A stretch of DNA of 63,880 bases, counting the filler. It is 4 parts of 4 records of this genome, joined end to end, with 100 filler letters (N's around TTAATTAATTAA, not from the genome) between each part and the next. Parts side by side here need not be neighbours in the genome. Positions count along the whole stretch, not along the records: positions 32,305 to 63,880 come from SRR2962707_920; 3 more parts are not named here. One strand, given 5' to 3'. This document shows, one piece after another, positions 1 to 63,880 of this stretch. Made by a program: the position numbers and the translations under genes. The first letter of the stretch is position 1. Each line of letters begins with the position of its first letter. The notes below the pieces were generated by a model, which searched no databases, was not told where the DNA came from, and was given only the letters and a program-made list of their open reading frames with translations.

Positions 1-1
1 C

Positions 2-94
2 GGCGAGATCATGACCATGCCGGGCCTGCCACGGACCCCGGCAGCGGAATCGATCCGCCTGAACAAGGACGGGTTGATCGAAGGACTGTTCTGA
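2..94 (+). CDS. fhs: Formate--tetrahydrofolate ligase, C-terminal fragment (truncated by window start)
   Basis: Frame 2 reads [30 protein letters not shown], the characteristic Fhs C-terminus (MTMPGLP...GLF); lies directly upstream of folD. Confidence 0.93.
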
Positions 95-210
95 CGCAGA
101 CCTTCGGGGATGACATACCGTTAGGGCATCGACGTTCCTGACGGAATATTTTGAGCCAACGGGGGACATGGGCAACGCCCCGATCCCGGCTTTTGACGAA
201 TGGAGATCCG

Positions 211-1113
211 ATGACAGCAACAGTAATTGACGGCAAGGCGTTTGCCGCGAAAGTCCGCGCACAGGTGGCGGAACATGTGACAAAGCTGAAGGACAGCCAC
301 GGAATCAAGCCCGGGCTGGCGGTGGTGTTGGTAGGCGAAGATCCGGCAAGCCAGGTCTATGTGCGATCAAAGGGCAAAATGACGGTCGAAGTCGGCATGA
401 ATTCCTACGAGCACAAGCTGGATGCCGACACCTCAGAAGCGGAGCTGCTGGCAGTGGTGGATAAGCTGAACAAGGATCCGGCGGTGCACGGCATTCTGGT
501 TCAACTGCCGCTGCCCAAGCATCTGGATTCGGATCTGGTGATCAATGCCATCGACCCGGCCAAGGATGTGGACGGCTTTCACATTTCTAATGTGGGTCTT
601 CTGGGTACGGGGCAGAAATCCATGGTGCCCTGCACGCCGCTGGGGTCGTTGATGATGCTGCGCGATCATCACGGCAGCCTTTCGGGTATGGATGCGGTGG
701 TACTCGGGCGGTCCAACATCGTGGGCAAACCGATGGCACAACTGCTGCTGAATGACAGTTGCACGGTCACCATCGCACATTCGCGCACAAAAAATTTGGC
801 AGACGTCGTGCGCCGCGCCGACATCGTTGTGGCCGCTGTTGGGCGTCCGCAGATGGTGCCGGGCGACTGGATCAAACCGGGCGCGACGATAATCGACGTG
901 GGCATCAACCGGATCGATGCGCCGGAAAAGGGCGAGGGCAAGACGCGGCTTGTCGGCGATGTCGATTATGAGTCCTGCGCAAAAGTGGCCGGGGCAATCA
1001 CGCCCGTGCCCGGCGGCGTCGGCCCAATGACCATTGCCTGTCTTCTGGCCAATACTGTGACGGCCTGTTGCCGCGCAAATGGCCTGCCCGAGCCTGAGGG
1101 GCTAACGGTCTGA
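211..1113 (+). CDS. folD: Bifunctional methylenetetrahydrofolate dehydrogenase/cyclohydrolase
   Basis: Motifs [53 protein letters not shown] before ATG 211. Confidence 0.98.
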
Positions 1114-1122
1114 GATTTACAT

Positions 1123-1150
1123 TCCCCCGCCAGACACCTTTGGCGGGGGA
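1123..1150. terminator. GC-rich hairpin between convergent folD and yceI; probable terminator
   Basis: TCCCCCGCCA-N8-TGGCGGGGGA perfect 10-bp stem; no strong U-tract. Confidence 0.6.
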
Positions 1151-1158
1151 TGTGGCGG

Positions 1159-1743
1159 TCAGTCCATGCGCATCGCTTCGGTTTCGATGATGATTTCAAC
1201 CTCGTCCCCGACAAGGCCAAGGTCCACGCCGTAGTCCATGCCAAAATCGCTGCGCTTGACCATTCCTCTGGCAGAGACACCCAGAACGAACCGTTTGTGG
1301 CCAAATGGATAGGCGTCCGCCTTGTTCAACGTCACGTCGAGCGTGAGTGGATGTGTTTCGCCGATCAGCGTCAATTCCCCGCTGACGGTTCCCGAGGTTT
1401 CGTTGGCAGCATCCCCGGCTGCCGCGACGAACGTCATCACCGGATAGGCCCCGACATCCAGAAAATCTGCGCCGCGCACATGTTCGTCGCGGGCTTCGTT
1501 CAGTGTGCTCAGGCTGTCCGTAGTCACCTCTACCTTGACGTTTGATAGGTCCTGCGTGTCAATGTCATAGGTAAAGCTTCCTGTGACCGCGCTGAACAAG
1601 CCAAGGGTTTTGGCATAGCCCATATGCGTGATGAGAAAGGACACCGTTGTGTGATCCGGGTCCAGTTCATAACTGTGCGGTTCGGCCCAGGCCGGCAGCG
1701 CGATCAGGACCAGTGCGGCGGTTGCGGCTAAATGGTTTTTCAT
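1159..1743 (-). CDS. YceI-family periplasmic polyisoprenoid-binding protein
   Basis: Signal peptide MKNHLAATAALVLIALPAWA; YELDPDHT, RDEHVRGADFLDV, RSDFGM motifs; AGGAGA RBS before ATG 1743. Confidence 0.92.
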   Translation of the reverse strand: MKNHLAATAALVLIALPAWAEPHSYELDPDHTTVSFLITHMGYAKTLGLFSAVTGSFTYDIDTQDLSNVKVEVTTDSLSTLNEARDEHVRGADFLDVGAYPVMTFVAAAGDAANETSGTVSGELTLIGETHPLTLDVTLNKADAYPFGHKRFVLGVSARGMVKRSDFGMDYGVDLGLVGDEVEIIIETEAMRMD

Positions 1744-1991
1744 GATGTCTCCTGTAAAGTAACGGTACCTTGATGCGATCTGGTGCGCAGTCTGGCAGAG
1801 CACGGTCTTTTGTCTAACGAAAAGGATTCCAGCTATTTCGGGCGCGTGAGGTCAGAAACAGTTCCTGCCAGTATCGTAAAGGCGCGAGCCCTGACGCGGG
1901 CCAGCATCCTTTCGCCGCTGTGAGCGAGCAAGCGCGGATTAAGGGCGGACGTTTGGGGTGCCTGCGCACGCAAGGCGCGGCTCGCGTTCGC

Positions 1992-2018
1992 TTGACAGTT
2001 TATGAAAAACGCTAGCTT
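1992..2018 (+). promoter_or_regulatory. Candidate promoter for the CDP-alcohol phosphotransferase cluster
   Basis: TTGACA at 1992-1997 and TAGCTT at 2013-2018, just before ATG 2027; spacing (15 nt) is short for sigma70. Confidence 0.35.
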
Positions 2019-2026
2019 GATCTCAT

Positions 2027-2815
2027 ATGCCAGAACTTGACCATTTTCGCCATCGTGCGCTGACTGCAGGTCCAACTCCGGGGCCTTTTGCCCCTTGGCA
2101 AAGCTTTGGCCTTATCGCTTTGATTGGGCTTATTGCTGTCTCTTTCGGCAGTTATTTTCTGGACCCCGACCCGTCCTGGACAGCCGAGGTTGCTGCGGTG
2201 GCCCTGTGCGGCGCGGCAACGGCGCTGGCGCTTGCATCATTCCGGGCCGGATATCCGCATGACCGGCTGGGCGCTTGCAATGTCGTTACACAGATCCGGG
2301 TTTTTGCAGCGTCGATCCTAAGCGTTCCCGTGGTCGTTCCCGCAGCGCTTGAACACTGGCCATACCTGATCCCGGCCATTGCTGTGCTGGCGCTGACGCT
2401 CGACGGCATGGACGGAATGCTGGCACGACAGTCGGGGCTAACGTCTTCCTTTGGGGCGCGGTTCGACATGGAGGTCGATTCGGGTCTGGCCGCCATCCTG
2501 GCGCTGATCCTGCTGCGATCGGATGTAACGGCCGGGCCGGTGGCGCTGATGTGCCTGCTGGTGCTCGGCTTCAGCCGCTATGTTTTTGTCGCCGCCGCGC
2601 TGTTTCTGCCGTGGCTGAACAGATCACTCCCCGAGCGGTTTTCGCGCAAGGCGATCTGCGTGGTGCAGATCATGACGCTGAACGCGTTGTTGTTGCCCGG
2701 GGCTGGTGACATCGCGGCGCACCTTGCGCTGCCTTTTGCCAGTGGACTGTTGGTGTGGTCATTCGGTCGCGATATTCATTGGCTTGCGCAGATGCAACGG
2801 ACCACCGGCGGATGA
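2027..2815 (+). CDS. CDP-alcohol phosphatidyltransferase family membrane protein
   Basis: Signature LDGMDGMLARQSGLTSSFGARFDMEVD; multiple hydrophobic helices. Confidence 0.92.
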   Translation: MPELDHFRHRALTAGPTPGPFAPWQSFGLIALIGLIAVSFGSYFLDPDPSWTAEVAAVALCGAATALALASFRAGYPHDRLGACNVVTQIRVFAASILSVPVVVPAALEHWPYLIPAIAVLALTLDGMDGMLARQSGLTSSFGARFDMEVDSGLAAILALILLRSDVTAGPVALMCLLVLGFSRYVFVAAALFLPWLNRSLPERFSRKAICVVQIMTLNALLLPGAGDIAAHLALPFASGLLVWSFGRDIHWLAQMQRTTGG

Positions 2816-4437
2816 ACAGGCGCGCGATTGCAACTGGCACGGGGCTTTTGATCGCCGCTGTGGTGCTGCATCTGGCGCTGGCCCTGCCCAACAGCCCCTC
2901 GGCGATGACACCCAAGGCTTTTCAGCGGTTGTCGCTGGAGCTGCCCGCCCTGCTGGCCGCGATGCTGGCGTTGGGTGCGTGGGGGCGAGTGTCGCGGATG
3001 TGCGCAGGCGCGTTTGCGGTGGTTCTGACTGCCGTGGTGCTGTTGAAACTGGCGGATTTCACAACCTTTCAGGCGTTTTCGCGCCCCTTCAACCCGGTCA
3101 CCGACATGTTCATATTTTCCGCCGGGATGGACCTGCTGATCGGCACCCTGGGATGGGGGCTTGCCATTTTGGCGGTTGTGGCCGCGACGTTGGGTATTGT
3201 CGGGCTGGGTGTGATGTTTTTCCTTTCCCTGACGATGTGGTCCCGCGTCCGAGCGGCCCCGGCGACGCGGCGCGCATCGGGCCTGACCGCGTTGGTGTTC
3301 ATCGGGCTAGTCGCCCTTGATGTCCTGCGCATTCCACACCTGCCTGATCCGCCCGGCAGCGCCTTTACCACACGTCTTGCGATTGCGCAGGCGCAGCGTG
3401 GCCGCGTGGCGGCGCGCAGTCTGGCGGAATACCGCGTTGCCGCCAGATCGGACCCATACGCCAAGGCAACCGGCCTGTTCGACTTGCTTGCCGGGCGGGA
3501 TGTGATCATCCTTTTTGTGGAAAGTTACGGGCGCACCAGTTTCGACAATCCGCTGTACCGGCCCACGCATGTGGCAACCCTAAGGGACGCAGAGGCCGAG
3601 GTTCGGCAGGTGGGGCTGGCGATGCGCAGCGGCTGGATGACGTCGCCCATCGCAGGCGGACAAAGCTGGCTGGCGCATGGAACATTCGCTTCGGGGCTGC
3701 GCACAGGCGATCAGGCGCGTTATGGGGCGATGCTGAGCAGCGCACGCCAGACGCTATTCCACCTTGCCTCGGGTGCGGGTTATCGCACTGCAGCGGTGAT
3801 GCCCGCGATCACGCTGGCCTGGCCCGAAGGGCCGATGTTAGGGTTCGACAAGATCCTTGCCGCCGCCGATCTTGGCTATGGTGGTGCGCCGTTCAACTGG
3901 GTGACAATGCCGGATCAATACACGTTGTCTGCGTATTCCGGGTCGCTCGGCCCGGATCCGAGACCGAATTTTGTGCAATTCGCTTTGATTTCGTCCCATG
4001 CGCCTTGGGTGCCAGTACCGGAAATGGTCCCCTGGGAAGAGGTGGGTAACGGGCAGATATTCGACCGCTGGGCCACATCGGGCGACTCTCCTCGTGTCGT
4101 GTGGCAGGACCCTGACCGCGTACGTGACCAATACCGGCAGGCGATAGACTATGCTTTACATGCCGTGTTTTCCTTTGTCGCGCGACAGGGAAAGGACGGG
4201 CCGCTAGTTATTGTGCTGGGTGATCACCAGCCTGCAGGGTTTGTATCCCAGATCGACAGCCGCGATGTGCCGATACACCTGATCGGCCCGCCAGAAGTGA
4301 TCGCGCGGATCGGCGATTGGGATTTCCGGGATGGGTTGGTGCCGGATGACATGGTCCCGGCCTGGCCGATGGCGGCGTTCCGGGATCAGTTCATCGCTGC
4401 ATTCTCCTCGGGGGTGGGGCCGCCGGGCGGGTCATGA
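2812..4437 (+). CDS. Membrane-anchored sulfatase/alkaline-phosphatase superfamily protein (LTA synthase/MdoB-like)
   Basis: N-terminal TM helices, then FVESYG, ISSHAPW and LGDHQP metal-site motifs; ATGA overlap with upstream gene. Confidence 0.8.
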   Translation: MNRRAIATGTGLLIAAVVLHLALALPNSPSAMTPKAFQRLSLELPALLAAMLALGAWGRVSRMCAGAFAVVLTAVVLLKLADFTTFQAFSRPFNPVTDMFIFSAGMDLLIGTLGWGLAILAVVAATLGIVGLGVMFFLSLTMWSRVRAAPATRRASGLTALVFIGLVALDVLRIPHLPDPPGSAFTTRLAIAQAQRGRVAARSLAEYRVAARSDPYAKATGLFDLLAGRDVIILFVESYGRTSFDNPLYRPTHVATLRDAEAEVRQVGLAMRSGWMTSPIAGGQSWLAHGTFASGLRTGDQARYGAMLSSARQTLFHLASGAGYRTAAVMPAITLAWPEGPMLGFDKILAAADLGYGGAPFNWVTMPDQYTLSAYSGSLGPDPRPNFVQFALISSHAPWVPVPEMVPWEEVGNGQIFDRWATSGDSPRVVWQDPDRVRDQYRQAIDYALHAVFSFVARQGKDGPLVIVLGDHQPAGFVSQIDSRDVPIHLIGPPEVIARIGDWDFRDGLVPDDMVPAWPMAAFRDQFIAAFSSGVGPPGGS

Positions 4438-4520
4438 TGGCATGTTCTTGCACCGGGCGACTTGCCTGACCCCGTTTCACGGCCTAGCTCTGATGAAACG
4501 CGTATCAAGGGGGCCTTGTA

Positions 4521-5522
4521 ATGATCAAACCACTGAAACCGATTTCCGGACTGACCCGCCGACAGCTGCTGGCCAGCGGCGCGGCTGCTTTGGCTTTTGG
4601 CGCGCGACCGGCTTCGGCGCAGGATCGCGCCGTTGCACTGCAACTGTCCTGGCTGCATTCGGTGCAGTTTGCCGGCAGCTATATCGCCCGCGAGCGTGGA
4701 TATTGGAGCGATCAGGGTCTGTCGGTCGCGCTGTCCCCGGGTGGGCCGAACGCGCCGGTCGAACCGCCGGTCGTTGCCGGTACGGCGCTGGTGGGCATAT
4801 CGGCCGCGGATTACACCGCCGCCGCCGTCCAGCAGGGTGCGCCATTCAAAATTATCGGCGTAGCAATGCAGAAGAACCCATTTTCCATCGCGTCATTGCC
4901 CAGCAATCCGGTGAACAGCCCGGCAGATCTTGAGGGCAAGAGGATCGGCATGGCGCTGGCCAATATGCCGGTGTTGCAGGCGCTTTGCACGATCAACGGG
5001 GTGGATATTGACGCGATCGAGGTTGTGCCGACGCAGTATGACGCGGCGCCACTTGTTGCAGGGCAGGTGGATTGCCTGCTGTGCTGGGCCACCGATCTGC
5101 CGGTCGCCATGGCGATGCAGGGCATCCAGAGCGTGACGATGTTGATGGCGGACCACGGATATGCCGTGCATTCTCAGACTTATATCGCGACCGAGGACAG
5201 TCTTGCCAATCGCCGTGACGACCTCATCGCGCTGATGCGAGGCGAGGTGAAAGGTTGGAACGATTATCACGCTGACCCGGCCGCCGCCGCTGCGCTGACG
5301 GTTGCGATGTTCCCGGATGCGGGTCTTGATCTGCCGACACAGGAAATGCAGGCCGAACGGCAGGTGCCATTGATGTTTTCTGAACTAACAGAGATGCACG
5401 GCTTTGGTTGGTTTACTGACGAAACCGTTGCCGCTAATATCGAAACGCTGGCACTTTTGGGCCGCGAAGTGGGCCCCGATCTGTGGGATCGTTCGTTGCT
5501 CGAAGAAATCCATGGTGGTTGA
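4521..5522 (+). CDS. ABC transporter substrate-binding protein, NMT1/THI5/SsuA family, Tat-exported
   Basis: TRRQLL twin-arginine signal; LQLSWLHSVQFAGSYIARERGYW and SPADLEGKRIG motifs. Confidence 0.88.
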   Translation: MIKPLKPISGLTRRQLLASGAAALAFGARPASAQDRAVALQLSWLHSVQFAGSYIARERGYWSDQGLSVALSPGGPNAPVEPPVVAGTALVGISAADYTAAAVQQGAPFKIIGVAMQKNPFSIASLPSNPVNSPADLEGKRIGMALANMPVLQALCTINGVDIDAIEVVPTQYDAAPLVAGQVDCLLCWATDLPVAMAMQGIQSVTMLMADHGYAVHSQTYIATEDSLANRRDDLIALMRGEVKGWNDYHADPAAAAALTVAMFPDAGLDLPTQEMQAERQVPLMFSELTEMHGFGWFTDETVAANIETLALLGREVGPDLWDRSLLEEIHGG

Positions 5523-6318
5523 TGGCGTGGAGCGTGGGCAGTCTGTCGTTTGTCAGGACCTGTCGTGCATCTATAACAGTGGCGGCGAACCCATCACGGC
5601 GCTGGACCGGACCGACGTCACGTTCGAGGCGCAGCGTACAACGGTTTTGGTCGGGCCGTCGGGTTGTGGAAAGTCAACGCTGCTGCGGCTGATTGCGGGG
5701 CTTGAGGAACCGACAACCGGCAGCATCCGCATCGGTGGCGCATCACCGCAGGAACTGTGCAGGCGCGGCGGGCTGGCCATGGCGTTTCAAGATTCATCGC
5801 TGCTGCCCTGGCGGACCCTGCGCGGCAACATTGCCTTGGCGTTGACCCTTGCCCGACGTCCTGCCGCACCGCGTGATGTCGACCGGCTGATCGATCTGGT
5901 GGGGCTGGCAGGGTTCGAAGACCGCCGCCCGTCCGAGCTTTCTGGCGGGATGCGGCAACGGGCGGCGATGGCCCGGTGTCTGGTGACCGAACCGGGCTTG
6001 TTGTTGCTTGATGAACCCTTTGGCGCGGTCGATGAACTGACCCGGCGCAGGTTGAACCGTGACCTGCCCGCGCTTTGGCGTGCGCAGGGTGCCACCGCGT
6101 TGATGGTGACCCATTCCGTGACCGAGGCCGCGCTGCTGGCTGATCGCATTCTTGTGATGTCACCGCGCCCGGGACGGATTGTTGCCGATATCCCAGTCGA
6201 TCTGCCCGTCGAACGGCCCGCGCATATCGAAACCGACACAGCGTTCCGCAACCTGACCATGCGGGTGGCCGAGGCGCTGAGCGACAGTGCACTGACCCGG
6301 CAGTACGCCGCGCAATGA
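5512..6318 (+). CDS. ABC transporter ATP-binding protein (TauB/SsuB-like)
   Basis: Walker A GPSGCGKS, signature LSGGMRQR, Walker B LLLLDEPF, VTHS. Confidence 0.95.
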   Translation: MVVDGVERGQSVVCQDLSCIYNSGGEPITALDRTDVTFEAQRTTVLVGPSGCGKSTLLRLIAGLEEPTTGSIRIGGASPQELCRRGGLAMAFQDSSLLPWRTLRGNIALALTLARRPAAPRDVDRLIDLVGLAGFEDRRPSELSGGMRQRAAMARCLVTEPGLLLLDEPFGAVDELTRRRLNRDLPALWRAQGATALMVTHSVTEAALLADRILVMSPRPGRIVADIPVDLPVERPAHIETDTAFRNLTMRVAEALSDSALTRQYAAQ

Positions 6319-7904
6319 TCGCGCAAGGCAGATTCGTTGTTTACCCCAGAACAAGGCAGGTCGGGGTGCGGATATTGTGCATTTGCATGTTTCTGGTGCT
6401 GTGGGAGGTCACAGCGCAGATCAATGCCGACAGTTACGCCTTGGCGGGGCCGTTGGCCGGTGGTACATATCTGTGGCAGCACGCGCCGCTGTTGGCCCGC
6501 GCGCTTGGCGTCACGCTGGGTAATGCTGGCTACGGATTTCTGTGGGGCAATTTGGCCGCCATTGCTCTCGCGGTCAGCGTGGTGCTGGTGCCGCAGGCCG
6601 AACGCCTGCTGGGCGCGCTGGCGCTAATTGTGTTCTGTCTGCCGCTGGTCGCGACCGGCCCCATCCTGCGCGTGCTGTTCGGGCCGGGGAACGGCCCGCA
6701 GATCACGCTGGCTGCGCTGGCAGTTTATTATACCACCTTTTTGCCGCTGGTGGTGGGCTTGCGCGCCGTACCGCAAAGCTGGCTTGACCTTGTGCGCAGT
6801 CAGGGGCGCGGTGCTTGGGCGCAGATGGTTCATGTCCGCGCTGCAGCCTCCGTGCCCTATCTTGTGGCTGGTCTTCAGATTGCCGCACCGGCGGCGGTGC
6901 TCGGCGCGATGGTGGGCGAATTCACCGGGGCCGAACGCGGCCTTGGCGTGCTGACAATCCGTGCAATGCGGGCCATGGATGTCGATGCGACATGGGCCAT
7001 CGCGGCCCTTGCCGCAGGGATCTCTATTTTGGGCTACGGTGCCTTTGGTTGGTTGGGCAAGTGGCTGACCTACGCAAGGCCCGCACTGTTGCTGGCCGCA
7101 CCGGCGACCAAGGTGGCAGGCGGCTGGATACGGAGTGCTATACAAATCGTCTTGGTCCTGGTCGTGACGTTGCTGATCTGGCAGGGCAGCATGGCGCTGC
7201 TTGGGCTGAACCCGTTTTTTGCCAAACGGCCCGGCGATGTTCTGGTTTTTGTGCTGACCGGACCAGACGCCGCCGGGCACCGCGCCACGCTTATTTCTGC
7301 CTACGGCGAGACGCTTGCCTTTGCGTTGCCCGGCTATCTCGCGGGGCTAGCGGCGGGGGCAGGGCTGGCCTGTAGCCTGATGTTGATGCCGGGACTTGCG
7401 GCGGCTACGCTGCCCATGTCAGTCGCATTGCGGTCGATCCCTATTGTGACCACGGCACCACTGATCGTTCTGGCATTGGGGCGCGGGGCGGCAGGGACGA
7501 CCACCATCGTCGCGGTGATGATTTTTTTCCCGACGCTTGTGGCCTGTCTGCAGGGATTGCGACAGATGCCAGGGCAGATCAACGACATCTTTGACAGTTA
7601 TTCCTCGGGACGCTGGCGGCTGCTGCGACTGGCCCAAATACCGGCGATGATGCCCGCCTTTTTTGCCGCTGCGCGTATGGCAGTTCCTGCGGCGATCCTT
7701 GCCGTCACAACTGCGGAATGGCTTGCCACCGGCAATGGCATCGGGAGTCTGATGGCACTGACCGCTTCAACCTCGGATTACAATATGCTGTGGAGCGCGA
7801 TTGTCCTTGTCACAAGCACCGCAGCGCTGGCCTATGCGGCTGTGGGCTGGATCGAGGTGCGTGTGCTTGCGATCTATGCACCGGAACAGGGCGCGACACG
7901 ATGA
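6315..7904 (+). CDS. ABC transporter permease with two fused TauC/SsuC-like domains
   Basis: 529 aa hydrophobic protein with two similar halves (GAMVGEFTGAERGLG / AVTTAEWLATGNGIG); ATGA overlaps at both ends. Confidence 0.9.
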   Translation: MIAQGRFVVYPRTRQVGVRILCICMFLVLWEVTAQINADSYALAGPLAGGTYLWQHAPLLARALGVTLGNAGYGFLWGNLAAIALAVSVVLVPQAERLLGALALIVFCLPLVATGPILRVLFGPGNGPQITLAALAVYYTTFLPLVVGLRAVPQSWLDLVRSQGRGAWAQMVHVRAAASVPYLVAGLQIAAPAAVLGAMVGEFTGAERGLGVLTIRAMRAMDVDATWAIAALAAGISILGYGAFGWLGKWLTYARPALLLAAPATKVAGGWIRSAIQIVLVLVVTLLIWQGSMALLGLNPFFAKRPGDVLVFVLTGPDAAGHRATLISAYGETLAFALPGYLAGLAAGAGLACSLMLMPGLAAATLPMSVALRSIPIVTTAPLIVLALGRGAAGTTTIVAVMIFFPTLVACLQGLRQMPGQINDIFDSYSSGRWRLLRLAQIPAMMPAFFAAARMAVPAAILAVTTAEWLATGNGIGSLMALTASTSDYNMLWSAIVLVTSTAALAYAAVGWIEVRVLAIYAPEQGATR

Positions 7905-8956
7905 GCCTGTCGTTGGTCTTTGCCATTCCCGGCGATATGTACCGCCGCACCGGCGGCTTTATTTACGAAGCAACAGTCCTGCGCGAATTGCGCGTCCTTG
8001 GCCACACGGTCACGCACCTGCAATTGCCGGATGGCTTTCCCGACCCCACGACCGCCGAGGCCGCCGAGGCGATGGCCCTTCTGCGGGCGGTGCCGGTGGG
8101 GGTGCCGATCGTGCTGGACGGGTTCATACCCGGCACGCTGGGTGCTGCGGCCATGGCGCAGATATCCGCGCCGGTTGTCCCAATCATCCACCATCCGCTG
8201 GGCCTGGAAACGGGACTGACGCCGGACCGCGCGGCATTTCTGATCGCGAACGAGGCTGCGGCGCTGCGGCATGCCGCCCGAATTGTCGTGCCGAGCCCGC
8301 ATACTGCGCGCCTGCTGACAACGGAATTCGGGTTGGATGCCTCGATGATTGACATCGCTCCGCCCGGTTTTGCGCCTTTTATTGGAACGCGCCGCCCGAT
8401 TGACCCGCCGCTCATCCTGTCCGTCGGGCTGCTGGCGGCGCGCAAGGGGCATGACGTGCTGCTGGACGCGCTGGCCCGCGTGACTGACCTGGCTTGGCAG
8501 GCGCGTATTGTTGGCGACGCCCATGATCCCGGGGTCGCCAATGCCCTGCATCAGCAGATCCGACGGCTTGGGTTGAATGATCGGGTGACGTTGACCGGTC
8601 TGCTGACGGATGATGAAGTGGCCGCCGCTTATGACACTGCGTCGATCTTTGCACTTGCCACACGGTTCGAAGGCTACGGCATGGTGTTCGGTGATGCGAT
8701 GCGCCGGGGTCTGCCGATTGTCACCTGCGCCACCGGGGCGGTTCCTGATACTGTGGGTGCGGCGGCGCGGCTGGTGCCAGTTGACGACGCCGCCGCCTTT
8801 GCCACGGTGCTGAGAGTTTTGCTGTCCGATCGCGACGCCTATGCAGACCTTGCCGCCGCATCTGCACACAAAGGTGCCGCCCTGCCAATTTGGAAAAACA
8901 CTGCCAAAGTGGTTGCAAACTCAGTGCGCCGGATGCTTACGGAAACGGGAGCGTAG
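7901..8956 (+). CDS. Glycosyltransferase family 4
   Basis: TGGFIYE N-terminal motif, SVGLLAARKGHDVLLDAL, FEGYGMVFGDAMRRGLP (EX7D variant of EX7E). Confidence 0.92.
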   Translation: MSLSLVFAIPGDMYRRTGGFIYEATVLRELRVLGHTVTHLQLPDGFPDPTTAEAAEAMALLRAVPVGVPIVLDGFIPGTLGAAAMAQISAPVVPIIHHPLGLETGLTPDRAAFLIANEAAALRHAARIVVPSPHTARLLTTEFGLDASMIDIAPPGFAPFIGTRRPIDPPLILSVGLLAARKGHDVLLDALARVTDLAWQARIVGDAHDPGVANALHQQIRRLGLNDRVTLTGLLTDDEVAAAYDTASIFALATRFEGYGMVFGDAMRRGLPIVTCATGAVPDTVGAAARLVPVDDAAAFATVLRVLLSDRDAYADLAAASAHKGAALPIWKNTAKVVANSVRRMLTETGA

Positions 8957-9065
8957 CCGAGCTGCGCATGTGCACTGGTTGATCAGCTGGTATGCCTACC
9001 GCATTGGCGGTCCAACGATGTGGGATGCCGCATGCACCTACGTGTTCCATCCCGGATGATCACAT

Positions 9066-9165
9066 NNNNNNNNNNNNNNNNNNNNNNNNNNNNNNNNNNN
9101 NNNNNNNNNTTAATTAATTAANNNNNNNNNNNNNNNNNNNNNNNNNNNNNNNNNNNNNNNNNNNN
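9066..9165. other. Artificial contig linker
   Basis: N44-TTAATTAATTAA-N44, stops in all six frames; unrelated sequence either side. Confidence 0.99.
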
Positions 9166-9192
9166 CAGGTTCGAGTCCTGGTGGGCCCACCA
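9166..9192 (+). tRNA. 3' end of a tRNA (T-arm to CCA), probably CAT-anticodon tRNA-Ile2; left att site
   Basis: CAGGTTCGAGTCCTGGTGGGCCCACCA; first 12 nt match the last 12 nt of the contig, where the CTCATAA anticodon loop is visible. Confidence 0.85.
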
Positions 9193-9256
9193 TCTAACAT
9201 TCTGATTTTGCTGGTTTTTGTCCTGCATTTGCGGACGGCTCTAAGGTCTGTTGAAC

Positions 9257-10264
9257 CTAAGAAGCCGCCTTTGCTGGCTTGGTGAAGTCCAAAATCTCGG
9301 CTTCTGCCTTCAAATGATCCGGTGCAAATCGGCCATAGACGCGCTCGGTCACGGCGATTGAACTGTGGCCAAGATACTGGCTGACCTTCTGCATGGGTAC
9401 GCCATTGGCGACCAAATGAACGGCGGCGGTGTGGCGCAGGACATGCGGTGTTACGCCCTTGACGCCTGCCGCCTTGGCCGCTGCCGTGAAGCCGGTGCGC
9501 AGGCGCTTGATCGGCTCGCCTGCCCATTCAATCACATTGTCGGTCATGGCAGCGCCTTCTGCTGCGGATAGTGCTGCCCGCAACCCGCTATTCATCGGCA
9601 CGATCGCCCGACCCTTGCGGGGTCCGGTTTCGTTTGTCCGCAAATCGATGGTGCCGCGCTCGAAGTCAACGCGATCCCATGTCAGCTCAAGAATTGCGCT
9701 CACTCGCCCGGCTGTCGCCAGCATCAGCAGAATGGCAAGCTGGACATGGTGCGCTTTGGGTGCGGCCAGCAGCTTGTCGATCTCCCGCCGGGTTAGCCAG
9801 CGATCTTTCGGGGCGGGCTTGGCTGGGCGCTCTACTTGCGGCGCAAACGAGATCAGGCGGGCATTTCGTGCCCAGGTCATAACCGTGCGCAGGTGTCCAA
9901 GCTCGGTCCAGATCGTGCCATCATGCTTGCCGGCCTTGCGACGGGCGGCGGTATATTTCCGGCAGATCTCAACGGTCAGGTCATCGGGGCGCAGCGCAGC
10001 AAAATGCTCTTTCATCGCGCGCCATTCGAAGTCCATAGCGACGGCAACGCGGCGCCCTTGCTTTTCCTGGCGGTACATCTCCCACAGCGTGCCGATGGTC
10101 AGCCCTTCGGTGCGCAACGTCTCGCGCTGGTAGATCGCTAGGGCTTCGGTTTCCGCCGCCGCTCGCGTGAGTGCGTCAAGACGATAACGTCGTCGCTTGC
10201 CGCCTTGCCACCAGGTGACGGCGAACTTTCCATTGAGGCGACCGATCCGAAGCTCTGCTGACAT
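9257..10264 (-). CDS. int: Tyrosine recombinase/phage integrase
   Basis: Catalytic set ATAGRVSAIL (R), HVLRH, LGHSS, RVYGRF (Y); adjacent to tRNA att. Confidence 0.97.
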   Translation of the reverse strand: MSAELRIGRLNGKFAVTWWQGGKRRRYRLDALTRAAAETEALAIYQRETLRTEGLTIGTLWEMYRQEKQGRRVAVAMDFEWRAMKEHFAALRPDDLTVEICRKYTAARRKAGKHDGTIWTELGHLRTVMTWARNARLISFAPQVERPAKPAPKDRWLTRREIDKLLAAPKAHHVQLAILLMLATAGRVSAILELTWDRVDFERGTIDLRTNETGPRKGRAIVPMNSGLRAALSAAEGAAMTDNVIEWAGEPIKRLRTGFTAAAKAAGVKGVTPHVLRHTAAVHLVANGVPMQKVSQYLGHSSIAVTERVYGRFAPDHLKAEAEILDFTKPAKAAS

Positions 10265-10422
10265 CTCTGTTCATATTCCTCGATTGCGTCTGCCGGTATT
10301 CTGATCAGGCGCTGGCCCAAACGAAAAGCCCGCAGCTCTCCCCTGTGAATAAGGTTGCGTACGTGGTTCGGTGAGCAGCACCAGATCTGCGCAACTTGGT
10401 CGGGTGTGTAGGGCCGGGTCAT
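10138..10422 (-). CDS. Excisionase-like HTH_17 DNA-binding protein
   Basis: YTPDQVAQIWCCSPNHVRNLIHRGELRAFRLGQRLIRIP; directly upstream of and overlapping int. Confidence 0.85.
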   Translation of the reverse strand: MTRPYTPDQVAQIWCCSPNHVRNLIHRGELRAFRLGQRLIRIPADAIEEYEQRCQQSFGSVASMESSPSPGGKAASDDVIVLTHSRERRRKPKP

Positions 10423-11201
10423 GCGCCGACCTCATCAGCGAGATAGAAGCCCTTGCCGTAACCAGCGCTCTTTATGGTAACGCCGGACCCGCGCAGCTTT
10501 TTGCGGGCGTACGAGACGGCGACCTTGAGCGCGTTGTATTTTTGCTCATAGCTTTTCGGCACCGGGTCATCTGCGAACATGAGTTCGATCACCCGTTCGT
10601 TCGACGTCACCCGGCCTGCTGTGTTGTCGATGATCCGAATGATCTGGCGCTCGCGCGGTTGCAGGTTGTAGGCGCACATGACCTGTTCAAGTGACGGGCT
10701 CAGGATCTGCCGACTGCAACACCGGCATTTCACGGGCCGAAACTGACGGCGGAAGCCGCCCGACTTGCCGGCAAACGGGAGGCGCAAGGGGGCAGGGGCC
10801 GTGGGATCTGGTGTGAGGTGAAGAGAGCGCCGGTGTTCCGCGCGTCCTCGCCCAAAGGGCCTTTTTCGGTAATTGGCCTTGATGACGTAGCCGAGGCCTC
10901 TCAACTTCCGCCTCAAGCCGGTTATCGCGACCCTTGTTGCTAGGTTAGCTTTGCTCTCTCCAGGCCCGCCATCGTCCTCATCTTTGAACATCCAGCCGGC
11001 AATAGCGAAACTGCTGGCCTTGCCATCATCTTCCGGCCTGCCAGCTTGATCCCATAGAAACTCAAGGACCGCTTCCTCCTGCTCTGTAAGCTCGATCAGG
11101 TGCGTCAGCCGTTGCGGCGAGGGGCACAGGGTCGCGCCCCCACAATAGGGGCAGGGGGCGCCCTGGAAACGGGTGAACGGCGGCAAAGGATTGTGAAGCA
11201 T
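10419..11201 (-). CDS. Putative regulator with two tandem CxxC + OmpR-type winged-helix units
   Basis: CPYCG...LTEQEEAVLEFL...RVAITGLRRKL...IKANY and CRCCS...LQPRERQIIRII...KVAVSYARKKL...IKSAGYGKGFYL; ATGA overlap with xis. Confidence 0.7.
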   Translation of the reverse strand: MLHNPLPPFTRFQGAPCPYCGGATLCPSPQRLTHLIELTEQEEAVLEFLWDQAGRPEDDGKASSFAIAGWMFKDEDDGGPGESKANLATRVAITGLRRKLRGLGYVIKANYRKRPFGRGRAEHRRSLHLTPDPTAPAPLRLPFAGKSGGFRRQFRPVKCRCCSRQILSPSLEQVMCAYNLQPRERQIIRIIDNTAGRVTSNERVIELMFADDPVPKSYEQKYNALKVAVSYARKKLRGSGVTIKSAGYGKGFYLADEVGA

Positions 11202-11238
11202 AGCGACCCCATGACTTGCACAGGGATCACTAATTACA

Positions 11239-11419
11239 TTGCTAAAAAGGCAACGTTCGGCAATTCCTGTAACAAAGCATGGTTGGCATTGCCAGTCTTG
11301 TCAATATATTCAATACGTTGCTAAATAGGCAATGGTTTCTATTTGTGCTGCATTGCTAAAAAGGCAATGTTTGAACTGCTTGCGGAACTTGTTTTTGTTT
11401 CCCGTTGCTGAAAACGCAA
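11239..11419. promoter_or_regulatory. Cluster of four palindromic TTGC-N7-GCAA operator-like sites
   Basis: Sites at 11239-11253, 11318-11332, 11353-11367, 11405-11419 in AT-rich intergenic DNA; further copies at 12398-12412 and 18354-18368. Confidence 0.75.
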
Positions 11420-11436
11420 CGTCTGGAAAAACACCT

Positions 11437-11670
11437 TCAATCCGCGCCTTTTCTTAGACGCACCCCTGGCCCCTCGCCATTGCCGGGTATGAAGATCACG
11501 CCAGCGGCCTCGAGCGCGCTCCGCATTGCGTCCATGTGGATCGGCTTTGGCGTGCTGCGCCCTGCCTCAAAATTTCTGACAGTCGAGTTGCCAGAGCTGG
11601 CAGCAGTCGCAAGCTGGTCTTGGGTCCAATTCAGAAGGGCTCGGGCAGCGCGGCACTGTGCGGGGGTCAT
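11437..11670 (-). CDS. XRE-family HTH repressor
   Basis: MTPAQCRAARALLNWTQDQLATAA...TVRNFEAG...ALEAAGVIFI...GPGVRL; GGAG RBS. Confidence 0.92.
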   Translation of the reverse strand: MTPAQCRAARALLNWTQDQLATAASSGNSTVRNFEAGRSTPKPIHMDAMRSALEAAGVIFIPGNGEGPGVRLRKGAD

Positions 11671-11712
11671 ATCTAACTCCAAACGTCTTTCGTCATTTAT
11701 AACGAAAATCGT

Positions 11713-11741
11713 TTGACAAGCCAATAGGCAACGATTATCGT
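11713..11741 (+). promoter_or_regulatory. Sigma70-type promoter for the rightward (alpA-rep) operon
   Basis: TTGACA (11713-18), 17-nt spacer, TATCGT (11736-41); divergent from XRE gene. Confidence 0.75.
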
Positions 11742-11778
11742 TGTTTTTAACGTTAACCGGAAACTATGGAGCTTCCCA

Positions 11779-12060
11779 ATGACCACCGCCACGAATGACG
11801 ACGCCCGCCTGATCGACCTGGGCAACACCCTTGCCGGCCAGATCCGCACTGCGCTCGACGCGCTTGCCGCGATGGAAGCCGAGGGGCCGATGCCGGTCAA
11901 TGAAATGGCCCGCGCCGAACAGATCATGGCGCCAAGCCAGGCAACTGTCGCTGAAATGTTGAGCCTCAAGCCGTGCTCGCTGATGGGGTTTTTCGCGGCT
12001 GAAATGGCGGCTCGCTGGGCTGATGGGCAGGCGTTCGGTGTCGTGCCGGCAGATGCCTGA
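11779..12060 (+). CDS. Hypothetical protein
   Basis: 93-aa ORF with GGAG RBS, first gene after the promoter. Confidence 0.65.
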   Translation: MTTATNDDARLIDLGNTLAGQIRTALDALAAMEAEGPMPVNEMARAEQIMAPSQATVAEMLSLKPCSLMGFFAAEMAARWADGQAFGVVPADA

Positions 12061-12120
12061 TTTGAACTCCCAACTATCGCAGGGTCAATTTCGGACAACA
12101 GCCGACGCATGGAGAAACCA

Positions 12121-12318
12121 ATGCACTCAGCACCGACCAAAACCGTTCTCATCAGCACCGAGCAGCTTATGCAGATCGTGCCAGTTTGCAGCCGCACGAT
12201 CAAACGCTGGGTCGATGCCGGTCTATTTCCGAAGCCAATCCGGCAGGGCAAGAAAAACCTTTGGCCTGCGGACAAGATCGACGCCTGGGTCGAGGCAGGA
12301 GGTGCGACGGAACACTAG
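12121..12318 (+). CDS. AlpA-family transcriptional regulator
   Basis: LISTEQLMQIVPVCSRTIKRWVDAGLFPKPIRQG...WPADKIDAWV; GGAGA RBS. Confidence 0.88.
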   Translation: MHSAPTKTVLISTEQLMQIVPVCSRTIKRWVDAGLFPKPIRQGKKNLWPADKIDAWVEAGGATEH

Positions 12319-12449
12319 TCGAGCCGCGCCGAGGTAAAAAGAAACCCTCGGCTCATCTCTGAAACCAAGGGCGGGGAAGTCAAAATGATTTTCAATATTG
12401 CACAAATAGCAACGTTCCCGACCCTTCGCAAGTCGAAAGGGCGAGCACG

Positions 12450-13106
12450 ATGTTCGCACAATCCTATCGTCGGCCATTGCCCCTCGGCATTGGCTTCATC
12501 CCTCCACTTCCCATCGATGAAATCGGCTGGTCATGGGCTGCGCTCAATGACCTCTATCGCCAGATGGAGCAGAATTCGCGCGTTTACGGCACCAAAGCCT
12601 ATGACGGGCATCTGATGCGCGTCTTGCTTTTGAGCGAAAACCTTCCTCACGCCGCTGCCGAGATCGGCTTTCGTGGCACCAGTCTGTCGCTGGGCAAGAT
12701 CATCAAGGCGGGTAAGCAGATTGCTGCCAGTGCCGAGATTGAAGTTCACGGCTTCCCGAGCCTGCCCGACCTTGACGGCTGGCGGTGCGACCGGTTGCCG
12801 GAATTTCTTGGCATTGGCGAGCCGGAAAGCGAGCACGACGCGATCAACAAGGTGCGGAACGAGCTCGACGGGCTGTTCGATGACGCCAGAACCGGGACGC
12901 ATGACCTAAGGGTCGATATCGCGTTGCTTTGGGCTGGCCTGTCACGTGCCGAGGCTGAGATGGACTATCTCGGCCACTCCACCACACTTAGCCGCATTCA
13001 TGACCGCGCCGCCGCCATTGCTGGCCGGTTGGGCGTGTCGCTGGTCAATCTCGACGCGGAAGTCGCCGCGGCGGGCTCCACGCAACACAAAACCATGGCG
13101 GCTTAA
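12450..13106 (+). CDS. Hypothetical protein
   Basis: 218-aa ORF between alpA and helicase; no motif recognised. Confidence 0.65.
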   Translation: MFAQSYRRPLPLGIGFIPPLPIDEIGWSWAALNDLYRQMEQNSRVYGTKAYDGHLMRVLLLSENLPHAAAEIGFRGTSLSLGKIIKAGKQIAASAEIEVHGFPSLPDLDGWRCDRLPEFLGIGEPESEHDAINKVRNELDGLFDDARTGTHDLRVDIALLWAGLSRAEAEMDYLGHSTTLSRIHDRAAAIAGRLGVSLVNLDAEVAAAGSTQHKTMAA

Positions 13107-13151
13107 CTGATGGGCATGGACCGAATTGAAGCGAATGGCGGGGGGCGGTCA

Positions 13152-14744
13152 ATGTCCCCTGCCGCCCTGAAAGTGGTTACCGGCCAGGAGGACATTCCTG
13201 CGGGTCGCGTGATCCGCTACGTCGAGAGCGAGTTGCCGACTATCGTGGACATGGCCTGCGAGATGCTGGTTGAGGCCAATGTGCGCCTCTACGCGCGCGG
13301 CACCTCTCTATTCCGACCGATCCGCCTTGCCGGTTCTGGCGAAGCAAAGCGCATTCGCCGTGGGCAGGGCGCGGCGATCCTTGTGCCGGTTGACGAGACG
13401 GCTCTCGTCGAGATCCTGACCACGGCAATTGAGTGGCGCAAATATGATGGCCGCAAAGACATCTGGAAGCCGATTGCGGCGCCCAGTGCTGTTGCCAAAA
13501 CCATCATTGCCCGGCGTGGGGACTGGCCGTTCCCCCAATTGGTCGCGATTGTCACCGCGCCGACCTTCCGGGATGATTTCAGCGTGATCAGCGAACCTGG
13601 CTTTGATCAGACCAGCGGCATTTATTTCGACCCCGGCACCACTGAATGGCCGTCGATCAAGCCCCGGCCCACCAAGGCCGATGCGCAGGCATCCTTGGCC
13701 ATGCTTTGCGATGTCTTGGCAGATTTCCCATTCGTCTCGCCGTCCGATCGAGCGGGCGCGCTTGCAATGCTTCTGACGGCACTGGTGCGACCGGCCTTGC
13801 AAACTGCGCCAATGTTCGGTGTGTCTGCCCCGACGCCAGGTTCTGGCAAATCCAAGCTGGTGGACATCGCCGCCATTCTTGCGACGGGCCGGTGTGCTGC
13901 TGTCATGTCGGCGCCGCGCGAAGAAGCAGAGCTGCAAAAGGCCGTGGGTGCGGCCCTTATGGCTGGTGACGCATTCCTCAATCTCGACAACATCGAGCAT
14001 GCGCTGCGATCAGAGTTCCTGTGCCAGACATTGACCCAGGAGACGGTCAAGGTTCGCAAGTTGGGCGAAAGCCAGAACCTCGACCTGCCGACCAATGTCA
14101 CCTTTGCCTCGACGGGGAACGGCCTGCGCTTTGCCGGTGATCTCACCCGTCGCGTCGTGCTCATCTCATTGGATCCTGGCACCGAGCGGCCAGAAGAACG
14201 GATTTTCACGCGCGATGCCGTTGATGTTGCGCGGCAATCGCGGGTCAAGCTCGTCTGCGCTGGTCTGACATTGTTGCGTGCGTTCGTCGTTTCTGGTGCG
14301 CCCGCTATCAAGCCGGCTCTCGGTTCATTCGAGATGTGGTCTGACCTGGTGCGCTCGGCTCTGGTGTGGTTGGGCGAGGCTGATCCGCTCGCCAATGCTG
14401 AGCGAGTGCGTGACGCAGACCCGGAGCGGGAGCAAACTCTCAGCGTCCTGCTGGCTTTACCGGAAGGGGAATTCAAGGTGGCCGATATAGCGGCCATGCT
14501 GCATGAGGATCAAGGGCGCTCGCATGTGAAGGTCCACGCCGAGCTGGCCGACGCCCTGGCAGCGTTTTGTGAACGTGGCGCGCTCTCCGTGAAGCGGCTG
14601 GGCAACTTCCTATCGAAGCATCAGGGGCGAATTCTCGACGGGATGAAAGTCGAGTTCGTGAAGCGCGACCGGCGTGGTGTTGCTGTCTGGCGCGTTACCG
14701 GCAGATCAGTGCGGCAGGCTGAATTTCAAAATGAAATCTGGTGA
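13152..14744 (+). CDS. Replication helicase-like P-loop ATPase of phage/satellite primase-helicase type
   Basis: Walker A APTPGSGKS, Walker B FLNLDN, STGN and DLTRR motifs; no N-terminal primase domain recognised. Start could be 13110. Confidence 0.82.
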   Translation: MSPAALKVVTGQEDIPAGRVIRYVESELPTIVDMACEMLVEANVRLYARGTSLFRPIRLAGSGEAKRIRRGQGAAILVPVDETALVEILTTAIEWRKYDGRKDIWKPIAAPSAVAKTIIARRGDWPFPQLVAIVTAPTFRDDFSVISEPGFDQTSGIYFDPGTTEWPSIKPRPTKADAQASLAMLCDVLADFPFVSPSDRAGALAMLLTALVRPALQTAPMFGVSAPTPGSGKSKLVDIAAILATGRCAAVMSAPREEAELQKAVGAALMAGDAFLNLDNIEHALRSEFLCQTLTQETVKVRKLGESQNLDLPTNVTFASTGNGLRFAGDLTRRVVLISLDPGTERPEERIFTRDAVDVARQSRVKLVCAGLTLLRAFVVSGAPAIKPALGSFEMWSDLVRSALVWLGEADPLANAERVRDADPEREQTLSVLLALPEGEFKVADIAAMLHEDQGRSHVKVHAELADALAAFCERGALSVKRLGNFLSKHQGRILDGMKVEFVKRDRRGVAVWRVTGRSVRQAEFQNEIW

Positions 14745-14858
14745 GTGCTGGGTTGCAGGGTTTTGCCGGGTCACTTCCCGGCTCTCCTATGGAAATGTCA
14801 TCTGACAATTTTCTCGCGTACCTGAAATCAAACCCAGCAAACCCAGCAAACCCTGCAC
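14745..14858. repeat. Inverted arrays of iteron-like repeats; candidate replication origin
   Basis: GTGCTGGGTTGCAGGGTTTTGCCGGGT (14745-71) faces AACCCAGCAAACCCAGCAAACCCTGCAC (14831-58), with a TGTCA-TC-TGACA palindrome between. Confidence 0.7.
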
Positions 14859-14975
14859 TTGTCCGATCCCCGATGCTGTCAAATGTAGACATCTCGCGCG
14901 CGTAGGCACCCCAACCACACAGCCCCAACCATCAGGCCGCATTCTGTCGCTAGAATATTTTAAGGCGATCTGGAA

Positions 14976-15257
14976 ATGACACCACCCCGTGGCCGAGGCC
15001 GACCCAAAGGCGTTCCGAACCGAATTACCACCACCGTCAAGCGCGCTATCGAAGCCGCATTTGAAGGTTCTGGCGGCGTGGAAGGGTTCACCCAATGGGC
15101 GAAAGAGCACCCGACCGAATTCTATAAGCTCTGGGCCAAGCTCCTGCCGGTCGATATCAAAGCCGACATCAAGCATACCGGCTCCGTCACCTTCATTGTC
15201 GATACCGGCGTGCCACGCTCCCCTGATGGTCCGCTGGTGGAGGCGCGACCATGCTGA
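14976..15257 (+). CDS. Small phage protein with GRPKG motif (DUF5681/TerS-position-like)
   Basis: RGRGRPKGVPNRITTTVKRAIEAAF...PTEFYKLWAKLLP..IKADIKHTGSVT. Confidence 0.7.
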   Translation: MTPPRGRGRPKGVPNRITTTVKRAIEAAFEGSGGVEGFTQWAKEHPTEFYKLWAKLLPVDIKADIKHTGSVTFIVDTGVPRSPDGPLVEARPC

Positions 15258-15817
15258 CCTCGAAACAGCAGCGCTTTGTCGAAGAATACCTGATCGACCG
15301 GAATGCCACTCAGGCCGCGATCAGGGCGGGATATAGCGAAGCGACGGCATATTCCATCGGTAACGAGAACCTGAGCAAACCTGAGATCGTGAAAGCCATA
15401 TCAGACGCAACCAAAGCCCAATCGCGGCGCACGCTGATCAATGCTGACCGCGTGCTGGAAGAGATTGCCGCGCTCGCCTTTTGGGATCCAGCCTCTCTTG
15501 TCGAAATCATGGTCGAGGTCGCGCCCGGTGAATTCCAGTGCCAGGCGATAACCGAGCCGGCCCATATCAAACACCTGCCGGAAGAAGTGCGCCGCGCGAT
15601 CGTGGGCTGGAGCTATGACCGCAACCAGAATTTCACGCTCAAGCTCGCGGATAAGTCTAAGGCACTCGATCAGCTCGCGCGCCACTTGAGCCTCTACAAC
15701 GACAAGCTCGACCTGAACGTCACCGACAATATCGCCGAGCGACTAGCCAGGGCGAAGGCTCGGGCCAATGATGAGGCCGCTCGCCAGGCGGTTGAAGGCG
15801 ACGGCGATGACGCGTGA
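15251..15817 (+). CDS. terS: Terminase small subunit (Terminase_2 family)
   Basis: LTSKQQRFVEEYLIDRNATQAAIRAGYS...ENLSKPEI; LKLADKSKALDQLARHL. Confidence 0.93.
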   Translation: MLTSKQQRFVEEYLIDRNATQAAIRAGYSEATAYSIGNENLSKPEIVKAISDATKAQSRRTLINADRVLEEIAALAFWDPASLVEIMVEVAPGEFQCQAITEPAHIKHLPEEVRRAIVGWSYDRNQNFTLKLADKSKALDQLARHLSLYNDKLDLNVTDNIAERLARAKARANDEAARQAVEGDGDDA

Positions 15818-17321
15818 TCAGCTTGTTACCATTATCGAGGCCGCTGCCGAGCGCCATGGCGTCCTGCCCGATGCCCTGCTGGCGATTGCAAACCTTGAGA
15901 GCTCGAGCAACGCTAACGCCAAAAACCCCCGCTCAAGTGCATCCGGCCTGTTCCAATTCGTTGACGGCACCGCCCGCGAATATGGGCTGACGGGCACGAA
16001 ACGGAATGACCCAGAAGCCCAGGCGAACGCCGCGGCGAAAATGATGGCCACCAATAGCCGATCGCTCACCCGCGTTCTTGGCCGTGACCCCGATGCCGGC
16101 GAACTGTATTTGGCCCATCAGCAGGGCTTAGGCGGTGCAACTGCGCTGATCCGTGGGGGTGATGGCCTGGCTGTGGATGCCCTGACCGGCGTTTATCGCT
16201 CCCGAGCCAAGGCGGAGGCCGCTATCAAACTCAATGGCGGCTCGCTGGATATGTCGGCGTCGGCCTTTGCCGGAAAATGGATCAGCCGCGCCAATAGGGA
16301 GATTGGGACAATTCCCAGCGGCAAAATTCCCAATACGGTGGCCAGCGAGATCGATGTTGCGCCGCGCCGCCCGGTCACATTGCCGACGCCTGTGTCTCAG
16401 CGACCCGGCCAGCCGGTTTCAGCAGCGAGCCGCATGGCGGCGACGACGCCAGTGACGCCACGTTTGACCGCTGATGGCCAGAACATTCGCTCGTACCATA
16501 TCCCTGACATGACGCCGACCGTGGTGACTGGTGGCCTTGCCTCGCTCACGCCGAACCCGGTGCAAGAGACGGCGCCGTCTCGCCTGGATCCCGACATCAT
16601 GAGCGGCGATCGGCAGGGCGGTGGCCCCGGTGTGACTGTTGCCACCGTTAGCTCGACCACTGGCGCCGTCACCGATGCCGGTTCCTTCGCCGGCCAAGAT
16701 CGCGGCCCGGTGTCTGTCGCTCCCCGCAAGTCCGCGCCGCTCACCATCGGCGCTCAATCGTCGTTCGTGGGGCAGGACGCCGCCAAATTCGTTGCCGGGC
16801 CTGCGTCTGTGCAGAAAGACCAAAGCCGCCTGACGACGCCCGCCGCGCTGCCTGAACCTACTGCTGGCCTGAACAAACAGCAGGTCGAGGCTGCAACCGG
16901 TTTCCGCCTGGGCAATGGATCCGTGCTGACCAGTTCAGTCGAGGTCGAGAACCCGGCCTATGCCCGCCTCATGGAACGGGTGCGGCAAGGTGAAATCGAG
17001 CTCCGGGGTATCTCAGCTGGTGGCATGGCCATGTCGAGGGATGCCCGCGCCAGATACGACGCATCAATGAAGGCGCTAGAGGCGCAACGCCAGCAGCTTG
17101 CCAATACCAGCCGCACCATCAGCGTGCAGCGCCAGCAGCGGGCGCCTGTGGCCGTTCCGGTGCAGCCCGTCCAGCCCAAGGCGCCGGCAGGTTTCAACCC
17201 GGCCAACCACTCGGCTGCGCAGATGGAAGCGGTTGCGGCTGGCCGCTCGTTCTTCACCGGCGATGACGGCGGTATTCAGCCGACGCACGCCATGAATGGC
17301 AAGCTGCGGTACACGTACTAG
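15807..17321 (+). CDS. Lytic transglycosylase (SLT) domain protein with long Pro/Ala/Thr-rich C-terminal region; probable virion-associated protein
   Basis: AIANLES...NAKNPRSSASGLFQFVDGTAREYGL...YLAHQQG; no signal peptide. Confidence 0.85.
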   Translation: MTRDQLVTIIEAAAERHGVLPDALLAIANLESSSNANAKNPRSSASGLFQFVDGTAREYGLTGTKRNDPEAQANAAAKMMATNSRSLTRVLGRDPDAGELYLAHQQGLGGATALIRGGDGLAVDALTGVYRSRAKAEAAIKLNGGSLDMSASAFAGKWISRANREIGTIPSGKIPNTVASEIDVAPRRPVTLPTPVSQRPGQPVSAASRMAATTPVTPRLTADGQNIRSYHIPDMTPTVVTGGLASLTPNPVQETAPSRLDPDIMSGDRQGGGPGVTVATVSSTTGAVTDAGSFAGQDRGPVSVAPRKSAPLTIGAQSSFVGQDAAKFVAGPASVQKDQSRLTTPAALPEPTAGLNKQQVEAATGFRLGNGSVLTSSVEVENPAYARLMERVRQGEIELRGISAGGMAMSRDARARYDASMKALEAQRQQLANTSRTISVQRQQRAPVAVPVQPVQPKAPAGFNPANHSAAQMEAVAAGRSFFTGDDGGIQPTHAMNGKLRYTY

Positions 17322-17369
17322 ACTGGTGCCAATGACCAATTATGATGCCCCCATTGCTTGGGGGTATTC

Positions 17370-17612
17370 ATGTTTTTCACTCGATTGGCGACGTTGCTCG
17401 CCTGGTTGGGCTTGCTGGCCGTGGTCTTTCACCTTGGATATACGGCCTACGTTGCCAATCTGCTCGCGAATGCAGCCAAGGGACAGGATCTAGCCTATCT
17501 CGCGTCGTCGGGTAATTTTGCCAAGGCGCTATCTGAGACTGTGCCAGCCCTTGCTGCTGTGATCGCCCTTGGTGTGCTGGCAGAGATCAGCCGTGCGGTG
17601 CGGCGTCCCTGA
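17370..17612 (+). CDS. Small two-TM membrane protein
   Basis: Two hydrophobic segments (LATLLAWLGLLAVVFHLGY; ALAAVIALGVLAEI) and basic C-terminus. Confidence 0.65.
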   Translation: MFFTRLATLLAWLGLLAVVFHLGYTAYVANLLANAAKGQDLAYLASSGNFAKALSETVPALAAVIALGVLAEISRAVRRP

Positions 17613-17637
17613 AAGAGCGCGCAGCCGACTATCTGCG

Positions 17638-17814
17638 TCACATATAGCCGTCGAACTTTTCCTCGACCGGCTCGGCTTTAGTCGGTGCCAGGTGTCCAGG
17701 AATGAGCCGCACAATGCCGATCTCGGTTTCAACCTCGATAATGGCATTGCCCTCGGTCGCGGCCTTGATGAGCGTCTTGGCCTGTCGGTTGGTTATGGCG
17801 AGGGGGCGGGTCAT
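17638..17814 (-). CDS. 58-aa hypothetical protein (absent from ORF track)
   Basis: MTRPLAITNRQAKTLIKAATEGNAIIEVETEIGIVRLIPGHLAPTKAEPVEEKFDGYM*; ATGA-coupled to upstream ORF. Confidence 0.65.
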   Translation of the reverse strand: MTRPLAITNRQAKTLIKAATEGNAIIEVETEIGIVRLIPGHLAPTKAEPVEEKFDGYM

Positions 17815-18020
17815 CGGATGATGTACCTCAACTGCTTGTTCGCGGCCTTGAGCAATTGCCTGGTGCGCTCAATGGCGTGCTCGTCATCTTCGGTTGCCGC
17901 CTCAACGTCCTGAACGTCGCGGCCCAGCTCGCGGAACACAGAGGCGATGCGGGCGAGGTTAGCGCGGCTGGTGAGATCGACCCTGATTTTTTGCAGGTCC
18001 GGCAGATCGCCCGCGCTCAT
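17811..18020 (-). CDS. Hypothetical helical protein
   Basis: 69 aa, ATGA overlaps on both sides. Confidence 0.65.
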   Translation of the reverse strand: MSAGDLPDLQKIRVDLTSRANLARIASVFRELGRDVQDVEAATEDDEHAIERTRQLLKAANKQLRYIIR

Positions 18021-18289
18021 AGCCGTTTCCCGGTCAGGATTTCCGCCTCGTCGCGGGCCACCTCCATGCGCCGATCGATGAACTTGGCCAGATCGACCAG
18101 TGCCACACCCTTCGCTGACTTGATGGACGAAGGGTCGATGCTGACGATGGGCAAGTCGAGCGTCCCCTCATTGAATTTCCGCCAGAGCTTTTCCGGCGCC
18201 AAGTGAGGGAAGAAGTCTCGCGCCACAATATCGAGCGGGATGATTGGAGCGCCCTCATATCGGGCGATCAGCAAAAAGGCGGTGTTCAT
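18017..18289 (-). CDS. PrtN (pyocin activator) family DNA-binding protein
   Basis: MNTAFLLIARYEGAPIIPLDIVARDFFPHL...KSAKGVALVDLAKFID; GGAG RBS before ATG 18289. Confidence 0.88.
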   Translation of the reverse strand: MNTAFLLIARYEGAPIIPLDIVARDFFPHLAPEKLWRKFNEGTLDLPIVSIDPSSIKSAKGVALVDLAKFIDRRMEVARDEAEILTGKRL

Positions 18290-18458
18290 TCGCAAGGCTC
18301 CCTTTTGCACGGAGCCTAGAGTGAGTCTTAAGTCATTGTAACTATTATCATTATTGCCATTTCGGCAATGATGGGAACGGCAGGCAATGCCCGGCGATGG
18401 TGAGCTACCAACCTTTTCCACCGATGCTCAAGTCACGCAAAGGACGGTGATTTGAGAC

Positions 18459-18863
18459 ATGGCATTTCCGCGAAATCCTAAAGATGAGCCCCTGGCTTAT
18501 AGCCTCGATCAGGCAGCGATCGTCATGGGGATCAGCAAGAGCTCTATCTACACGCTGATTGATGAGGGGAAGCTCGTCGCGCGCAAGTTTGGTCGCCGCA
18601 CGGTGATCACCCGGCTCGATGCCGAGGTTTTTCTCCAGTCCCTGCCTGCGGTGGCGGCAAGCGGAACTCCCGCCCAGACAGACGCCGCCACCCCAAAGCT
18701 ATCCCCATTGGACCAGATGATCGCTGATCAGGTCGAGGCCGACCGCGCATCGATCTATGGCGGGAAACCCCAATCACCGCTGGCCGAGGTGGAAGCGCTG
18801 AGCATGACCAGCCGCCATCGGCCAGCCAATTCCAACATTCCTGAGCCCGGTGAGGACATCTGA
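18459..18863 (+). CDS. HTH_17 (excisionase-like) DNA-binding protein with C-terminal extension
   Basis: LAYSLDQAAIVMGISKSSIYTLIDEGKLVARKFGRRTVI. Confidence 0.85.
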   Translation: MAFPRNPKDEPLAYSLDQAAIVMGISKSSIYTLIDEGKLVARKFGRRTVITRLDAEVFLQSLPAVAASGTPAQTDAATPKLSPLDQMIADQVEADRASIYGGKPQSPLAEVEALSMTSRHRPANSNIPEPGEDI

Positions 18864-18865
18864 CC

Positions 18866-19417
18866 ATGCGCAATTATCAAGCCGAAATTGACGCCCTCGA
18901 TACACGCATTGCCGATGCCGACCGCGTTGTCTCCGTTCTGAGTTTTCGTGAAGCCGAAGGCCAGGCGGTCGATGGCGACTTGGCTCGGGCACGCGAAAAG
19001 CTCGAAGCGCTGAAAGTTGATAGGGACACGCTGACCCGCGCTAAGGATGGCCAGAAGGCCTGGCTGGAGGATGAGGCGCGGATCGAGCGCGCAAAGCGGG
19101 TGAAGGAAAACCGCCAGCTTGGCCGGAAAAAGGTCAAGCGTCTTGAGGCACTGGCCAGGCGCGTCGATGAAATGGCTGCTGAGTTTGCGGAGGTCGTGCG
19201 CGAACTGCACCAGATCGACCACGATATGCGAGGGGTCGGCATTCGCGGCGAATTCATGTTCGAGGGCCGCTCTGGTCAGGGCCAGTTGAGCCAGATTGCC
19301 CGGCTTCATTTCGACCGGGCGATTGCCAAGGATCACGAAAAGCCCGACCGGCCCATGGTCGAGAGCGCCATGGTTGCATGGGGTGAGTGCCTGACCCTGC
19401 CGGATGAGGTCGAGTGA
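18866..19417 (+). CDS. Hypothetical coiled-coil protein
   Basis: 183 aa, charged heptad-like sequence, tightly packed between neighbours. Confidence 0.75.
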   Translation: MRNYQAEIDALDTRIADADRVVSVLSFREAEGQAVDGDLARAREKLEALKVDRDTLTRAKDGQKAWLEDEARIERAKRVKENRQLGRKKVKRLEALARRVDEMAAEFAEVVRELHQIDHDMRGVGIRGEFMFEGRSGQGQLSQIARLHFDRAIAKDHEKPDRPMVESAMVAWGECLTLPDEVE

Positions 19418-19418
19418 T

Positions 19419-22280
19419 ATGGCAGAGGTTCCGGTCTACAAACCCACGGTGCAGGAGCGCCCGGCATTTCAGCAGCCTTTGACCGTCCGCGCCTCTGGCG
19501 AGGATATGGGCGCCGCTATTGGCCGGGGCATGCAGTCGCTTGGGCAGGGTGTGCAGCGTGCATCGAACAATATCGCTGACCTGAACACTTTGATCGCCCA
19601 GGCCGATGCGAAAAACGCGCTCAACGAGTTCACCGCCTGGACCACAAACGCGGCCTATGGCGATGGCGGCTATCTGACTTTGCAGGGTAAAGCCGCGCTC
19701 GATGCGCACGCGAAATTCAACGCCGAACTGCGCAAAGCCCGCTCTGATTTCAGCCGCAAGCTGAGCCCTGCTGCCCGAGCCGTTTATGACCAGGCCTCTA
19801 CCGCCCGCGTTCTGTCGGCACAGCAGTCGGCACTAGTGCACCGGGCGGATCAGCAAAAGTCCTACATGGTCGGCACCTCGACGGCCCGGCAGGAACTGCT
19901 CGCCAATGAGGCGCTGCTCCATGCCGGCAATCCGGCGAAGATGAATTCAGCGCTGACATTGGGCGTGAACGAAGTCCGCGAACAAGGCGCGCTGCTGGGC
20001 TGGGATGAGCACACAACCAAGCTCAAGGTGCAGGAATACCAGTCGGCAACGCTTTCCAGTGTTGCGCTCCAGATCGCGCAAGAGGATCCTATCGCTGCGG
20101 TAGAGTTTCTTTCCGAACATGCCGACAAGATGACGCCCCTCGACGGCATGAAGCTGATTGATGCTCTGGCGCCTAAGGTTGCCGATGCTGCTGCCCGCGA
20201 TGCCGTCACGATGGGCTCGACGCCGATGGTTGCGCCGGGCAGTGCCGCTGATCTCATTGCGGGTTTCGAAGGTTTCAGCAGTTCGGCTTACAATGACCCT
20301 GAGCTGTCGGACACCGGGCAGCAGGTCGGGCCGAACATCTACCGCGCCGGGTTTGGTAGCAATACGGTTACGCGAGCCGATGGCACCGTTGTCGAGGTCA
20401 ATCCGTCAACGGTTGTGACTGAGGCCGATGCCAAGCGTGATTTGGCGCGGCGCCTGGCAGAAGAGTTCATTCCGCGTGCCATTGAGGCGGTTGGCGTCGA
20501 GGCATGGTCGCGGCTGGACAGCACGACGCAAAACGTGCTCGCCAGCCTGACCTATAATTATGGTTCACTGCCGGCACCTGTGGCCCGCGCTGTCGTGACT
20601 GGCGATAGAACAGCCATTGCCGCCGCGATTGAGGGGTTGGCCGGTCACAACGGCGGCATCAATGCCGATCGGCGCCGGAAAGAGGCCGCTTTGGTCCGCA
20701 ATGGCCTTGGCGCTGGTGTGCAGTTCTCTGAGCGTACCGAGGCCGTGCTATCCGCCTTGCCTGCCGATATGTCGGTGCAGATCCGCGAAGTCGCTGCCGA
20801 CGAGATTGGCCGCGAACGTGCCGCTGAGGCATCGGCGCGCCGGGCTGCGTCTGCCATTGCCAAGGAGACGCTTGCGCTAGGGATTGTGACCGGCAATGTC
20901 ACCTCCGAGCAGGAGATTTTGCAGCACCCTGACCTTGATGACGGCGACCGGGTGACGCTGATCAACTCGCTTCGATCCGAGCAGGGCGCCACCGCCGAGG
21001 CGCGGGCCTATGTGTCCGCACGCGCTGCTGGCGAAAACCGCGCGCTCAATCCGTACTCGGCTGACGATCGCTCACTGGCCGACAAAGCCTATGAGCTTGA
21101 GATGTCCACAGTGCCGCCCGAACAGCGCGACACAGTGAGCATGGAGTGGGTGCGCGACACCGGCATGATCCCCAGCCCGATGATTGCCGCCGTGCGCCAG
21201 GGGCTCAATTCCAATGACCTTGGCGCGGTAGCTGCGGCCATGGAGATGTCGGCCAAGCTATCGGCAGATGCGCCCATGGCAGTCGGGCACCTCGATAATG
21301 CTTCGGAAATCGAGCAGGCGGCGGCGCAGCACACCGCGATGGTCGATGGCAAGGGCTGGAGCGCAGAACAGGCCGCGCGGTTCATCATCGATCAACGCGA
21401 CCCGAAGAACCGGGCAAACGCCGAATTACTCAAATCCGCATGGACCGAAGCGGCCAAGGGGCTGGGTATCGGTGATGTGCTGAGCGCCTTCGGAGACAAC
21501 ATCTTGCCGGGTGGACCTGTCGCCGGGCTTACACCTCTACAGCAAGAGGCGGTGCTTGCCGACTATCTGAGCGCTGCCGAAACCGCGTTTAAGGGGCCAG
21601 CTCAGGGTGACGTTGGCATAGCGCGCTCGATGGCCCTTGCCCAGATCAAGCGCACCTATGGCGTATCGACAGTATCGGGGCAAGAGGTGATCATGCCGTT
21701 CCCGCCCGAAATGCTTTACCCGCCTGTCGGGGGTTCTCACGACTATATCCGCGACATGGCCATAGCCGATGTGCGCCAGGTCGCCCCGGATGCCCAGAAC
21801 GTCATGCTGACGGCGGTGCCTGAGACTGCCCAGGACGTGCGTTCGGGCAAGCCGCCGCGCTATGCCCTGACATTTGTTCGGCCCGATGGTGTGATTGATC
21901 AGGTGCCGGGGTTGTTCGTGGTGGACACCGACCAGCTCCAGCAACTCGCCATGCTCGACACCGAGGAACGGCGCCTGCGTTTCGAGATCGAACGGGCCTA
22001 CAAGTCTGCTCTCAGCGACCGGCCCATGGATTTCACCCGCACCTATATCGAGCGCATGAGCGGGGGGCTGGTTGGCCCGCCGACGCCTGCCGAAGTGGTG
22101 CCGGGCTTCGCTGACCTCGATGCGCAGTTGACCGACATCGGCCTGCGCCGTGACGCACTGCTGGGCCGTCCTGCCTCGCTGGGCAGCGCCGTGCCAATGG
22201 TCGATCCTGCCGACGCTGAGGCCGCATGGCTTGAGCAGCAATCCTCAACCTTTGGAATAATGGGAGGGGCGGCGCGATGA
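19419..22280 (+). CDS. Large helical protein with internal phage lysozyme (GH24-like) domain; probable podovirus-type internal virion/ejection protein
   Basis: ADLIAGFEGFSSSAYND...YRAGFGS...LASLTYNYG...NADRRRKEAAL at about 20245-20700; Ala/Gln-rich helical remainder. Confidence 0.78.
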   Translation: MAEVPVYKPTVQERPAFQQPLTVRASGEDMGAAIGRGMQSLGQGVQRASNNIADLNTLIAQADAKNALNEFTAWTTNAAYGDGGYLTLQGKAALDAHAKFNAELRKARSDFSRKLSPAARAVYDQASTARVLSAQQSALVHRADQQKSYMVGTSTARQELLANEALLHAGNPAKMNSALTLGVNEVREQGALLGWDEHTTKLKVQEYQSATLSSVALQIAQEDPIAAVEFLSEHADKMTPLDGMKLIDALAPKVADAAARDAVTMGSTPMVAPGSAADLIAGFEGFSSSAYNDPELSDTGQQVGPNIYRAGFGSNTVTRADGTVVEVNPSTVVTEADAKRDLARRLAEEFIPRAIEAVGVEAWSRLDSTTQNVLASLTYNYGSLPAPVARAVVTGDRTAIAAAIEGLAGHNGGINADRRRKEAALVRNGLGAGVQFSERTEAVLSALPADMSVQIREVAADEIGRERAAEASARRAASAIAKETLALGIVTGNVTSEQEILQHPDLDDGDRVTLINSLRSEQGATAEARAYVSARAAGENRALNPYSADDRSLADKAYELEMSTVPPEQRDTVSMEWVRDTGMIPSPMIAAVRQGLNSNDLGAVAAAMEMSAKLSADAPMAVGHLDNASEIEQAAAQHTAMVDGKGWSAEQAARFIIDQRDPKNRANAELLKSAWTEAAKGLGIGDVLSAFGDNILPGGPVAGLTPLQQEAVLADYLSAAETAFKGPAQGDVGIARSMALAQIKRTYGVSTVSGQEVIMPFPPEMLYPPVGGSHDYIRDMAIADVRQVAPDAQNVMLTAVPETAQDVRSGKPPRYALTFVRPDGVIDQVPGLFVVDTDQLQQLAMLDTEERRLRFEIERAYKSALSDRPMDFTRTYIERMSGGLVGPPTPAEVVPGFADLDAQLTDIGLRRDALLGRPASLGSAVPMVDPADAEAAWLEQQSSTFGIMGGAAR

Positions 22281-25200
22281 TCGTTCCACGCGAAGAAACC
22301 AATGTGGTCCCCAATGCCGGCGCCCTCGACCTGACACCGCGTCAGATGGATGCGCCCAATGCGGGCGACGTGATCGGTGCGGCGTTTAGAACCGAGAGCC
22401 CGATTGTTTCGTTCCTATCCCAGCACAGGGCAGGGGGCGACAAGGATCCTGCATTCAACCCTTGGGATGACATTGCCGGCACTGAGTTCGAACCGTATTG
22501 GGACCGGTTTGCGACCGTCTGGAATGCCGGCCAATCCGCCGCGCTGAAACAGCAGATCACGCAGGAATTGGCCGACCGCCGCACGCTCGCCGCATCCGGT
22601 GGATGGGGCATGCTCGCTGGTATGGGCGCATCTGTGCTGTCGCCCGATGTGCTCCTGCCGGGCGGCACGATCTATCGCGGGGTCCGCACCGGCCAGGCCG
22701 CGCTGCGCACTGCAATGTCAACGGCGGGCGCCACGGCACTGTCAACGTCGATGGCCGAAATGGGCCTTCTGGCCACCCAGGAGCTACGGACACCTCAAGA
22801 GGCAGCGGTGAATGTCGGCATGTCTGCCCTGCTGGGCGGTGTGCTGGGCGGCACGATCTCCGGGGTGTTCTCCGGTGGCGATTGGCTGCGCCTGTCTCGG
22901 GGCATGGATGATGAGGCCATTGCCGCGAACGATATGCGGCTGCTGGAACAGAACGAAAATGCAGTGCTCGCCGGCATCAAGTCCTCAGATGCTGGTGCTA
23001 TGGCGCGGCGCGTCCCGACCTTGGCCGAAAACACCATCGCCGGGCGCGCTGCTGCCACAGTTGGCGCAGCGACGGCTCAATTGAACCCCGTTTTGCGGGC
23101 GCTGCACTCGGCCTCGCCAGTATTTCGCGACATCGCAACCCGGCTATTCGAGAACCCGATCTATGTGAAGGCCAATCTTGCCGGGGAAACTAGCGGGCCA
23201 GCGGTCGAGACGATGGTCAAGCAATACCAGGGCAGTCTGGCGCGGGGTCTGGAGCAATACACCGCCGCTTATGGCGAACACCGCAAAGCGGGCGGGCAAC
23301 TTTCCCGCGCCGAATTCAGTGAAGCCGTGAGCCGCGCTATGCGCCGGGCAGACAGGAGCACCGACCCGACAATAGCCAAGGCTGCGCAGGCTTGGCGGTC
23401 GAGCTTGTTTGACGCGGGTAAAGAGGAAGCAATCAAGCTCGGCATGTTGCCGGCTGATGTGTCGGTCGAGACGGCCAGCAGCTACCTGACCCGCATGTAT
23501 AATCGACCGCTGATCGAGGCCCGCGAACAGGAGTTTAAGGCCATTGTGCGCGGCTGGCTCGACCAGGAGGTGCGCAACGCACAAATTCGGTTCGATAACG
23601 GCAAGCTCGACCCCCGCTATGCGACCGATGCCCGCCCACCTGAATTTCTAAACGACGCCGACCGGGCAGGGTACGTCAACGAGATCACCGACGCCGTGTT
23701 CAACAAGATCACTGGCCGCGAGTTCGACATGGACATGCCGCGCGACCTTGTGGTGACGGATCGCGGCCCCCTGGCCAAGCGCACGTTCTCGATCCCCGAC
23801 CATATGATCGAGCCCTTCCTCGAGAACGACATCGAGGTGATCGCCCGTCGCTATGCTCGCGTTATGGGCGCCGACATTGAGCTGACCCGGCAATTCGGCA
23901 GCGTGGACCTGGCTGACCAGATCAAGGACATCAAGACCGACTATGCCAAGCTGCGCGAGGCGGTGCAGGCCGGTGTCGATCCTGAGACGGGCGCGCCGCT
24001 ACCCAAAAAGCTGACCGCGAAACAGCGGGAAGCCGAGATCAAACGGCTATCGCAGCGCGAAAAGTCGGACTTGGCCGACCTCAAGGCCCTCCGCGACCTC
24101 ATCCGAGGCACGCACTTGGCCGAATTGCAGGGGAAGATCGGCACCCGAGCGATGCGGGTTGCCGGCACCTTCAATTTCATCCGGTCTCTGGGCGGCGTCG
24201 CCCTTTCGTCTGTTGGTGATGTTGGGCGGCATCTAATGGTGCACGCGTTTGCTCAGGACGGCGGCGTGCTGCGCGATGGGCTGTTGCCGCTGATCAGGAA
24301 CGTCAAGGGCGTCAGGATGGCGGCTGGCGAGGCCAAGCTAGCGGGCACGGTGCTTGAGAGAGTGCTGAACACTAGGCTCGCGACCATGGCGGAACTGACG
24401 GATCCCTATTCATCGCGGTCGCCATTCGAGGCGTTCATGGATAACTCGGCAACGGTGTTTTCCAAGCTGACGCTGCTGGACCAGTGGACGGACTTCAACA
24501 AGTCGCTGGCCTCGACCATGACACAGAACCGCGTCCTTCGCGGCTCCGGCAACTATGCGGGGCTGACGAAAAAGGAGCGCGCATATCTCGCCTATCTCGG
24601 CATTGATGGCAGCATGGCCGAACGCATTGCCCGGCAATTCGAGGCACATGGCCTTGAGGATGGCGGCGTGCGGGTGGCGAACAGCGAAGAATGGACCGAC
24701 GATGTTGCCCGGCGCTCGTTTCGCGCGGCCATCGCGAAAGACGTGGACACGACGATTGTGACCAAGGGCGTCGGGGATATTCCGCTCTGGATGAACACCC
24801 CTGCCGGCAAGCTGATCGGGCAATTTAAGTCGTTTTCTTTAAGCGCCCATCAGCGAGTTTTGATGCGCGGTTTGCAGGAGCGCCAAGCCGCAATGGTGTC
24901 GGGCGTCATCTTCTCAATGATGGCCGGCATGCTGGCGTATGTCCTGAAATCTGCCGAGAGCAATCGCATGGACGACATCTCCGACAATCCGGGCCGGTTC
25001 ATAGCCGAAGGATTAGATCGCTCGGGCATTTTCTCAATTGCGTTCGAGATCAACAACACGGTCGAAAAGGCGTTCGGGGTCGGTGCCTATGGCGCCTTGG
25101 CCGCTGCGTTCCCCAATGCCAGCCAGGAGGGGACGGCCAGCCGCTACGCTATGCGCTCGACCGCTGCGGGCTTTGGTGGCCCCTCAGCAGACCTAATCGA

Positions 25201-25357
25201 CACGGCGGTGCGTGCTGCCCAGGCCATCAAGGGCAGTGGCGACGGATTGACCGAGGGCGACGTGAATTCGATCCGGCGATTGCTGCCATACGCGACGTTG
25301 CCGGGCATTCGCTCATTGGTCGAGTGGGTCGGCGTGCCGGCAGTAGCGGGCAAATAA
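22277..25357 (+). CDS. 1026-aa probable podovirus-type DNA ejection protein (T7 gp16/epsilon15-like position and architecture)
   Basis: N-terminal glycine-zipper hydrophobic segments (GWGMLAGMGASVL; NVGMSALLGGVLGG), YLTRMY, LIGQFKSF, C-terminal hydrophobic helices and RRLLPY; ATGA-coupled to upstream gene. Confidence 0.72.
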   Translation: MIVPREETNVVPNAGALDLTPRQMDAPNAGDVIGAAFRTESPIVSFLSQHRAGGDKDPAFNPWDDIAGTEFEPYWDRFATVWNAGQSAALKQQITQELADRRTLAASGGWGMLAGMGASVLSPDVLLPGGTIYRGVRTGQAALRTAMSTAGATALSTSMAEMGLLATQELRTPQEAAVNVGMSALLGGVLGGTISGVFSGGDWLRLSRGMDDEAIAANDMRLLEQNENAVLAGIKSSDAGAMARRVPTLAENTIAGRAAATVGAATAQLNPVLRALHSASPVFRDIATRLFENPIYVKANLAGETSGPAVETMVKQYQGSLARGLEQYTAAYGEHRKAGGQLSRAEFSEAVSRAMRRADRSTDPTIAKAAQAWRSSLFDAGKEEAIKLGMLPADVSVETASSYLTRMYNRPLIEAREQEFKAIVRGWLDQEVRNAQIRFDNGKLDPRYATDARPPEFLNDADRAGYVNEITDAVFNKITGREFDMDMPRDLVVTDRGPLAKRTFSIPDHMIEPFLENDIEVIARRYARVMGADIELTRQFGSVDLADQIKDIKTDYAKLREAVQAGVDPETGAPLPKKLTAKQREAEIKRLSQREKSDLADLKALRDLIRGTHLAELQGKIGTRAMRVAGTFNFIRSLGGVALSSVGDVGRHLMVHAFAQDGGVLRDGLLPLIRNVKGVRMAAGEAKLAGTVLERVLNTRLATMAELTDPYSSRSPFEAFMDNSATVFSKLTLLDQWTDFNKSLASTMTQNRVLRGSGNYAGLTKKERAYLAYLGIDGSMAERIARQFEAHGLEDGGVRVANSEEWTDDVARRSFRAAIAKDVDTTIVTKGVGDIPLWMNTPAGKLIGQFKSFSLSAHQRVLMRGLQERQAAMVSGVIFSMMAGMLAYVLKSAESNRMDDISDNPGRFIAEGLDRSGIFSIAFEINNTVEKAFGVGAYGALAAAFPNASQEGTASRYAMRSTAAGFGGPSADLIDTAVRAAQAIKGSGDGLTEGDVNSIRRLLPYATLPGIRSLVEWVGVPAVAGK

Positions 25358-25583
25358 TCTTGGCCGGCCTTCGCCATCGGGCCGGGCAGGTATGGCGGGG
25401 TGGAAACGGGTCATATCGTCCACCCCGCCTCGTCGCGGTACTGGTGAACTTAGATTTCGGCGTCACCTTGGCTGTCTGTGGCTGTGAACTTGAGTTGTTT
25501 TTTGAAGGCTAACAGGGCACTGACCTTGATACACGAAGAAGTGTGATGTAGCTCAAAGATGTCAGAGAGGAATTTTTTAGCCG

Positions 25584-26108
25584 ATGGTGAAGACTTATCA
25601 ATTTTCTCGTTTGGGCGCTGAAGGGCCTACCTATGAAGATCTTCTTGCAGATTGGCGCAACCAGTGTGAAACGTTTGACGAGGACTTTGATACTTACAGC
25701 GCTATCCCCTTCAGCGTGTTCAAGGAAATCCAAGAGCGCGATGCCGAAAACACCGGTCTCTACGCGGTTTGCCATGATGATGGGTTTGATGCCGTATGCA
25801 TGGTGAACCACGCGCGTATTCCTAAGCATGATGGCCCAGTGTTGAGGGTGCGACACATACTCCTGTCGCCGACATTCGACTTCGGAGAGCTTGACATTGC
25901 TGAATATGGTGGTGCACTTGTTCGCATCCTTCAGGGAGCGCTTGCGTTATCATCTGAAGGTAAACTGCAAGCCCGCTACATCAAGTTGCATGCTCGCAGT
26001 CCCGCTGACTTTCCGTTTTTCACCGCCCTTCAAACGGCGTTAGACGGAACTTCCGTGTTCGAGTCTGTAAAAATGGCTGGTGCATGGTTACATATAACGA
26101 AGAAGTAA
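25584..26108 (+). CDS. Hypothetical cargo protein (possible GNAT-like fold)
   Basis: 174 aa, GAGG RBS, more AT-rich than the element core. Confidence 0.75.
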   Translation: MVKTYQFSRLGAEGPTYEDLLADWRNQCETFDEDFDTYSAIPFSVFKEIQERDAENTGLYAVCHDDGFDAVCMVNHARIPKHDGPVLRVRHILLSPTFDFGELDIAEYGGALVRILQGALALSSEGKLQARYIKLHARSPADFPFFTALQTALDGTSVFESVKMAGAWLHITKK

Positions 26109-26150
26109 CCACCTACAGGGTATGGTTGCGATCACATCGAGGGACGGACA

Positions 26151-26285
26151 ATGAAGATTGAGCAAAACGACGAACTGCTATCAGCAGTCGTATCTGCCAT
26201 CAGGAACGTCGGCCTGACCGCTTTCAAGAAAACCTCTCTGTTCGCTTCAAATGAGCGATTGATTGAGGTGAAGAAGGCAGCGTGA
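26151..26285 (+). CDS. 44-aa small protein (absent from ORF track)
   Basis: MKIEQNDELLSAVVSAIRNVGLTAFKKTSLFASNERLIEVKKAA*; purine-rich RBS; followed by terminator. Confidence 0.6.
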   Translation: MKIEQNDELLSAVVSAIRNVGLTAFKKTSLFASNERLIEVKKAA

Positions 26286-26309
26286 TTGCTTGATCAACGC
26301 TGTAGTTTG

Positions 26310-26334
26310 AAGCCCCGCTTGTGCGGGGCTTTTT
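26310..26334 (+). terminator. Rho-independent terminator
   Basis: AAGCCCCGC-TTGT-GCGGGGCTT followed by further Ts. Confidence 0.88.
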
Positions 26335-26428
26335 ATTGTCTGGTTAATTGTGTGGACTGCGGCAGAATTCCGGTCGGCCGTCAACATGCCGAGTAAGTTC
26401 TTAGCTGCGCTGGCCTAGTGGCGACAGC

Positions 26429-26749
26429 CTATTCGGACCGCAGGCAAGATATGGGATCCGCCGCATTGGGGTTGTCGGTAAACACCACCCATTTGTCAGC
26501 CGCAGCAGGAACATCAGTTACATAGAGCCAGAGGAACGATGTCACCGGGTGTGAGCTGATGTCGCCTTCATACACCCAGCAGTCGGCGGCGTTGGGTGGC
26601 CCCTCAATCACCCAAACATCTGCTGCTTCCGGCGCGTCAGTCACGTATATGTCGCTGGCATGGGCCAGGGCAGACGTTCCGCCGAGAAGTATCAACGCGG
26701 AAAAGACCTTCGCATAGAAGCTCCACTTGTCGAATGCGGTCTGGATCAT
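26429..26749 (-). CDS. Small secreted protein with short internal repeats (DUF6150-like)
   Basis: Signal peptide ending ALAHA; repeats IYVTDAPEAADVWV, LYVTDVPAAADKWV, VFTDNPNAAD; GAGG RBS. Confidence 0.7.
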   Translation of the reverse strand: MIQTAFDKWSFYAKVFSALILLGGTSALAHASDIYVTDAPEAADVWVIEGPPNAADCWVYEGDISSHPVTSFLWLYVTDVPAAADKWVVFTDNPNAADPISCLRSE

Positions 26750-26953
26750 GTCGGTTGCTCCCTCAAGCCTCGATCAACCTTGCCGGGGCTCTCGGCAATC
26801 GGTCAAGCGGAATGAGAACAAAAGCGAACATGCGGACGGCACTCAGGTCTGCTGAACCTAATTTTCGGAACACTCTGTGAACCGATTGCGCTAGATGCGT
26901 TGCAAAAGTGGCACTTTGCGCCAAGCTGCGCCGGTTGCGCGTAGATGCCATCT

Positions 26954-26984
26954 GCTCATAACGGTCTGGTTCCAGGTTCGAGTC
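26954..26984 (+). repeat. Right att site: duplicated tRNA segment starting at the CAT anticodon loop
   Basis: GCTCATAACGGTCTGGTTCCAGGTTCGAGTC; upstream sequence does not form a tRNA 5' half. Confidence 0.88.
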
Positions 26985-27084
26985 NNNNNNNNNNNNNNNN
27001 NNNNNNNNNNNNNNNNNNNNNNNNNNNNTTAATTAATTAANNNNNNNNNNNNNNNNNNNNNNNNNNNNNNNNNNNNNNNNNNNN
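26985..27084. other. Artificial contig linker
   Basis: N44-TTAATTAATTAA-N44. Confidence 0.99.
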
Positions 27085-27085
27085 A

Positions 27086-27841
27086 ATGGACGCCAACAAC
27101 GCCTACCTGGATATTCAGGCCGGATCCGGCGGCACCGAAGCCCAGGACTGGGCGGAGATGCTGCTGCGCATGTACCTGCGCTGGGGCGAGGCCCACGGCT
27201 TCAAGACCTCCCTGGAGGAAGCCTCCGCCGGCGACGTGGCCGGTATCAAATCCGCCACCGTGCGTTTCGAAGGGCCCTACGCCTACGGCTGGCTGCGGAC
27301 CGAGACCGGCGTGCACCGTCTGGTGCGCAAGAGCCCGTTCGACTCCGGCGGCCGCCGCCATACCTCGTTCACCTCGGTGTTCGTGGCACCGGAAGTGGAT
27401 GACAACATCGACATCGAGATCGACCCGGGCAAGCTGCGCACCGACACCTATCGCGCCTCCGGCGCCGGTGGTCAGCACGTTAACCGGACCGACTCCGCGG
27501 TACGTCTGACCTATGTGTTCACCGATCCGGATACCGGCCAGGAACACACCGTGGTGACCCAGTGCCAGTCCGAGCGCAGCCAGCACCAGAACCGGGACAA
27601 GGCCACCAAGATGCTGATGGCCAAGCTCTACGAACTGGAAATGCAGAAACGCAACTCGGCCAAGCAGGCGCAGGAAAACGCCAAGTCGGACATCGGCTGG
27701 GGCAGCCAGATCCGTTCCTATGTGCTGGACGACGGCCGCATCAAGGATCTGCGCACCAACGTGGAAAGCCACAATACCCAGCAGGTCCTGGACGGTGATC
27801 TGGACCGCTTTATCGAAGCGTCCCTTAAAAGCGGGTTGTAA
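27086..27841 (+). CDS. prfB: Peptide chain release factor 2, 5'-truncated
   Basis: [13 protein letters not shown] specificity tripeptide, GGQ motif, [11 protein letters not shown]; upstream of lysS. Confidence 0.97.
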
Positions 27842-27902
27842 AGAAAGACGCGGCTGTAATACCAGGGTCCGCCGCCGGACCGCGAAACAGGTTAGAGAGA
27901 TA

Positions 27903-29402
27903 ATGGCTGACGAACAGAACACTCCCAACGGTAGCGCCAACGATAGCGCCGATGAAAACCGTCTGATCGCCGAGCGCCGCGCCAAACTGGCGGCCTGGCG
28001 CGAACAGGGCGCGGCTTTCCCCAATGACTTCCGCCGTGACGCGCTGGCCGCCGATCTGCAGGCCCAATACGGCGAGCTGAGCAAGGAAGAGCTGGAAGAG
28101 CGGGACATCCAGGTGGCGGTGGCCGGCCGTCTGATGCTGGACCGCAAGGCGTTCAAAGTGCTCCAGGACATGTCCGGACGGATCCAGATCTACGCCAGCA
28201 AGGACGTGCAGAAAGACACCAAGCACTGGGACCTGGGCGACATCGTTGGCGTGCGCGGCAAGCTGTGCAAATCCGGCAAGGGCGATCTGTACGTGATGAT
28301 GGACGACTACCGTCTGCTCACCAAGGCGCTGCGGCCGCTGCCGGAAAAACACAAAGGCCTCACCGACACCGAGGCCCGTTATCGTCAGCGCTACGTGGAC
28401 CTGATCGTCAACGACGACAGCCGCCGTGCCTTCCAGATCCGCTCGCAAGTGGTGGCCGGTATCCGCAATTATCTGCTGGCGCAGGGCTTCATCGAAGCGG
28501 AAACACCGATGCTGCAGGTGATCCCCGGTGGCGCCACGGCGCGGCCGTTCATCACCCACCACAACAGCCTGGACCTGGACATGTACCTGCGCATCGCGCC
28601 GGAACTGTACCTCAAGCGGCTGGTGGTGGGCGGCTTCGAGAAAGTGTTCGAGATCAACCGCAACTTCCGTAACGAAGGCCTCTCCACCCGGCATAACCCG
28701 GAATTCACCATGCTGGAGTTCTACCAGGCCTACGCCGGCTACCAGGACCTCATGGACCTCACCGAGGACATGCTGCGCACTCTGGCGCGGGACGTGCTGG
28801 GCACCACCGAGATCCAGTATCAGGGCGAGGTTTATGACTTCGGCAAGCCGTTCGCGCGGCTGTCGGTGTTCGACTCGATCCTCCAGTTCAACCCGGATAT
28901 GGACGCCGCCGAGCTGGCCGACGAGCAGGGCGCCCGCCGTATCGCCGAAGGGCTGGGCATTCCGCTCAAGCCGATCTGGGGCCTGGGCAAGGTGCAGATC
29001 GAGATCTTCGAGAAAACCGTGGAGCACCGGTTGAAGGACCCCACCTTCATCACCGACTACCCCACTGAAGTGTCACCGCTGGCCCGGCGCCGGGATGACA
29101 ACCCGTTCGTCACCGAGCGCTTCGAGTTCTTCGTCGGCGGCCGCGAGATCGCCAATGGCTTCTCCGAGCTCAACGACGCGGAGGACCAGGCCGAGCGCTT
29201 CAAGCAGCAAGTGGTGGAGAAGGAAGCCGGCGACGACGAGGCCATGTTCTTCGACGAGGATTACATCAACGCCCTGGAGCACGGCCTGCCGCCCACCGCC
29301 GGCGAGGGTATCGGCATCGACCGGCTGGTGATGCTGTTCACCGATTCGCCGTCGATCCGGGATGTGATCCTGTTCCCGCACATGCGGCCCCAGGGCCGTT
29401 GA
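27903..29402 (+). CDS. lysS: Lysine--tRNA ligase (class II)
   Basis: [43 protein letters not shown]. Confidence 0.98.
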
Positions 29403-29458
29403 CAGCCAGCGAGCCCGGTGGCTCTGGTCACGAAGCGTTGCAAAGTGAGGCCTTACTA

Positions 29459-29480
29459 AGCTTACACCTGCTGGTAAGCT
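29459..29480. promoter_or_regulatory. Palindrome upstream of TetR gene; candidate operator
   Basis: AGCTTAC-N8-GTAAGCT. Confidence 0.45.
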
Positions 29481-29516
29481 GGAATGGCCATCATTAGCAG
29501 AACAACGAGTCGTCCT

Positions 29517-30185
29517 ATGACCACGACCATTCAATACCAGGGCCGCAAGGCCCGCCGCGCCGGCAGCGAACAGCGCCGGCGCGCCATTCTCGAGGCTGCC
29601 CTGACGATCATCGTCCGCGACGGTATCCGTGCCGTGAGGCACCGGGCCGTGGCGCGCGAGGCCGATGTGCCGCTGTCCGCCACCACTTACTATTTCAAGG
29701 ACATCGGCGATCTGATCGCCGACACCTTCACGCTGTTCGCGGAAAGGGCTCTCAGCGACGTGATCGGGCCGTTCCGGGATCAGGCCTTCGCCCTGATCCG
29801 GCAGCTCGATGGCGCGCCGATCAATAATGCCGCGCAAAGGGACCAGTTGATTGACCAATTGGCGGAGCTGACCACGCGCTTTATCCTTGATGAGCTGCAA
29901 AACCGGCGCGAGCACCTGATCGCCGAGCAGGCGTTCCTGCAGGAAGCGATCCTGGACCAGAGGCTGCGGGAGCTGGCGGACCTTTATTTGCAGCAGCAAA
30001 CGGATATTCTGGTGGAGGCCTGCCGGGCCTTTGGCTCGGACAAGCCGCAATTGGACGCGGAACTGATCCACGGCCAGATCATGGTCATCGAGGTGCGTCT
30101 GCTGGCGCACCCCGAATGGGTGGACGAGTCGTCCCTGCGTAACCGGACACGACATTTATTGGACAGGTTGGTACCCCATGTCTGA
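29517..30185 (+). CDS. TetR-family transcriptional regulator
   Basis: [41 protein letters not shown]; start could be 29484. Confidence 0.93.
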
Positions 30186-30858
30186 CGCCAAGGCCGCCCT
30201 GGAACCGGGGTGGATGAACGTCCTCGCGGCGGAGTTCGACAAGGATTACATGGTGCGTCTGCGGGCGTTCCTGCGTGAGGAAAAGCAAAAGGGCGAGACC
30301 GTGTTCCCGCCGGGCCCGGACATCTTCCGGGCCTTCAACGATACCCCCTTCGAGGACGTCAAGGTGGTGATCCTGGGCCAGGACCCGTATCACGGGCCGG
30401 GCCAGGCCCACGGCTTGTGCTTCTCGGTGCAGCCGGGCGTGCGGGTGCCGCCGTCGCTGGTCAATATCTTCAAGGAAATCGAACGGGATCTGGGCATTCC
30501 CGCCCCCGATCACGGTAATCTGGAGCCCTGGGCCAAGCAGGGCGTGCTGTTGCTCAACGCGGTGCTCACCGTGCGCGCCGGCCAGGCCGCTTCCCATCAA
30601 AAGCAGGGTTGGGAAGAGTTCACCGATCAGGCCATCGACCACATCAACCGTGAGCGCGAGGGCGTGGTGTTCATGCTGTGGGGCAGCTACGCGCAAAAGA
30701 AAGGGCGCCTGATCGACCGTCAGCGCCACTGCGTGCTGACCGCGCCGCACCCGTCGCCGCTGTCGGCGCACCGCGGCTTTCTCGGGTGCGGCCATTTTTC
30801 CCGCGCCAACCAGTATTTGATTCAACAGGGCAAGACTCCGGTGGATTGGGCCCTTTAA
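30178..30858 (+). CDS. ung: Uracil-DNA glycosylase family 1
   Basis: GQDPYH, PPSL, LLLN, HPSPLS motifs. Confidence 0.98.
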
Positions 30859-30974
30859 CGGCTTTTTGCAACACCCGGGTGCTTTCCGTGGTTTGATACT
30901 TGCTATAGCGATTGTTTCTCCAATCGATTCTTTTTCGATCGGGATTTCTATCGGAAAAAGGAGCCCGTGCCGGC

Positions 30975-32087
30975 ATGACCGACACCGTTCTGTTTCAGGA
31001 ATTGCCCACCGCCTCCGGCCATGTGATTGGCCGCGCCACCCTTAACGCTCCCGCCGCCCTCAATGCGCTCAGTCTGGACATGATCGAGTCACTGAGTCGG
31101 CGGCTGGACGACTGGCAAGACCGTGACGACATCGTCGCGATCTGGCTGGAAGGCGCTGGTGACAAAGCGTTTTGCGCCGGCGGTGATGTGGTGGCCCTGC
31201 ATCGGGCCATGGTGCGCCACGCGGGCAAGGACCGGAATCCGGAAGTGGAGGCGTACTTCGCCGCCGAATACCGCCTCGACCACCGTCTGCACCGCTCGCC
31301 GGTACCGGTGATCTGCTGGGCCGACGGCCTGGTGCTCGGTGGTGGCATGGGCCTGATGCAAGGCAGCACCTTCCGGCTGGTGACGGCAAACAGCCGGCTC
31401 GGTATGCCGGAAATCAACATCGGTCTGTACCCGGACGTGGGCGCCAGCTGGTTTCTCAATCGCCTGCCGGGCCGTACCGGTTTGTTCCTGGGGCTCACCG
31501 GTGTTCATTTCGATGCCCGCGATGCTTTGAATCTGGGGCTGGCGGATCGCTGCCTGGACCAGGACGCGGAGCACCTGCTGGATGACCTCGGCGGCCAGAG
31601 CTTCACTGGCGAGCGCGCCGCCGACCATGCCCTGCTGTTTCGTTTCTTCCGCGATGCCGCCCACTATCCGTTGCAGCTGGACGGCGCCGTCAGTGCCCGC
31701 CGTAATCTTATCGACAACTGGTGCGACGGCGCCGACCTGCCGGAAGTGGTGGACACTCTGCTGGCGGCGAAGGAATGCGACAGCTGGCTCGACAAGGCCC
31801 GCGCCAACCTCACCGGCGGCTGTCCGCAAACCGCTTTCCTGGTGTGGGAGCAACTGCGCCGGGCGCGTTATCTGTCACTTGAGGATGTGTTCCGCATGGA
31901 ATGGACGCTGTCGGTGCAATGCGCGCTGCACGCGGATTTTCGCGAAGGCGTGCGGGCGTTGTTGATCGACAAGGACGGCAAGCCGCGCTTCCGCCACCGC
32001 AGTGTGCATGAGGTGCCGCCGGGGTACATCGACACTTTCTTCGAAAACCCGGCGCCGCGGCATCCGCTGGCGGATTTGGGATCCTAG
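30975..32087 (+). CDS. Enoyl-CoA hydratase/isomerase family, 3-hydroxyisobutyryl-CoA hydrolase-like
   Basis: KAFCAGGDV, GLVLGGGMGL, MPEINIGLYPDVG, DFREGVRALLIDKD. Confidence 0.92.
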   Translation: MTDTVLFQELPTASGHVIGRATLNAPAALNALSLDMIESLSRRLDDWQDRDDIVAIWLEGAGDKAFCAGGDVVALHRAMVRHAGKDRNPEVEAYFAAEYRLDHRLHRSPVPVICWADGLVLGGGMGLMQGSTFRLVTANSRLGMPEINIGLYPDVGASWFLNRLPGRTGLFLGLTGVHFDARDALNLGLADRCLDQDAEHLLDDLGGQSFTGERAADHALLFRFFRDAAHYPLQLDGAVSARRNLIDNWCDGADLPEVVDTLLAAKECDSWLDKARANLTGGCPQTAFLVWEQLRRARYLSLEDVFRMEWTLSVQCALHADFREGVRALLIDKDGKPRFRHRSVHEVPPGYIDTFFENPAPRHPLADLGS

Positions 32088-32183
32088 CGGAAAAAAACAC
32101 GATTCGTGGGCACGCCTACACGCAACACGCCGGCACGCTATATCCAAAGCCTGCTGACTGGTTTTGGAGAAGACGGGCCGGGA

Positions 32184-32204
32184 TTCGCCAGCAGGCTGGC
32201 TCCC
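32184..32204 (-). repeat. REP-like palindromic repeat at contig end
   Basis: Minus strand GGGAGCCAGCCTGCTGGCGAA resembles GTAG/GTGG-class gammaproteobacterial REPs; only one copy is visible. Confidence 0.65.
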
Positions 32205-32304
32205 NNNNNNNNNNNNNNNNNNNNNNNNNNNNNNNNNNNNNNNNNNNNTTAATTAATTAANNNNNNNNNNNNNNNNNNNNNNNNNNNNNNNNNNNNNNNN
32301 NNNN
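32205..32304. other. Artificial contig linker
   Basis: N44-TTAATTAATTAA-N44. Confidence 0.99.
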
Positions 32305-32328
32305 ACAACAACAACAACAACAACAACA
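32305..32328. repeat. (ACA)8 microsatellite at contig start
   Basis: Direct reading. Confidence 0.95.
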
Positions 32329-32475
32329 GGAAAATCTTTGTTTTTTTTCTTTTGTGTGTGTGAGCTTGGGGCGCAAGAGTAGAGATCGTGACAAAGCAAG
32401 TGTCCCCTGCAACTTCTGTTTGTCTGTCCATCTCTCCGTCCATCATACTTGGACACCGTATCGGTTATTTCCATC

Positions 32476-35400
32476 ATGGCTTTCCACCAGCGTGGCGGTG
32501 GGGGCAACGCGCACGCTGCCCTGGGGGTCAACAACGCGCCTTTCAACGGCTATGTGCCCAGGCGTGAGGGTATCGTGAACCCAGCCTTGTTCGCCTGTTA
32601 CCTTGACCGGAAGTTTCTCGAAGCTGGTGAGGTCGTGGCTGTTGTCGGAAGTTGCGAAGCGCTCCATGGCTGGGACTTTGGCGTTGAGTTGGAGCAAGAC
32701 CCGGCCAATCCCAACCTGTGGATGCGTAAAGTGGTGATGCCTTTTGACAAGAACGAGCGCTGCTACTCTGGTATTTTCCAGTTCCAGTTCGCGATTCGTA
32801 GTGCGAACGGAACCCAAATCTGGCACGAGGGAGGAGACCGCCGAACTGTTCATCGCATGGTGCCCTCGTTCTTTGGGTCGTTTCGCTATACCAAACGGGT
32901 CGCCCGTTTTGCATCCACAGGCGTAACACCTCCTAGCAATTTCACTGTTGCCAGAGAGTTTTTGTTGCAAGCCCTCAACGCATACGAGGACAATCCTGAG
33001 GTTTTCAGTGCGCGTGACGTACTTGAGCAGTACAGTGGAGTGGACAGGGCGTTTGAGCCCACGCCCCAAGTGGCAATTGCCGCCACAGACGACCACATCG
33101 CGGCAGTGGCTGGCGTTCGTGGTGGTTGCTCGGACGTTGCTATCTTGCTGGGAACTGCCATGGTGGGCAGCGCTGCCGAGAGTACAGCTTCACGCGAGCA
33201 AGCAGATGCTGCCGCTCTGGCATCGGAACTTGAAGATGCAGGGATGTCCATGGCCGAGCAAATTGAGATGCGCGAGGAACAGCTTGCGATTGCCGCGGTT
33301 GCTCGGGCTGAAGAGCGCCGCCGTGGAACACGCGGGGACAAGAGCGCTACTGTCCCAGCCCCCTTGGAACAGGAACCGGTGACTCCATGGTGCATCCGGG
33401 CGCTTCGGTCTGCGATCGAGGCCCGCGATGGATGGGAGAACGTTCTTGAGGAGTTGCTTCCACCGCGCCCAGACATTCCTGAAGATGGAGGAGTGGGAGT
33501 CCTGCTTGAGGAGCAAATGGAACTTTTGATGCGTGGTTCCCGCGACGCCAAGCCCCACTGGTGTGAAAGTGCCGTTGGGAATGGATTGCGACTGGCTATT
33601 GCGCGCGTGGGTCATGAAAACGGCCAAGATTATCGATGGCTCACCTCTTCTCCTTTGCTGAACCGATCGCGGCTTGTGAGCGGAGGTGGCCACCAAAGCA
33701 CGGTCCCAGAGCCAAAAGAGCGATTTTCCACGTCCACGGATATTACAGATGCATTCCTCAAAGCGACCAATGAGGTGTTTAATCGAATTGATCTTCACCG
33801 TGAAAAACTGTTGGCGCAGCCGCCAATCACATTTGGCGACTTTGGCATGGGAGGTGGTGGCGCCGGTGCTGGAAATCTCGTCGCTGCAATGCGAGCTATG
33901 GGAGGCGCGGGCGGCGCTCACCTTTTGCGCCCAGTTGAAACTTGGATGAGCACCGAGGGAGCTGGGCCACGCGGACAGGGGAAGTCAGATTCGGTTGTGA
34001 TGCTGGAGTATCTTTTTCGATACGCACCAAACTTCCAAGTCGTGTACGAACTTCTTCGACGGTGCTACTACCACAAATATGGTAAAGAGGGATTGTTCAA
34101 CCATGCTCTTACCGGTGCAGCTCGGTGGATCGGGTCTTTCCCATGGTCCACGACCTCTGAAGTGAAAGAGCTCACTGACACGCTTCGCGATCGAATCCCT
34201 CCCTTGCGCACGCCGGCCGTGGCCGCGAGTGTCTTGCGCAAAGAATGCATTGATGGAATGTGCGCATCCTCTGAGGGGCTGCAGGAAGTCCTCCGCCTCA
34301 TTCATACATGTGTCGGCGACCAGCCAGCTGCTTATGGGGGCCCAGCAATTGCAGCCACTCGCGGCTGGTTCAAGCGCCGCCATGGTGGACCCGCTGATGG
34401 TGGCCAGGGCCAAGACGCAATGTTGCCTCGCATCCTCGCGGCACTGCATGAACTCAATTCACTGCTGACTATTCCTTGCTTCGCGCGAGACCCACACGTG
34501 CTGGCGGATGAACTTGAGTTTCTAAAGACTGCCGGGGATCGGCGACACACGATTGAACTCCTGGCTCAGATTGCCAAACATTACGGCGACATGCCTCCAT
34601 CAATCACCACACCCGTGCTTTGCCGCCTGCTCAAGAATAAAGCATCCACGACAATCGCAGACTACTTCAACAGTGATAGAAGTGCTGTTCGTGCTCGCTG
34701 GATTGTGGAAGTCCTAACCAGTGCCATTCCTGCCACACCGTCAACGACCACACCTGGCGTTTGCTTCACCCCAACCGTCCTTGGTAACTTTCTGAGCCTT
34801 ATCTTCAGCCGCGCTGTTCAACGCAATCGAACTTTGGTGCCCCATGAGTGCGTATGCCGTGTTTACGAGTGAGAACCACTCATTGTTCAAGTTGCACACT
34901 GTCGTAATCACGTCCAAAGTTTCTGCTACTAGGACATGATTTTTGGCGATGCTGCCTTTGTGTTTTCGCTGACAGGTACTTTGTTGGCGCCGACGACCTT
35001 CCTTCAGTTTTAGGATTCCATTCCGCACTCGCTGCAGGCCTTTCCTGGGCCACTTCAGCCAGCAATGTAGATGCAGTTCGAGGCACTGCCCTTGATAGCC
35101 TGCTTGCTAAGTGCCTTGCTGCTATTCGGCAGTTGGCTCACGAGCTGCACAGCCGCAAAATATTCCTCGGAAGCCTTCGCGCTGTACTGCGACAGCCCAT
35201 GGAGACGCTGGCTCTTGTCGATGCAGCGTCGCCAACAGACCTGGTGTCTCAAGGCATGCTGGAGGAATATCGCGAAACGCTTGTGAACTTTGACTTTGAG
35301 CTAGAGGCAGTGCAATACTTTTTGACAAGTTACTGCAATGACGGCGACCGCACAGTGTAAGTTGTAGGCAGGATCCACCGCCGCAAATCATTTCCTCCGA

Positions 35401-38400
35401 TCAAAGAATACTAACGTTTGTGTCAGGTTGTCTCGCTTGTGGATTTGTGTAAACTCACATTGCGACGTGATATCACCTTCGGTAGGTACCGCGTTCCCAC
35501 CAACGTGTCCCGCCTCAAAGATGCCGTGGACGAAGTCGCTGGGACCTTGTCTCACGATGGTTATCAGCTCCTCGATATTCATGGGGGCGCCACGATTGCA
35601 GCCGTGGCTGAAGTGTTGGCTCGATTTGGGGCCGTTCCAAAGCTGCACACACTTCGCAATTCGGAAATATTTCGTGAGCTCTGGCAGGCCAGCGGCGAGG
35701 ATGTGAGGCGCTGGCCTGCACCTCCGGCTGAGTTGTTGAACCGTGCCCCTGCAGTTCAGGAGAAGATTCTTGCCGCAATCCCGCCGCCTGGCAATAAAGC
35801 TGCTGTGGACTATTTCGCCAATCCGAAACATCACGCCTCAACGGACAAAACCGCAGGGGCATCACCCGGTCACTGGTGGCGCAAGGCCAATGTTGCAGAT
35901 GGCAAAGCCGGCCAAAAGAGATTGGAGAACTTGCCGCTGAATCTTTCGGCAAAAGAGCTGTCATGGCTGGACTGCGTGAGCGCGTTAGCACAGGAGGCGG
36001 ACGACACGTGGACACGCGGGCCTTCCAACGGTGGTTTCTTGTCTCCCGCTGGGCGCACCATCCTAAAAGTTCACGGCTTTCAGCCCACTTTCGCTGGGGC
36101 ACATCGGCCACTTCACGCGCTGCATGTTCAGTATCTGTGGCTGCCACTAGTTCTGAGACGCTGGGCCACGCTGCAAAAAGCGCTTTTCGATCGCTCTGCT
36201 TGTATCGACTCCCTTGAGATCACATTTGGCCAGCTACGAACGGGTGATTTGCGAGCCAGCTGTGTGCGCGAGCTTACTTGGATTCTGGGCCTTGGTGACG
36301 AGAGCCAAGTCGACCCCGCCATCAAGCGTGGTGTCTCAGACTTTGTGCGTCTGAAACAGCTGCGGCCGCAACTTTCCTCTCTTGTGAACCTCTTCAAGTC
36401 GTTGTCCAAAGCTGATGGGTCCGCTTCAACAGAGAACGATGACCGAAGTGAGGCTATTGACAACGATCTGCTCTCACTTCCCCCAGGGGCAGATAAGACT
36501 GTTGAAATGCTTTGTGCTGCGGATAACAAGTTGTCCTTGGAGTGGACACCAGAATTCTCGCCGGTGCACACACTGCAGACAATTGGGTCTTTGCTTGACC
36601 CCGTTCGTGGCGTTGCTGAGGCACTGAGTCCATCGCAAAGTGAATTTCTTGCACTTCTTGGCGAAAACCCTGTGCTCGTTCTCTGGCTACGCCGGTACGC
36701 TTCATGATAGTTGTATTGTTGTCTCCGCCGTGTGGCCACTGTAGACTGTCAAAGTACTCGTCCTTGATTGTCCACCCCAACTTTACCCTTGTGCAGATAC
36801 CGAGATCAGGACGAGTTTGACAACAAACTTCAAGTGGCACGAGGGCTTGGCTCGATCACAGAGCCAGAGCTTATTTCTGCCATTGAGTCGCTGAAGCGAG
36901 TTCGCGTGGCATTGCGGAGCATCCTCTACGTGGATCCCGACCATCGGCACACTTCGTTCCTGCAGTTTTTGCAACGTTTCGCTGAGAACGTGGCAATGAG
37001 TGCACACAGTCTTGGGGATATGAAGAGCCTTGGCGTAGTTGGCGAGCGGCTCCTCGAGGTTCTCGATAAGCAGACGAAAGGCGCGGGGGTGCGAAACTGT
37101 TACGAGCTGGTGGACATTCATGTGAAGGGCAAGTTTGCTCTCGTTGCATCACAGATCAAGGACGATGTGCTTTTGTTGCGCGTGGCTGGAGCCCCGGACC
37201 GCAAACTTGCGTAAGACACGCCCGCTTCGTGTATGCACGCGGTGTGAAAGTTATTCGTATTTGCCGGATCGTGCTCCGTTTCACAACAATGTCACCTCAC
37301 CGTCGTGGTTTTTTGCACGAAATTGGATGCTGCAACGTTTACCTTAGATACCTGCAAGATTTGCGAGCGAAGTTGATGATGACCGAGATCTCTGCAGAAC
37401 TGGACAGCGAGACCGCGACTGAGCCGAACGCAAAAGCTGGTGTGAAGGCGCTCCTGGAAGCCTTTGCCTCCCAGCTCGAAGTGCTGGAGCGAATTCGGGA
37501 CCAGATTCACGCACTGTGCTGCGCTGGCCACTACACGTGCGTGTCACTGCGTTACTTCGACTACCTGTGCCGATTTTTTCGTCTTCGCAACGTTGCATGA
37601 TGCGTGTGATTGCTTTCGTCGGCGAACTGTCAGGTACCAAGCTGGACATGAGCAGACTTTCGACTTTCGTGACGTTTCTGCGGAGGCGTTGAAACGCCTG
37701 GAGGAAACCTACGCTGAAAATGAGCTTGAACTGGTCCACTGGAATGATGTCGTGGACAAAGCTCGGGAATCCTGTTTCTTTCTCAACTACTTCACCATGC
37801 AGGAGTTGTGGGCCCTTCGGGCTCGCATAATTGCTGTATTTGAGACTGCGAAAGAAGCTGCAGATGCCATGGCCAAATCCTCAGCCGACCCCTCTGCAAA
37901 GAAGCTGAAAGACAAAGCAGACCGTCGCCGTGCGAAAAAGGCTCAAGCAATTGCAGACGTCAAGACAATGTTTCACTTGGTTGTGTCTTCGTCGGAGGTG
38001 GTGGAGGTTGCAGTGAACTGCATGACGAGTGACGCGGCACAGACCGTGACATCGGAAGTGTGTGGACCAGTCGACCCATCTTCCCCAGGCCATATTCTTT
38101 TGGCGATCGGCAACCTGCTTGAACTGTGTTTCCCTGGGGCGAAGGCGGCAAGTTCCCACCGAAAGCTATCCAAGCTGGATCAGTCGGTGGAGAACGCATC
38201 TGATATGCTTGTGTCCCTCCGCGACGTCTCGAGTGGAACCGGGAGCGGCGGGAGTTCGAAGAACGTTTCCGAAGTTTCTGCCTCAGCCGTTGGCAGTTCC
38301 TCCGAAGAACATCCGATTTGGATATCAACTGCACCCGACCCCGAGCAACCTGGGATGACGTTGGACATGGTCCTGAGTGTGTTCGTTCGGCGTGGACGGC

Positions 38401-41400
38401 TTCCGGAACCAGGCGAGATTGTCTTTTGTGAACCAAGCACAACAACCGAAGAGCTTAAGCTGCTCTTGAGGCGCTTCATCAGCGCCGGTGCCAACCATCG
38501 TCGTGACTTTATTTTCTGCCTTGTGAACGTGGACAAGCTTCCTTACACTGAACAAGTGACCCTTGGCAAGATGATGAAGCACTTCCTTGACACTTACGGA
38601 ACTGCAAACGCCAGCGGTCTGTTGATATTGTCCGGTCAACCAGATCAGCACATCGTCAATGCTTGGTCCGCTTACCGTGTTGCTGCCTCACCTCTTCGCG
38701 CTGAGATTCTTCAACAGAAATGCGCGGAAGCTTTCGAGGACCGTCGTGAAGGACGAGGGGGGTCATTGTTGCGGTGCGTGCGCAGCACCATCAACGGCGG
38801 AGGCAAGACTCACTTTGTCCTGTCGGCTGCTGCCGCAGCCCAAACATCTGCAACCGCAGCTGGGACTGGCGAAGTGAAATACTTCCGGTTTGGGTACCGC
38901 GAGAATACCACTGCAGGGCTGCTCGTCCAGAAGCTTACGTCAAAGTTGAAATTCTCTCACACATCACAATCCACTGTCGATTCAAAACCTCATTCTCACT
39001 TTGTTCACCTTGACGTTGGGCATGTTGTTCCCCGCACAACGAACACCGTGCTTTTCCAGCTTTTTTTTGTGGGTGTCATTAGTGATCAGGCAAGCGGCCA
39101 AATTTACCACCGCGACTCCAGTGATACGTTCGTTTGATGCCGTCTTGTTGCTGGCTTCTTGGCAGACATACTGCTGATCTTGCTGAAAGTGATGATCATG
39201 AATGCCCTTTGCCACTTTCGATGCGGCGTAGGTATATGGTAGAGATGGCCAACTCACCGGCTGTATTCGAGCTGCTGCGAATATGCCGGTTCTTGCCCGG
39301 CTTCGAAGCGCCTCTGACGATCGGCCCTGACTTTCTGCGATTTCAGCGGCCAAGACTTTCAGGCAAAATTACGTCCGTATTTCTGCTTATTCCTGCAACT
39401 CTCCAATACCTTTGCGGTTGGAAGCAGAAAAACTGATCATGTGCGCATGCTTTTGCTTCGTTGTGATCAATCCCAGTTACAACCGTCGGGGCCAGCGCCG
39501 CGGCGAAATGGTATCGGTAGACATCGAAAGCAATGACCTGTTACGCCACGTATGCCGCGTCCTGAAGGCATTGGATCAAGGGTCGTTTCGGCAGGGTGAG
39601 CCTTCGTTTGTGGAGAAGCTGAACTTCAACGACATTCCCGTTGAGCCTTCTGAATGTTTTTCGTTGATTTGCAAACACTGTGGTCTTGCTCCTCCCGGAA
39701 GCGTGACCCCCAGTGACATTGAAGAGAAGAGCAATGCAGATGATGAACCTGATGCACTCCGGCAGCCTGGTACTGGAAACGGGCAGCACAGCAACGCTGC
39801 TGCTATTGGTGGTGCGCCGGCAGACAACCCGCAGGACGAGTTGGATGCCGCGTCATGGACGGTTGTCTCGAATTTTGTCAACTACATTGGAGCTCAGTTT
39901 CGTGGACTAGAAGGCCACCGTGGCTGGTGCACATTCCCTGGTCTGGTTAACACATGCGGTGTCACTACTCTTCGTCTCTTCCGACACCAATTTTTGCTCT
40001 TGCTGCTCGAAACGACTCGCGATTTCGCAAAGCGGGCGGTGCCGCGCGGGCGCCAATTTCTTGGTGGCACAAGTGGTGCAGGAGCTGTGCCGAGTTTGTC
40101 ACGGCAGTTAAGTCTACACCGGCAAATGTCATCGTCATCCACGTCTTCACTTGGACCGCGGCGCCAGTTGAGCCGTCAATCAAGTGCGTCTGATCGTGCA
40201 CGTGTCGCATCAACTGTAGCCGCTGCTCGTGAACGTGCAGAACAGGAAGCTATTGAGAACGCCGTGCTGTCCTGCGCCATCGCTGGCTTTGAGAAAATGA
40301 AGAACTGGGAGGACACCGACCACCCGATTGCTGTCTTATACCCAGTTCTGGGTGATAAATCCCGAACACAAAACTTCACTCTATTTGCTCTCAACCGCGC
40401 TCATACCGCGCGGTTCATCCCGAAAGAGATGGCTGATGCCGTGCAACAACAATTGCAGATCGATCTGTCCAAAGATTGGTCGAAAATTACAGACGCTGAA
40501 GGCCGTCGTACGATCTCACGATTAGCGGGGATCATTGGCATTCAAGACCTGAAAGAAGGTGGCAAAGAGCTACGGCGTCTGTACGACAAACAAGAAGCCG
40601 TGTGCTTAACATGTTTGGTCGAAAAGGCCGATCAAGCGCCACCTGGCTACGTCATGACTGTGGACAATATGGCCAAAATGCTGAGTATCTATAACCGCAT
40701 GATCACTCACCTGCCTGTTATCATTATGGGTGAGACTGGATGCGGAAAATCAAGCCTAATCCGTCAAATGTGTGCCCTCATCAAAGCTCCGCTTCGTACG
40801 CTCAACATTCATGGCGGCATGGGCGATCGGCAAATCATTGACTGGATGTGGGCTCAATTTAAGGAGTACGTCGAAAGGCTGTGTCCTTTTATTTCCGTGT
40901 TTTCAGTCATTGCGTGTGTATGTGACCGCTGAAGTCTTGTGGTTGTGTCATTGTTAATATCCAGGTTTCGTCAAGCCGACATTGAGGAAAACGGAGGGCG
41001 CTTTATCGTATTTTTGGATGAAGTCAACACTTGCAACAGCATGGCCCTGTTCAAGGAGATTCTGTGTGACCGCATGCTTGAGGGTATGGCTTTGCCCGAG
41101 TCTTTTATCGTTGTTGCGGCGTGTAATCCCTACCGACGCCGGAAGCAGACAATTGATGCCAATAAGCACCTGGAAGCTGGCCTAAAGTACCAACCTGCGG
41201 CTGCTGGCACTGGGGAGGCCGAAGCGGGCGTCGCTGCGGTCGAAGAAATTGACATGAAAGACTTAGTTTACCGTGTGTTCCCGCTTCCTGAATCGATGAT
41301 GGACCATGTGTACGACTTCGGTGCCTTGGATGCGACCACGGAGCAACTTTACATCGAACCAAAAATTTCGAAGCATCTGAAACACCGGCCACGAGTTAAG

Positions 41401-44400
41401 ACGGCAAAACAAGTCTACATTGAAAGTGGTAAGGGATGTACGGCTGAACAATGGGCTGAGCTAAGTGATGCACAACGAAAACCTTTTGAGGCGATTGTTG
41501 CTGACGCCAAACTTGAGGCCACGCAGCGTCGCAGAGGCTTTTTGGCCTTGTACGCGGCGTTAATTTGCGCGGCACAGGAGTTTGTCCGCGAACAAAATGG
41601 CGGTGAACGGTCCTCAGCGTCACTGAGAGATGTCGATCGATGTGCCCAGATATTTCGATGGTTTGGTGAACACTTGGCGGCTGAGTTTGGTGAAGAAGAA
41701 GAATGGACGTTGGAGGACTTTCTGGAGGTCCGCCCAGTTGCACAGCGTCATGTGCGCACAGCTGTCATCATGTCGATCGCCTATTGCTACCACGCTCGGC
41801 TTGACCGCAAGCTTCGACAAGGGCTTCGTGACAGGCTTTCGCAGTGCCGCGCGAGTCTTCTGGAAAGGTGAGTGTCACAGCGTAGCCGTTGTCTAAAAAC
41901 GGTTGAGGCCAAGCTTTGTCGCTCAGCTGGAGGCGCTTGACTGTGCAACTTGGTTTTAATAGGTACGAGTTTGACATGGTCAGCCTCACCGAAAAACACA
42001 CCCGTGCAATGAAATCGACATCGGCCCAAACGGACCAAGAACTCCAGGCGACTCACGGTCTTGAACAGCGCGCGCTGCGGCTGTCTGGGGTTGAATGGCT
42101 AGATCTGTCATCGGCATCGTTCATGCAGGAAGTCGAACGGGTGCAAACTTACTTTGTGTCAAATATGAAAGTTGGGGATGGCATTGCCCGCAATGAAGCT
42201 CTTTGTGAGAACTTGTTTATGATTCTCGTCTCTGTTCTCAACAAGATCCCGATATTTGTTATTGGTGTCCCTGGCTCGTCCAAGTCGCTTGCAATGCGAC
42301 TTATTCAGTCCAATCTTCGTGGTTCTGCTTCCAGTAACGAGTTTCTTCGCAAACTCCCTGCGGTCGAGGTGTTCCCGTATCAATGCTCTCCTCAGTCCAC
42401 GAGTCAAGGAATCGAACAGGTCTTTGGCTCTGCAAATCGCGTTGCTGCTGAAGCTCAGAACACTGTCGTTGTCGTTCTGCTTGATGAAGTAGGACTTGCG
42501 GAGTACTCGCCACATCTTCCGCTGAAGGTGTTGCACAAGCTATTGGATGAGGCGCATGGCTCACAGGCACTAGTGGGAATTTCCAACTGGCCTCTTGACC
42601 CTGCAAAGATGAACCGTGCTGTGCACCTGTACCGACCGGCGCCAACAGCAGCAGATCTTGCTGTCACCGCGTCGGGCATCGTTGAAAGTGAAAGTTTGCG
42701 TCCTTACTTGAAAGCTTTGGCAAGTGCCTACCACGACGTTGTGGAGCAACAACGAGAACAGTGCGTAGCAGCGAGCGTGCATCCATTCGTTCTCTCTGCT
42801 TCACTATCTGTCATTGTTACATTTGTGGTCCAATGTTCGACTGCTGGTTATTCAACTGTCGTGCAAATGGATGCAGGTATCGCAATGAAACGCAGGCAGA
42901 TTTCTGGGGTCTCCGTGAGTTCTACTCGCTTGTGAAGAAGATCAACTTTGATATCCGGCGGCTGCGTGCCGCAGGGGAAGCAGAAGATTTGCATCCGCAG
43001 CAGCTTCTCTTTTCGATCCAGCGCAACTTTGGCGGCCGCCCAAGCGACATGGAACCTGTGTTGCGGATTTTCTTTGAACGTCTTGGCAAACAGCAGCTGC
43101 TGGCCGAGCTCCAACGGATGCCAGTGCTCGAGCTTGTGCGTGAAAATCTCGGTGCCATGCAGGAGTCACGGCACCTTATGATCCTGACGAAAAACAATGC
43201 CACCACTGCCCTATCGCTGCTGTACGACAACGGTTTGGTGGATCACGAGAATAGTGAGGTGATATTTGGCTCCGACTTTCCTCATGACGATTCGGACTTG
43301 CAGATTATTCTTAACTTGCAACGGATCAAGAAGTGCATGGCTGAGGGCAGAACTGTTGTTTTGGTGCACTCACGGGATGGTTTCTACGAAACTCTGTACG
43401 ACTTGCTGAACCAAAATTACACGGAGCATGGAGGTCAACTGTAAGTTCGGATATCGCGTTGAGTTGTCACCAGTGAGAATGTCGACGCTTGGTTGTCTCT
43501 GATACTGTTAACTTGTGCTGGCGCTGGTGCTGGTGCTTCCGTTGACGCTAGGTATGCCCGTTTGGCGTTTGGCAACTCGTACGTTCTGTGCCCTTTAGTC
43601 AAGGAATTCCGAGTTGTTGTCATTGTGGACCAAGCGGACGCGTACACCAAACTTGCTCCTCCACTGCTCAATCGATTTGAGAAACAGGTTTGCAAGTTTA
43701 CATTCTCACTGTCTGTTGTTACTTGTAACCACACTGTCGTCGGTCGCCGTGGTGGAGGATGAATGACGCCGTGCCGTGTGCTGTCGTGTGCCAGGTGCTT
43801 ACACGCCAACATCTTCTTGGGGATGATCGTCGAAGCCAGCGGGTTCGAGACACCGTCCACCGGCTGAAAGCCTTTGTTCATTCATTCGCAACTGTGTCGT
43901 TTGTTGACGCCGAGGCAATAGCTGCAGTCGACGGCGATCCCGCCATGGTTCGCGATGCTTTTTGTGGGTACCACAAAGATATGCTGTTGTCCCTTGCCCA
44001 GTCAATGGAGCTTGAATCATTGAAAGCTGGATCTAACACTGCCACGGCAGCAGCGCCAAAACCTCAGATTGCTTCAACACCTTTGCAGCAAGCAATTCGT
44101 CGACTTCTGTGGTGTGCAACTCCGGAGGCAGCGTCGAGATGGATGGCTGACACCGAAGCCGTTCGTGCAGCAGCCCAACAAGTTGAAGCAGAATTTGGGA
44201 TCGACATCGAAAAGATCTACTTTCAGGATCAGCAGCACTCGAATCTCCCCACTTTTGTACGCACGCTTGCTTTGCGTGAAAGTGCTTCATCGCACGGTTC
44301 GCCGACCATCGACGGCACCTTTTTTGCAACTGAGAACATGGCTGCCGCAACAGTGGCTCTAACATTCGCTCCTTTTCACCATGACACAGCTGCTCTCGTC

Positions 44401-47400
44401 AACGCTGTGGTTGAAGGAGTGCACGCAGTCGAAGTCACACTGCATCAGCTATCGAGCGAGCATGATCTTCGATCTGAAGTTGCCGCATTTTGCAGCGGCA
44501 CCAAGGATGGGATCCCTGCGGCGTGTAACAAGTCAGATGCAGAAATTTCGACGCAGCTTCTTATTATCCACTGTGATCCAACCGTAGCCTCGGCCCAGCG
44601 AGTTGAGCACGCCAAGTACATCGTCGAACAGGAGCGTGCAGCACAGTCAGCGGCAGAAGCAGCTGCTGCAGGTGCTTTGAAGGGTGTGTCACGCCATATT
44701 CTTCTGCTCGTCCACTTGCCTCGTGGACAGGCTGGTCAACTTATCCCGGTGGATTTTAATAAGCGCTGGAAGTATGCGTTTGTTGATGCAATTGACAGCT
44801 CTGACACCAATGGCATGCCAGACATGCAAGAGCTTCTCACCATGAACTCGAGTATGCATGTGATTCTGAAAAATCTGGACCTTGATCGAGTATTCCGCAG
44901 CGTATTCCGCAGTGCCCTGGCCAACTTGAAACTCCCTTTTCGTTGTGGCACTGAGTTTTACCTTCACAAAATCCATTCCTTGCAAAAATTAGTGGAAGCC
45001 ACTTGCACAGATGCGGAGCCACGATTTTTGGCTTTTACTCGTGAAATTATGTGCAAAGTCATGGAGACCGAAAACATGTCGCTCAACATGAATTTGTCTG
45101 GTCGCTCAGATCTTCTTCTACGAGGCACTTTCCAGAACTGTCTGCACGCTCAAATCCTTGCAGCGGCACGGCGTGCACTCACCGTGCTCTTGGCTCATGC
45201 TGAGCGAAACTCATACCTGGCATTGCTCGATGTCAACGCTCTCGCGAGTCTTTCTGACCCGGAACGAAGTCATCTCTCTAACCTTTGGTACCGTTTGTTC
45301 CGGAAAAGTTGTCCGAAGGAGATCGAGGAGCAAGCTGCGTCGGCCAACTCTGTGTCACAAGCCATGGTGGTTGTCAAAATGGATTCTCGGCAGACTGGCA
45401 CTCGTTTTGAGGCACACTTCCCGTTCTCTCACTTTGTGGCCCGCCTAGTTGAAACGCATCGAAGCATCTTTGTGCCACAATTAAGCAATGAGTCTCTTGT
45501 CACTCTTGAGACCAACCTCCGGAACCAAGTTTGCGCTTTGCATCGGCTTGAGTTGAGCTTGGCCAGTGAATCAACCACTGACATGAGTGCGGAACCAGCT
45601 GATGATGAATTGCAGCCTTCGCTGGAACAACGGTACGTTCAAAATATCAAAATATCCCTGTTCCCTGTATTGCTGGGCCAAGTTGCTTGTTCTTTCTTGT
45701 CGGTGTTTATAGTTGCTCTCTTATTTTTTCCTAGTTACCTGAGGGATTTCGTGATGATGTTTGTTCTTGACGACGAACATCGAGAGGTAGATGCGGGCAG
45801 CGTGGTTTTGCCGGTCACTCGCAAAGTACTGCAGCTTGCAACTGGCACGACTCCCTCCCATCCAAGTGATATTCATATTCGCTTCTGGAAGTACGAGGAT
45901 AAACTCCGCCAATACCTTCGCCTTCTCAACAGTCTGCCCAACAATCGGCAACAAATTGTGAGGGATGATTTGTGTGCTGTGGCTGACAAGTCTCTGATCG
46001 CAAGCAACAACCCCGAAGTCGCTCTCGATGTTCGCGTTTTGTCACTGGTTCTCGCACAACTCGAGAGCATGGTGGCGGATGAGGCCATTGAACCCGCGAC
46101 ATGGCTTCGCACATTCCACGACATGGAAGAGCTAGTTGTTCAAATCATGGATGACGGAATCACAGCCCTAACAACTGTTGATGAGCCTAGCAATGGAAGT
46201 GATAGTGGTAGGTTGGCAGTAGAAGCGCTTTGTGTGCGTTGGGAAAAGCTCTCGCTTTTTGCAATGTTTCTTCGCGATGTTACCATCCCATTGGCACCTG
46301 CATTGGGTGTGCAACAAACACACAAGAATCGGACAGCCCTGTGGGCAGGAATGTCTGCACCAGATGAAAGCATTCGCTCTCACAGGTTCTTTGACAGCAT
46401 TTTTGGACTACTCCGCGACGTATCGGCTGTGACCGACGCATCATCCACGGCCAGCGCCTTCTCAAGGTTCATCGACGTCTATATTTCGGAATACGTCTTT
46501 GCAAGTCCCATCGCCTCCCAGACGCAAGCCGCGCAGAGCAAAGTTGACCACGATCTATTTAAGGATGTAATAGGGCTGTTGTCCAAGGACTCTATGACAA
46601 TCGCAAATGGCGGGGAGGCAGCCGCAACGGCGCTGAGTTTGTCGTTACCGGAATCAAGTCGTCTATCCCTCATGAGGACAGTATTGGACGTGCAGGAGCC
46701 GTCAGTAAAGGCCAAAGTCGATGAGTTCCTCGAAGCAGCACTTCCATGGGCTGTTGCAGGAAATGGTTTCCTTGATGAACCACTCTGCGTGTGCTACGTG
46801 TATGTGTGTGAGGGAATGATCCATCGGAAGCTGCAAGCCCACTCAGGAGGCGATAATATTGTGCATCGCGCGCTTTTGCTTGCCCAGCAGTTCCAACTGG
46901 AACAAGCGCCCTTGCTGCAGACGCCCTTGTCACCAGAGAAAGTGGCTGCCTCCACTGGCCGGCAGCTTCGTGACCTTCTTGACGCTATCGCAACTGCTCG
47001 AGCTTTGTATGATATCGCTGCAGATTTGCTTTTTAAAGACCCATCTCTTGCAGACCTTGCTGTTGATCAGAGTCCTGGCGCTACATTGCACACGGATTCG
47101 GCAGAGCTAGTGCGCGTGCTCAATCGCTGCCTGGTTCCCACCAATACAGCAGAATCTAGTGATGGAGGTACAACGGCAGCTTTTTCCCAAAGCAGTTACT
47201 TGCAGTCACTTCAGATTTACCTTTTGAAAGGACTCGAACGACGCGGTGGGCTGTCGTTCTTGCGGGGTGTTTTGGCAAAGCCAGCTGTCGGCGCAGCAGA
47301 TTGGTGCGTGAACGGTCTTAAGCGCAGTGCTGTAGCTCACCCACATTTTACTCGCTGGACTATGGGCAGCAATCTGCCCACATCCAACCCGATGCGCGAT

Positions 47401-50400
47401 CATCGTGGCGCAGAAAGTATGTCAATTGCCCTTGACGGGTTCCTACAGACTGAGGCTGCAACAGATCTTGAGGGAACTTTTGTCGCTGCTGCGCGCAAAT
47501 TCCTCACCGACGAACCGTGGGGAGAGGCATATTTGCCGGGTGCATTGTTGGTGGCTGTCTTTCACAAGTGCTATTACTTGCGCGCTCAGGCTCTTGACAT
47601 GATCCCGCCACAAACTCGGGAACGTGTGGCGTTGTTGCATGAGTGGCTGGGTTCCAGTGGGCAGGCCGAACTAAAGCTCCCTGACCTAGTTTTGAGCATG
47701 CTGCTGCGGTTCACCACCCTAGACGTTTCAGTGGACGAGTTGCAGGCGAAGAGTCACGATGCCTTTTACCTTGGTCCAAACTCGACCACCAACGACATTC
47801 TCAAGACACGGGTCCTTGTGCATATGGTAGCGGTGGCGTCAATGGGCCTGGACAAGTCCATTGCGGGTGTGCGGCCTCTTTTGGCATTCTTTACGAGTGT
47901 GCTGTACCACCCTGAAAAGCTGAACGGAAGCTACTTTCCGCAGATGCCAATGGACCATTTGTATGTTGCACAATGAACGTTGCTGCGTCATTCGATCAAA
48001 GCCGTTTCTGGCATTCTAGTCCTGTTTACGTTTGATTTGCTTTCCTATGTTATTTGCTTTGCAAATGTCATTTGGCAGGTACTACATGATGTGCAACATG
48101 CGCTTTGCCGAGACTGGAAAGCGCGGACGCTGGATGTACTGCCGCAACGGCCATCCGTACTGCGTCGACGCATGCGGGCGCCCGACCATCGTGCAAAAAT
48201 GCTCTGCGTGTGGAGTGTTGATCGGTGGACTTGGCCACGATCAGATAGAGTGAGTGGCATTCATGCATGCAATGAACAAATTCGCTTTTGCTTTTGCTTC
48301 AATTGACCGCGACGACAAAGTGACTCGGTGTCAATTTGCATATTTCACGAAGTTGGCTGCTGTTGCGTGTCATGTGGTGAAGATACATCGGCGATTGGAA
48401 TTTGGGTGTGCATGGTCAATATGGCGATCCACCAGAGCTCCGTCCGAAAGGTGAGGTTCAAAAGGATCGAGATGTTGATCCGGCTCTGCAGGGCAATACC
48501 AATTATTATCAAGTGTCAACCCCCCAAGACAATTCTGCACCACAGTATTGTCTGACAAAAGCAGAAGAAGGCTCGACAACGCTCGCAGACGTGAGTGAGT
48601 CATTGCGGGAGGTTCCCGCTCGGGACTGCCGCGCGCAGCGCCTACTGCTACACGCTGCTCTTCTTGCGGGTGCTCATTTTGGTGGATCTGCTTGGCTGAG
48701 AAAGGCTGCCAACTTTTCGAAGGCTATTGAACCAAATTCGGAAGGTCTGCCTACGTTGTTTGCTGGGAGGTTCATGCTCGACTGGGAACGCATGAAAAAG
48801 GTCCTTGGATCCCTTGGTGACGATGACACGGAGCTCATCCTTCATGCTGCAATTACTGGATTTGGAGAAGCCGCTCGGACAGCTGTTGAGCGCAGATTGC
48901 AGCCGCACACTCCGAGCTCAGCATTTCTGGCATCGCGTGAATCACGGGCAATGTGGGAACGGAATGTTCACAAGAGCATTCTTGCTGATATCGTAGCAGA
49001 TGGACAATTGAGTCGCAAACTAGCAACCATGAAAGAATTATATGACGACGAAAACGAGCATCGCGTCGGAATAATGCTGCAAGAGCGTGCGCTCGCGACA
49101 TACGACACTGCAGAGCGCGCGCGCGCTGCTCCTGCGCTTTTCCGTTTCAGGCAGGCATTTGCTGCAGACACCTTTGAATTCCATGTCCACGCTGCACGGG
49201 AGCGGTTCCCACTTCTGCACAGCTTTGTGACGGAGCCAGACCAGGTACGCGGCGCTCACTATCTTGCCGATGCGCTGGATTGGATGCGGTTGCTGACAAC
49301 GCAGTATAATCGTCGAATTGCGGAGAAGACTGCCGAGCAAGAGATCAAAGTGGCCGATGTGCTTGCGGCTTACGGACAAGCAGTGCAATGGCAACGTGCA
49401 TGGCAAGGTTTTGAGGCTGCGTGGGCATTGGAAGCTCACTTGGGTGTGCCCATTGAGTGTGGCACTATTACGCCAGAAGGCATTGCAATGGGGTTGGATT
49501 CGCAACTCGCTCTGTGCCTGCCAGCGCACGAAAACCAAGGCTTACTCACGAAAGCCCTGGCAACCATCTTAACACGGCTGCACAACAATCTTCGCGAGCT
49601 GGCCCAGGAGCATCTCGTGGCTCGCGGGGGTGGGGTTGTGGAACCCTCGCAAGTATCATCACGAAATTTCACTCGCACCCACACGATTCACAAAAAGCGG
49701 GCGAGCTACGAAGCAGCATTTGCAGCATTCACGGAGTATGTTAAGCGTCACTGCCTCGTGTATTCGACAGAGACAGGCAAACTAACATACGATCTGGCTG
49801 CCGCCGAGCGCTGGCTTGTGGACGAGTATTTTGCGACGTGCCCAACTGTAAAGCTCGAGTTGAATATGGTGTCGTATCTAGGCGAAAGTGCTATCTCTGA
49901 TGCACTTCTGTCACTAAAGCGCACCATTCCGCAGGAGCCTCTACCGATGGAACTCAAAGCTCAACTCAAGAGAACTGTAACGAACCGAACAATAGCTCAG
50001 TCATGTATTGAAGAGCTTGAGCAGGTCGGTTGTGTGGCCGGTTGGTTGGTTGGTTGATATGGGGCTATTCTTAGTTGGCACGATTTTTATTTTTATTGTG
50101 GGATTGTGTGCATAGGCTCTCGTGATTATGGTCGACTCAATTGTACAAGCCGAGGTGGGCGGAAATACAAAGTTGTGGTCTGTGCTGATGCTCCAAAATG
50201 ACATTTTCAACGACATTCGCCTCAAGCATGTTGATGCGCTCAATACTTTTTTGGCTGAGCAAGTCTCAACTTCGGAATTCCCGTTGGTGCACAAGCAGTA
50301 CGTTGTGTGGCGGAGACTTTGATTTTGTTTTTTGATATTTGTTGTGCGTTTCACGATTTTTTCCTTCTTCGGAAATCCTAGGTACAAGGTCAAATTTACC

Positions 50401-50827
50401 GACGGCTTCAATGCCAATTATCATTCGTTTCCAGCCCCGAGCCAAGAGGCAGTGCAAAATCTGCACGATGCCGCTCGTCGTGCAGAGGGTCTCGAGGTCA
50501 TTGTTGAATGCATGCTGGAGCTGATGGAAAGCTATCTCATGGGCACAAATGTGGTGCGTGCAGTGCTTCAGTTGTTGCGTTCACCTGTGCTGCTCAAATA
50601 ACCTTGGTATGTGCGTCTAACGGCTTTCTATGCGTTACGGCTGCAAACAGGATCCCAGCACTTCCATCCGAGACGCTGTGATGGCTGACTTTGACGAAGA
50701 GTTAGAAGGCACTGACTTTGATCTCTTATTCCCCGAGGGCGAAGGCTCGCTCGTTCTCAACATGGGCCACTTCATCGAGGCCTACAAAGTGCTCGACCAA
50801 GCGCATAATTTTGCTGGCGACGTGTGA
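32476..50827 (+). CDS. Eukaryotic RNF213/mysterin-like giant AAA+ ATPase / RZ-finger E3 ligase, about 5465 aa, 19 exons
   Basis: CBM20-like N-terminus; Walker A GGGKT, GETGCGKS (40729), GVPGSSKS (42264); FLDEVNT, LLDEVGLAE, ISNWPLDPAKMNR, IFGSDFPHD, LYDLLNQNY, PLLNRFEKQ; RZ finger 48131-48238. Inferred GT-AG introns 34848-34975, 35357-35485, 36695-36796, 37211-37347, 37537-37633, 39128-39231, 39373-39476, 40866-40964, 41868-41962, 42761-42876, 43441-43551, 43688-43794, 45633-45734, 47961-48078, 48250-48382, 50025-50115, 50298-50381, 50554-50650 give one open frame of 16398 nt. Confidence 0.9.
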
Positions 50828-50895
50828 GCGTGGGACCATGCGAAGGAGACAATGAGCAGAAGTTTAGGGCGTTGACAACGTAGGCTTGTTTTAAA

Positions 50896-53800
50896 TTATT
50901 CGATGTCATTTCGATCGACTGCCTTGTCCTCGTGTCCGTCATGTAAAAACTTGACATGGAAAGTTCCATCGCCGTTATTAGCAACGACCTCAGCTTCCTT
51001 CATTTCGTCAGCATCAAAATCGTACCTGCGTTTAGCAAAATGCCGATCTCAACAAAAGACATCGCCAAGACACTCACTTTGAACACCAGCGTCCTGACAA
51101 CGACGTACGCTTGCACAGTGTCGCCTTCCGCCACACTTTCGCCATCTTCACTTCTGCCACTTTCACCGTTACCTTGTAGAGACTTAACGTCACGTGAGTC
51201 GACGGTGAGGTCGTCACCGTCGTCGAATTGAATGAGGTACCTAATTCAAATTGTTCACAGGAATTATTAGGAACACCTGCAACGTCCAAGGCTTTTTGCA
51301 GCGAGACCCAAGCGGAAACAATCTGCACACAGAAACACAAACGGCACCCACACGCACCCTCCGTCATCAGTCACTTCATTCACAACCCCTGGCCGCCACT
51401 CGGTTCCGTCTGATGTTGCTAACACACGGTCGTTGAGTTTCCATCGACCTGCACTGTCTAAACTGGAGGCAACTTTTGTTCGAATTTCATTTTCTGGCAC
51501 ATCCTCTTCTCGATCCCCATCGTCATAGGAAATAGAGTATGTTCCATTCCCATTGGCTGCATCAATCTTGCCGGCATACCACTCATCACCTCCGTTGTAC
51601 AGTGCTTCAACATCATCTCCAACCTTGAACTTTGTTCCTGCTGTCGAACTGTTCGGATCAAGATTGGCGGTGGAATTGGACTTCGCACGAATCAAATCCT
51701 CTTCAACGCCGGCTTCAGCATCGCCATCATCATACCCAACGTCGTAAGTCCCATCGGCGTTCACACTGTCTATTTTGCCTGGGAAGAAAGTCCCTTCTTG
51801 TCTGTAGTTTGCTTCGATAGAATCACCCTTGTTGAACTTGGGCTGTGCTAACGAGCCACCGCCAGCACTGGCACTGCCACTGGCGGCAGAGGTTCCATTG
51901 GAACGCTCCCGAATCAAGTTCTCATGCACGCCGTCTTCGGCATCACCGTCTTCATACGCGATATCGTAGGTGCCGTCACTGTTAACTCGTTCCACCTGGC
52001 CTGGAAAATAGGTGCCTTCTTGGCCGTAGTCGGCTTCGATCTTATCACCCGCTTTGAACTTGGGTTCAACTCCAAGAGGCGTGTCACCTTCGCCAAGTTC
52101 CTCACTGGCCACGGAACCTGCATCTTCGTTCTGATTGGCTGTACGGGGTTGAATGAGCTTCTCGTCCACGCCCCGTTCTGCATCTCCATCATCGTAGACA
52201 ATGTCGTAGGTACCATCAGCATTCACCTTTGAAATTTGACCCGGAAAGAACGAGCCTTCGCCATTAAAGTTTGCTTCAATTGGATTTCCCAAGTCGAATT
52301 TACGCACTTGGGCAGCGCTGCCACCACCACCATTGTGGTCCACACTAACCTCATCGAAATCGTGTTGTTCGCTCTTTTCTATCGTTCGGATTCTGTGCGC
52401 AGGAACTGCCTTCTCTTCATCTCCGTCATCGTAGGTAACATCGTACGAACCATCGCTATTCTTCGCACCAATTTTTGCAGGAAAAAAACTTCCCTCACCA
52501 GCGTAATTAGCTTCAACAACATCGCCAACAGCGAAAACCTTTGCGGCTGTAGCGCTTGTTGATTGCGAGTCAGCATCAAATCCACCGTCAACGACCTGGC
52601 TTGCTCCAGAGTTCTTGCCGCGAATTCGGGATGATGGAACGTCCTCCTCGGTATCACCGTCGTCATATGCAATGTTGAAAGTGCCATCAAGATTCACGGT
52701 CGAAATGACACCCGCAAAGTACGTCCCTTCGCCAGCAAAATCAGCTTCGACAGCTTCCCCTTTCTGAAATGCTGTCGTTTCTGTTGCAGGCTTTCTGTTG
52801 CGCAACCTGGAAACGGGAACTGCTTGCTCCGCGTCCCCATCATCGTAAGCAACATCATAAGTACCATCAAGATTACAGTGACTGATTTTTCCCGGAAAGA
52901 AGGCGCCCTCGCCTCCGAAATCGGCCTCCACAACTGCTCCAACCTCGAACATGTTTTCACTGTTGCCATGCATCGGGATATTTGACCGAGCCTGGGTTGA
53001 ATCTGCACGTTTGACCAGCCGTAAATGGTCTGCAGTCACCCCCTGTTCTGAATCACCATCTTCATACAAAATATCATAGGTTCTATCACCATTGACTTTC
53101 ACAACTGTGCCATCATAGTAGCTCCCTGCCCCAGCGTAGTCAGCTTGAACCCTGTCGCCCTCTGCGTACACTATTTTGCTTGTCGACTGAGATTCGGCAT
53201 CGAATGGGTCCACATTCGAACCGGCAGAATCAGTCTCTGACTCAGTTGCTTTCATCCTGATCATTTCTTCGGTCACACCCTTTTCGGTGTCTCCGTCGTC
53301 GTACGCGATGTCAAAGGTTCCATCTGGATTCAGTGCGGTGATTCGGCCAGGGAAAAAGTTTCCCTCTCCCCCAAAATTGGCTTCGACAACATCTCCAACT
53401 GAGCGTGTGCGGCCAACATGGCCGGCTTGGCCACCAGCATAACGAATGAGGTGTGCTGGAACGCTTTCCTCTGCATCCCCATCTACGTAATCGATGTTAA
53501 AAGTTCCATCCGCATTCACAGCTCCAATTTTCCCAGGGAACCAGGTTCCTTGGGCAGCAAAATTGCCCTCAATACTCTCACCAACACTAAAAGTTGGAGA
53601 TCCAAGTGCAGACTTTGCAGCTGCATCTGTCGACGCTGTCTGCTCACGTGGCAATTTGGAGTCCAACAAGCGGACTCTTGTGGCAGGAATTTCCCGCTCT
53701 TCATCACCGTCATCATACGATATGTCAAGCGTCCCGTTCGAGTGAATCACCGCAACTTGTCCTGGAAAATATGTGCCTTCGCCGGCAAAGTCGGCTTCAA

Positions 53801-56800
53801 TTTTATCGCCAACCTGGAATGCAACTGAACCTGAAGGATCGCTGACCATGTCCCCCATTTCCACACCAGGTCGACGAATGAGGTGCTTGGCCAACCCCAT
53901 TTCAAAGTCCCCGTCATCATATCGTAAATCAAATGTCCCGTCCGGATTGATCTTGCTGATGCGACCAGGAAACCAACTGCCTTGACTAGCAAAATTGCCC
54001 TCGACTCGGTCTCCAACTCCCCAGCTCGCCTCACCAGGCACACCATTGGCACGTGTTATCGTAGACTGTGAGTCTGCGTCAAATGTATCAATGTTGCGGA
54101 TGAACTTTGCACGCACACCTTTTTCGGCATCCCCGTCGTCATATATGAGATCGTACGTTCCATCAGCATTGACGTGGCTTATCTTTCCGGAGAACCACGT
54201 GCCTTGACCCCCAAAGTTTCCCTCGACACTCTCGCCAACACCATAGCGTTGCCGTGACCCGACGGAAGCTCCACTGGCTTGACTATCTGCATCTTCTTCT
54301 GACGGTAACGCACGCACCAGCGACGGTGCAACTGACGATTCCACATCGCCATCGTCGTACACGAGATCATAGGTGCCATCAGCATTTACTCTATCCACTC
54401 TTCCTGGAAACCATTCGCCAGCTTGTGCAAAGTTCCCCTCAACACGGTCACCAGCTACCATAAGTGCAATCCTGATAAGGGAAGCATCAACGTCACCTTC
54501 AAAATCTCCATCGTCATATTGAACGTCGTAGGCATTAGCACCTGACACTTTGGCAATAACTGCCGGAAACCACTCCCCTTGCCCAGCAAATTGAGCTTCT
54601 ACTGCCTGTCCAACCTTAAAAGCACTCAGGCTAGACGTTCCAACAATGCCTTTTCCTCGAGTACCAACATACGATTCGAGCAGTTCCAGCAATTGCATTG
54701 CTGTTGAAGATTGGCTCAAAGGAACTGGTTTGCCCGGTTCCGGCTTCTCACCTTGACGCTGCAGGTCGGTTCGGGCGACAAAGTCAAAAAAATGATCCCA
54801 CTCTTCAGCGTCAATATCATCGTTGGCTTCGCGACCAAAAGTCGCGTTAAACGAGTCCAAGTTCGAAAAAAGGATCATTTGGACATCTTGGTCATCAATA
54901 GCAGCCTTTAACTCTGCCGTGCTTAGTTGACCATCTTTGGCTGCAAGAGTCGAGTCAATGGCCTCAAACAACTCTCGCACCCGGCGGCTTGCAGCAGGCG
55001 CTCGTCCCACGACTCGAGCTCCTCCTGTATCCACCGCGGCTCCACGTGCAACGGGAGACTCTCCTTCGGAAGCACCTTCCTCGTCGGAGTCCTCATCTTC
55101 ATCTTCAGAATCCGATTCTTCGTACAACCGAATGAGATTAGCCGGAACATTGTCCTCATGATCCCCATCATCATAAGCAATGTGAAAAGTGTCTGGCTCG
55201 GAGGCTCGAGCAACAATGCGACCTGGAAACCATTCGTGAAACCCACCATACCGTGCTTCTATCCTTGACCCCGGCATCAGCGTTTCTTTGGCCTGGTCAT
55301 CAAGGTGCACTCCTTGTGAAAGGTAGCGACACACCGCCTGGCATCGCTCATTCTTCTCTGGTGCTTCAGGTGAGCTACCACTGATGAAGTCAAAGAACTG
55401 TCGAAAACCAGGCTTGTCGGTAAACGTGCCTGAATCTTGTTTCTGTCGCTGAAATTCTGCCCAATAGTTTTTGGTTGCAGCGCTAACACCAGCGTCATCA
55501 GGTTCCGGAAGGTCTCCAAGCCTTGAGCAATATGTTGCAAAATCTGCTTGTGTGACGCGCCCGTCGCCACCCCGATCAATAGCAGCAAATATGTCGTCGA
55601 CACGGTGCCAAAAGACGCCATCAAAATCATTGACTCTGAGCTTGCGAATCATATCTGGAGCGACTCGGTACTCAACATCCCCATCGTCGTATTGGATATC
55701 GTAACTTCCGTCATCATCATGCTGCTTGGTTATCGAACCGGCAAAATATATCATTCCCATTTTGAAACGAGCCTCCACCCGCTGCCCCACTTCAAAAACG
55801 AAATCCTGGTCCAAGGGATATCTAATATCATCAATAGTAGCAAGAACAATTTTGTGGGATCCATCATCTGGCATAACGGCCCGAATATAGTAATGGTCCG
55901 GACTGTTGGCCATTCGAATGACTTTGCCTGCAACCCATTTCCGTTGGCCCGCGTGAACAAGTCGAACCTGCACGTCTTCGGAAGGCATAAATCCCTCTTG
56001 CGCAGGCGGAAAACGAATCAAGCCCTCGATGACATCATACTCAACATCCCCATCAGTGTAGTTAATGGTATATGTATGCTCTTGTAGATTCGCCTCTGCA
56101 ATTTCGCCATCGAAGTACTCGACAAGTCCACGAAATTGTGCTTGAATTTTGTCGCCAATTTTAAATTTCAAAGCCTCGCGGATCGCCGAATACAGGATGT
56201 CCTGCTCCCCGGCACCATCCTCGAACTCCAGATGATACTTGTTGAAAGATGTAACACCCACAATTTTTGCTGGAAACCAGTCATTTCCACCACGGTATTG
56301 CGCCTCCACGTGTTGACCCATCTTGTACCGCGGAATGAGTCGCACTTCCGAAGTTGGCTTGCGATCCTCCGCATCACCATCGTCGTACTGGATATCGTAT
56401 TCGAAGTTCGGCATGCCCCCAACCCCACCACCTTCCATCTCATGAACACGAATTATTCTTCCAGGGTACCAGCTGCCCTCTGAGTTGAAATTGGCTTCAA
56501 CCTGGTCGTCGACTCGAAGTGCTACTTTTTCCTTCAGAGCTGGAGCAACACCTCGCCTTAAACGCTTACTAGGAATTTGAATATCCATTCGATCACCACC
56601 ATCATATAAAACAGTGTAGAAGCGATTTTCGTCGTGAGCGTCCGCGACTGTTGCTGGCAACCAAGAAGTTGGGTCTGCTTGTTGTACCTCAACTTTTTCA
56701 CCCAAAATATAGTACAAGTCGTGCGGCACTCGCAGACGAATGTATTTTGCCTGCACAAAGTCTTCCACATCGCCGTCCTCGTACTCAATGAGGTATGTTC

Positions 56801-59800
56801 CGTCGTCGTGGACATGACCAATAACCCCATCAAAGAAGGCATTTCCTTGACGGTACATCGCTGAGACGAGATCGCCGATCGCAAAGACTGCGCCATCAGT
56901 CGCTGGTGCTTCTTTGACACAATCAGCAGGAACATGCTTTTGGATTGTGCCGTCTGTAAACTCGATGTCGTAATTTGTCATGTCGCCAACGGTTGATGCC
57001 TCGCCTCCAATACTGCTTGCAAGGTTGACCCGGCGCACAGTACCGCGATACCACTGACCATCCCCCTTGTAGTTAGCCATCACAACATCTCCCTCCACAA
57101 AAGTATCATCTTCGTTGTCGCTCGGTGCGTAAGCACGAATGAGACTACTGGGGACACGCTTTTCAGCGTCCCCATCGTCATAGAGAATATCGAAGGTGTT
57201 ATCAACGTAGGCTGCCTGCACACGTCCGGGGAAAAAATGCTCGCCTCCCTGAAACTTGGCTTCCACAGTGTCACCGTTGTGAAAGGCAGGTGTGTTCTCA
57301 TCGACAACGCCCCCGGCATCTAAGAGAAGACGTATCACGGCTTCGTGGCCTTTCTCAGCGGCCACACCGAGCGGCGTTTGATGCGTTTGAGGGTTGATGA
57401 TGTTGACATCACAACCCACACTCGCAGCTGTATCAGCATTACGATGTGCGAACACCTGCATGGCGACGCCCGCAACTACGCCTGCCTCTGCTGCTGCGTC
57501 CCGCATCAACACTTTCACGGAATCATCACTTCCAAAAGAGGCAGCCACATGCAATGGCGCACATCCGTTCCGACTGCATACATTGGGGGACGCCTTGAAC
57601 TTTAGAAGCATGGACATTACTGTCAGGGCCTCGATTCCATCAGCTGTCTCATCGCCCTTGGAATTGGATGCCACCTCTGTTGCTGCATACAGAAATGTCA
57701 CACCATCTTCCCCAATGTCTCGAGCATTGACGTCAGCGTTGGCCATAATAATGCGTTCGCATGCTTGTACACCGGCTTTAGACTGAATAGCTGCAAGCAG
57801 CTCCGTATTGAGTTCCTCTTCAGTTTTCGAGTCTGCTGCATCCGCCTCCGCGGCCTTGCCTTTGTTTACTTTCTTTTGTGCACGCGCACGATAGTATCGC
57901 TGAATTTTAAGCGCTGAATCTTTGTTTTGCTTGTATGAGCACTTTTTGTAGTTGCGGGCATTGCGGTAATTTCGCTGTACCATAATGGCTGCTGCTTCCT
58001 CGCGAGCTTCGAGTTGAGCCTTGGTCAGCGCTTGCGAGGCTCGGCGTGTTCGGACACCCTTCTGAATTTTGCGAGCAGCCCGCTCACGCCGCCTGAGCTC
58101 CGATTGTTGACGTACAAACTCGCGCACATATTCCAGCCGGTTCGCGCGACTTTCCGAGTCCTCAGACATGAAAAGGCGACAAACGGCTTTCTTTTGTTTC
58201 AACGGGAGCATGGCTATCGTCTTGAGTACCTCACGCTTTTCCTTTGGCGAGTTCCACGGGGTTTTCAGAAGGGCCTTGATTTCATCATCCGTAAGACCAT
58301 GGAAAAGCCGCTTCAGCAGCGAGTCGTTGTCCTTATCCTGAGCAGTGTAATCACCGTCTGCTCCTGGACCGTCCGCACCCTCAACGCCATCGACTCCATC
58401 GTTGGGAAGCCTGATGAGTACCAAAGGTACTTCTTCCTCGATGTCACCGTCGTCATACTTAATGTTGCACCGTTCCTCACCACGCATACCGCTAACCAAC
58501 TGCACTGTCCCCCTGTACCACTCAGGCCCTCCACCATACCGGGCCTCCACCACTAGCCCTGGAGCTAGCAACGTGCGAAGATCCACCTCCTTTTTCTTGG
58601 CTGCAGGCTTCATGAAAACAGCTGCAGCATCAAACTCGCGATTCCCGTCATCGTACAAAATGTTGTAGCGCCCGTTGCCACACTCTTTCGTCACTGCACC
58701 ATCAAACCACTGTGGGTGGCCCTGGTATCGAACACAAACTCGGTCACCTTCTACATATCGTCGCACGTGTGGCCTGGCCAGCTGTATTTGCATTGTCACT
58801 TCTCGCTTATCCAGTGGGACAACCTCCTCGCCAAGAAGCACAACGCTCAATTCCCCAGTCGTGCGATTCTTGCTCAAAACCTCCCCAACCCCAACAGTGG
58901 CTGCATCGCCAGCCCCAGTCACTGAATGTGCAACAACAGAGCCATCAACTTGATAGTCTTTGATAAATTCAATGTGATCACCGACCTCGGGTGTCCACAA
59001 ACCAACTTCCACTCCTCCAACGAAGTCATCAGCTGCGCCGAAATCACCACCTTGCCCGGTGGCGTCATCGATTGCTTGCTGTTGTGCCCGCAGCTCTGCC
59101 GCAAGTGGATCCTCTTCCTCGCCAATAGCTTTAATCCACTTTGAAGGAACATTTCGCTCAACTGGACCATGATCATACTGAATGGTGTACAGGTCTTCGC
59201 CACCCCTCCCGCCGCTGTTTCCTGTTATTGTGCCAAAGCGCATGGCTTTGCCATTAAAATTGGCCAGAACGCGCGTCCCCACGTCGAATCCAGCCAGCGT
59301 CCCTGCTTTGGCATAATGGTGACGCCGGAATTGAGCTTGGATTTTCGTTGCGCTTGCATGCCGCTGACGTTCCTGGTTTGCTCTGTGCCCTCGAAAACGA
59401 TGCTGTATGGCAACAGCTGCGCGAGCTTCCTCCTCAGCTGATCGCTTGCGACGCCGTGCCTGTTCGTCGAGCCGTGCTTGCACTGTACGCTCAAGGTCTG
59501 CAGAAGTTCCAGAAAGCAGCGCTTCGGTGGCATCGAGGCCAGTGGTGGCGTTCGACATTGCCTGCCGCCAAGTCGATCCTTGCAGCTGCACGCGCAACAT
59601 TTCAACCTCTTTTTCCAGCGACTGCACTTTGCGTTGTTTTTGAAGAACTTTCTGTTCCATCAACTTTTGGGTCGCAAGGACACGTTGGTACTTCTGCTCT
59701 CGCCGATCAAGCTTGCGATTAAGCTCGGCGTTTGTAGTTTCCAGACTTTGGATTTGCAATCGGTGATCGTGCTGCATCAACTTGATCATATGTGCCGAGT

Positions 59801-62800
59801 CAGTATTAATACGGTGGTCGACAAGATTGGAGTTCGTTGCTAACGATCGCGTTTTTTCCAAATGCAGCTGAGTTTTCAATTGCTCATTCTTTCGTTGCAG
59901 TTTGCGGACAGCCTCACTTTCAGATGCAGCAAAAGCGGCAGAGGAAAGTTTTTTACCTTTCTTTCCTCGTTTGTTAGACCGACTGATCCGTGTGCCAGAA
60001 CTACGCCCTGTACCATCTCCACCACTTTGACGTTGGGCTTTCATGTGCCGCAGGTTATTGGCACCAGCTCGAACAAAGTCGAACTTGCTGGCCTGAATTC
60101 GAGAACCATTACTGGTGCTGCCTACCTTTCCAGTGACTTTCCCTGCCTCTAGTTCGCGAATACGGCTGTCCTTTTTATCCAACTCTTCCCGCAGACGCTG
60201 AAGTTCAGATGCCAAAATATTCACCAGTCGATTTGAGCTGTTCGCAAGACTTGGATCAGACGTGATGGACGCAAACACACGAGATGATTGTGTGGCAGAC
60301 CCGCGCTGCGGTGCAGCTGTAACGATAACCGAGGACGGTTCCTTGGACTCGTGGAGCACGTGATCATTAGTTCCTGCCAAAGTACGACTGCTTGGCCCGG
60401 AATTTGAACGGTTTGCTGCATCGTCGAAACCGGCCAAAAAATTTGCCCACTCAGACCAGGCAATCATTTTGTCTTGGCTTTCGAGTTTCTGTAACCGAAA
60501 TGGGGAGAGCGTCAGATGTCCTACGGGTGCAGCAGCGTCACAAAGCTGAGCACGGTTCAGCACAAATGTACGCTGTCGGTCAAGACCGTAGAAAAGGCGC
60601 TTGAGAGCAAAGGTTTCGGCCGCTGTTGCTTGATGTGCGTCTGTGAAAGAGTCCACGTTGGGAGAAGGCACAAACGTGGATTGGATTTTAAGTACCTGTC
60701 CATGTCGCCGTGACGGCGCAAACGTCAATTGAATCGATGCTTGACATGTCCAAGCAACTGTCAAACATATCAAGCAAAAAACAAACAAAAAACATCTCAT
60801 ACGCATACATACTGGTCCTTCTGGGGATCCGCCACCCATTGCTTGCGAAGCTCCAAAGTCCAAAACGGAACTCGCAGCCGCGTTCAAAAGATCACTTGGG
60901 AGCAACACGATTTGATGTTCACCGTATATTGTTTGGCCATGACCCCTGCCGCCCATGCCCAACAGCACATGGACTGGAAGACTGCGAGAGCCGAGAAAGT
61001 TATCTTGAAGGTTAGTATCTCGCAACAGCGAAAACTCGCAATCAAAGCTGTCCCGCCAGAGCGAGTACCTAAAAGCGAAGAACATGGTTGAACCTTTCAA
61101 AGGAAAATGTGGGCAGGCAAACATCACAAACTGCAGCTTACACATGGAAAGGCAATGGTTGATGAGGAACTCACTGAAAACGCTGAGCTTCGTCCCAACG
61201 AGCTGTGCCACCACCAGTTTGCGGGGACAGTGACGTTTTGAACATTCGCTTGCCGACATCAAAGCGTACAAATACTTCTTCATCGTCCACCATCGACCTT
61301 TCCGGTAGTCCAGTCACGCTCAATACTTTGATAGTTAAGTTGCCTGCTGCCGAGGGAATCCACGTTCCGCTGAGTTGCAATTGACCCCATCCCGTCGGCG
61401 GTACGGCTTGATCCTGTCGCGCGCTCGAGAGGGAAAACCAATCTGCTGACGAGCTGCCATCTGTGAACCATTGAATCGGTAGATGCAACTCACGCACGGG
61501 CACTTGGGACATGCTATCACCGTGTCGGTCATGGTCATCCCGAGTACCTTGGTGCTCGACAATTTGCACACGAACAATGCTTGGCAATCGAGCCGAATGT
61601 ACAGGAATCATGAAAAATGAGCCCCGTCTCAGCGGGCGCTCTTTCACTTGAAGTTGACTGGCAGAACTCTGCTGGGAATGGAAGCTTGCCTGAGGTACAT
61701 CGCTTTGCAGCCTTCCTCGACCCCGGCTTCGCGCCATCGGTGAGCTCGCAACGTTGGATACATTCGAAGAGCTAAGCTGAGCGGGCGCTACTACCACTAC
61801 TGCATGTTTCATGAGCCGCTCTAAATAGCGTATACCCTGAATTTGTAAGTACAATGCGCCGTCAAAGCCACTGTGCTGGATTTCTCTCGAGTTCGGGGCA
61901 TCCACAAGCTGAACATCCTGTGGCGAAACATGACCTGCCAACCCGAGAACTTCACAACGTAAAGTTCCTCGACTGTTCTCTGCCGAGTCCAAGATGACAA
62001 GATCCAACAGCTCGCGCCCAAGCGCGCCGGTGGGTTGCTCCGAACTGTCAACAAGCGCATCTCCTGCAGTATTTGCCCCACGATGGCGGTCAAGGTTGAT
62101 TTCAGCGGTGGCAAGCCCAATTTGGCAATCGATGTCATCAAAGCGGTTGGCGTTGCAAAGGCGAAAAGCGACCGATGCTGTGGTACAGCTTCCCATGTTC
62201 GGAACCGGAACCAGGATAACTTCATTCCAGACTGCTGAGGAACCCCGTTTTCGCTGGGACATGGTGCGGGAGATAGCACTATTCGCTGCTTGCGACCCAC
62301 TGCCCGTTCCCAGAGCCTGCCATCGTTCACGAGACCAGACACGACACAGTTGCATCAGTTGTAGAGACCCGGCGTGCATGTCCTCACCAACTCGCAAGAA
62401 ATAATGGAACATTGCAAAACAACCAAGGAGAAGAATGAACAGGGAAGCACAAACCTCGACATGCAAAGAGCTCTGTCCCAACGTCGGAGCAAGGTTAAGT
62501 TGTGTTGCCTCAACAACACGAAAGTATATCCCTTCTTGCTCAGGCTGCTGGAACAACGAATGAAAGCAGTGTTGGAGCTCAACAAAAATGTAGCCTTTCA
62601 CATTACCTGTGTTGGAATTATGGCGGTGAAGTGGAAACCAGTCCCCGACGACATGTTGGCCAGCTAGAAAGAGAGGAAAAATCGGAATCTCAGCACAAAA
62701 GCTGCCCACGGTAACATTGTTTTCAGAACTCCCGACAAAGACGTTGATGTTGACAGTCAAGACCGGTGTGAAGATCCTTGCGCTGTTGTGGTACGGAAGC

Positions 62801-63531
62801 ATGAAGTTTTGGTGAAGGTTTGCGGTGCGACTTCCTTTTTTCAACGAAACTATGCGTGACACCTCAAAAGGGCCATCAGCACCAACGCGCAGTTCCGCTT
62901 GTGCTTGGAACTGATGGTCAGACATTGTGTCATGCTGCAATTTCTTGACACCCCGAACTGCCACAAACAACGAATCCCTCTGGAAGTCGAGAGGCAAACT
63001 GGGACCCAAGGGAATCTCATATCCAGCGGCCTGTCCACTGTCCAGAGGCGTTGCGCGGATTTCGACCTGCAAGGAGGTGTTGTCAAACGAGGATGCAGTG
63101 TCAGGCGAACTTCCTCCTCCACGCCTCTCGAGCATAAGCGTCGCAGATTGGCCTGGAAATCGAAAGAAATTTGCGCAAGACACAGCAGTTGACCAAACGG
63201 CTGCACTTTTTTTCGAGCTTTCCCCTCGTCTATGGCCATAAATCTTGAATCGCAGAAGTGGCAGGGTCTTCTGCTCTGCCAGCCAGGACACATTGTCGAA
63301 CTGAAGCTCTTGGTCCCATGTTGCCTCAGTCCACGACTCAACTTGGCGACACTGGGTCAACGCAGTTCGCTTTTGAGGACCGGCTTTGCCGTTCTGCATT
63401 TGCACAGCGACCGAGAATTGCATTTGTTGATACCGAGCGTGATACTCAGGCCCATGCATTTTAACCACTCTGATAAGCAGGCGCATGGCATCACGGCAGG
63501 CAGCGACAGGCGCTGCTGGTTCTGCTGACAT
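50896..63531 (-). CDS. Eukaryotic giant multidomain protein, about 4024 aa: C2-like domains, coiled coil, IQ motifs, ankyrin repeats, EF-hands and about 30 Tudor-like repeats
   Basis: Repeat consensus FxVGDxVEAxFxGEGxFFPGxIxxVNxDGTYDIxYDDGDxExxV; IQ motifs (AIQHRFRGH, KIQAQFRRH, KIQRYYRAR); ankyrin APLHVAAS, TPLGVAAEKGH; EF-hand DRGGDGRVTQADF. Inferred introns 62317-62454, 61069-61174, 60696-60812, 51241-51357, 51026-51108 join the two long ORFs and two small terminal exons in frame. Confidence 0.85.
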
Positions 63532-63855
63532 CTGGAACAGCTCTCGAAACTCGAAACTGGAAAGGGGAGTATTAGTGACGACTCACTCACAGCCCAACGG
63601 CAAGCGGTGGGCACATTTATTGCTGCTGCTGTTGCTGCCGCTCCTGGTGTTTTCTGTTGCTTTTTCTCGTCCGTCCAGCGACGCGGCTCAAACGAGAGCA
63701 ACTCTCGTCTTCGTCGTCCTCCTACTCCTCGTCATGCGCTGAGGCGTGGATGGCTCTTGAGCGAGAGGGATGGGCCGCCGCTGCAGAAGCGACAGCTCAC
63801 ACAACACGAGAAAGACGAGACGGCACACCCTGCCGCAACAAAGAAGCTCAAACAC

Positions 63856-63876
63856 AGAGAGAGAGAGAGAGAGAGA
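63856..63876. repeat. (AG)10 microsatellite at window end
   Basis: Direct reading. Confidence 0.95.
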
Positions 63877-63880
63877 CAGA

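Follow-up and report, generated by a model that had tools for sequence, protein, structure and literature searches.

Within the window, a stretch of 63,880 nucleotides (filler included) made from four parts of four records of one genome joined end to end, positions 9166–26984 are a complete integrative element of about 17.8 kb that uses the 3′ half of a tRNA(CAT) gene as its target. It carries a gene for the small terminase subunit, TerS, and a cassette of three genes for proteins of 183, 958 and 1026 aa. Judged by sequence, the cassette is homologous to the internal core or ejection proteins of podoviruses and occupies the position of T7 gp14, gp15 and gp16. This capsid-less combination is on balance best read as a probable satellite whose helper is a temperate podovirus equipped with a T7-like morphogenesis module.

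General gene content

Families could be assigned to eight of the 22 open reading frames (ORFs) with Pfam, 11 with PHROGs and five with NCBIfam, and the longest ORF without any family encodes 218 aa. The satellite-type backbone expected from the original prediction (integrase, excisionase-type HTH protein, regulator, replication protein and TerS) was recovered entirely by family matches. As had also been predicted, none of the 22 ORFs matched a capsid, portal, TerL, tail or conjugation family in the three collections. PICIs are expected to lack structural and lysis genes, and in this respect the element departs from them with three to four virion-internal or muralytic proteins. No phage module was found on the other three contigs of the window, and no candidate helper came to light there. 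The host is a marine-type gammaproteobacterium.

The ends of the element

The element takes up one entire contig between artificial spacers (9066–9165 and 26985–27084, each consisting of 44 N, TTAATTAATTAA and 44 N), and the adjacent DNA of the window is therefore not its true flank. Of the two att ends claimed beforehand, the tRNA repeat is real (27 nt at the left, 31 nt at the right), but the ends are contig ends and ARAGORN detected no tRNA in the window. The left att copy (9166–9192, + strand), cut by the contig start, is the 3′ end of tRNA(CAT) and includes part of the T-arm, the acceptor strand and CCA. Contig L172, which together with contig L171 represents one variant of the element, aligns from its position 3786 onwards with the window from 9166 onwards, in continuation of the L172 tRNA-Met(CAT) gene. 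The right copy (26954–26984, + strand), cut by the contig end, is a partial tRNA(CAT) extending from the last base of the 5′ arm of the anticodon stem into the T-loop. Its 31 nt are 100% identical to positions 31–61 of the integrase-adjacent tRNA-Met(CAT) gene of both contigs, matching L172 3767–3797 and L171 1237–1267, both within tRNA-Met genes. In the run contigs with a real tRNA, the 5′ half of the tRNA is a loose end at the right end of the element. The integrase adjoins the 3′ end of a tRNA gene, with the 31-nt copy of the tRNA at the opposite end; an integrase and a specific att site at one end are also a feature of PICIs.

Integration, regulation and replication genes

The tyrosine integrase (9257–10264, − strand; PF00589, 5.6e-24; phrog_1, 7e-51) shares 98.8% amino acid identity with that of L171/L172 (dN/dS 0.02). 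The next genes encode an HTH_17/excisionase-type DNA-binding protein (10138–10422, −; PF12728, 5.5e-12; phrog_1840, excisionase; TIGR01764, 4.1e-09) and a regulator with a C-terminal winged-helix Trans_reg_C domain of the OmpR type (10419–11201, −; PF00486, 1.7e-07), an order that fits the predicted int-xis-repressor. The regulator, just 51% identical in L172, is a candidate master repressor. A repeat search of the divergent promoter region located four copies of a 21-nt, partly palindromic repeat (11237–11423), with a fifth copy at 12396–12416; these are candidate operators, and promoter-like sites are present on both strands at 11283–11332. Five small ORFs (103, 93, 104, 76 and 218 aa; 11405–13106, +) belong to no Pfam, PHROGs or NCBIfam family, and three of the five are kept in L172 with 55–72% identity. 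An alpA gene had been placed at about 12385–12615; this assignment is not confirmed, the ORF there having no family match. Beside the Trans_reg_C regulator, the element includes three HTH_17/excisionase-like genes, none of them established as AlpA. One of them encodes a PrtN-family (pyocin activator/excisionase-like) DNA-binding protein (18017–18421, −; PF11112, 2.2e-20; phrog_1300, 2.1e-21) and is missing in the L172 variant.

A primase/helicase-like replication protein (13110–14744, +) matches phrog_29234 (6.7e-125) and phrog_19930, "DNA polymerase/primase" (8.5e-28), and no Pfam family; the helicase-type gene foreseen in the original prediction is thereby supported, and with it a replication module as in PICIs. 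The gene is also present in a further relative, X1, and in L172 it is replaced by another primase-type gene (phrog_1156, 2e-46). Short iterated and inverted repeats 3′ of the gene (14746–14857) form a weak candidate origin: repeats do follow the replication gene, as proposed for an ori, but they amount to just three 9-nt-spaced repeats (14829–14857) and one inverted partner (14746–14765).

TerS and the stand-alone lytic transglycosylase

TerS (15251–15817, +; PF03592, 5.4e-38; phrog_51, 4.2e-37; dN/dS 0.15 against L172) is present as predicted and gives the element the component by which PICIs redirect packaging. Its closest IMG/VR relative (55%) lies on a podovirus fragment that also encodes a portal of phrog_332 and a tail tube of phrog_394. 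This virion module is shared with the phages that hold homologues of the cassette, which suggests that the helper is a podovirus of that kind.

The following gene encodes a stand-alone lytic transglycosylase protein of 504 aa (15807–17321, +), in which the SLT domain noticed at the outset is confirmed by PF01464 (9.2e-12). An AF2 model divides it into the SLT domain (residues 1–175), a disordered Pro-rich linker and a small conserved C-terminal domain, and comparison with the PDB returns lytic transglycosylases at 1e-08. Glu31-Ser32 is invariant in 11/11 sequences, and dN/dS against L172 is 0.30. The protein at the gp15 position of intact podoviruses includes the homologous SLT domain. A terminator-like hairpin (17344–17368, +), found by consensus scan only, may end the replication-TerS-SLT transcription unit.

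The ejection cassette and its operon

The ejection operon begins with a second HTH_17 protein (18459–18863, +; PF12728, 4e-07); L171/L172 carry a gene with 36% identity at this position. Next comes a coiled-coil protein of 183 aa (18866–19417, +), assigned to the gp14 position by position and size only: it has no Pfam or PHROGs family, jackhmmer detected no similarity to the ORFs at the gp14 position in phages, and four relatives were found among 1.84 billion representatives. It is 70% identical in L172, with dN/dS 0.22.

The 958-aa protein at the gp15 position (19404–22280, +) is a predicted internal virion or ejection protein with a lysozyme-type domain (phrog_3572, phrog_10475 and phrog_1044). 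The predicted lysozyme domain is upheld by PHROG "endolysin" families (best match 9.1e-20, to phrog_3572), but the Pfam lysozyme match (0.0055) is under the cut-off. The protein shares 25–41% identity with the ORF that, in IMG/VR podoviruses, separates the gene for the small internal protein from the gp16-like one, and 94% with its L172 counterpart (dN/dS 0.09).

The 1026-aa protein (22277–25357, +) is assigned to the T7 gp16 class of internal virion or ejection proteins by phrog_342, "internal virion protein" (3.9e-94), and phrog_16310 (6.8e-140). It is 30.5% identical to TL-2011b gp38 over 98% of its length, and dN/dS against L172 is 0.11. The glycine zipper described earlier corresponds to small-residue (glycine-zipper-like) runs at residues 107–119 and 183–200. 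The AF2 model is of low confidence (mean pLDDT 57); with Foldseek TM-scores of 0.16–0.21, its PDB ranks 1–6 are core proteins of T7, PhiM1 and E1004 (E 4.3e-5 to 7.2e-3), and after rank 6 E exceeds 0.5. Two of the checks proposed with the original prediction, PHROG families and predicted fold, lead for this protein to podovirus core proteins.

Gene order points the same way. Four IMG/VR podoviruses have portal, capsid and tail tube A/B genes, then homologues of the cassette (a small internal protein, an SLT-bearing protein of ~900–990 aa and a phrog_342 protein), then the tail fibre, and in TL-2011b gp36/37/38 form the cassette in matching order after the tail proteins. PHROG homology, this synteny behind the tail tube in intact podoviruses and the T7/PhiM1 fold matches together favour the predicted identity of the large proteins as podovirus ejection-type proteins.

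The last gene of the operon encodes a protein of 174 aa (25584–26108, +) with 100% amino acid identity in L172; its predicted fold is GNAT-like, with Atlas structures giving TM 0.55–0.62 to GNAT clusters, which we regard only as a lead. A strong terminator-like hairpin found by consensus scan (26309–26332, +) may end the operon. On the opposite strand (26429–26749, −), translation gives a protein of 106 aa whose N-terminus is signal-like and which contains four short repeats; it is 95% identical in L172.

Relatives without head or tail genes

In the L171/L172 variant, tRNA-Met(CAT) and int are followed by the remaining genes up to the last one, a span of about 17.6 kb; the two contigs measure 216 and 91 kb. 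The L171/L172 sequence compared stops just short of the right flank and attR. The X1 contig (17,497 bp) is collinear with the window at equal spacing (window 9166–24296 corresponding to X1 4–14987), as is another single variant composed of contigs X3 (15,547 bp) and X4 (21,722 bp). At least three further variants, from metagenome and run contigs, thus have the layout of the element and lack head or tail genes, and a search for other elements with terS and ejection genes and no capsid, suggested beforehand, was successful. Close relatives of the SLT and 1026-aa proteins were also present in a big database, on contigs of matching sizes (13,347, 175,329 and 17,497 bp). It had been considered that the relatives might prove to be intact prophages of ~40 kb: this fails for the close relatives, all without head or tail genes, and holds only for distant homologues of the cassette (≤62% identity), which are ordinary phages.

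Purifying selection acts on the ejection genes (dN/dS 0.09–0.22, window against L172), a value from two copies in which part of the constraint may predate the element and stem from the time of the cassette in a phage.

Comparison with known systems

Classical Gram-negative PICIs of the EcCICFT073 type have an integrase at one end, a regulatory switch, primase-type replication and a TerS that redirects the helper terminase. The element has the integrase end, regulatory switch, primase-type module and TerS in common with them, but is larger, with about 7.5 kb devoted to four virion-internal or muralytic proteins; it has no confirmed AlpA at the usual place and its regulator carries an OmpR-type winged helix.

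The cassette resembles T7 gp14/15/16 and TL-2011b gp36/37/38 in gene order, protein sizes, PHROG families 342/16310 and an attached muralytic domain, and the T7 and PhiM1 core proteins in its all-helical fold (a low-confidence model). Unlike that of T7/epsilon15-like phages, it has no portal, capsid, tail tube or fibre gene beside it, and the SLT domain is on the separate 504-aa protein while the 958-aa protein has a lysozyme-type domain instead.

The gene set had not been recognised as that of a described satellite family. It does have a precedent: a podovirus ejection cassette is also borne by the published EcCIMP1, a PICI of E. coli MP1 for which podovirus Kapi1 was shown to bring about both induction and transfer (Pick, Stadel & Raivio, ISME J 2025, PMC11773190). 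PHROG matches identify P22-type ejection genes in it (phrog_598, phrog_917/2534 and phrog_770 with SLT); in the text covered by our word search, the paper does not name or discuss an ejection cassette. Like the element, EcCIMP1 (about 20 kb) is an integrative island at a tRNA gene with an integrase, HTH/AlpA-type regulators (the second at the far end), a primase and a podovirus ejection cassette with an SLT-bearing protein among its products, and lacks capsid, portal and TerL. None of the 22 proteins matches it at E ≤ 0.01 (tblastn, NZ_CP139039 3564500–3587000). The two differ in cassette type (P22-type, phrog_598, 917/2534 and 770, against T7/epsilon15-type, phrog_342/16310), in TerS (none annotated in EcCIMP1) and in host (an enterobacterium as opposed to a marine-type gammaproteobacterium).

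Marine VEIMEs, as far as the paper's main text describes them, are capsid-less integrative elements with an integrase, a primase/helicase and sometimes TerS, found in virus particles (Eppley et al., PNAS 2022, PMC9618062), features which, apart from the particles, are those of the element. The words "ejection" and "internal virion" do not occur in that main text.

A possible life cycle and its alternatives

We propose that the regulator and the 21-nt operators would hold the element silent until a helper signal leads to excision, by the integrase and the xis-type HTH protein, and to replication by the primase/helicase from the nearby origin. TerS would then steer the helper large terminase so that element DNA enters helper capsids. 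The HTH-led operon would supply the element's own core proteins (183, 958 and 1026 aa, perhaps with the SLT protein), which would be built into the particles and later form a trans-envelope channel delivering the element DNA. Helper dependence, packaging and use of the cassette proteins in the virion are all inferred, as would be any influence on host range, exclusion or the fitness of the helper.

Podovirus procapsids already hold the ejection proteins of the helper, so that the need of a satellite for its own set is not obvious. The main gain would most likely be delivery independent of, or resistant to, whatever targets the ejection proteins of the helper, for example superinfection exclusion by helper lysogens, the cells that a satellite most needs to enter. 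This reading draws on P22 SieA, which blocks DNA injection and is escaped by changes mapping to the ejection proteins gp16 and gp20 (PMC10461980).

Known satellites interfere with packaging, with the size of the capsid or with the expression of helper genes. Literature searches, including word searches in the accessible text of the EcCIMP1 and VEIME papers, returned no satellite described as supplying DNA-entry machinery. That this layout recurs, with another type of cassette, in an unrelated satellite of E. coli suggests a general solution for podovirus satellites. Tentatively, satellites of short-tailed phages could be a broad, unnamed class that has captured helper-type ejectosomes independently (P22-type in E. 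coli, T7/epsilon15-type here) and loads them into stolen capsids to gain access to cells from which the helper is excluded, chiefly helper lysogens. If so, satellite and helper would be in conflict over DNA entry and not just over packaging. With TerS and a clean three-gene cassette, this family is a direct test bed for satellite-supplied entry, and a cassette that sets entry specificity would have consequences for transduction range and superinfection exclusion among marine bacteria.

It is unlikely, but of some weight, that the cassette of a satellite serves as a weapon or shield, its core proteins spoiling helper particles, an interference that other satellites achieve in different ways, or, in a variant, these proteins or the secreted 106-aa protein blocking incoming phage DNA in the envelope. 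A separate HTH-led operon apart from the TerS unit, two muralytic domains and the adjoining signal-bearing small protein would suit such a role. The proteins are nevertheless of full length, and their alignments to phage homologues run from one end to the other (residues 2–1018 of the 1026-aa protein with L117, 38%), which fits a retained native function; the weapon-or-shield reading and the delivery reading are compatible.

A decayed podovirus prophage that lost the TerL-to-tail-tube block and the tail fibre, surviving as a remnant or for some host benefit, is less probable still. All cassette homologues of ≤62% identity with enough upstream DNA sit in normal phages (a tail-tube B match in 43 of 50 IMG/VR loci, six of the other seven being without upstream DNA), and int, xis and TerS are of phage type. 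At least four variants nevertheless share this layout, devoid of head and tail genes, and between two of them dS is 0.4–1.3 and the replication module is swapped; the long ORFs are intact (dN/dS 0.09–0.3), the replication protein belongs to a satellite-like type of primase, and the gap between TerS and cassette holds the SLT gene, small ORFs and two regulators, no simple deletion scar. The repeated layout and the purifying selection on the ejection genes thus make a decayed one-off prophage, in particular, appear unlikely.

There is only a slim chance that the element was an excised, circular, possibly multi-copy replicon in the sequenced culture, a matter of its state and not its kind: the contig begins and ends with the same 12 nt and has both of its ends inside the att repeat, and X1 is a stand-alone contig of 17,497 bp with a word depth of 487 (without chromosomal depth beside it), but repeats break assemblies anyway, Logan contigs being built from short words, and L171/L172 are in the integrated form.

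Boundaries of the element

The element (window 9166-26984) is exactly one entire contig of 17,819 bp. The spacers that separate the four window contigs (9066-9165, 26985-27084 and 32205-32304) each consist of 44 N, TTAATTAATTAA and 44 N and are artificial. Contig adjacency across them is not biological and, since the element is a whole contig between two spacers, the window DNA on either side is not its true flank.

ARAGORN detected no tRNA gene in the window and none across the junction between the end and the start of the element contig. Despite these null results, the sequence at the two ends indicates that the att repeat is real. The opening 27 nt of the element are a tRNA 3′ end, and its final 31 nt (26954-26984) match positions 31-61 of a tRNA-Met(CAT) gene at 100% identity. 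This gene lies ahead of the integrase in L171 and L172, two related metagenome loci, where it continues into sequence matching the window from 9166 onward. Twelve nucleotides at the start of the contig are also identical to 12 at its end. With a tRNA 3′ end at one extremity and a 31-nt tRNA copy at the other, the element is therefore bounded by a direct repeat, which would begin at the anticodon loop and cover about 46 nt, both copies being cut by the contig ends. Two contigs of the public sequencing run X2 carry unrelated sequence ahead of an identical 31-nt att piece (window 26954), which suggests that this tRNA site is also used by other elements.

Gene content

Twenty-two ORFs of the element were searched for protein families. 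A leftward unit (minus strand) includes a regulator with a Trans_reg_C domain (10419-11201), an HTH_17 excisionase-type protein and a tyrosine integrase. Between this and the divergent rightward unit lie four copies (11237-11423) of a partly palindromic 21-nt repeat, in a region with promoter-like sites on both strands, and a fifth copy (12396-12416) stands ahead of a 218-aa ORF. These repeats are probably operators for the Trans_reg_C regulator. The first rightward unit (plus strand) starts with five small ORFs without known function and continues with a primase/helicase-like protein (phrog_29234, 6.7e-125), a short repeat cluster which may be an origin, a 93-aa ORF, TerS (15251-15817; PF03592, 5.4e-38) and a 504-aa protein (15807-17321) that carries an SLT domain at its N-terminus and whose gene overlaps that of TerS and is followed by a terminator-like hairpin. 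Small ORFs and a PrtN-family gene (minus strand) separate it from the second rightward unit (plus strand), which encodes an HTH_17 protein, the 183-, 958- and 1026-aa proteins of the cassette (18866-25357) and a 174-aa protein, and ends in a strong terminator-like hairpin. The last gene, beside attR (26429-26749, minus strand), encodes a protein of 106 aa whose N-terminus is signal-like and which contains four short repeats; it could be an accessory protein that acts at the envelope.

Capsid, portal, large terminase, tail and conjugation families are all missing from the matches of the 22 ORFs. The ORFs left without any family do not exceed 218 aa, a length at which a portal or terminase could not go unnoticed. 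The gene content given in the original prediction (an integrase, a xis-type HTH protein, TerS, an SLT protein and the cassette, with no head or tail families) was largely right.

The cassette encodes podovirus-type ejection proteins

The 1026-aa protein has PHROG matches to phrog_342 (3.9e-94), labelled 'internal virion protein with endolysin domain', and to phrog_16310 (6.8e-140). By tblastn it matched 104 phage records, every one below 60% identity. Among these is the epsilon15-like Escherichia phage TL-2011b (30.5% over 98% of the protein length), where tail proteins are followed by two small 'internal virion proteins', a 905-aa 'endolysin' and the 1004-aa homologue. Cassette synteny was checked in four IMG/VR podoviruses (30 ORFs scanned). 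All four present a portal (phrog_332), a capsid and tail tubes A and B (phrog_394, phrog_376), then an internal virion protein of about 160-180 aa (phrog_418), an SLT-bearing protein of 900-990 aa, the phrog_342/16310 protein and a tail fibre. From this gene order after the tail tubes, the 183/958/1026 trio of the element therefore occupies the position of T7 gp14/15/16.

AlphaFold2 modelled the 1026-aa protein as entirely helical, with low confidence (mean pLDDT 57, from a 35-sequence alignment). Compared to the PDB with Foldseek, this low-confidence model has as its top six matches chains of podovirus core proteins, from the mature T7 core, the PhiM1 pre-infection ejectosome and the E1004 core (E 4.3e-5 to 7.2e-3, probability 0.95-1.00, TM only 0.16-0.21); all matches of lower rank have E > 0.5. 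PDB sequence searches with the 958- and 1026-aa proteins gave no meaningful match. The 958-aa protein matches endolysin-labelled PHROG families (best 9.1e-20) and shares 25-41% identity with the ORFs at the gp15 position in IMG/VR podoviruses. The 183-aa protein is assigned as the gp14-position protein by position and size only. It has four relatives among 1.84 billion representatives, and jackhmmer against 1590 phage-locus ORFs retrieved L171 and L172 only, and no phage small internal protein. In phages the SLT domain lies inside the gp15-position protein, whereas in the element it is carried by a separate protein, whose Glu-Ser motif is unchanged in 11 relatives and whose AlphaFold2 model is folded in the SLT domain and a small C-terminal domain, residues 176-356 being disordered.

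The proposal that the large proteins are ejection proteins is supported by the phrog_342/16310 matches and the podovirus synteny. Tape-measure or conjugation proteins, the competing identities, can be dismissed, since the family searches returned neither type and the phage synteny is unambiguous. The longer relatives (1390-1420 aa) nearest to the 1026-aa protein carry names of Alphaproteobacteria (Devosia, Pelagibacterium, Mesorhizobium). The neighbouring contigs of the window are gammaproteobacterial, and the cassette may have crossed bacterial classes.

Recurrence of the layout and selection

L171 and L172, on metagenome contigs of 216 and 91 kb, were retrieved with an alignment of full-length relatives of the SLT protein (10 clusters, 49-78% identity) and are counted as a single variant because they are near-identical to each other. 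Over about 17.6 kb following tRNA-Met(CAT) they have the same layout as the element. Amino acid identity with the window is 99% for the integrase, 98% for the xis-type HTH protein, 51% for the regulator, 74% for TerS, 72% for the SLT protein, 36% for the HTH protein of the ejection operon, 70%, 94% and 89% for the 183-, 958- and 1026-aa proteins, and 95% for the 106-aa protein. Two modules are swapped: the replication gene is replaced by another primase-type gene (phrog_1156), and the PrtN region is replaced too. The 174-aa protein (25584-26108, plus strand) is 100% identical, while the genes adjoining it diverge by 6-11% between the window and L172; its Atlas model resembles GNAT acetyltransferases (TM 0.55-0.62), a lead only.

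Sixteen public runs from 12 studies share part of the window, none of them with half its words, and no RNA run is listed. Contigs from runs X1-X4 provided two further variants, one on a 17,497-bp contig (X1) and one on contigs of 15,547 bp (X3) and 21,722 bp (X4). Both align collinearly with the window and keep its spacing (9166-24296 with X1 record 4-14987; 12062-22374 with X4 record 6843-17144), and no head-tail block is inserted in either. In a large protein collection, the closest relatives of the SLT and 1026-aa proteins are on contigs sized like those of X1, X3 and X4, and relatives of both also share contigs of 13,347 and 175,329 bp.

Between the window and L172, dN/dS is 0.09 for the 958-aa, 0.11 for the 1026-aa and 0.22 for the 183-aa protein, 0.30 for the SLT protein and 0.15 for TerS, with dS between 0.4 and 1.3. 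A one-off remnant is made unlikely by these ratios (0.09-0.30) together with the same layout in L171/L172, X1 and X3/X4. The original prediction had allowed that relatives might be intact prophages with a head-tail block; this fails for these variants and holds for the distant cassette homologues, which are ordinary phages. A tail-tube B match was found in 43 of 50 IMG/VR loci (35-sequence alignment), upstream in 42 and, in locus L365, downstream on the opposite strand. Of the remaining seven, six have hardly any upstream DNA. The seventh, L375 (1-4869, 4.9 kb), carries TerS (51% to that of the element), two small ORFs, and phrog_24149 and phrog_342/16310 proteins, with no large terminase, portal or capsid gene between TerS and the phrog_342/16310 gene. 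It is a second hint at this design and may represent a further satellite lacking head and tail genes, of another lineage.

Other searches returned little. Among 50,697 phage records, megablast found no match to the element; 106 pattern matches of the SLT protein in genome contigs yielded none confirmed; the 1026-aa protein had seven weak partial matches in 401 Pseudomonadales genomes (best E 6.9e-11) and is absent from the four nearest genomes. Single-protein searches of viral contigs retrieved one locus for the 958-aa protein, none for the primase or the 1026-aa protein, and 80 for TerS, where TerS is the sole gene in common with the element.

Comparison with known satellites

A full-text literature search found no published satellite described as encoding ejection or internal virion proteins. 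The main text of the VEIME paper (PMC9618062) contains no ejection-protein vocabulary. EcCIMP1, from E. coli MP1, is a 19,963-bp PICI at tRNA-Thr which is induced and transferred by the podovirus Kapi1 (PMC11773190); the words ejection and injection are absent from that paper. The RefSeq annotation of EcCIMP1 includes a 'phage DNA ejection protein' and a lytic transglycosylase protein of 906 aa, and PHROGs assign four of its genes to phrog_651, phrog_598 (DNA ejection), phrog_917/2534 and phrog_770 (DNA transfer protein) with an SLT domain. With these genes and its transfer by Kapi1, EcCIMP1 is therefore an experimental case of a satellite that has both an ejection cassette and a podovirus helper. 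This is a precedent for a gene set initially not recognised as a described satellite family, and it lowers the novelty of the element. The element and EcCIMP1 have no detectable sequence in common, and the cassette of the element is of another type and is accompanied by TerS; by sequence, the element is not a member of the EcCIMP1 family. Its virion genes also place it outside a strict definition of PICIs ('no virion genes').

Proposed mechanism

The gene set, the att repeat, the recurring layout, the selection on the cassette and the homology to podovirus core proteins are demonstrated for the element, and a satellite with its own ejection proteins is a plausible reading. The helper would trigger excision and replication, its terminase, directed by TerS, would package the element DNA, and the core proteins of the element would be built into the particles. 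The most plausible benefit would be an entry that escapes whatever targets the ejection proteins of the helper, and helper lysogens would be the cells whose entry profits the satellite most. SieA of P22 blocks injection, and escape from it has been mapped to the ejection proteins gp16 and gp20 (PMC10461980). Alternatively, the cassette might interfere with the helper, which is compatible with a satellite bringing its own ejection proteins. The T7 gp16 class also governs transcription-coupled genome entry, and such control could be a further reason for a satellite to carry its own version.

Candidate helpers and neighbouring contigs

Among IMG/VR sequences, TerS has its best relative (55%) on a podovirus fragment. 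This fragment also encodes a phrog_332 portal and a phrog_394 tail tube, a virion module shared with the phages that have cassette homologues. Several of the latter are prophage-derived with an integrase present. The helper is likely to be a podovirus with this phrog_332/phrog_394 module. The window itself revealed no helper phage. Its contigs 1 and 3 consist of gammaproteobacterial housekeeping DNA, in which LysS matches a Pseudomonadales MAG best (77%), then Marinobacter (75%). Contig 4 (32305-63880) was considered as the helper phage and rejected, as it carries no virion families. It has a GC content of about 0.51, compared to about 0.62 in contigs 1 and 3, and includes eight large ORFs without a Pfam family and almost no PHROG families. 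This contig might represent either a foreign island or a separate replicon, and its 3338-aa ORF (51267-61283, minus strand) is packed with Tudor/Agenet-like and ankyrin repeats.

Follow-up and report, generated by a model that had tools for sequence, protein, structure and literature searches.

The window, by which we mean the whole 63,880-nucleotide stretch of DNA analyzed here, is a mixture of organisms in which three bacterial contigs are joined to one eukaryotic contig that carries a giant gene of the RNF213 type (Table 1). The junction is an artificial spacer, of a kind also found at 9066-9165 and 26985-27084, across which the GC content passes from about 0.60-0.63 to about 0.52, and an (ACA)n run marks the start of the eukaryotic contig at 32305. 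ARAGORN and Rfam scans of the window found nothing. The eukaryotic contig was assembled or binned along with the bacterial ones, and the neighbor of the RNF213-like gene on it is a Tudor/Agenet/ankyrin giant. The earlier note on this DNA had read that multi-Tudor neighbor as a hint of a protist source; the neighbor supplied no taxonomic evidence and the rest of the window consists of bacterial contigs, and we do not retain the hint.

Table 1. Features of the RNF213-like locus, in window coordinates
Feature	Coordinates	Strand	Residues, details and basis
Artificial spacer	32205..32304	.	44 N + 12-base all-frame stop linker + 44 N; joins two contigs
5' untranslated region	32367..32475	+	spliced X2 contig (match begins at contig position 38)
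Whole gene	32476..50827	+	19 exons, 18 GT-AG introns, 5465-aa RNF213-like protein; homologue-guided junctions, then spliced contig
Exons 1-7	32476-34847, 34976-35356, 35486-36694, 36797-37210, 37348-37536, 37634-39127, 39232-39372	+	
Exons 8-13	39477-40865, 40965-41867, 41963-42760, 42877-43440, 43552-43687, 43795-45632	+	
Exons 14-19	45735-47960, 48079-48249, 48383-50024, 50116-50297, 50382-50553, 50651-50827	+	
CBM20 domain, N-terminal	32617..32847	+	aa 48-124; Pfam CBM_20 and predicted fold
First active AAA module (predicted)	40729..41028	+	Walker A GETGCGKS (aa 2485-2492, nt 40729-40752); Walker B hhhhDE at 41002-41028, past intron 40866-40964; aligns with mouse RNF213 AAA3 Walker A/B
Second active AAA module (predicted)	42264..42494	+	Walker A GVPGSSKS (aa 2932-2939, nt 42264-42287); Walker B hhhhDE at 42465-42494
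E3 module, all helical	43795..47960	+	aa 3331-4684, exons 13-14; predicted fold
RING/U-box insertion site	46408..46488	+	aa 4168-4194; here a short loop between two helices; MAFFT, hmmalign, AF2
RZ finger core	48131..48238	+	aa 4703-4738; Pfam ZnF_RZ-type, alignment to mouse
C-terminal region including CTD	48383..50827	+	aa 4743-5465, four exons; phmmer, profile

Translation starts at the ATG at 32476, there being no other ATG between there and the contig start at 32305, and the frame stays open for 5465 codons, exactly the approximate length proposed earlier, up to a stop codon at 50825-50827. All 18 introns are GT-AG and uniform in length (84-137 nt). The first model placed GT-AG junctions under the guidance of homologues and was then corrected with a single spliced contig (28,989 nt, plus strand) from an independent public run, X2, which spans the gene from 32367 on and contains 15 listed GT..AG joints and four further ones, with no mismatches and no gaps in the pieces listed. 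Thirteen of the 15 listed joints coincide with the homologue-guided predictions made beforehand; the two corrections were a shift of the first donor to 34848 and an extra in-frame intron at 45633-45734. The introns at 50025-50115, 50298-50381 and 50554-50650 are placed by homologue alignment, as the listed joints stop short of them. Run X2 belongs to a different study than the likely source run; its RNA label is a guess, and it is taken as cDNA because the introns are precisely removed. Since one spliced contig from an independent run covers them, the exons form one transcript, which settles the concern raised earlier that they might belong to separate ones. Separately, a minor fraction of the words also occurs in run X3 (organism B), where the contigs are of low depth and match at 95-99% identity or above.

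The encoded protein is a homologue of RNF213. A profile built from the family (A4) matched nine chains in the PDB at E<=0.001, all of them RNF213 (best E 4e-216), through three significant colinear stretches that cover the end of the stalk, the AAA core, the RZ finger and the CTD. By BLASTP, three segments are likewise colinear with Amia rnf213-alpha: residues 1769-2028 with Amia 1908-2162 (23%, E 3e-7), 2335-4187 with 2349-4006 (26%, E 1e-134) and 4638-5233 with 4461-4984 (21%, E 8e-17). The colinearity with RNF213 claimed in the earlier note is thus borne out, and the gene is a full-length RNF213 homologue on a single transcript, colinear from CBM20 to CTD. We call it a homologue and not a one-to-one orthologue because the deepest branches of the family tree lack resolution and the one leading to vertebrate RNF213 is very long.

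At the N-terminus, a CBM20 domain had been suggested near 32590-32850, and Pfam (CBM_20, E 1e-5, 25.7 bits against a curated cut-off of 23.3) places it within that interval; the predicted fold supports the domain as well. The AF2 model has pLDDT mostly above 90 at residues about 21-140, and Foldseek with this fold returned 57 PDB matches at E<=0.001, with STBD1 at TMt 0.81. We take the listed chains to be CBM20-type starch- or glycogen-binding proteins (glucoamylases, GDE5, STBD1, beta-amylase, CGTases), 4rkk excepted, whose title is silent on the matter. Sequence comparison of residues 1-308 with the PDB by phmmer gave nothing significant, the best match being the CBM20 of GDE5 (E 0.34). In human RNF213 the CBM20 is assigned to residues 378-515 (PMC11549300). 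Further along, the two Walker A motifs named in the earlier note were both located, each with its own Walker B, and conservation across the family is highest in the second module, which has 84% identity to the environmental protein P0001 over 449-451 columns. The corresponding Walker residues of the human enzyme are given as K2426/E2488 and K2775/E2845 (PMC11549300). With a Walker A lysine and a Walker B glutamate in each, the two AAA modules are predicted to be nucleotide-competent.

The E3 module is where sequence searches fall silent: phmmer of the 1415-aa open reading frame of the module against the PDB gave no match at E<=0.01, and an ESM Atlas search with exon 13 gave no usable match. 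The fold was predicted by AF2 from 45736-47958 (pLDDT 83.6), and Foldseek with that model placed RNF213 at each of ranks 1 to 9, with TMq 0.38-0.49 against at most 0.17 for the others listed. VIA-align of the model with the human E3 module 9jwg_A gave Z 14.1 over 555 residues at rmsd 8 A, the next match having Z 7.4, and the aligned human segment comprises residues 3767-4640. By this predicted model, the E3 module is of the RNF213-type fold (E3-back, shell and core) despite a sequence that is unrecognizable. The E3 module of the earlier note therefore stands as a fold, but the RING that RNF213 carries within its E3-back domain is absent. No Pfam RING or U-box was found in the 18 exon translations at E<=1, and the RZ finger supplies the protein's sole Cys/His cluster. 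In other relatives an insert of about 75 residues, RING or U-box, occupies one site; MAFFT and hmmalign agree that it is cleanly absent here, and in the AF2 model of exon 14 the loop at this site is flanked by helices 216-230 and 235-254. The hmmalign tally has the RING-less state common to 48 other sequences among the 71 assessable (window included), with a U-box in 10 of 71 and a Cys-rich RING-like insert in 7 of 71. Passages of PMC7311170 describe the RING of mouse RNF213 as an insert between two helices that is unnecessary for activity, and PMC12075652 describes it as dispensable for auto-ubiquitination and for ubiquitination of LPS. As the RING is absent, we file the protein as an RNF213-like homologue and not as a RING-finger protein.

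The RZ finger, also proposed beforehand, is present (Pfam ZnF_RZ-type, E 5e-16, in exon 15). It aligns without gaps to residues 4447-4483 of mouse RNF213, and all six functional residues are identical: by alignment, C4706, H4710, C4726 and C4729 correspond to the zinc ligands, and C4717 and H4738 to the catalytic pair. In the mouse protein these roles are assigned to C4451, H4455, C4471 and C4474 and to C4462 and H4483, respectively (PMC12075652). Downstream, the C-terminal region matches human RNF213 by phmmer at E 0.003, a profile stretch at 2828-3616 matches 6tay 3859-4614 at E 2e-38, and the family alignment extends to the last residues of the protein. The mouse CTD is reported to dock the E2 through F5093, W5097 and Y5106 (PMC12075652); in MAFFT, which is of low confidence here, the window protein is without aromatics at these positions and the Amia counterparts are placed by spacing only. 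A pattern search with the E2-docking motif of mouse, written as a regular expression, had no matches in eight proteins. Either the E2 interface may differ from that of the mouse enzyme, or the CTD alignment may be wrong.

The closest relatives, environmental proteins and Incisomonas, align over nearly the whole length at 44-51% identity, with P0019 matching residues 21-5292 in a single HSP at 44%. Two trees group the window protein with P0001, P0019, P0020 and P0050 in one clade (support 100 and 99), sister to the clade of Incisomonas marina (support 100 and 99), whose sequence EP00750_P010789 is the nearest named relative; animal sequences are distant. This single-gene placement suggests a source related to the bigyran stramenopile Incisomonas, in line with the non-animal and possibly stramenopile origin put forward in the earlier note. 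A search with the AAA core returned 1027 proteins of 2426-7720 residues at E<=1e-5, spread over animals, a fungus and numerous groups of protists, so the gene is not unusual, and many RNF213-like relatives sit unnoticed in public databases. The titles and abstract openings that made up our literature search contained no RNF213 homologue in a protist and no natural RING-less or U-box form; PMC10643670, an incidental co-mention, has both terms in its reference list only.

Taken together, we hold it to be very probable that the locus is one intact, transcribed nuclear protist gene for a giant enzyme of the RNF213 family, comprising a CBM20 with stalk, a dynein-like AAA+ core, a helical E3 module, an RZ finger and a CTD. 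Its activity, choice of E2 and substrates are inferred, and the most likely mechanism is modelled on the mouse and human enzymes. The ligase would be switched on when its two Walker-competent AAA modules bind ATP, a ubiquitin-loaded, cysteine-reactive E2 would dock on the CTD and the E3 shell, and transthiolation would hand the ubiquitin to Cys4717 of the RZ finger. His4738 could then serve as general base for its transfer to a nucleophile on the substrate, perhaps of a non-protein kind, while the CBM20 may steer the enzyme to glycan-bearing surfaces. A RING or U-box plays no part in this scheme, since none is present. Any immune or antibacterial role would be carried over by analogy from mammalian work, and the gene alone does not demonstrate ancient antibacterial ubiquitylation.

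What such an enzyme does for the cell may be read in more than one way. It could be a true RNF213 homologue without any role in defense, serving housekeeping or metabolic ends (its CBM20 might, for example, take part in turning over glycan-containing stores or the surfaces of organelles), with antibacterial use a later specialization of animals; we give this somewhat less than an even chance. The trees and the 1027 matches attest to a very broad family with several deep lineages, the CBM20 fold is classically one that binds starch or glycogen, and the contig offers no immune context, its neighbor being the giant mentioned above. Set against this, mammals turn this same catalytic core on microbes, and the human CBM20 region is described as positively selected (PMC11549300). 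We put forward as a tentative and, at present, unlikely proposal that RNF213-type ligases are an ancient, eukaryote-wide machine of cell-autonomous surveillance, its core made of AAA ring, E3 shell, RZ finger and CTD with CBM20 as glycan sensor, onto which RING (in animals and Thecamonas) and U-box (in Rhizaria and others) would be late, interchangeable additions at one hot spot. The RING-less enzyme described here might then, in a bacterivore-like protist, attach ubiquitin to non-protein molecules on the surface of viruses or of prey bacteria that have escaped, and, if this were true, the window protein would offer mechanistic studies a minimal RNF213 of natural origin.

Two further readings concern the gene itself. 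That the model fuses two or more genes, or describes a decaying pseudogene, is very improbable: the first approximately 920 residues are missing from P0001 and P0002, the two closest database proteins, and contigs of the source run lack one base at 38757 and another at 48520, which would be frameshifts if real, but both deletions fall within six-base homopolymers and the X2 contig agrees with the window at each, the single spliced contig spans the listed exons of an open frame, and besides the one HSP to P0019 the Incisomonas cluster mate P0134 has 5469 residues. Contamination by an animal, or recent horizontal transfer from one, would fit a window that mixes organisms, since contamination evidently occurs in this assembly, but it is the least credible reading and has next to no probability given the whole-length identity to environmental proteins and Incisomonas, the distant position of animal clades, an identity of 21-26% to fish rnf213-alpha, uniformly short introns and the absence of a vertebrate-type RING.

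The RNF213-family protist gene thus has the whole RNF213 layout, including the recently described CBM20 and RZ dyad, intact and transcribed far outside animals. A lineage without the name-giving RING agrees with the dispensability of the RING in mouse and suggests that the conserved engine consists of the RZ finger and CTD. That one site may hold a RING, a U-box or no insert, as tallied above, poses an evolutionary question and provides natural variants with which the contribution of the RING could be tested.

Among known systems, midasin (Rea1) and the dynein heavy chains share concatenated AAA_5-type modules with the window protein. Identity with midasin was considered and rejected: the weak phmmer similarity (E 5e-7) is limited to some 40 residues around the first Walker A, nothing matches beyond the AAA region, a MIDAS domain is absent, and the profile matches RNF213 only. 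ZNFX1, in which the RZ finger is described as a transthiolating E3 element (bioRxiv 10.1101/2025.10.14.682297), is alike in that finger only; its SF1 RNA helicase, Miz domain and NFX1 zinc fingers are all missing from the Pfam results for the exon translations, and the window protein has a dynein-like AAA core in their place. Vertebrate RNF213 (mysterin; 6TAX, 8S24, 7OIK) differs in possessing a RING, in an E3-module sequence from which ours is unrecognizable, and in its interferon and immune context, of which none is known for the window gene; the roughly 370 residues that human RNF213 has before the CBM20 are without counterpart here, where the domain starts at residue 48, and the UBE2L3-docking aromatics of the mouse CTD are not conserved in the low-confidence alignment. 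It is alike in size (about 5200 residues against 5465), in the order of CBM20, stalk, AAA core, E3 module, RZ finger and CTD, in two AAA modules with Walker A and B, in the RZ ligands with their Cys/His dyad, and in the predicted E3 fold. The same architecture recurs in RNF213-like proteins of Incisomonas, Thecamonas trahens (AMSG_01915), Picozoa and Telonema and in chlorarachniophyte, dinoflagellate and amoebozoan sequences; some of these protist relatives, unlike the window protein, have additional UBA, WWE, RanBP-zinc-finger or PH domains, and an N-terminal CBM_20 is shared by three of the ten homologues scanned (Thecamonas, P0065 and P0104).

The window is not a single molecule but four contigs split by three identical spacers, and its GC content goes from about 0.60–0.63 before the last spacer to about 0.52 after it. 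With uninterrupted ORFs, this high GC content and Pfam families in 12 of the 14 long ORFs scanned, the first three contigs look bacterial in sequence; the families include FolD, an ABC permease and its NMT1-type binding protein, a GT4 glycosyltransferase, phage integrase, an OmpR-type regulator, SLT transglycosylase, class II aminoacyl-tRNA synthetase and enoyl-CoA hydratase. The eukaryotic part of the window is the fourth contig only, and the RNF213-like gene lies wholly inside it. Three bacterial-looking contigs joined to a eukaryotic one mean that the record mixes a bacterium and a protist. Within the second contig, tRNA T-arm-like fragments at both ends and a phage-integrase gene adjoining its start suggest an integrated element broken at the tRNA repeat; ARAGORN found no whole tRNA at these ends or in the window.

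Features of the window and of the RNF213-like locus
Feature	Position	Strand	Detail
First contig	1-9065		bacterial-looking
Second contig	9166-26984		bacterial-looking
Third contig	27085-32204		bacterial-looking
Fourth contig	32305-63880		eukaryotic
Spacers	9066-9165, 26985-27084, 32205-32304		44 N + 12-base stop linker + 44 N
T-arm-like fragments	9166-9180, 26970-26984		ends of second contig
Phage-integrase gene	9257-10270	-	
Chain of stop-to-stop ORFs	32392-50827	+	
RNF213-like gene	32476-50827	+	ATG 32476, stop 50825-50827
X2 contig over the locus	32367-51241	+	28,989 nt in all
First donor, corrected	34848	+	from X2 joint
Added in-frame intron	45633-45734	+	from X2 joint
One-base losses in X1	38757, 48520		six-base homopolymers
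Diverging contigs	34307, 47444		in both X1 and X2
Convergent neighbour	51267-63582	-	giant ORF of 3348 aa, and 803-aa ORF with C2 domain

The largest ORF of the chain, used as a query, retrieved six long relatives, all six with a Pfam RZ-type zinc finger. GT-AG junctions chosen under the guidance of these relatives gave a draft of 5506 aa, which was corrected by comparing 32305-51300 with contigs from public runs, among them X1 (the probable DNA source) and X2 (RNA-like), which share an organism label and differ in study and year. A single X2 contig omits at least 15 segments with GT..AG ends (15 listed, and four further joints); 13 of the 15 listed joints are introns already predicted, one shifts the first donor, and one adds an in-frame intron undetectable from the homologue-guided prediction. 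The RNA label of X2 is a guess, and precise intron removal argues that the contig is cDNA-derived. The corrected model has 19 exons and comes to exactly 5465 codons. Its 18 introns range from 84 to 137 nt with a median of 104, and the last three of them are based on homologue alignment only. The earlier note had put the protein at about 5465 aa, and this figure holds; the GT..AG joints of this one contig place the exons on one transcript.

The X2 contig continues beyond the stop codon, exceeding the RNF213-like mRNA in length by about 12 kb. It is probably merged with the transcript of the convergent neighbour, a gene densely set with Tudor/Agenet-type and ankyrin repeats plus an EF-hand, and thus shows splicing and exon linkage, not the 3′ end. 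Since it extends into the neighbour region, the 3′ ends of the two genes probably overlap. X1 contigs are short of one base in each of two homopolymers where X2 has the window sequence, losses that we read as assembly errors. At two other positions a further contig in both runs matches and then diverges into unrelated sequence; the overhangs, 255 and 42 letters long, might come from a second allele, a paralogue or a repeat.

The model protein is homologous to RNF213 along its length, as the earlier note had proposed. Searched singly against the PDB sequence set, the exons matched RNF213 only (Walker A exon E 2e-9, RZ exon E 1e-4, C-terminal domain (CTD) exon E 3e-3), plus weak P-loop matches to midasin. 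A family profile built from four relatives and the large exon reached nine distinct PDB sequences at E<=0.001, every one of them RNF213 (best E 4e-216), in three significant colinear stretches covering the stalk end and first AAA units, the AAA core, and the RZ finger with the CTD; the middle, corresponding to the mouse hinge and E3 module, was unaligned. By BLASTP the full model is colinear with fish rnf213-alpha (Amia), with nearly equal residue numbers.

Relatives are widespread: of 1515 proteins scored in a search with the conserved AAA region, 1027 reached E<=1e-5. By source names and EukProt accessions they fall in stramenopiles (Incisomonas, Pinguiococcus), Rhizaria, dinoflagellates and Amoebophrya, Telonema, Picozoa, Thecamonas, Rigifila, Amoebozoa, a choanoflagellate, a green alga, a glomeromycete and many animals. 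In a FastTree phylogeny of 115 rows, counted after 12 redundant cluster mates and 7 short matches had been removed, the window protein groups with database relatives P0001, P0019, P0020 and P0050 (support 100) as sister to the clade of Incisomonas, a bigyran stramenopile (100); a quick IQ-TREE of 51 rows recovered both groupings (99 and 99). Animal sequences stand elsewhere in both trees, in keeping with the non-animal contig that had been proposed; vertebrate RNF213 has a very long branch, and the deepest splits come out in no clear order. These single-gene trees are only an indication of a stramenopile (Incisomonas) affinity of the gene's owner. One public assembly contains a protein with 88% identity across the whole of exon 14. 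The close relative P0020 (5630 aa) is named ‘ATP-binding protein [bacterium]’ in NCBI nr, and for others JGI gives ‘MoxR-like ATPase’ or ‘EcfA2’; such bacterial-labelled relatives are probably eukaryotic contigs within bacterial bins, as in the window.

The E3 module and RZ finger of the earlier note are both there, the module by its predicted fold, and a RING is missing. Sequence similarity of the E3 module to RNF213 is undetectable. The AF2 model of exon 14 (pLDDT 83.6) has RNF213 chains at all of Foldseek ranks 1-9 and matches the human E3 module over 555 residues with Z 14.1, twice the next score. The RZ finger aligns gap-free with mouse residues 4447-4483, for which PMC12075652 gives metal ligands C4451, H4455, C4471 and C4474, nucleophile C4462 and general base H4483; the same residues occur in the model at 4706, 4710, 4726 and 4729, 4717, and 4738. 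This finger is the sole Cys/His-rich stretch of the protein, and Pfam found no RING or U-box in 18 exon translations.

Alignment of the 800 residues preceding the RZ finger places a Cys-rich RING-like insert in fish RNF213 and Thecamonas, and a U-box in six other relatives. All of these inserts occupy a single position flanked by two conserved helices, which is empty in the window protein, P0001, P0019, P0020, Incisomonas and a Picozoa-like protein. In the AF2 model of the window protein, helices 216-230 and 235-254 are joined at this site by a loop of four residues; this fits PMC7311170, where the mouse RING is described as inserted between the final two helices of E3-back. Across 106 sequences placed by hmmalign, with a few cluster mates counted twice, 35 were not assessable (0-1 residues aligned), among them P0103 and P0119, in which Pfam does find a RING. 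A short linker of 15-59 aa, the state of the window protein, occurs in 49 of the other 71, so the RING-less state is common in the family; 10 have a U-box-like insert, 7 an insert with 8-10 cysteines and 5 another long insert. Several protist relatives (P0034, P0036, P0025, P0030, P0039, P0045 and others) have the U-box exactly at the vertebrate RING site, and P0006 has a WWE-containing insert there. Because the window protein lacks the name-giving feature, we class it among the RING-less, RNF213-like members of the family and not among RING-finger ligases. A literature search found, by listed titles and the openings of abstracts, no paper on protist RNF213 or on natural RING-less or U-box forms; sequences of RNF213-like protist proteins are already public.

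The protein probably works like RNF213; the ancient antibacterial ubiquitylation proposed earlier would be a leap beyond this. Both Walker A motifs reported earlier were found, and a Walker B hhhhDE comes after each of them. Outside the AAA core, aa 497-504 (exon 1) of the N-terminal arm form a third P-loop-like motif, GPRGQGKS, which has no covering Pfam domain and may be a chance match. The CTD is conserved as a whole up to its last residues. According to PMC12075652 the mouse E2 docks on it through F5093, W5097 and Y5106; in an alignment that is of low confidence here, the model has no aromatic residue at these positions, and in the fish protein the motif was placed by spacing alone. At the N-terminus, CBM_20 at aa 48-124 exceeds the Pfam curated cut-off, and the AF2 model of aa 1-200 is a confident beta-sandwich whose fold matches the CBM20 of glucoamylases, GDE5, STBD1 and beta-amylase. 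Human RNF213, with its CBM20 placed at aa 378-515 in PMC11549300, has the domain in the same order, whereas the protist protein begins without the long leader.
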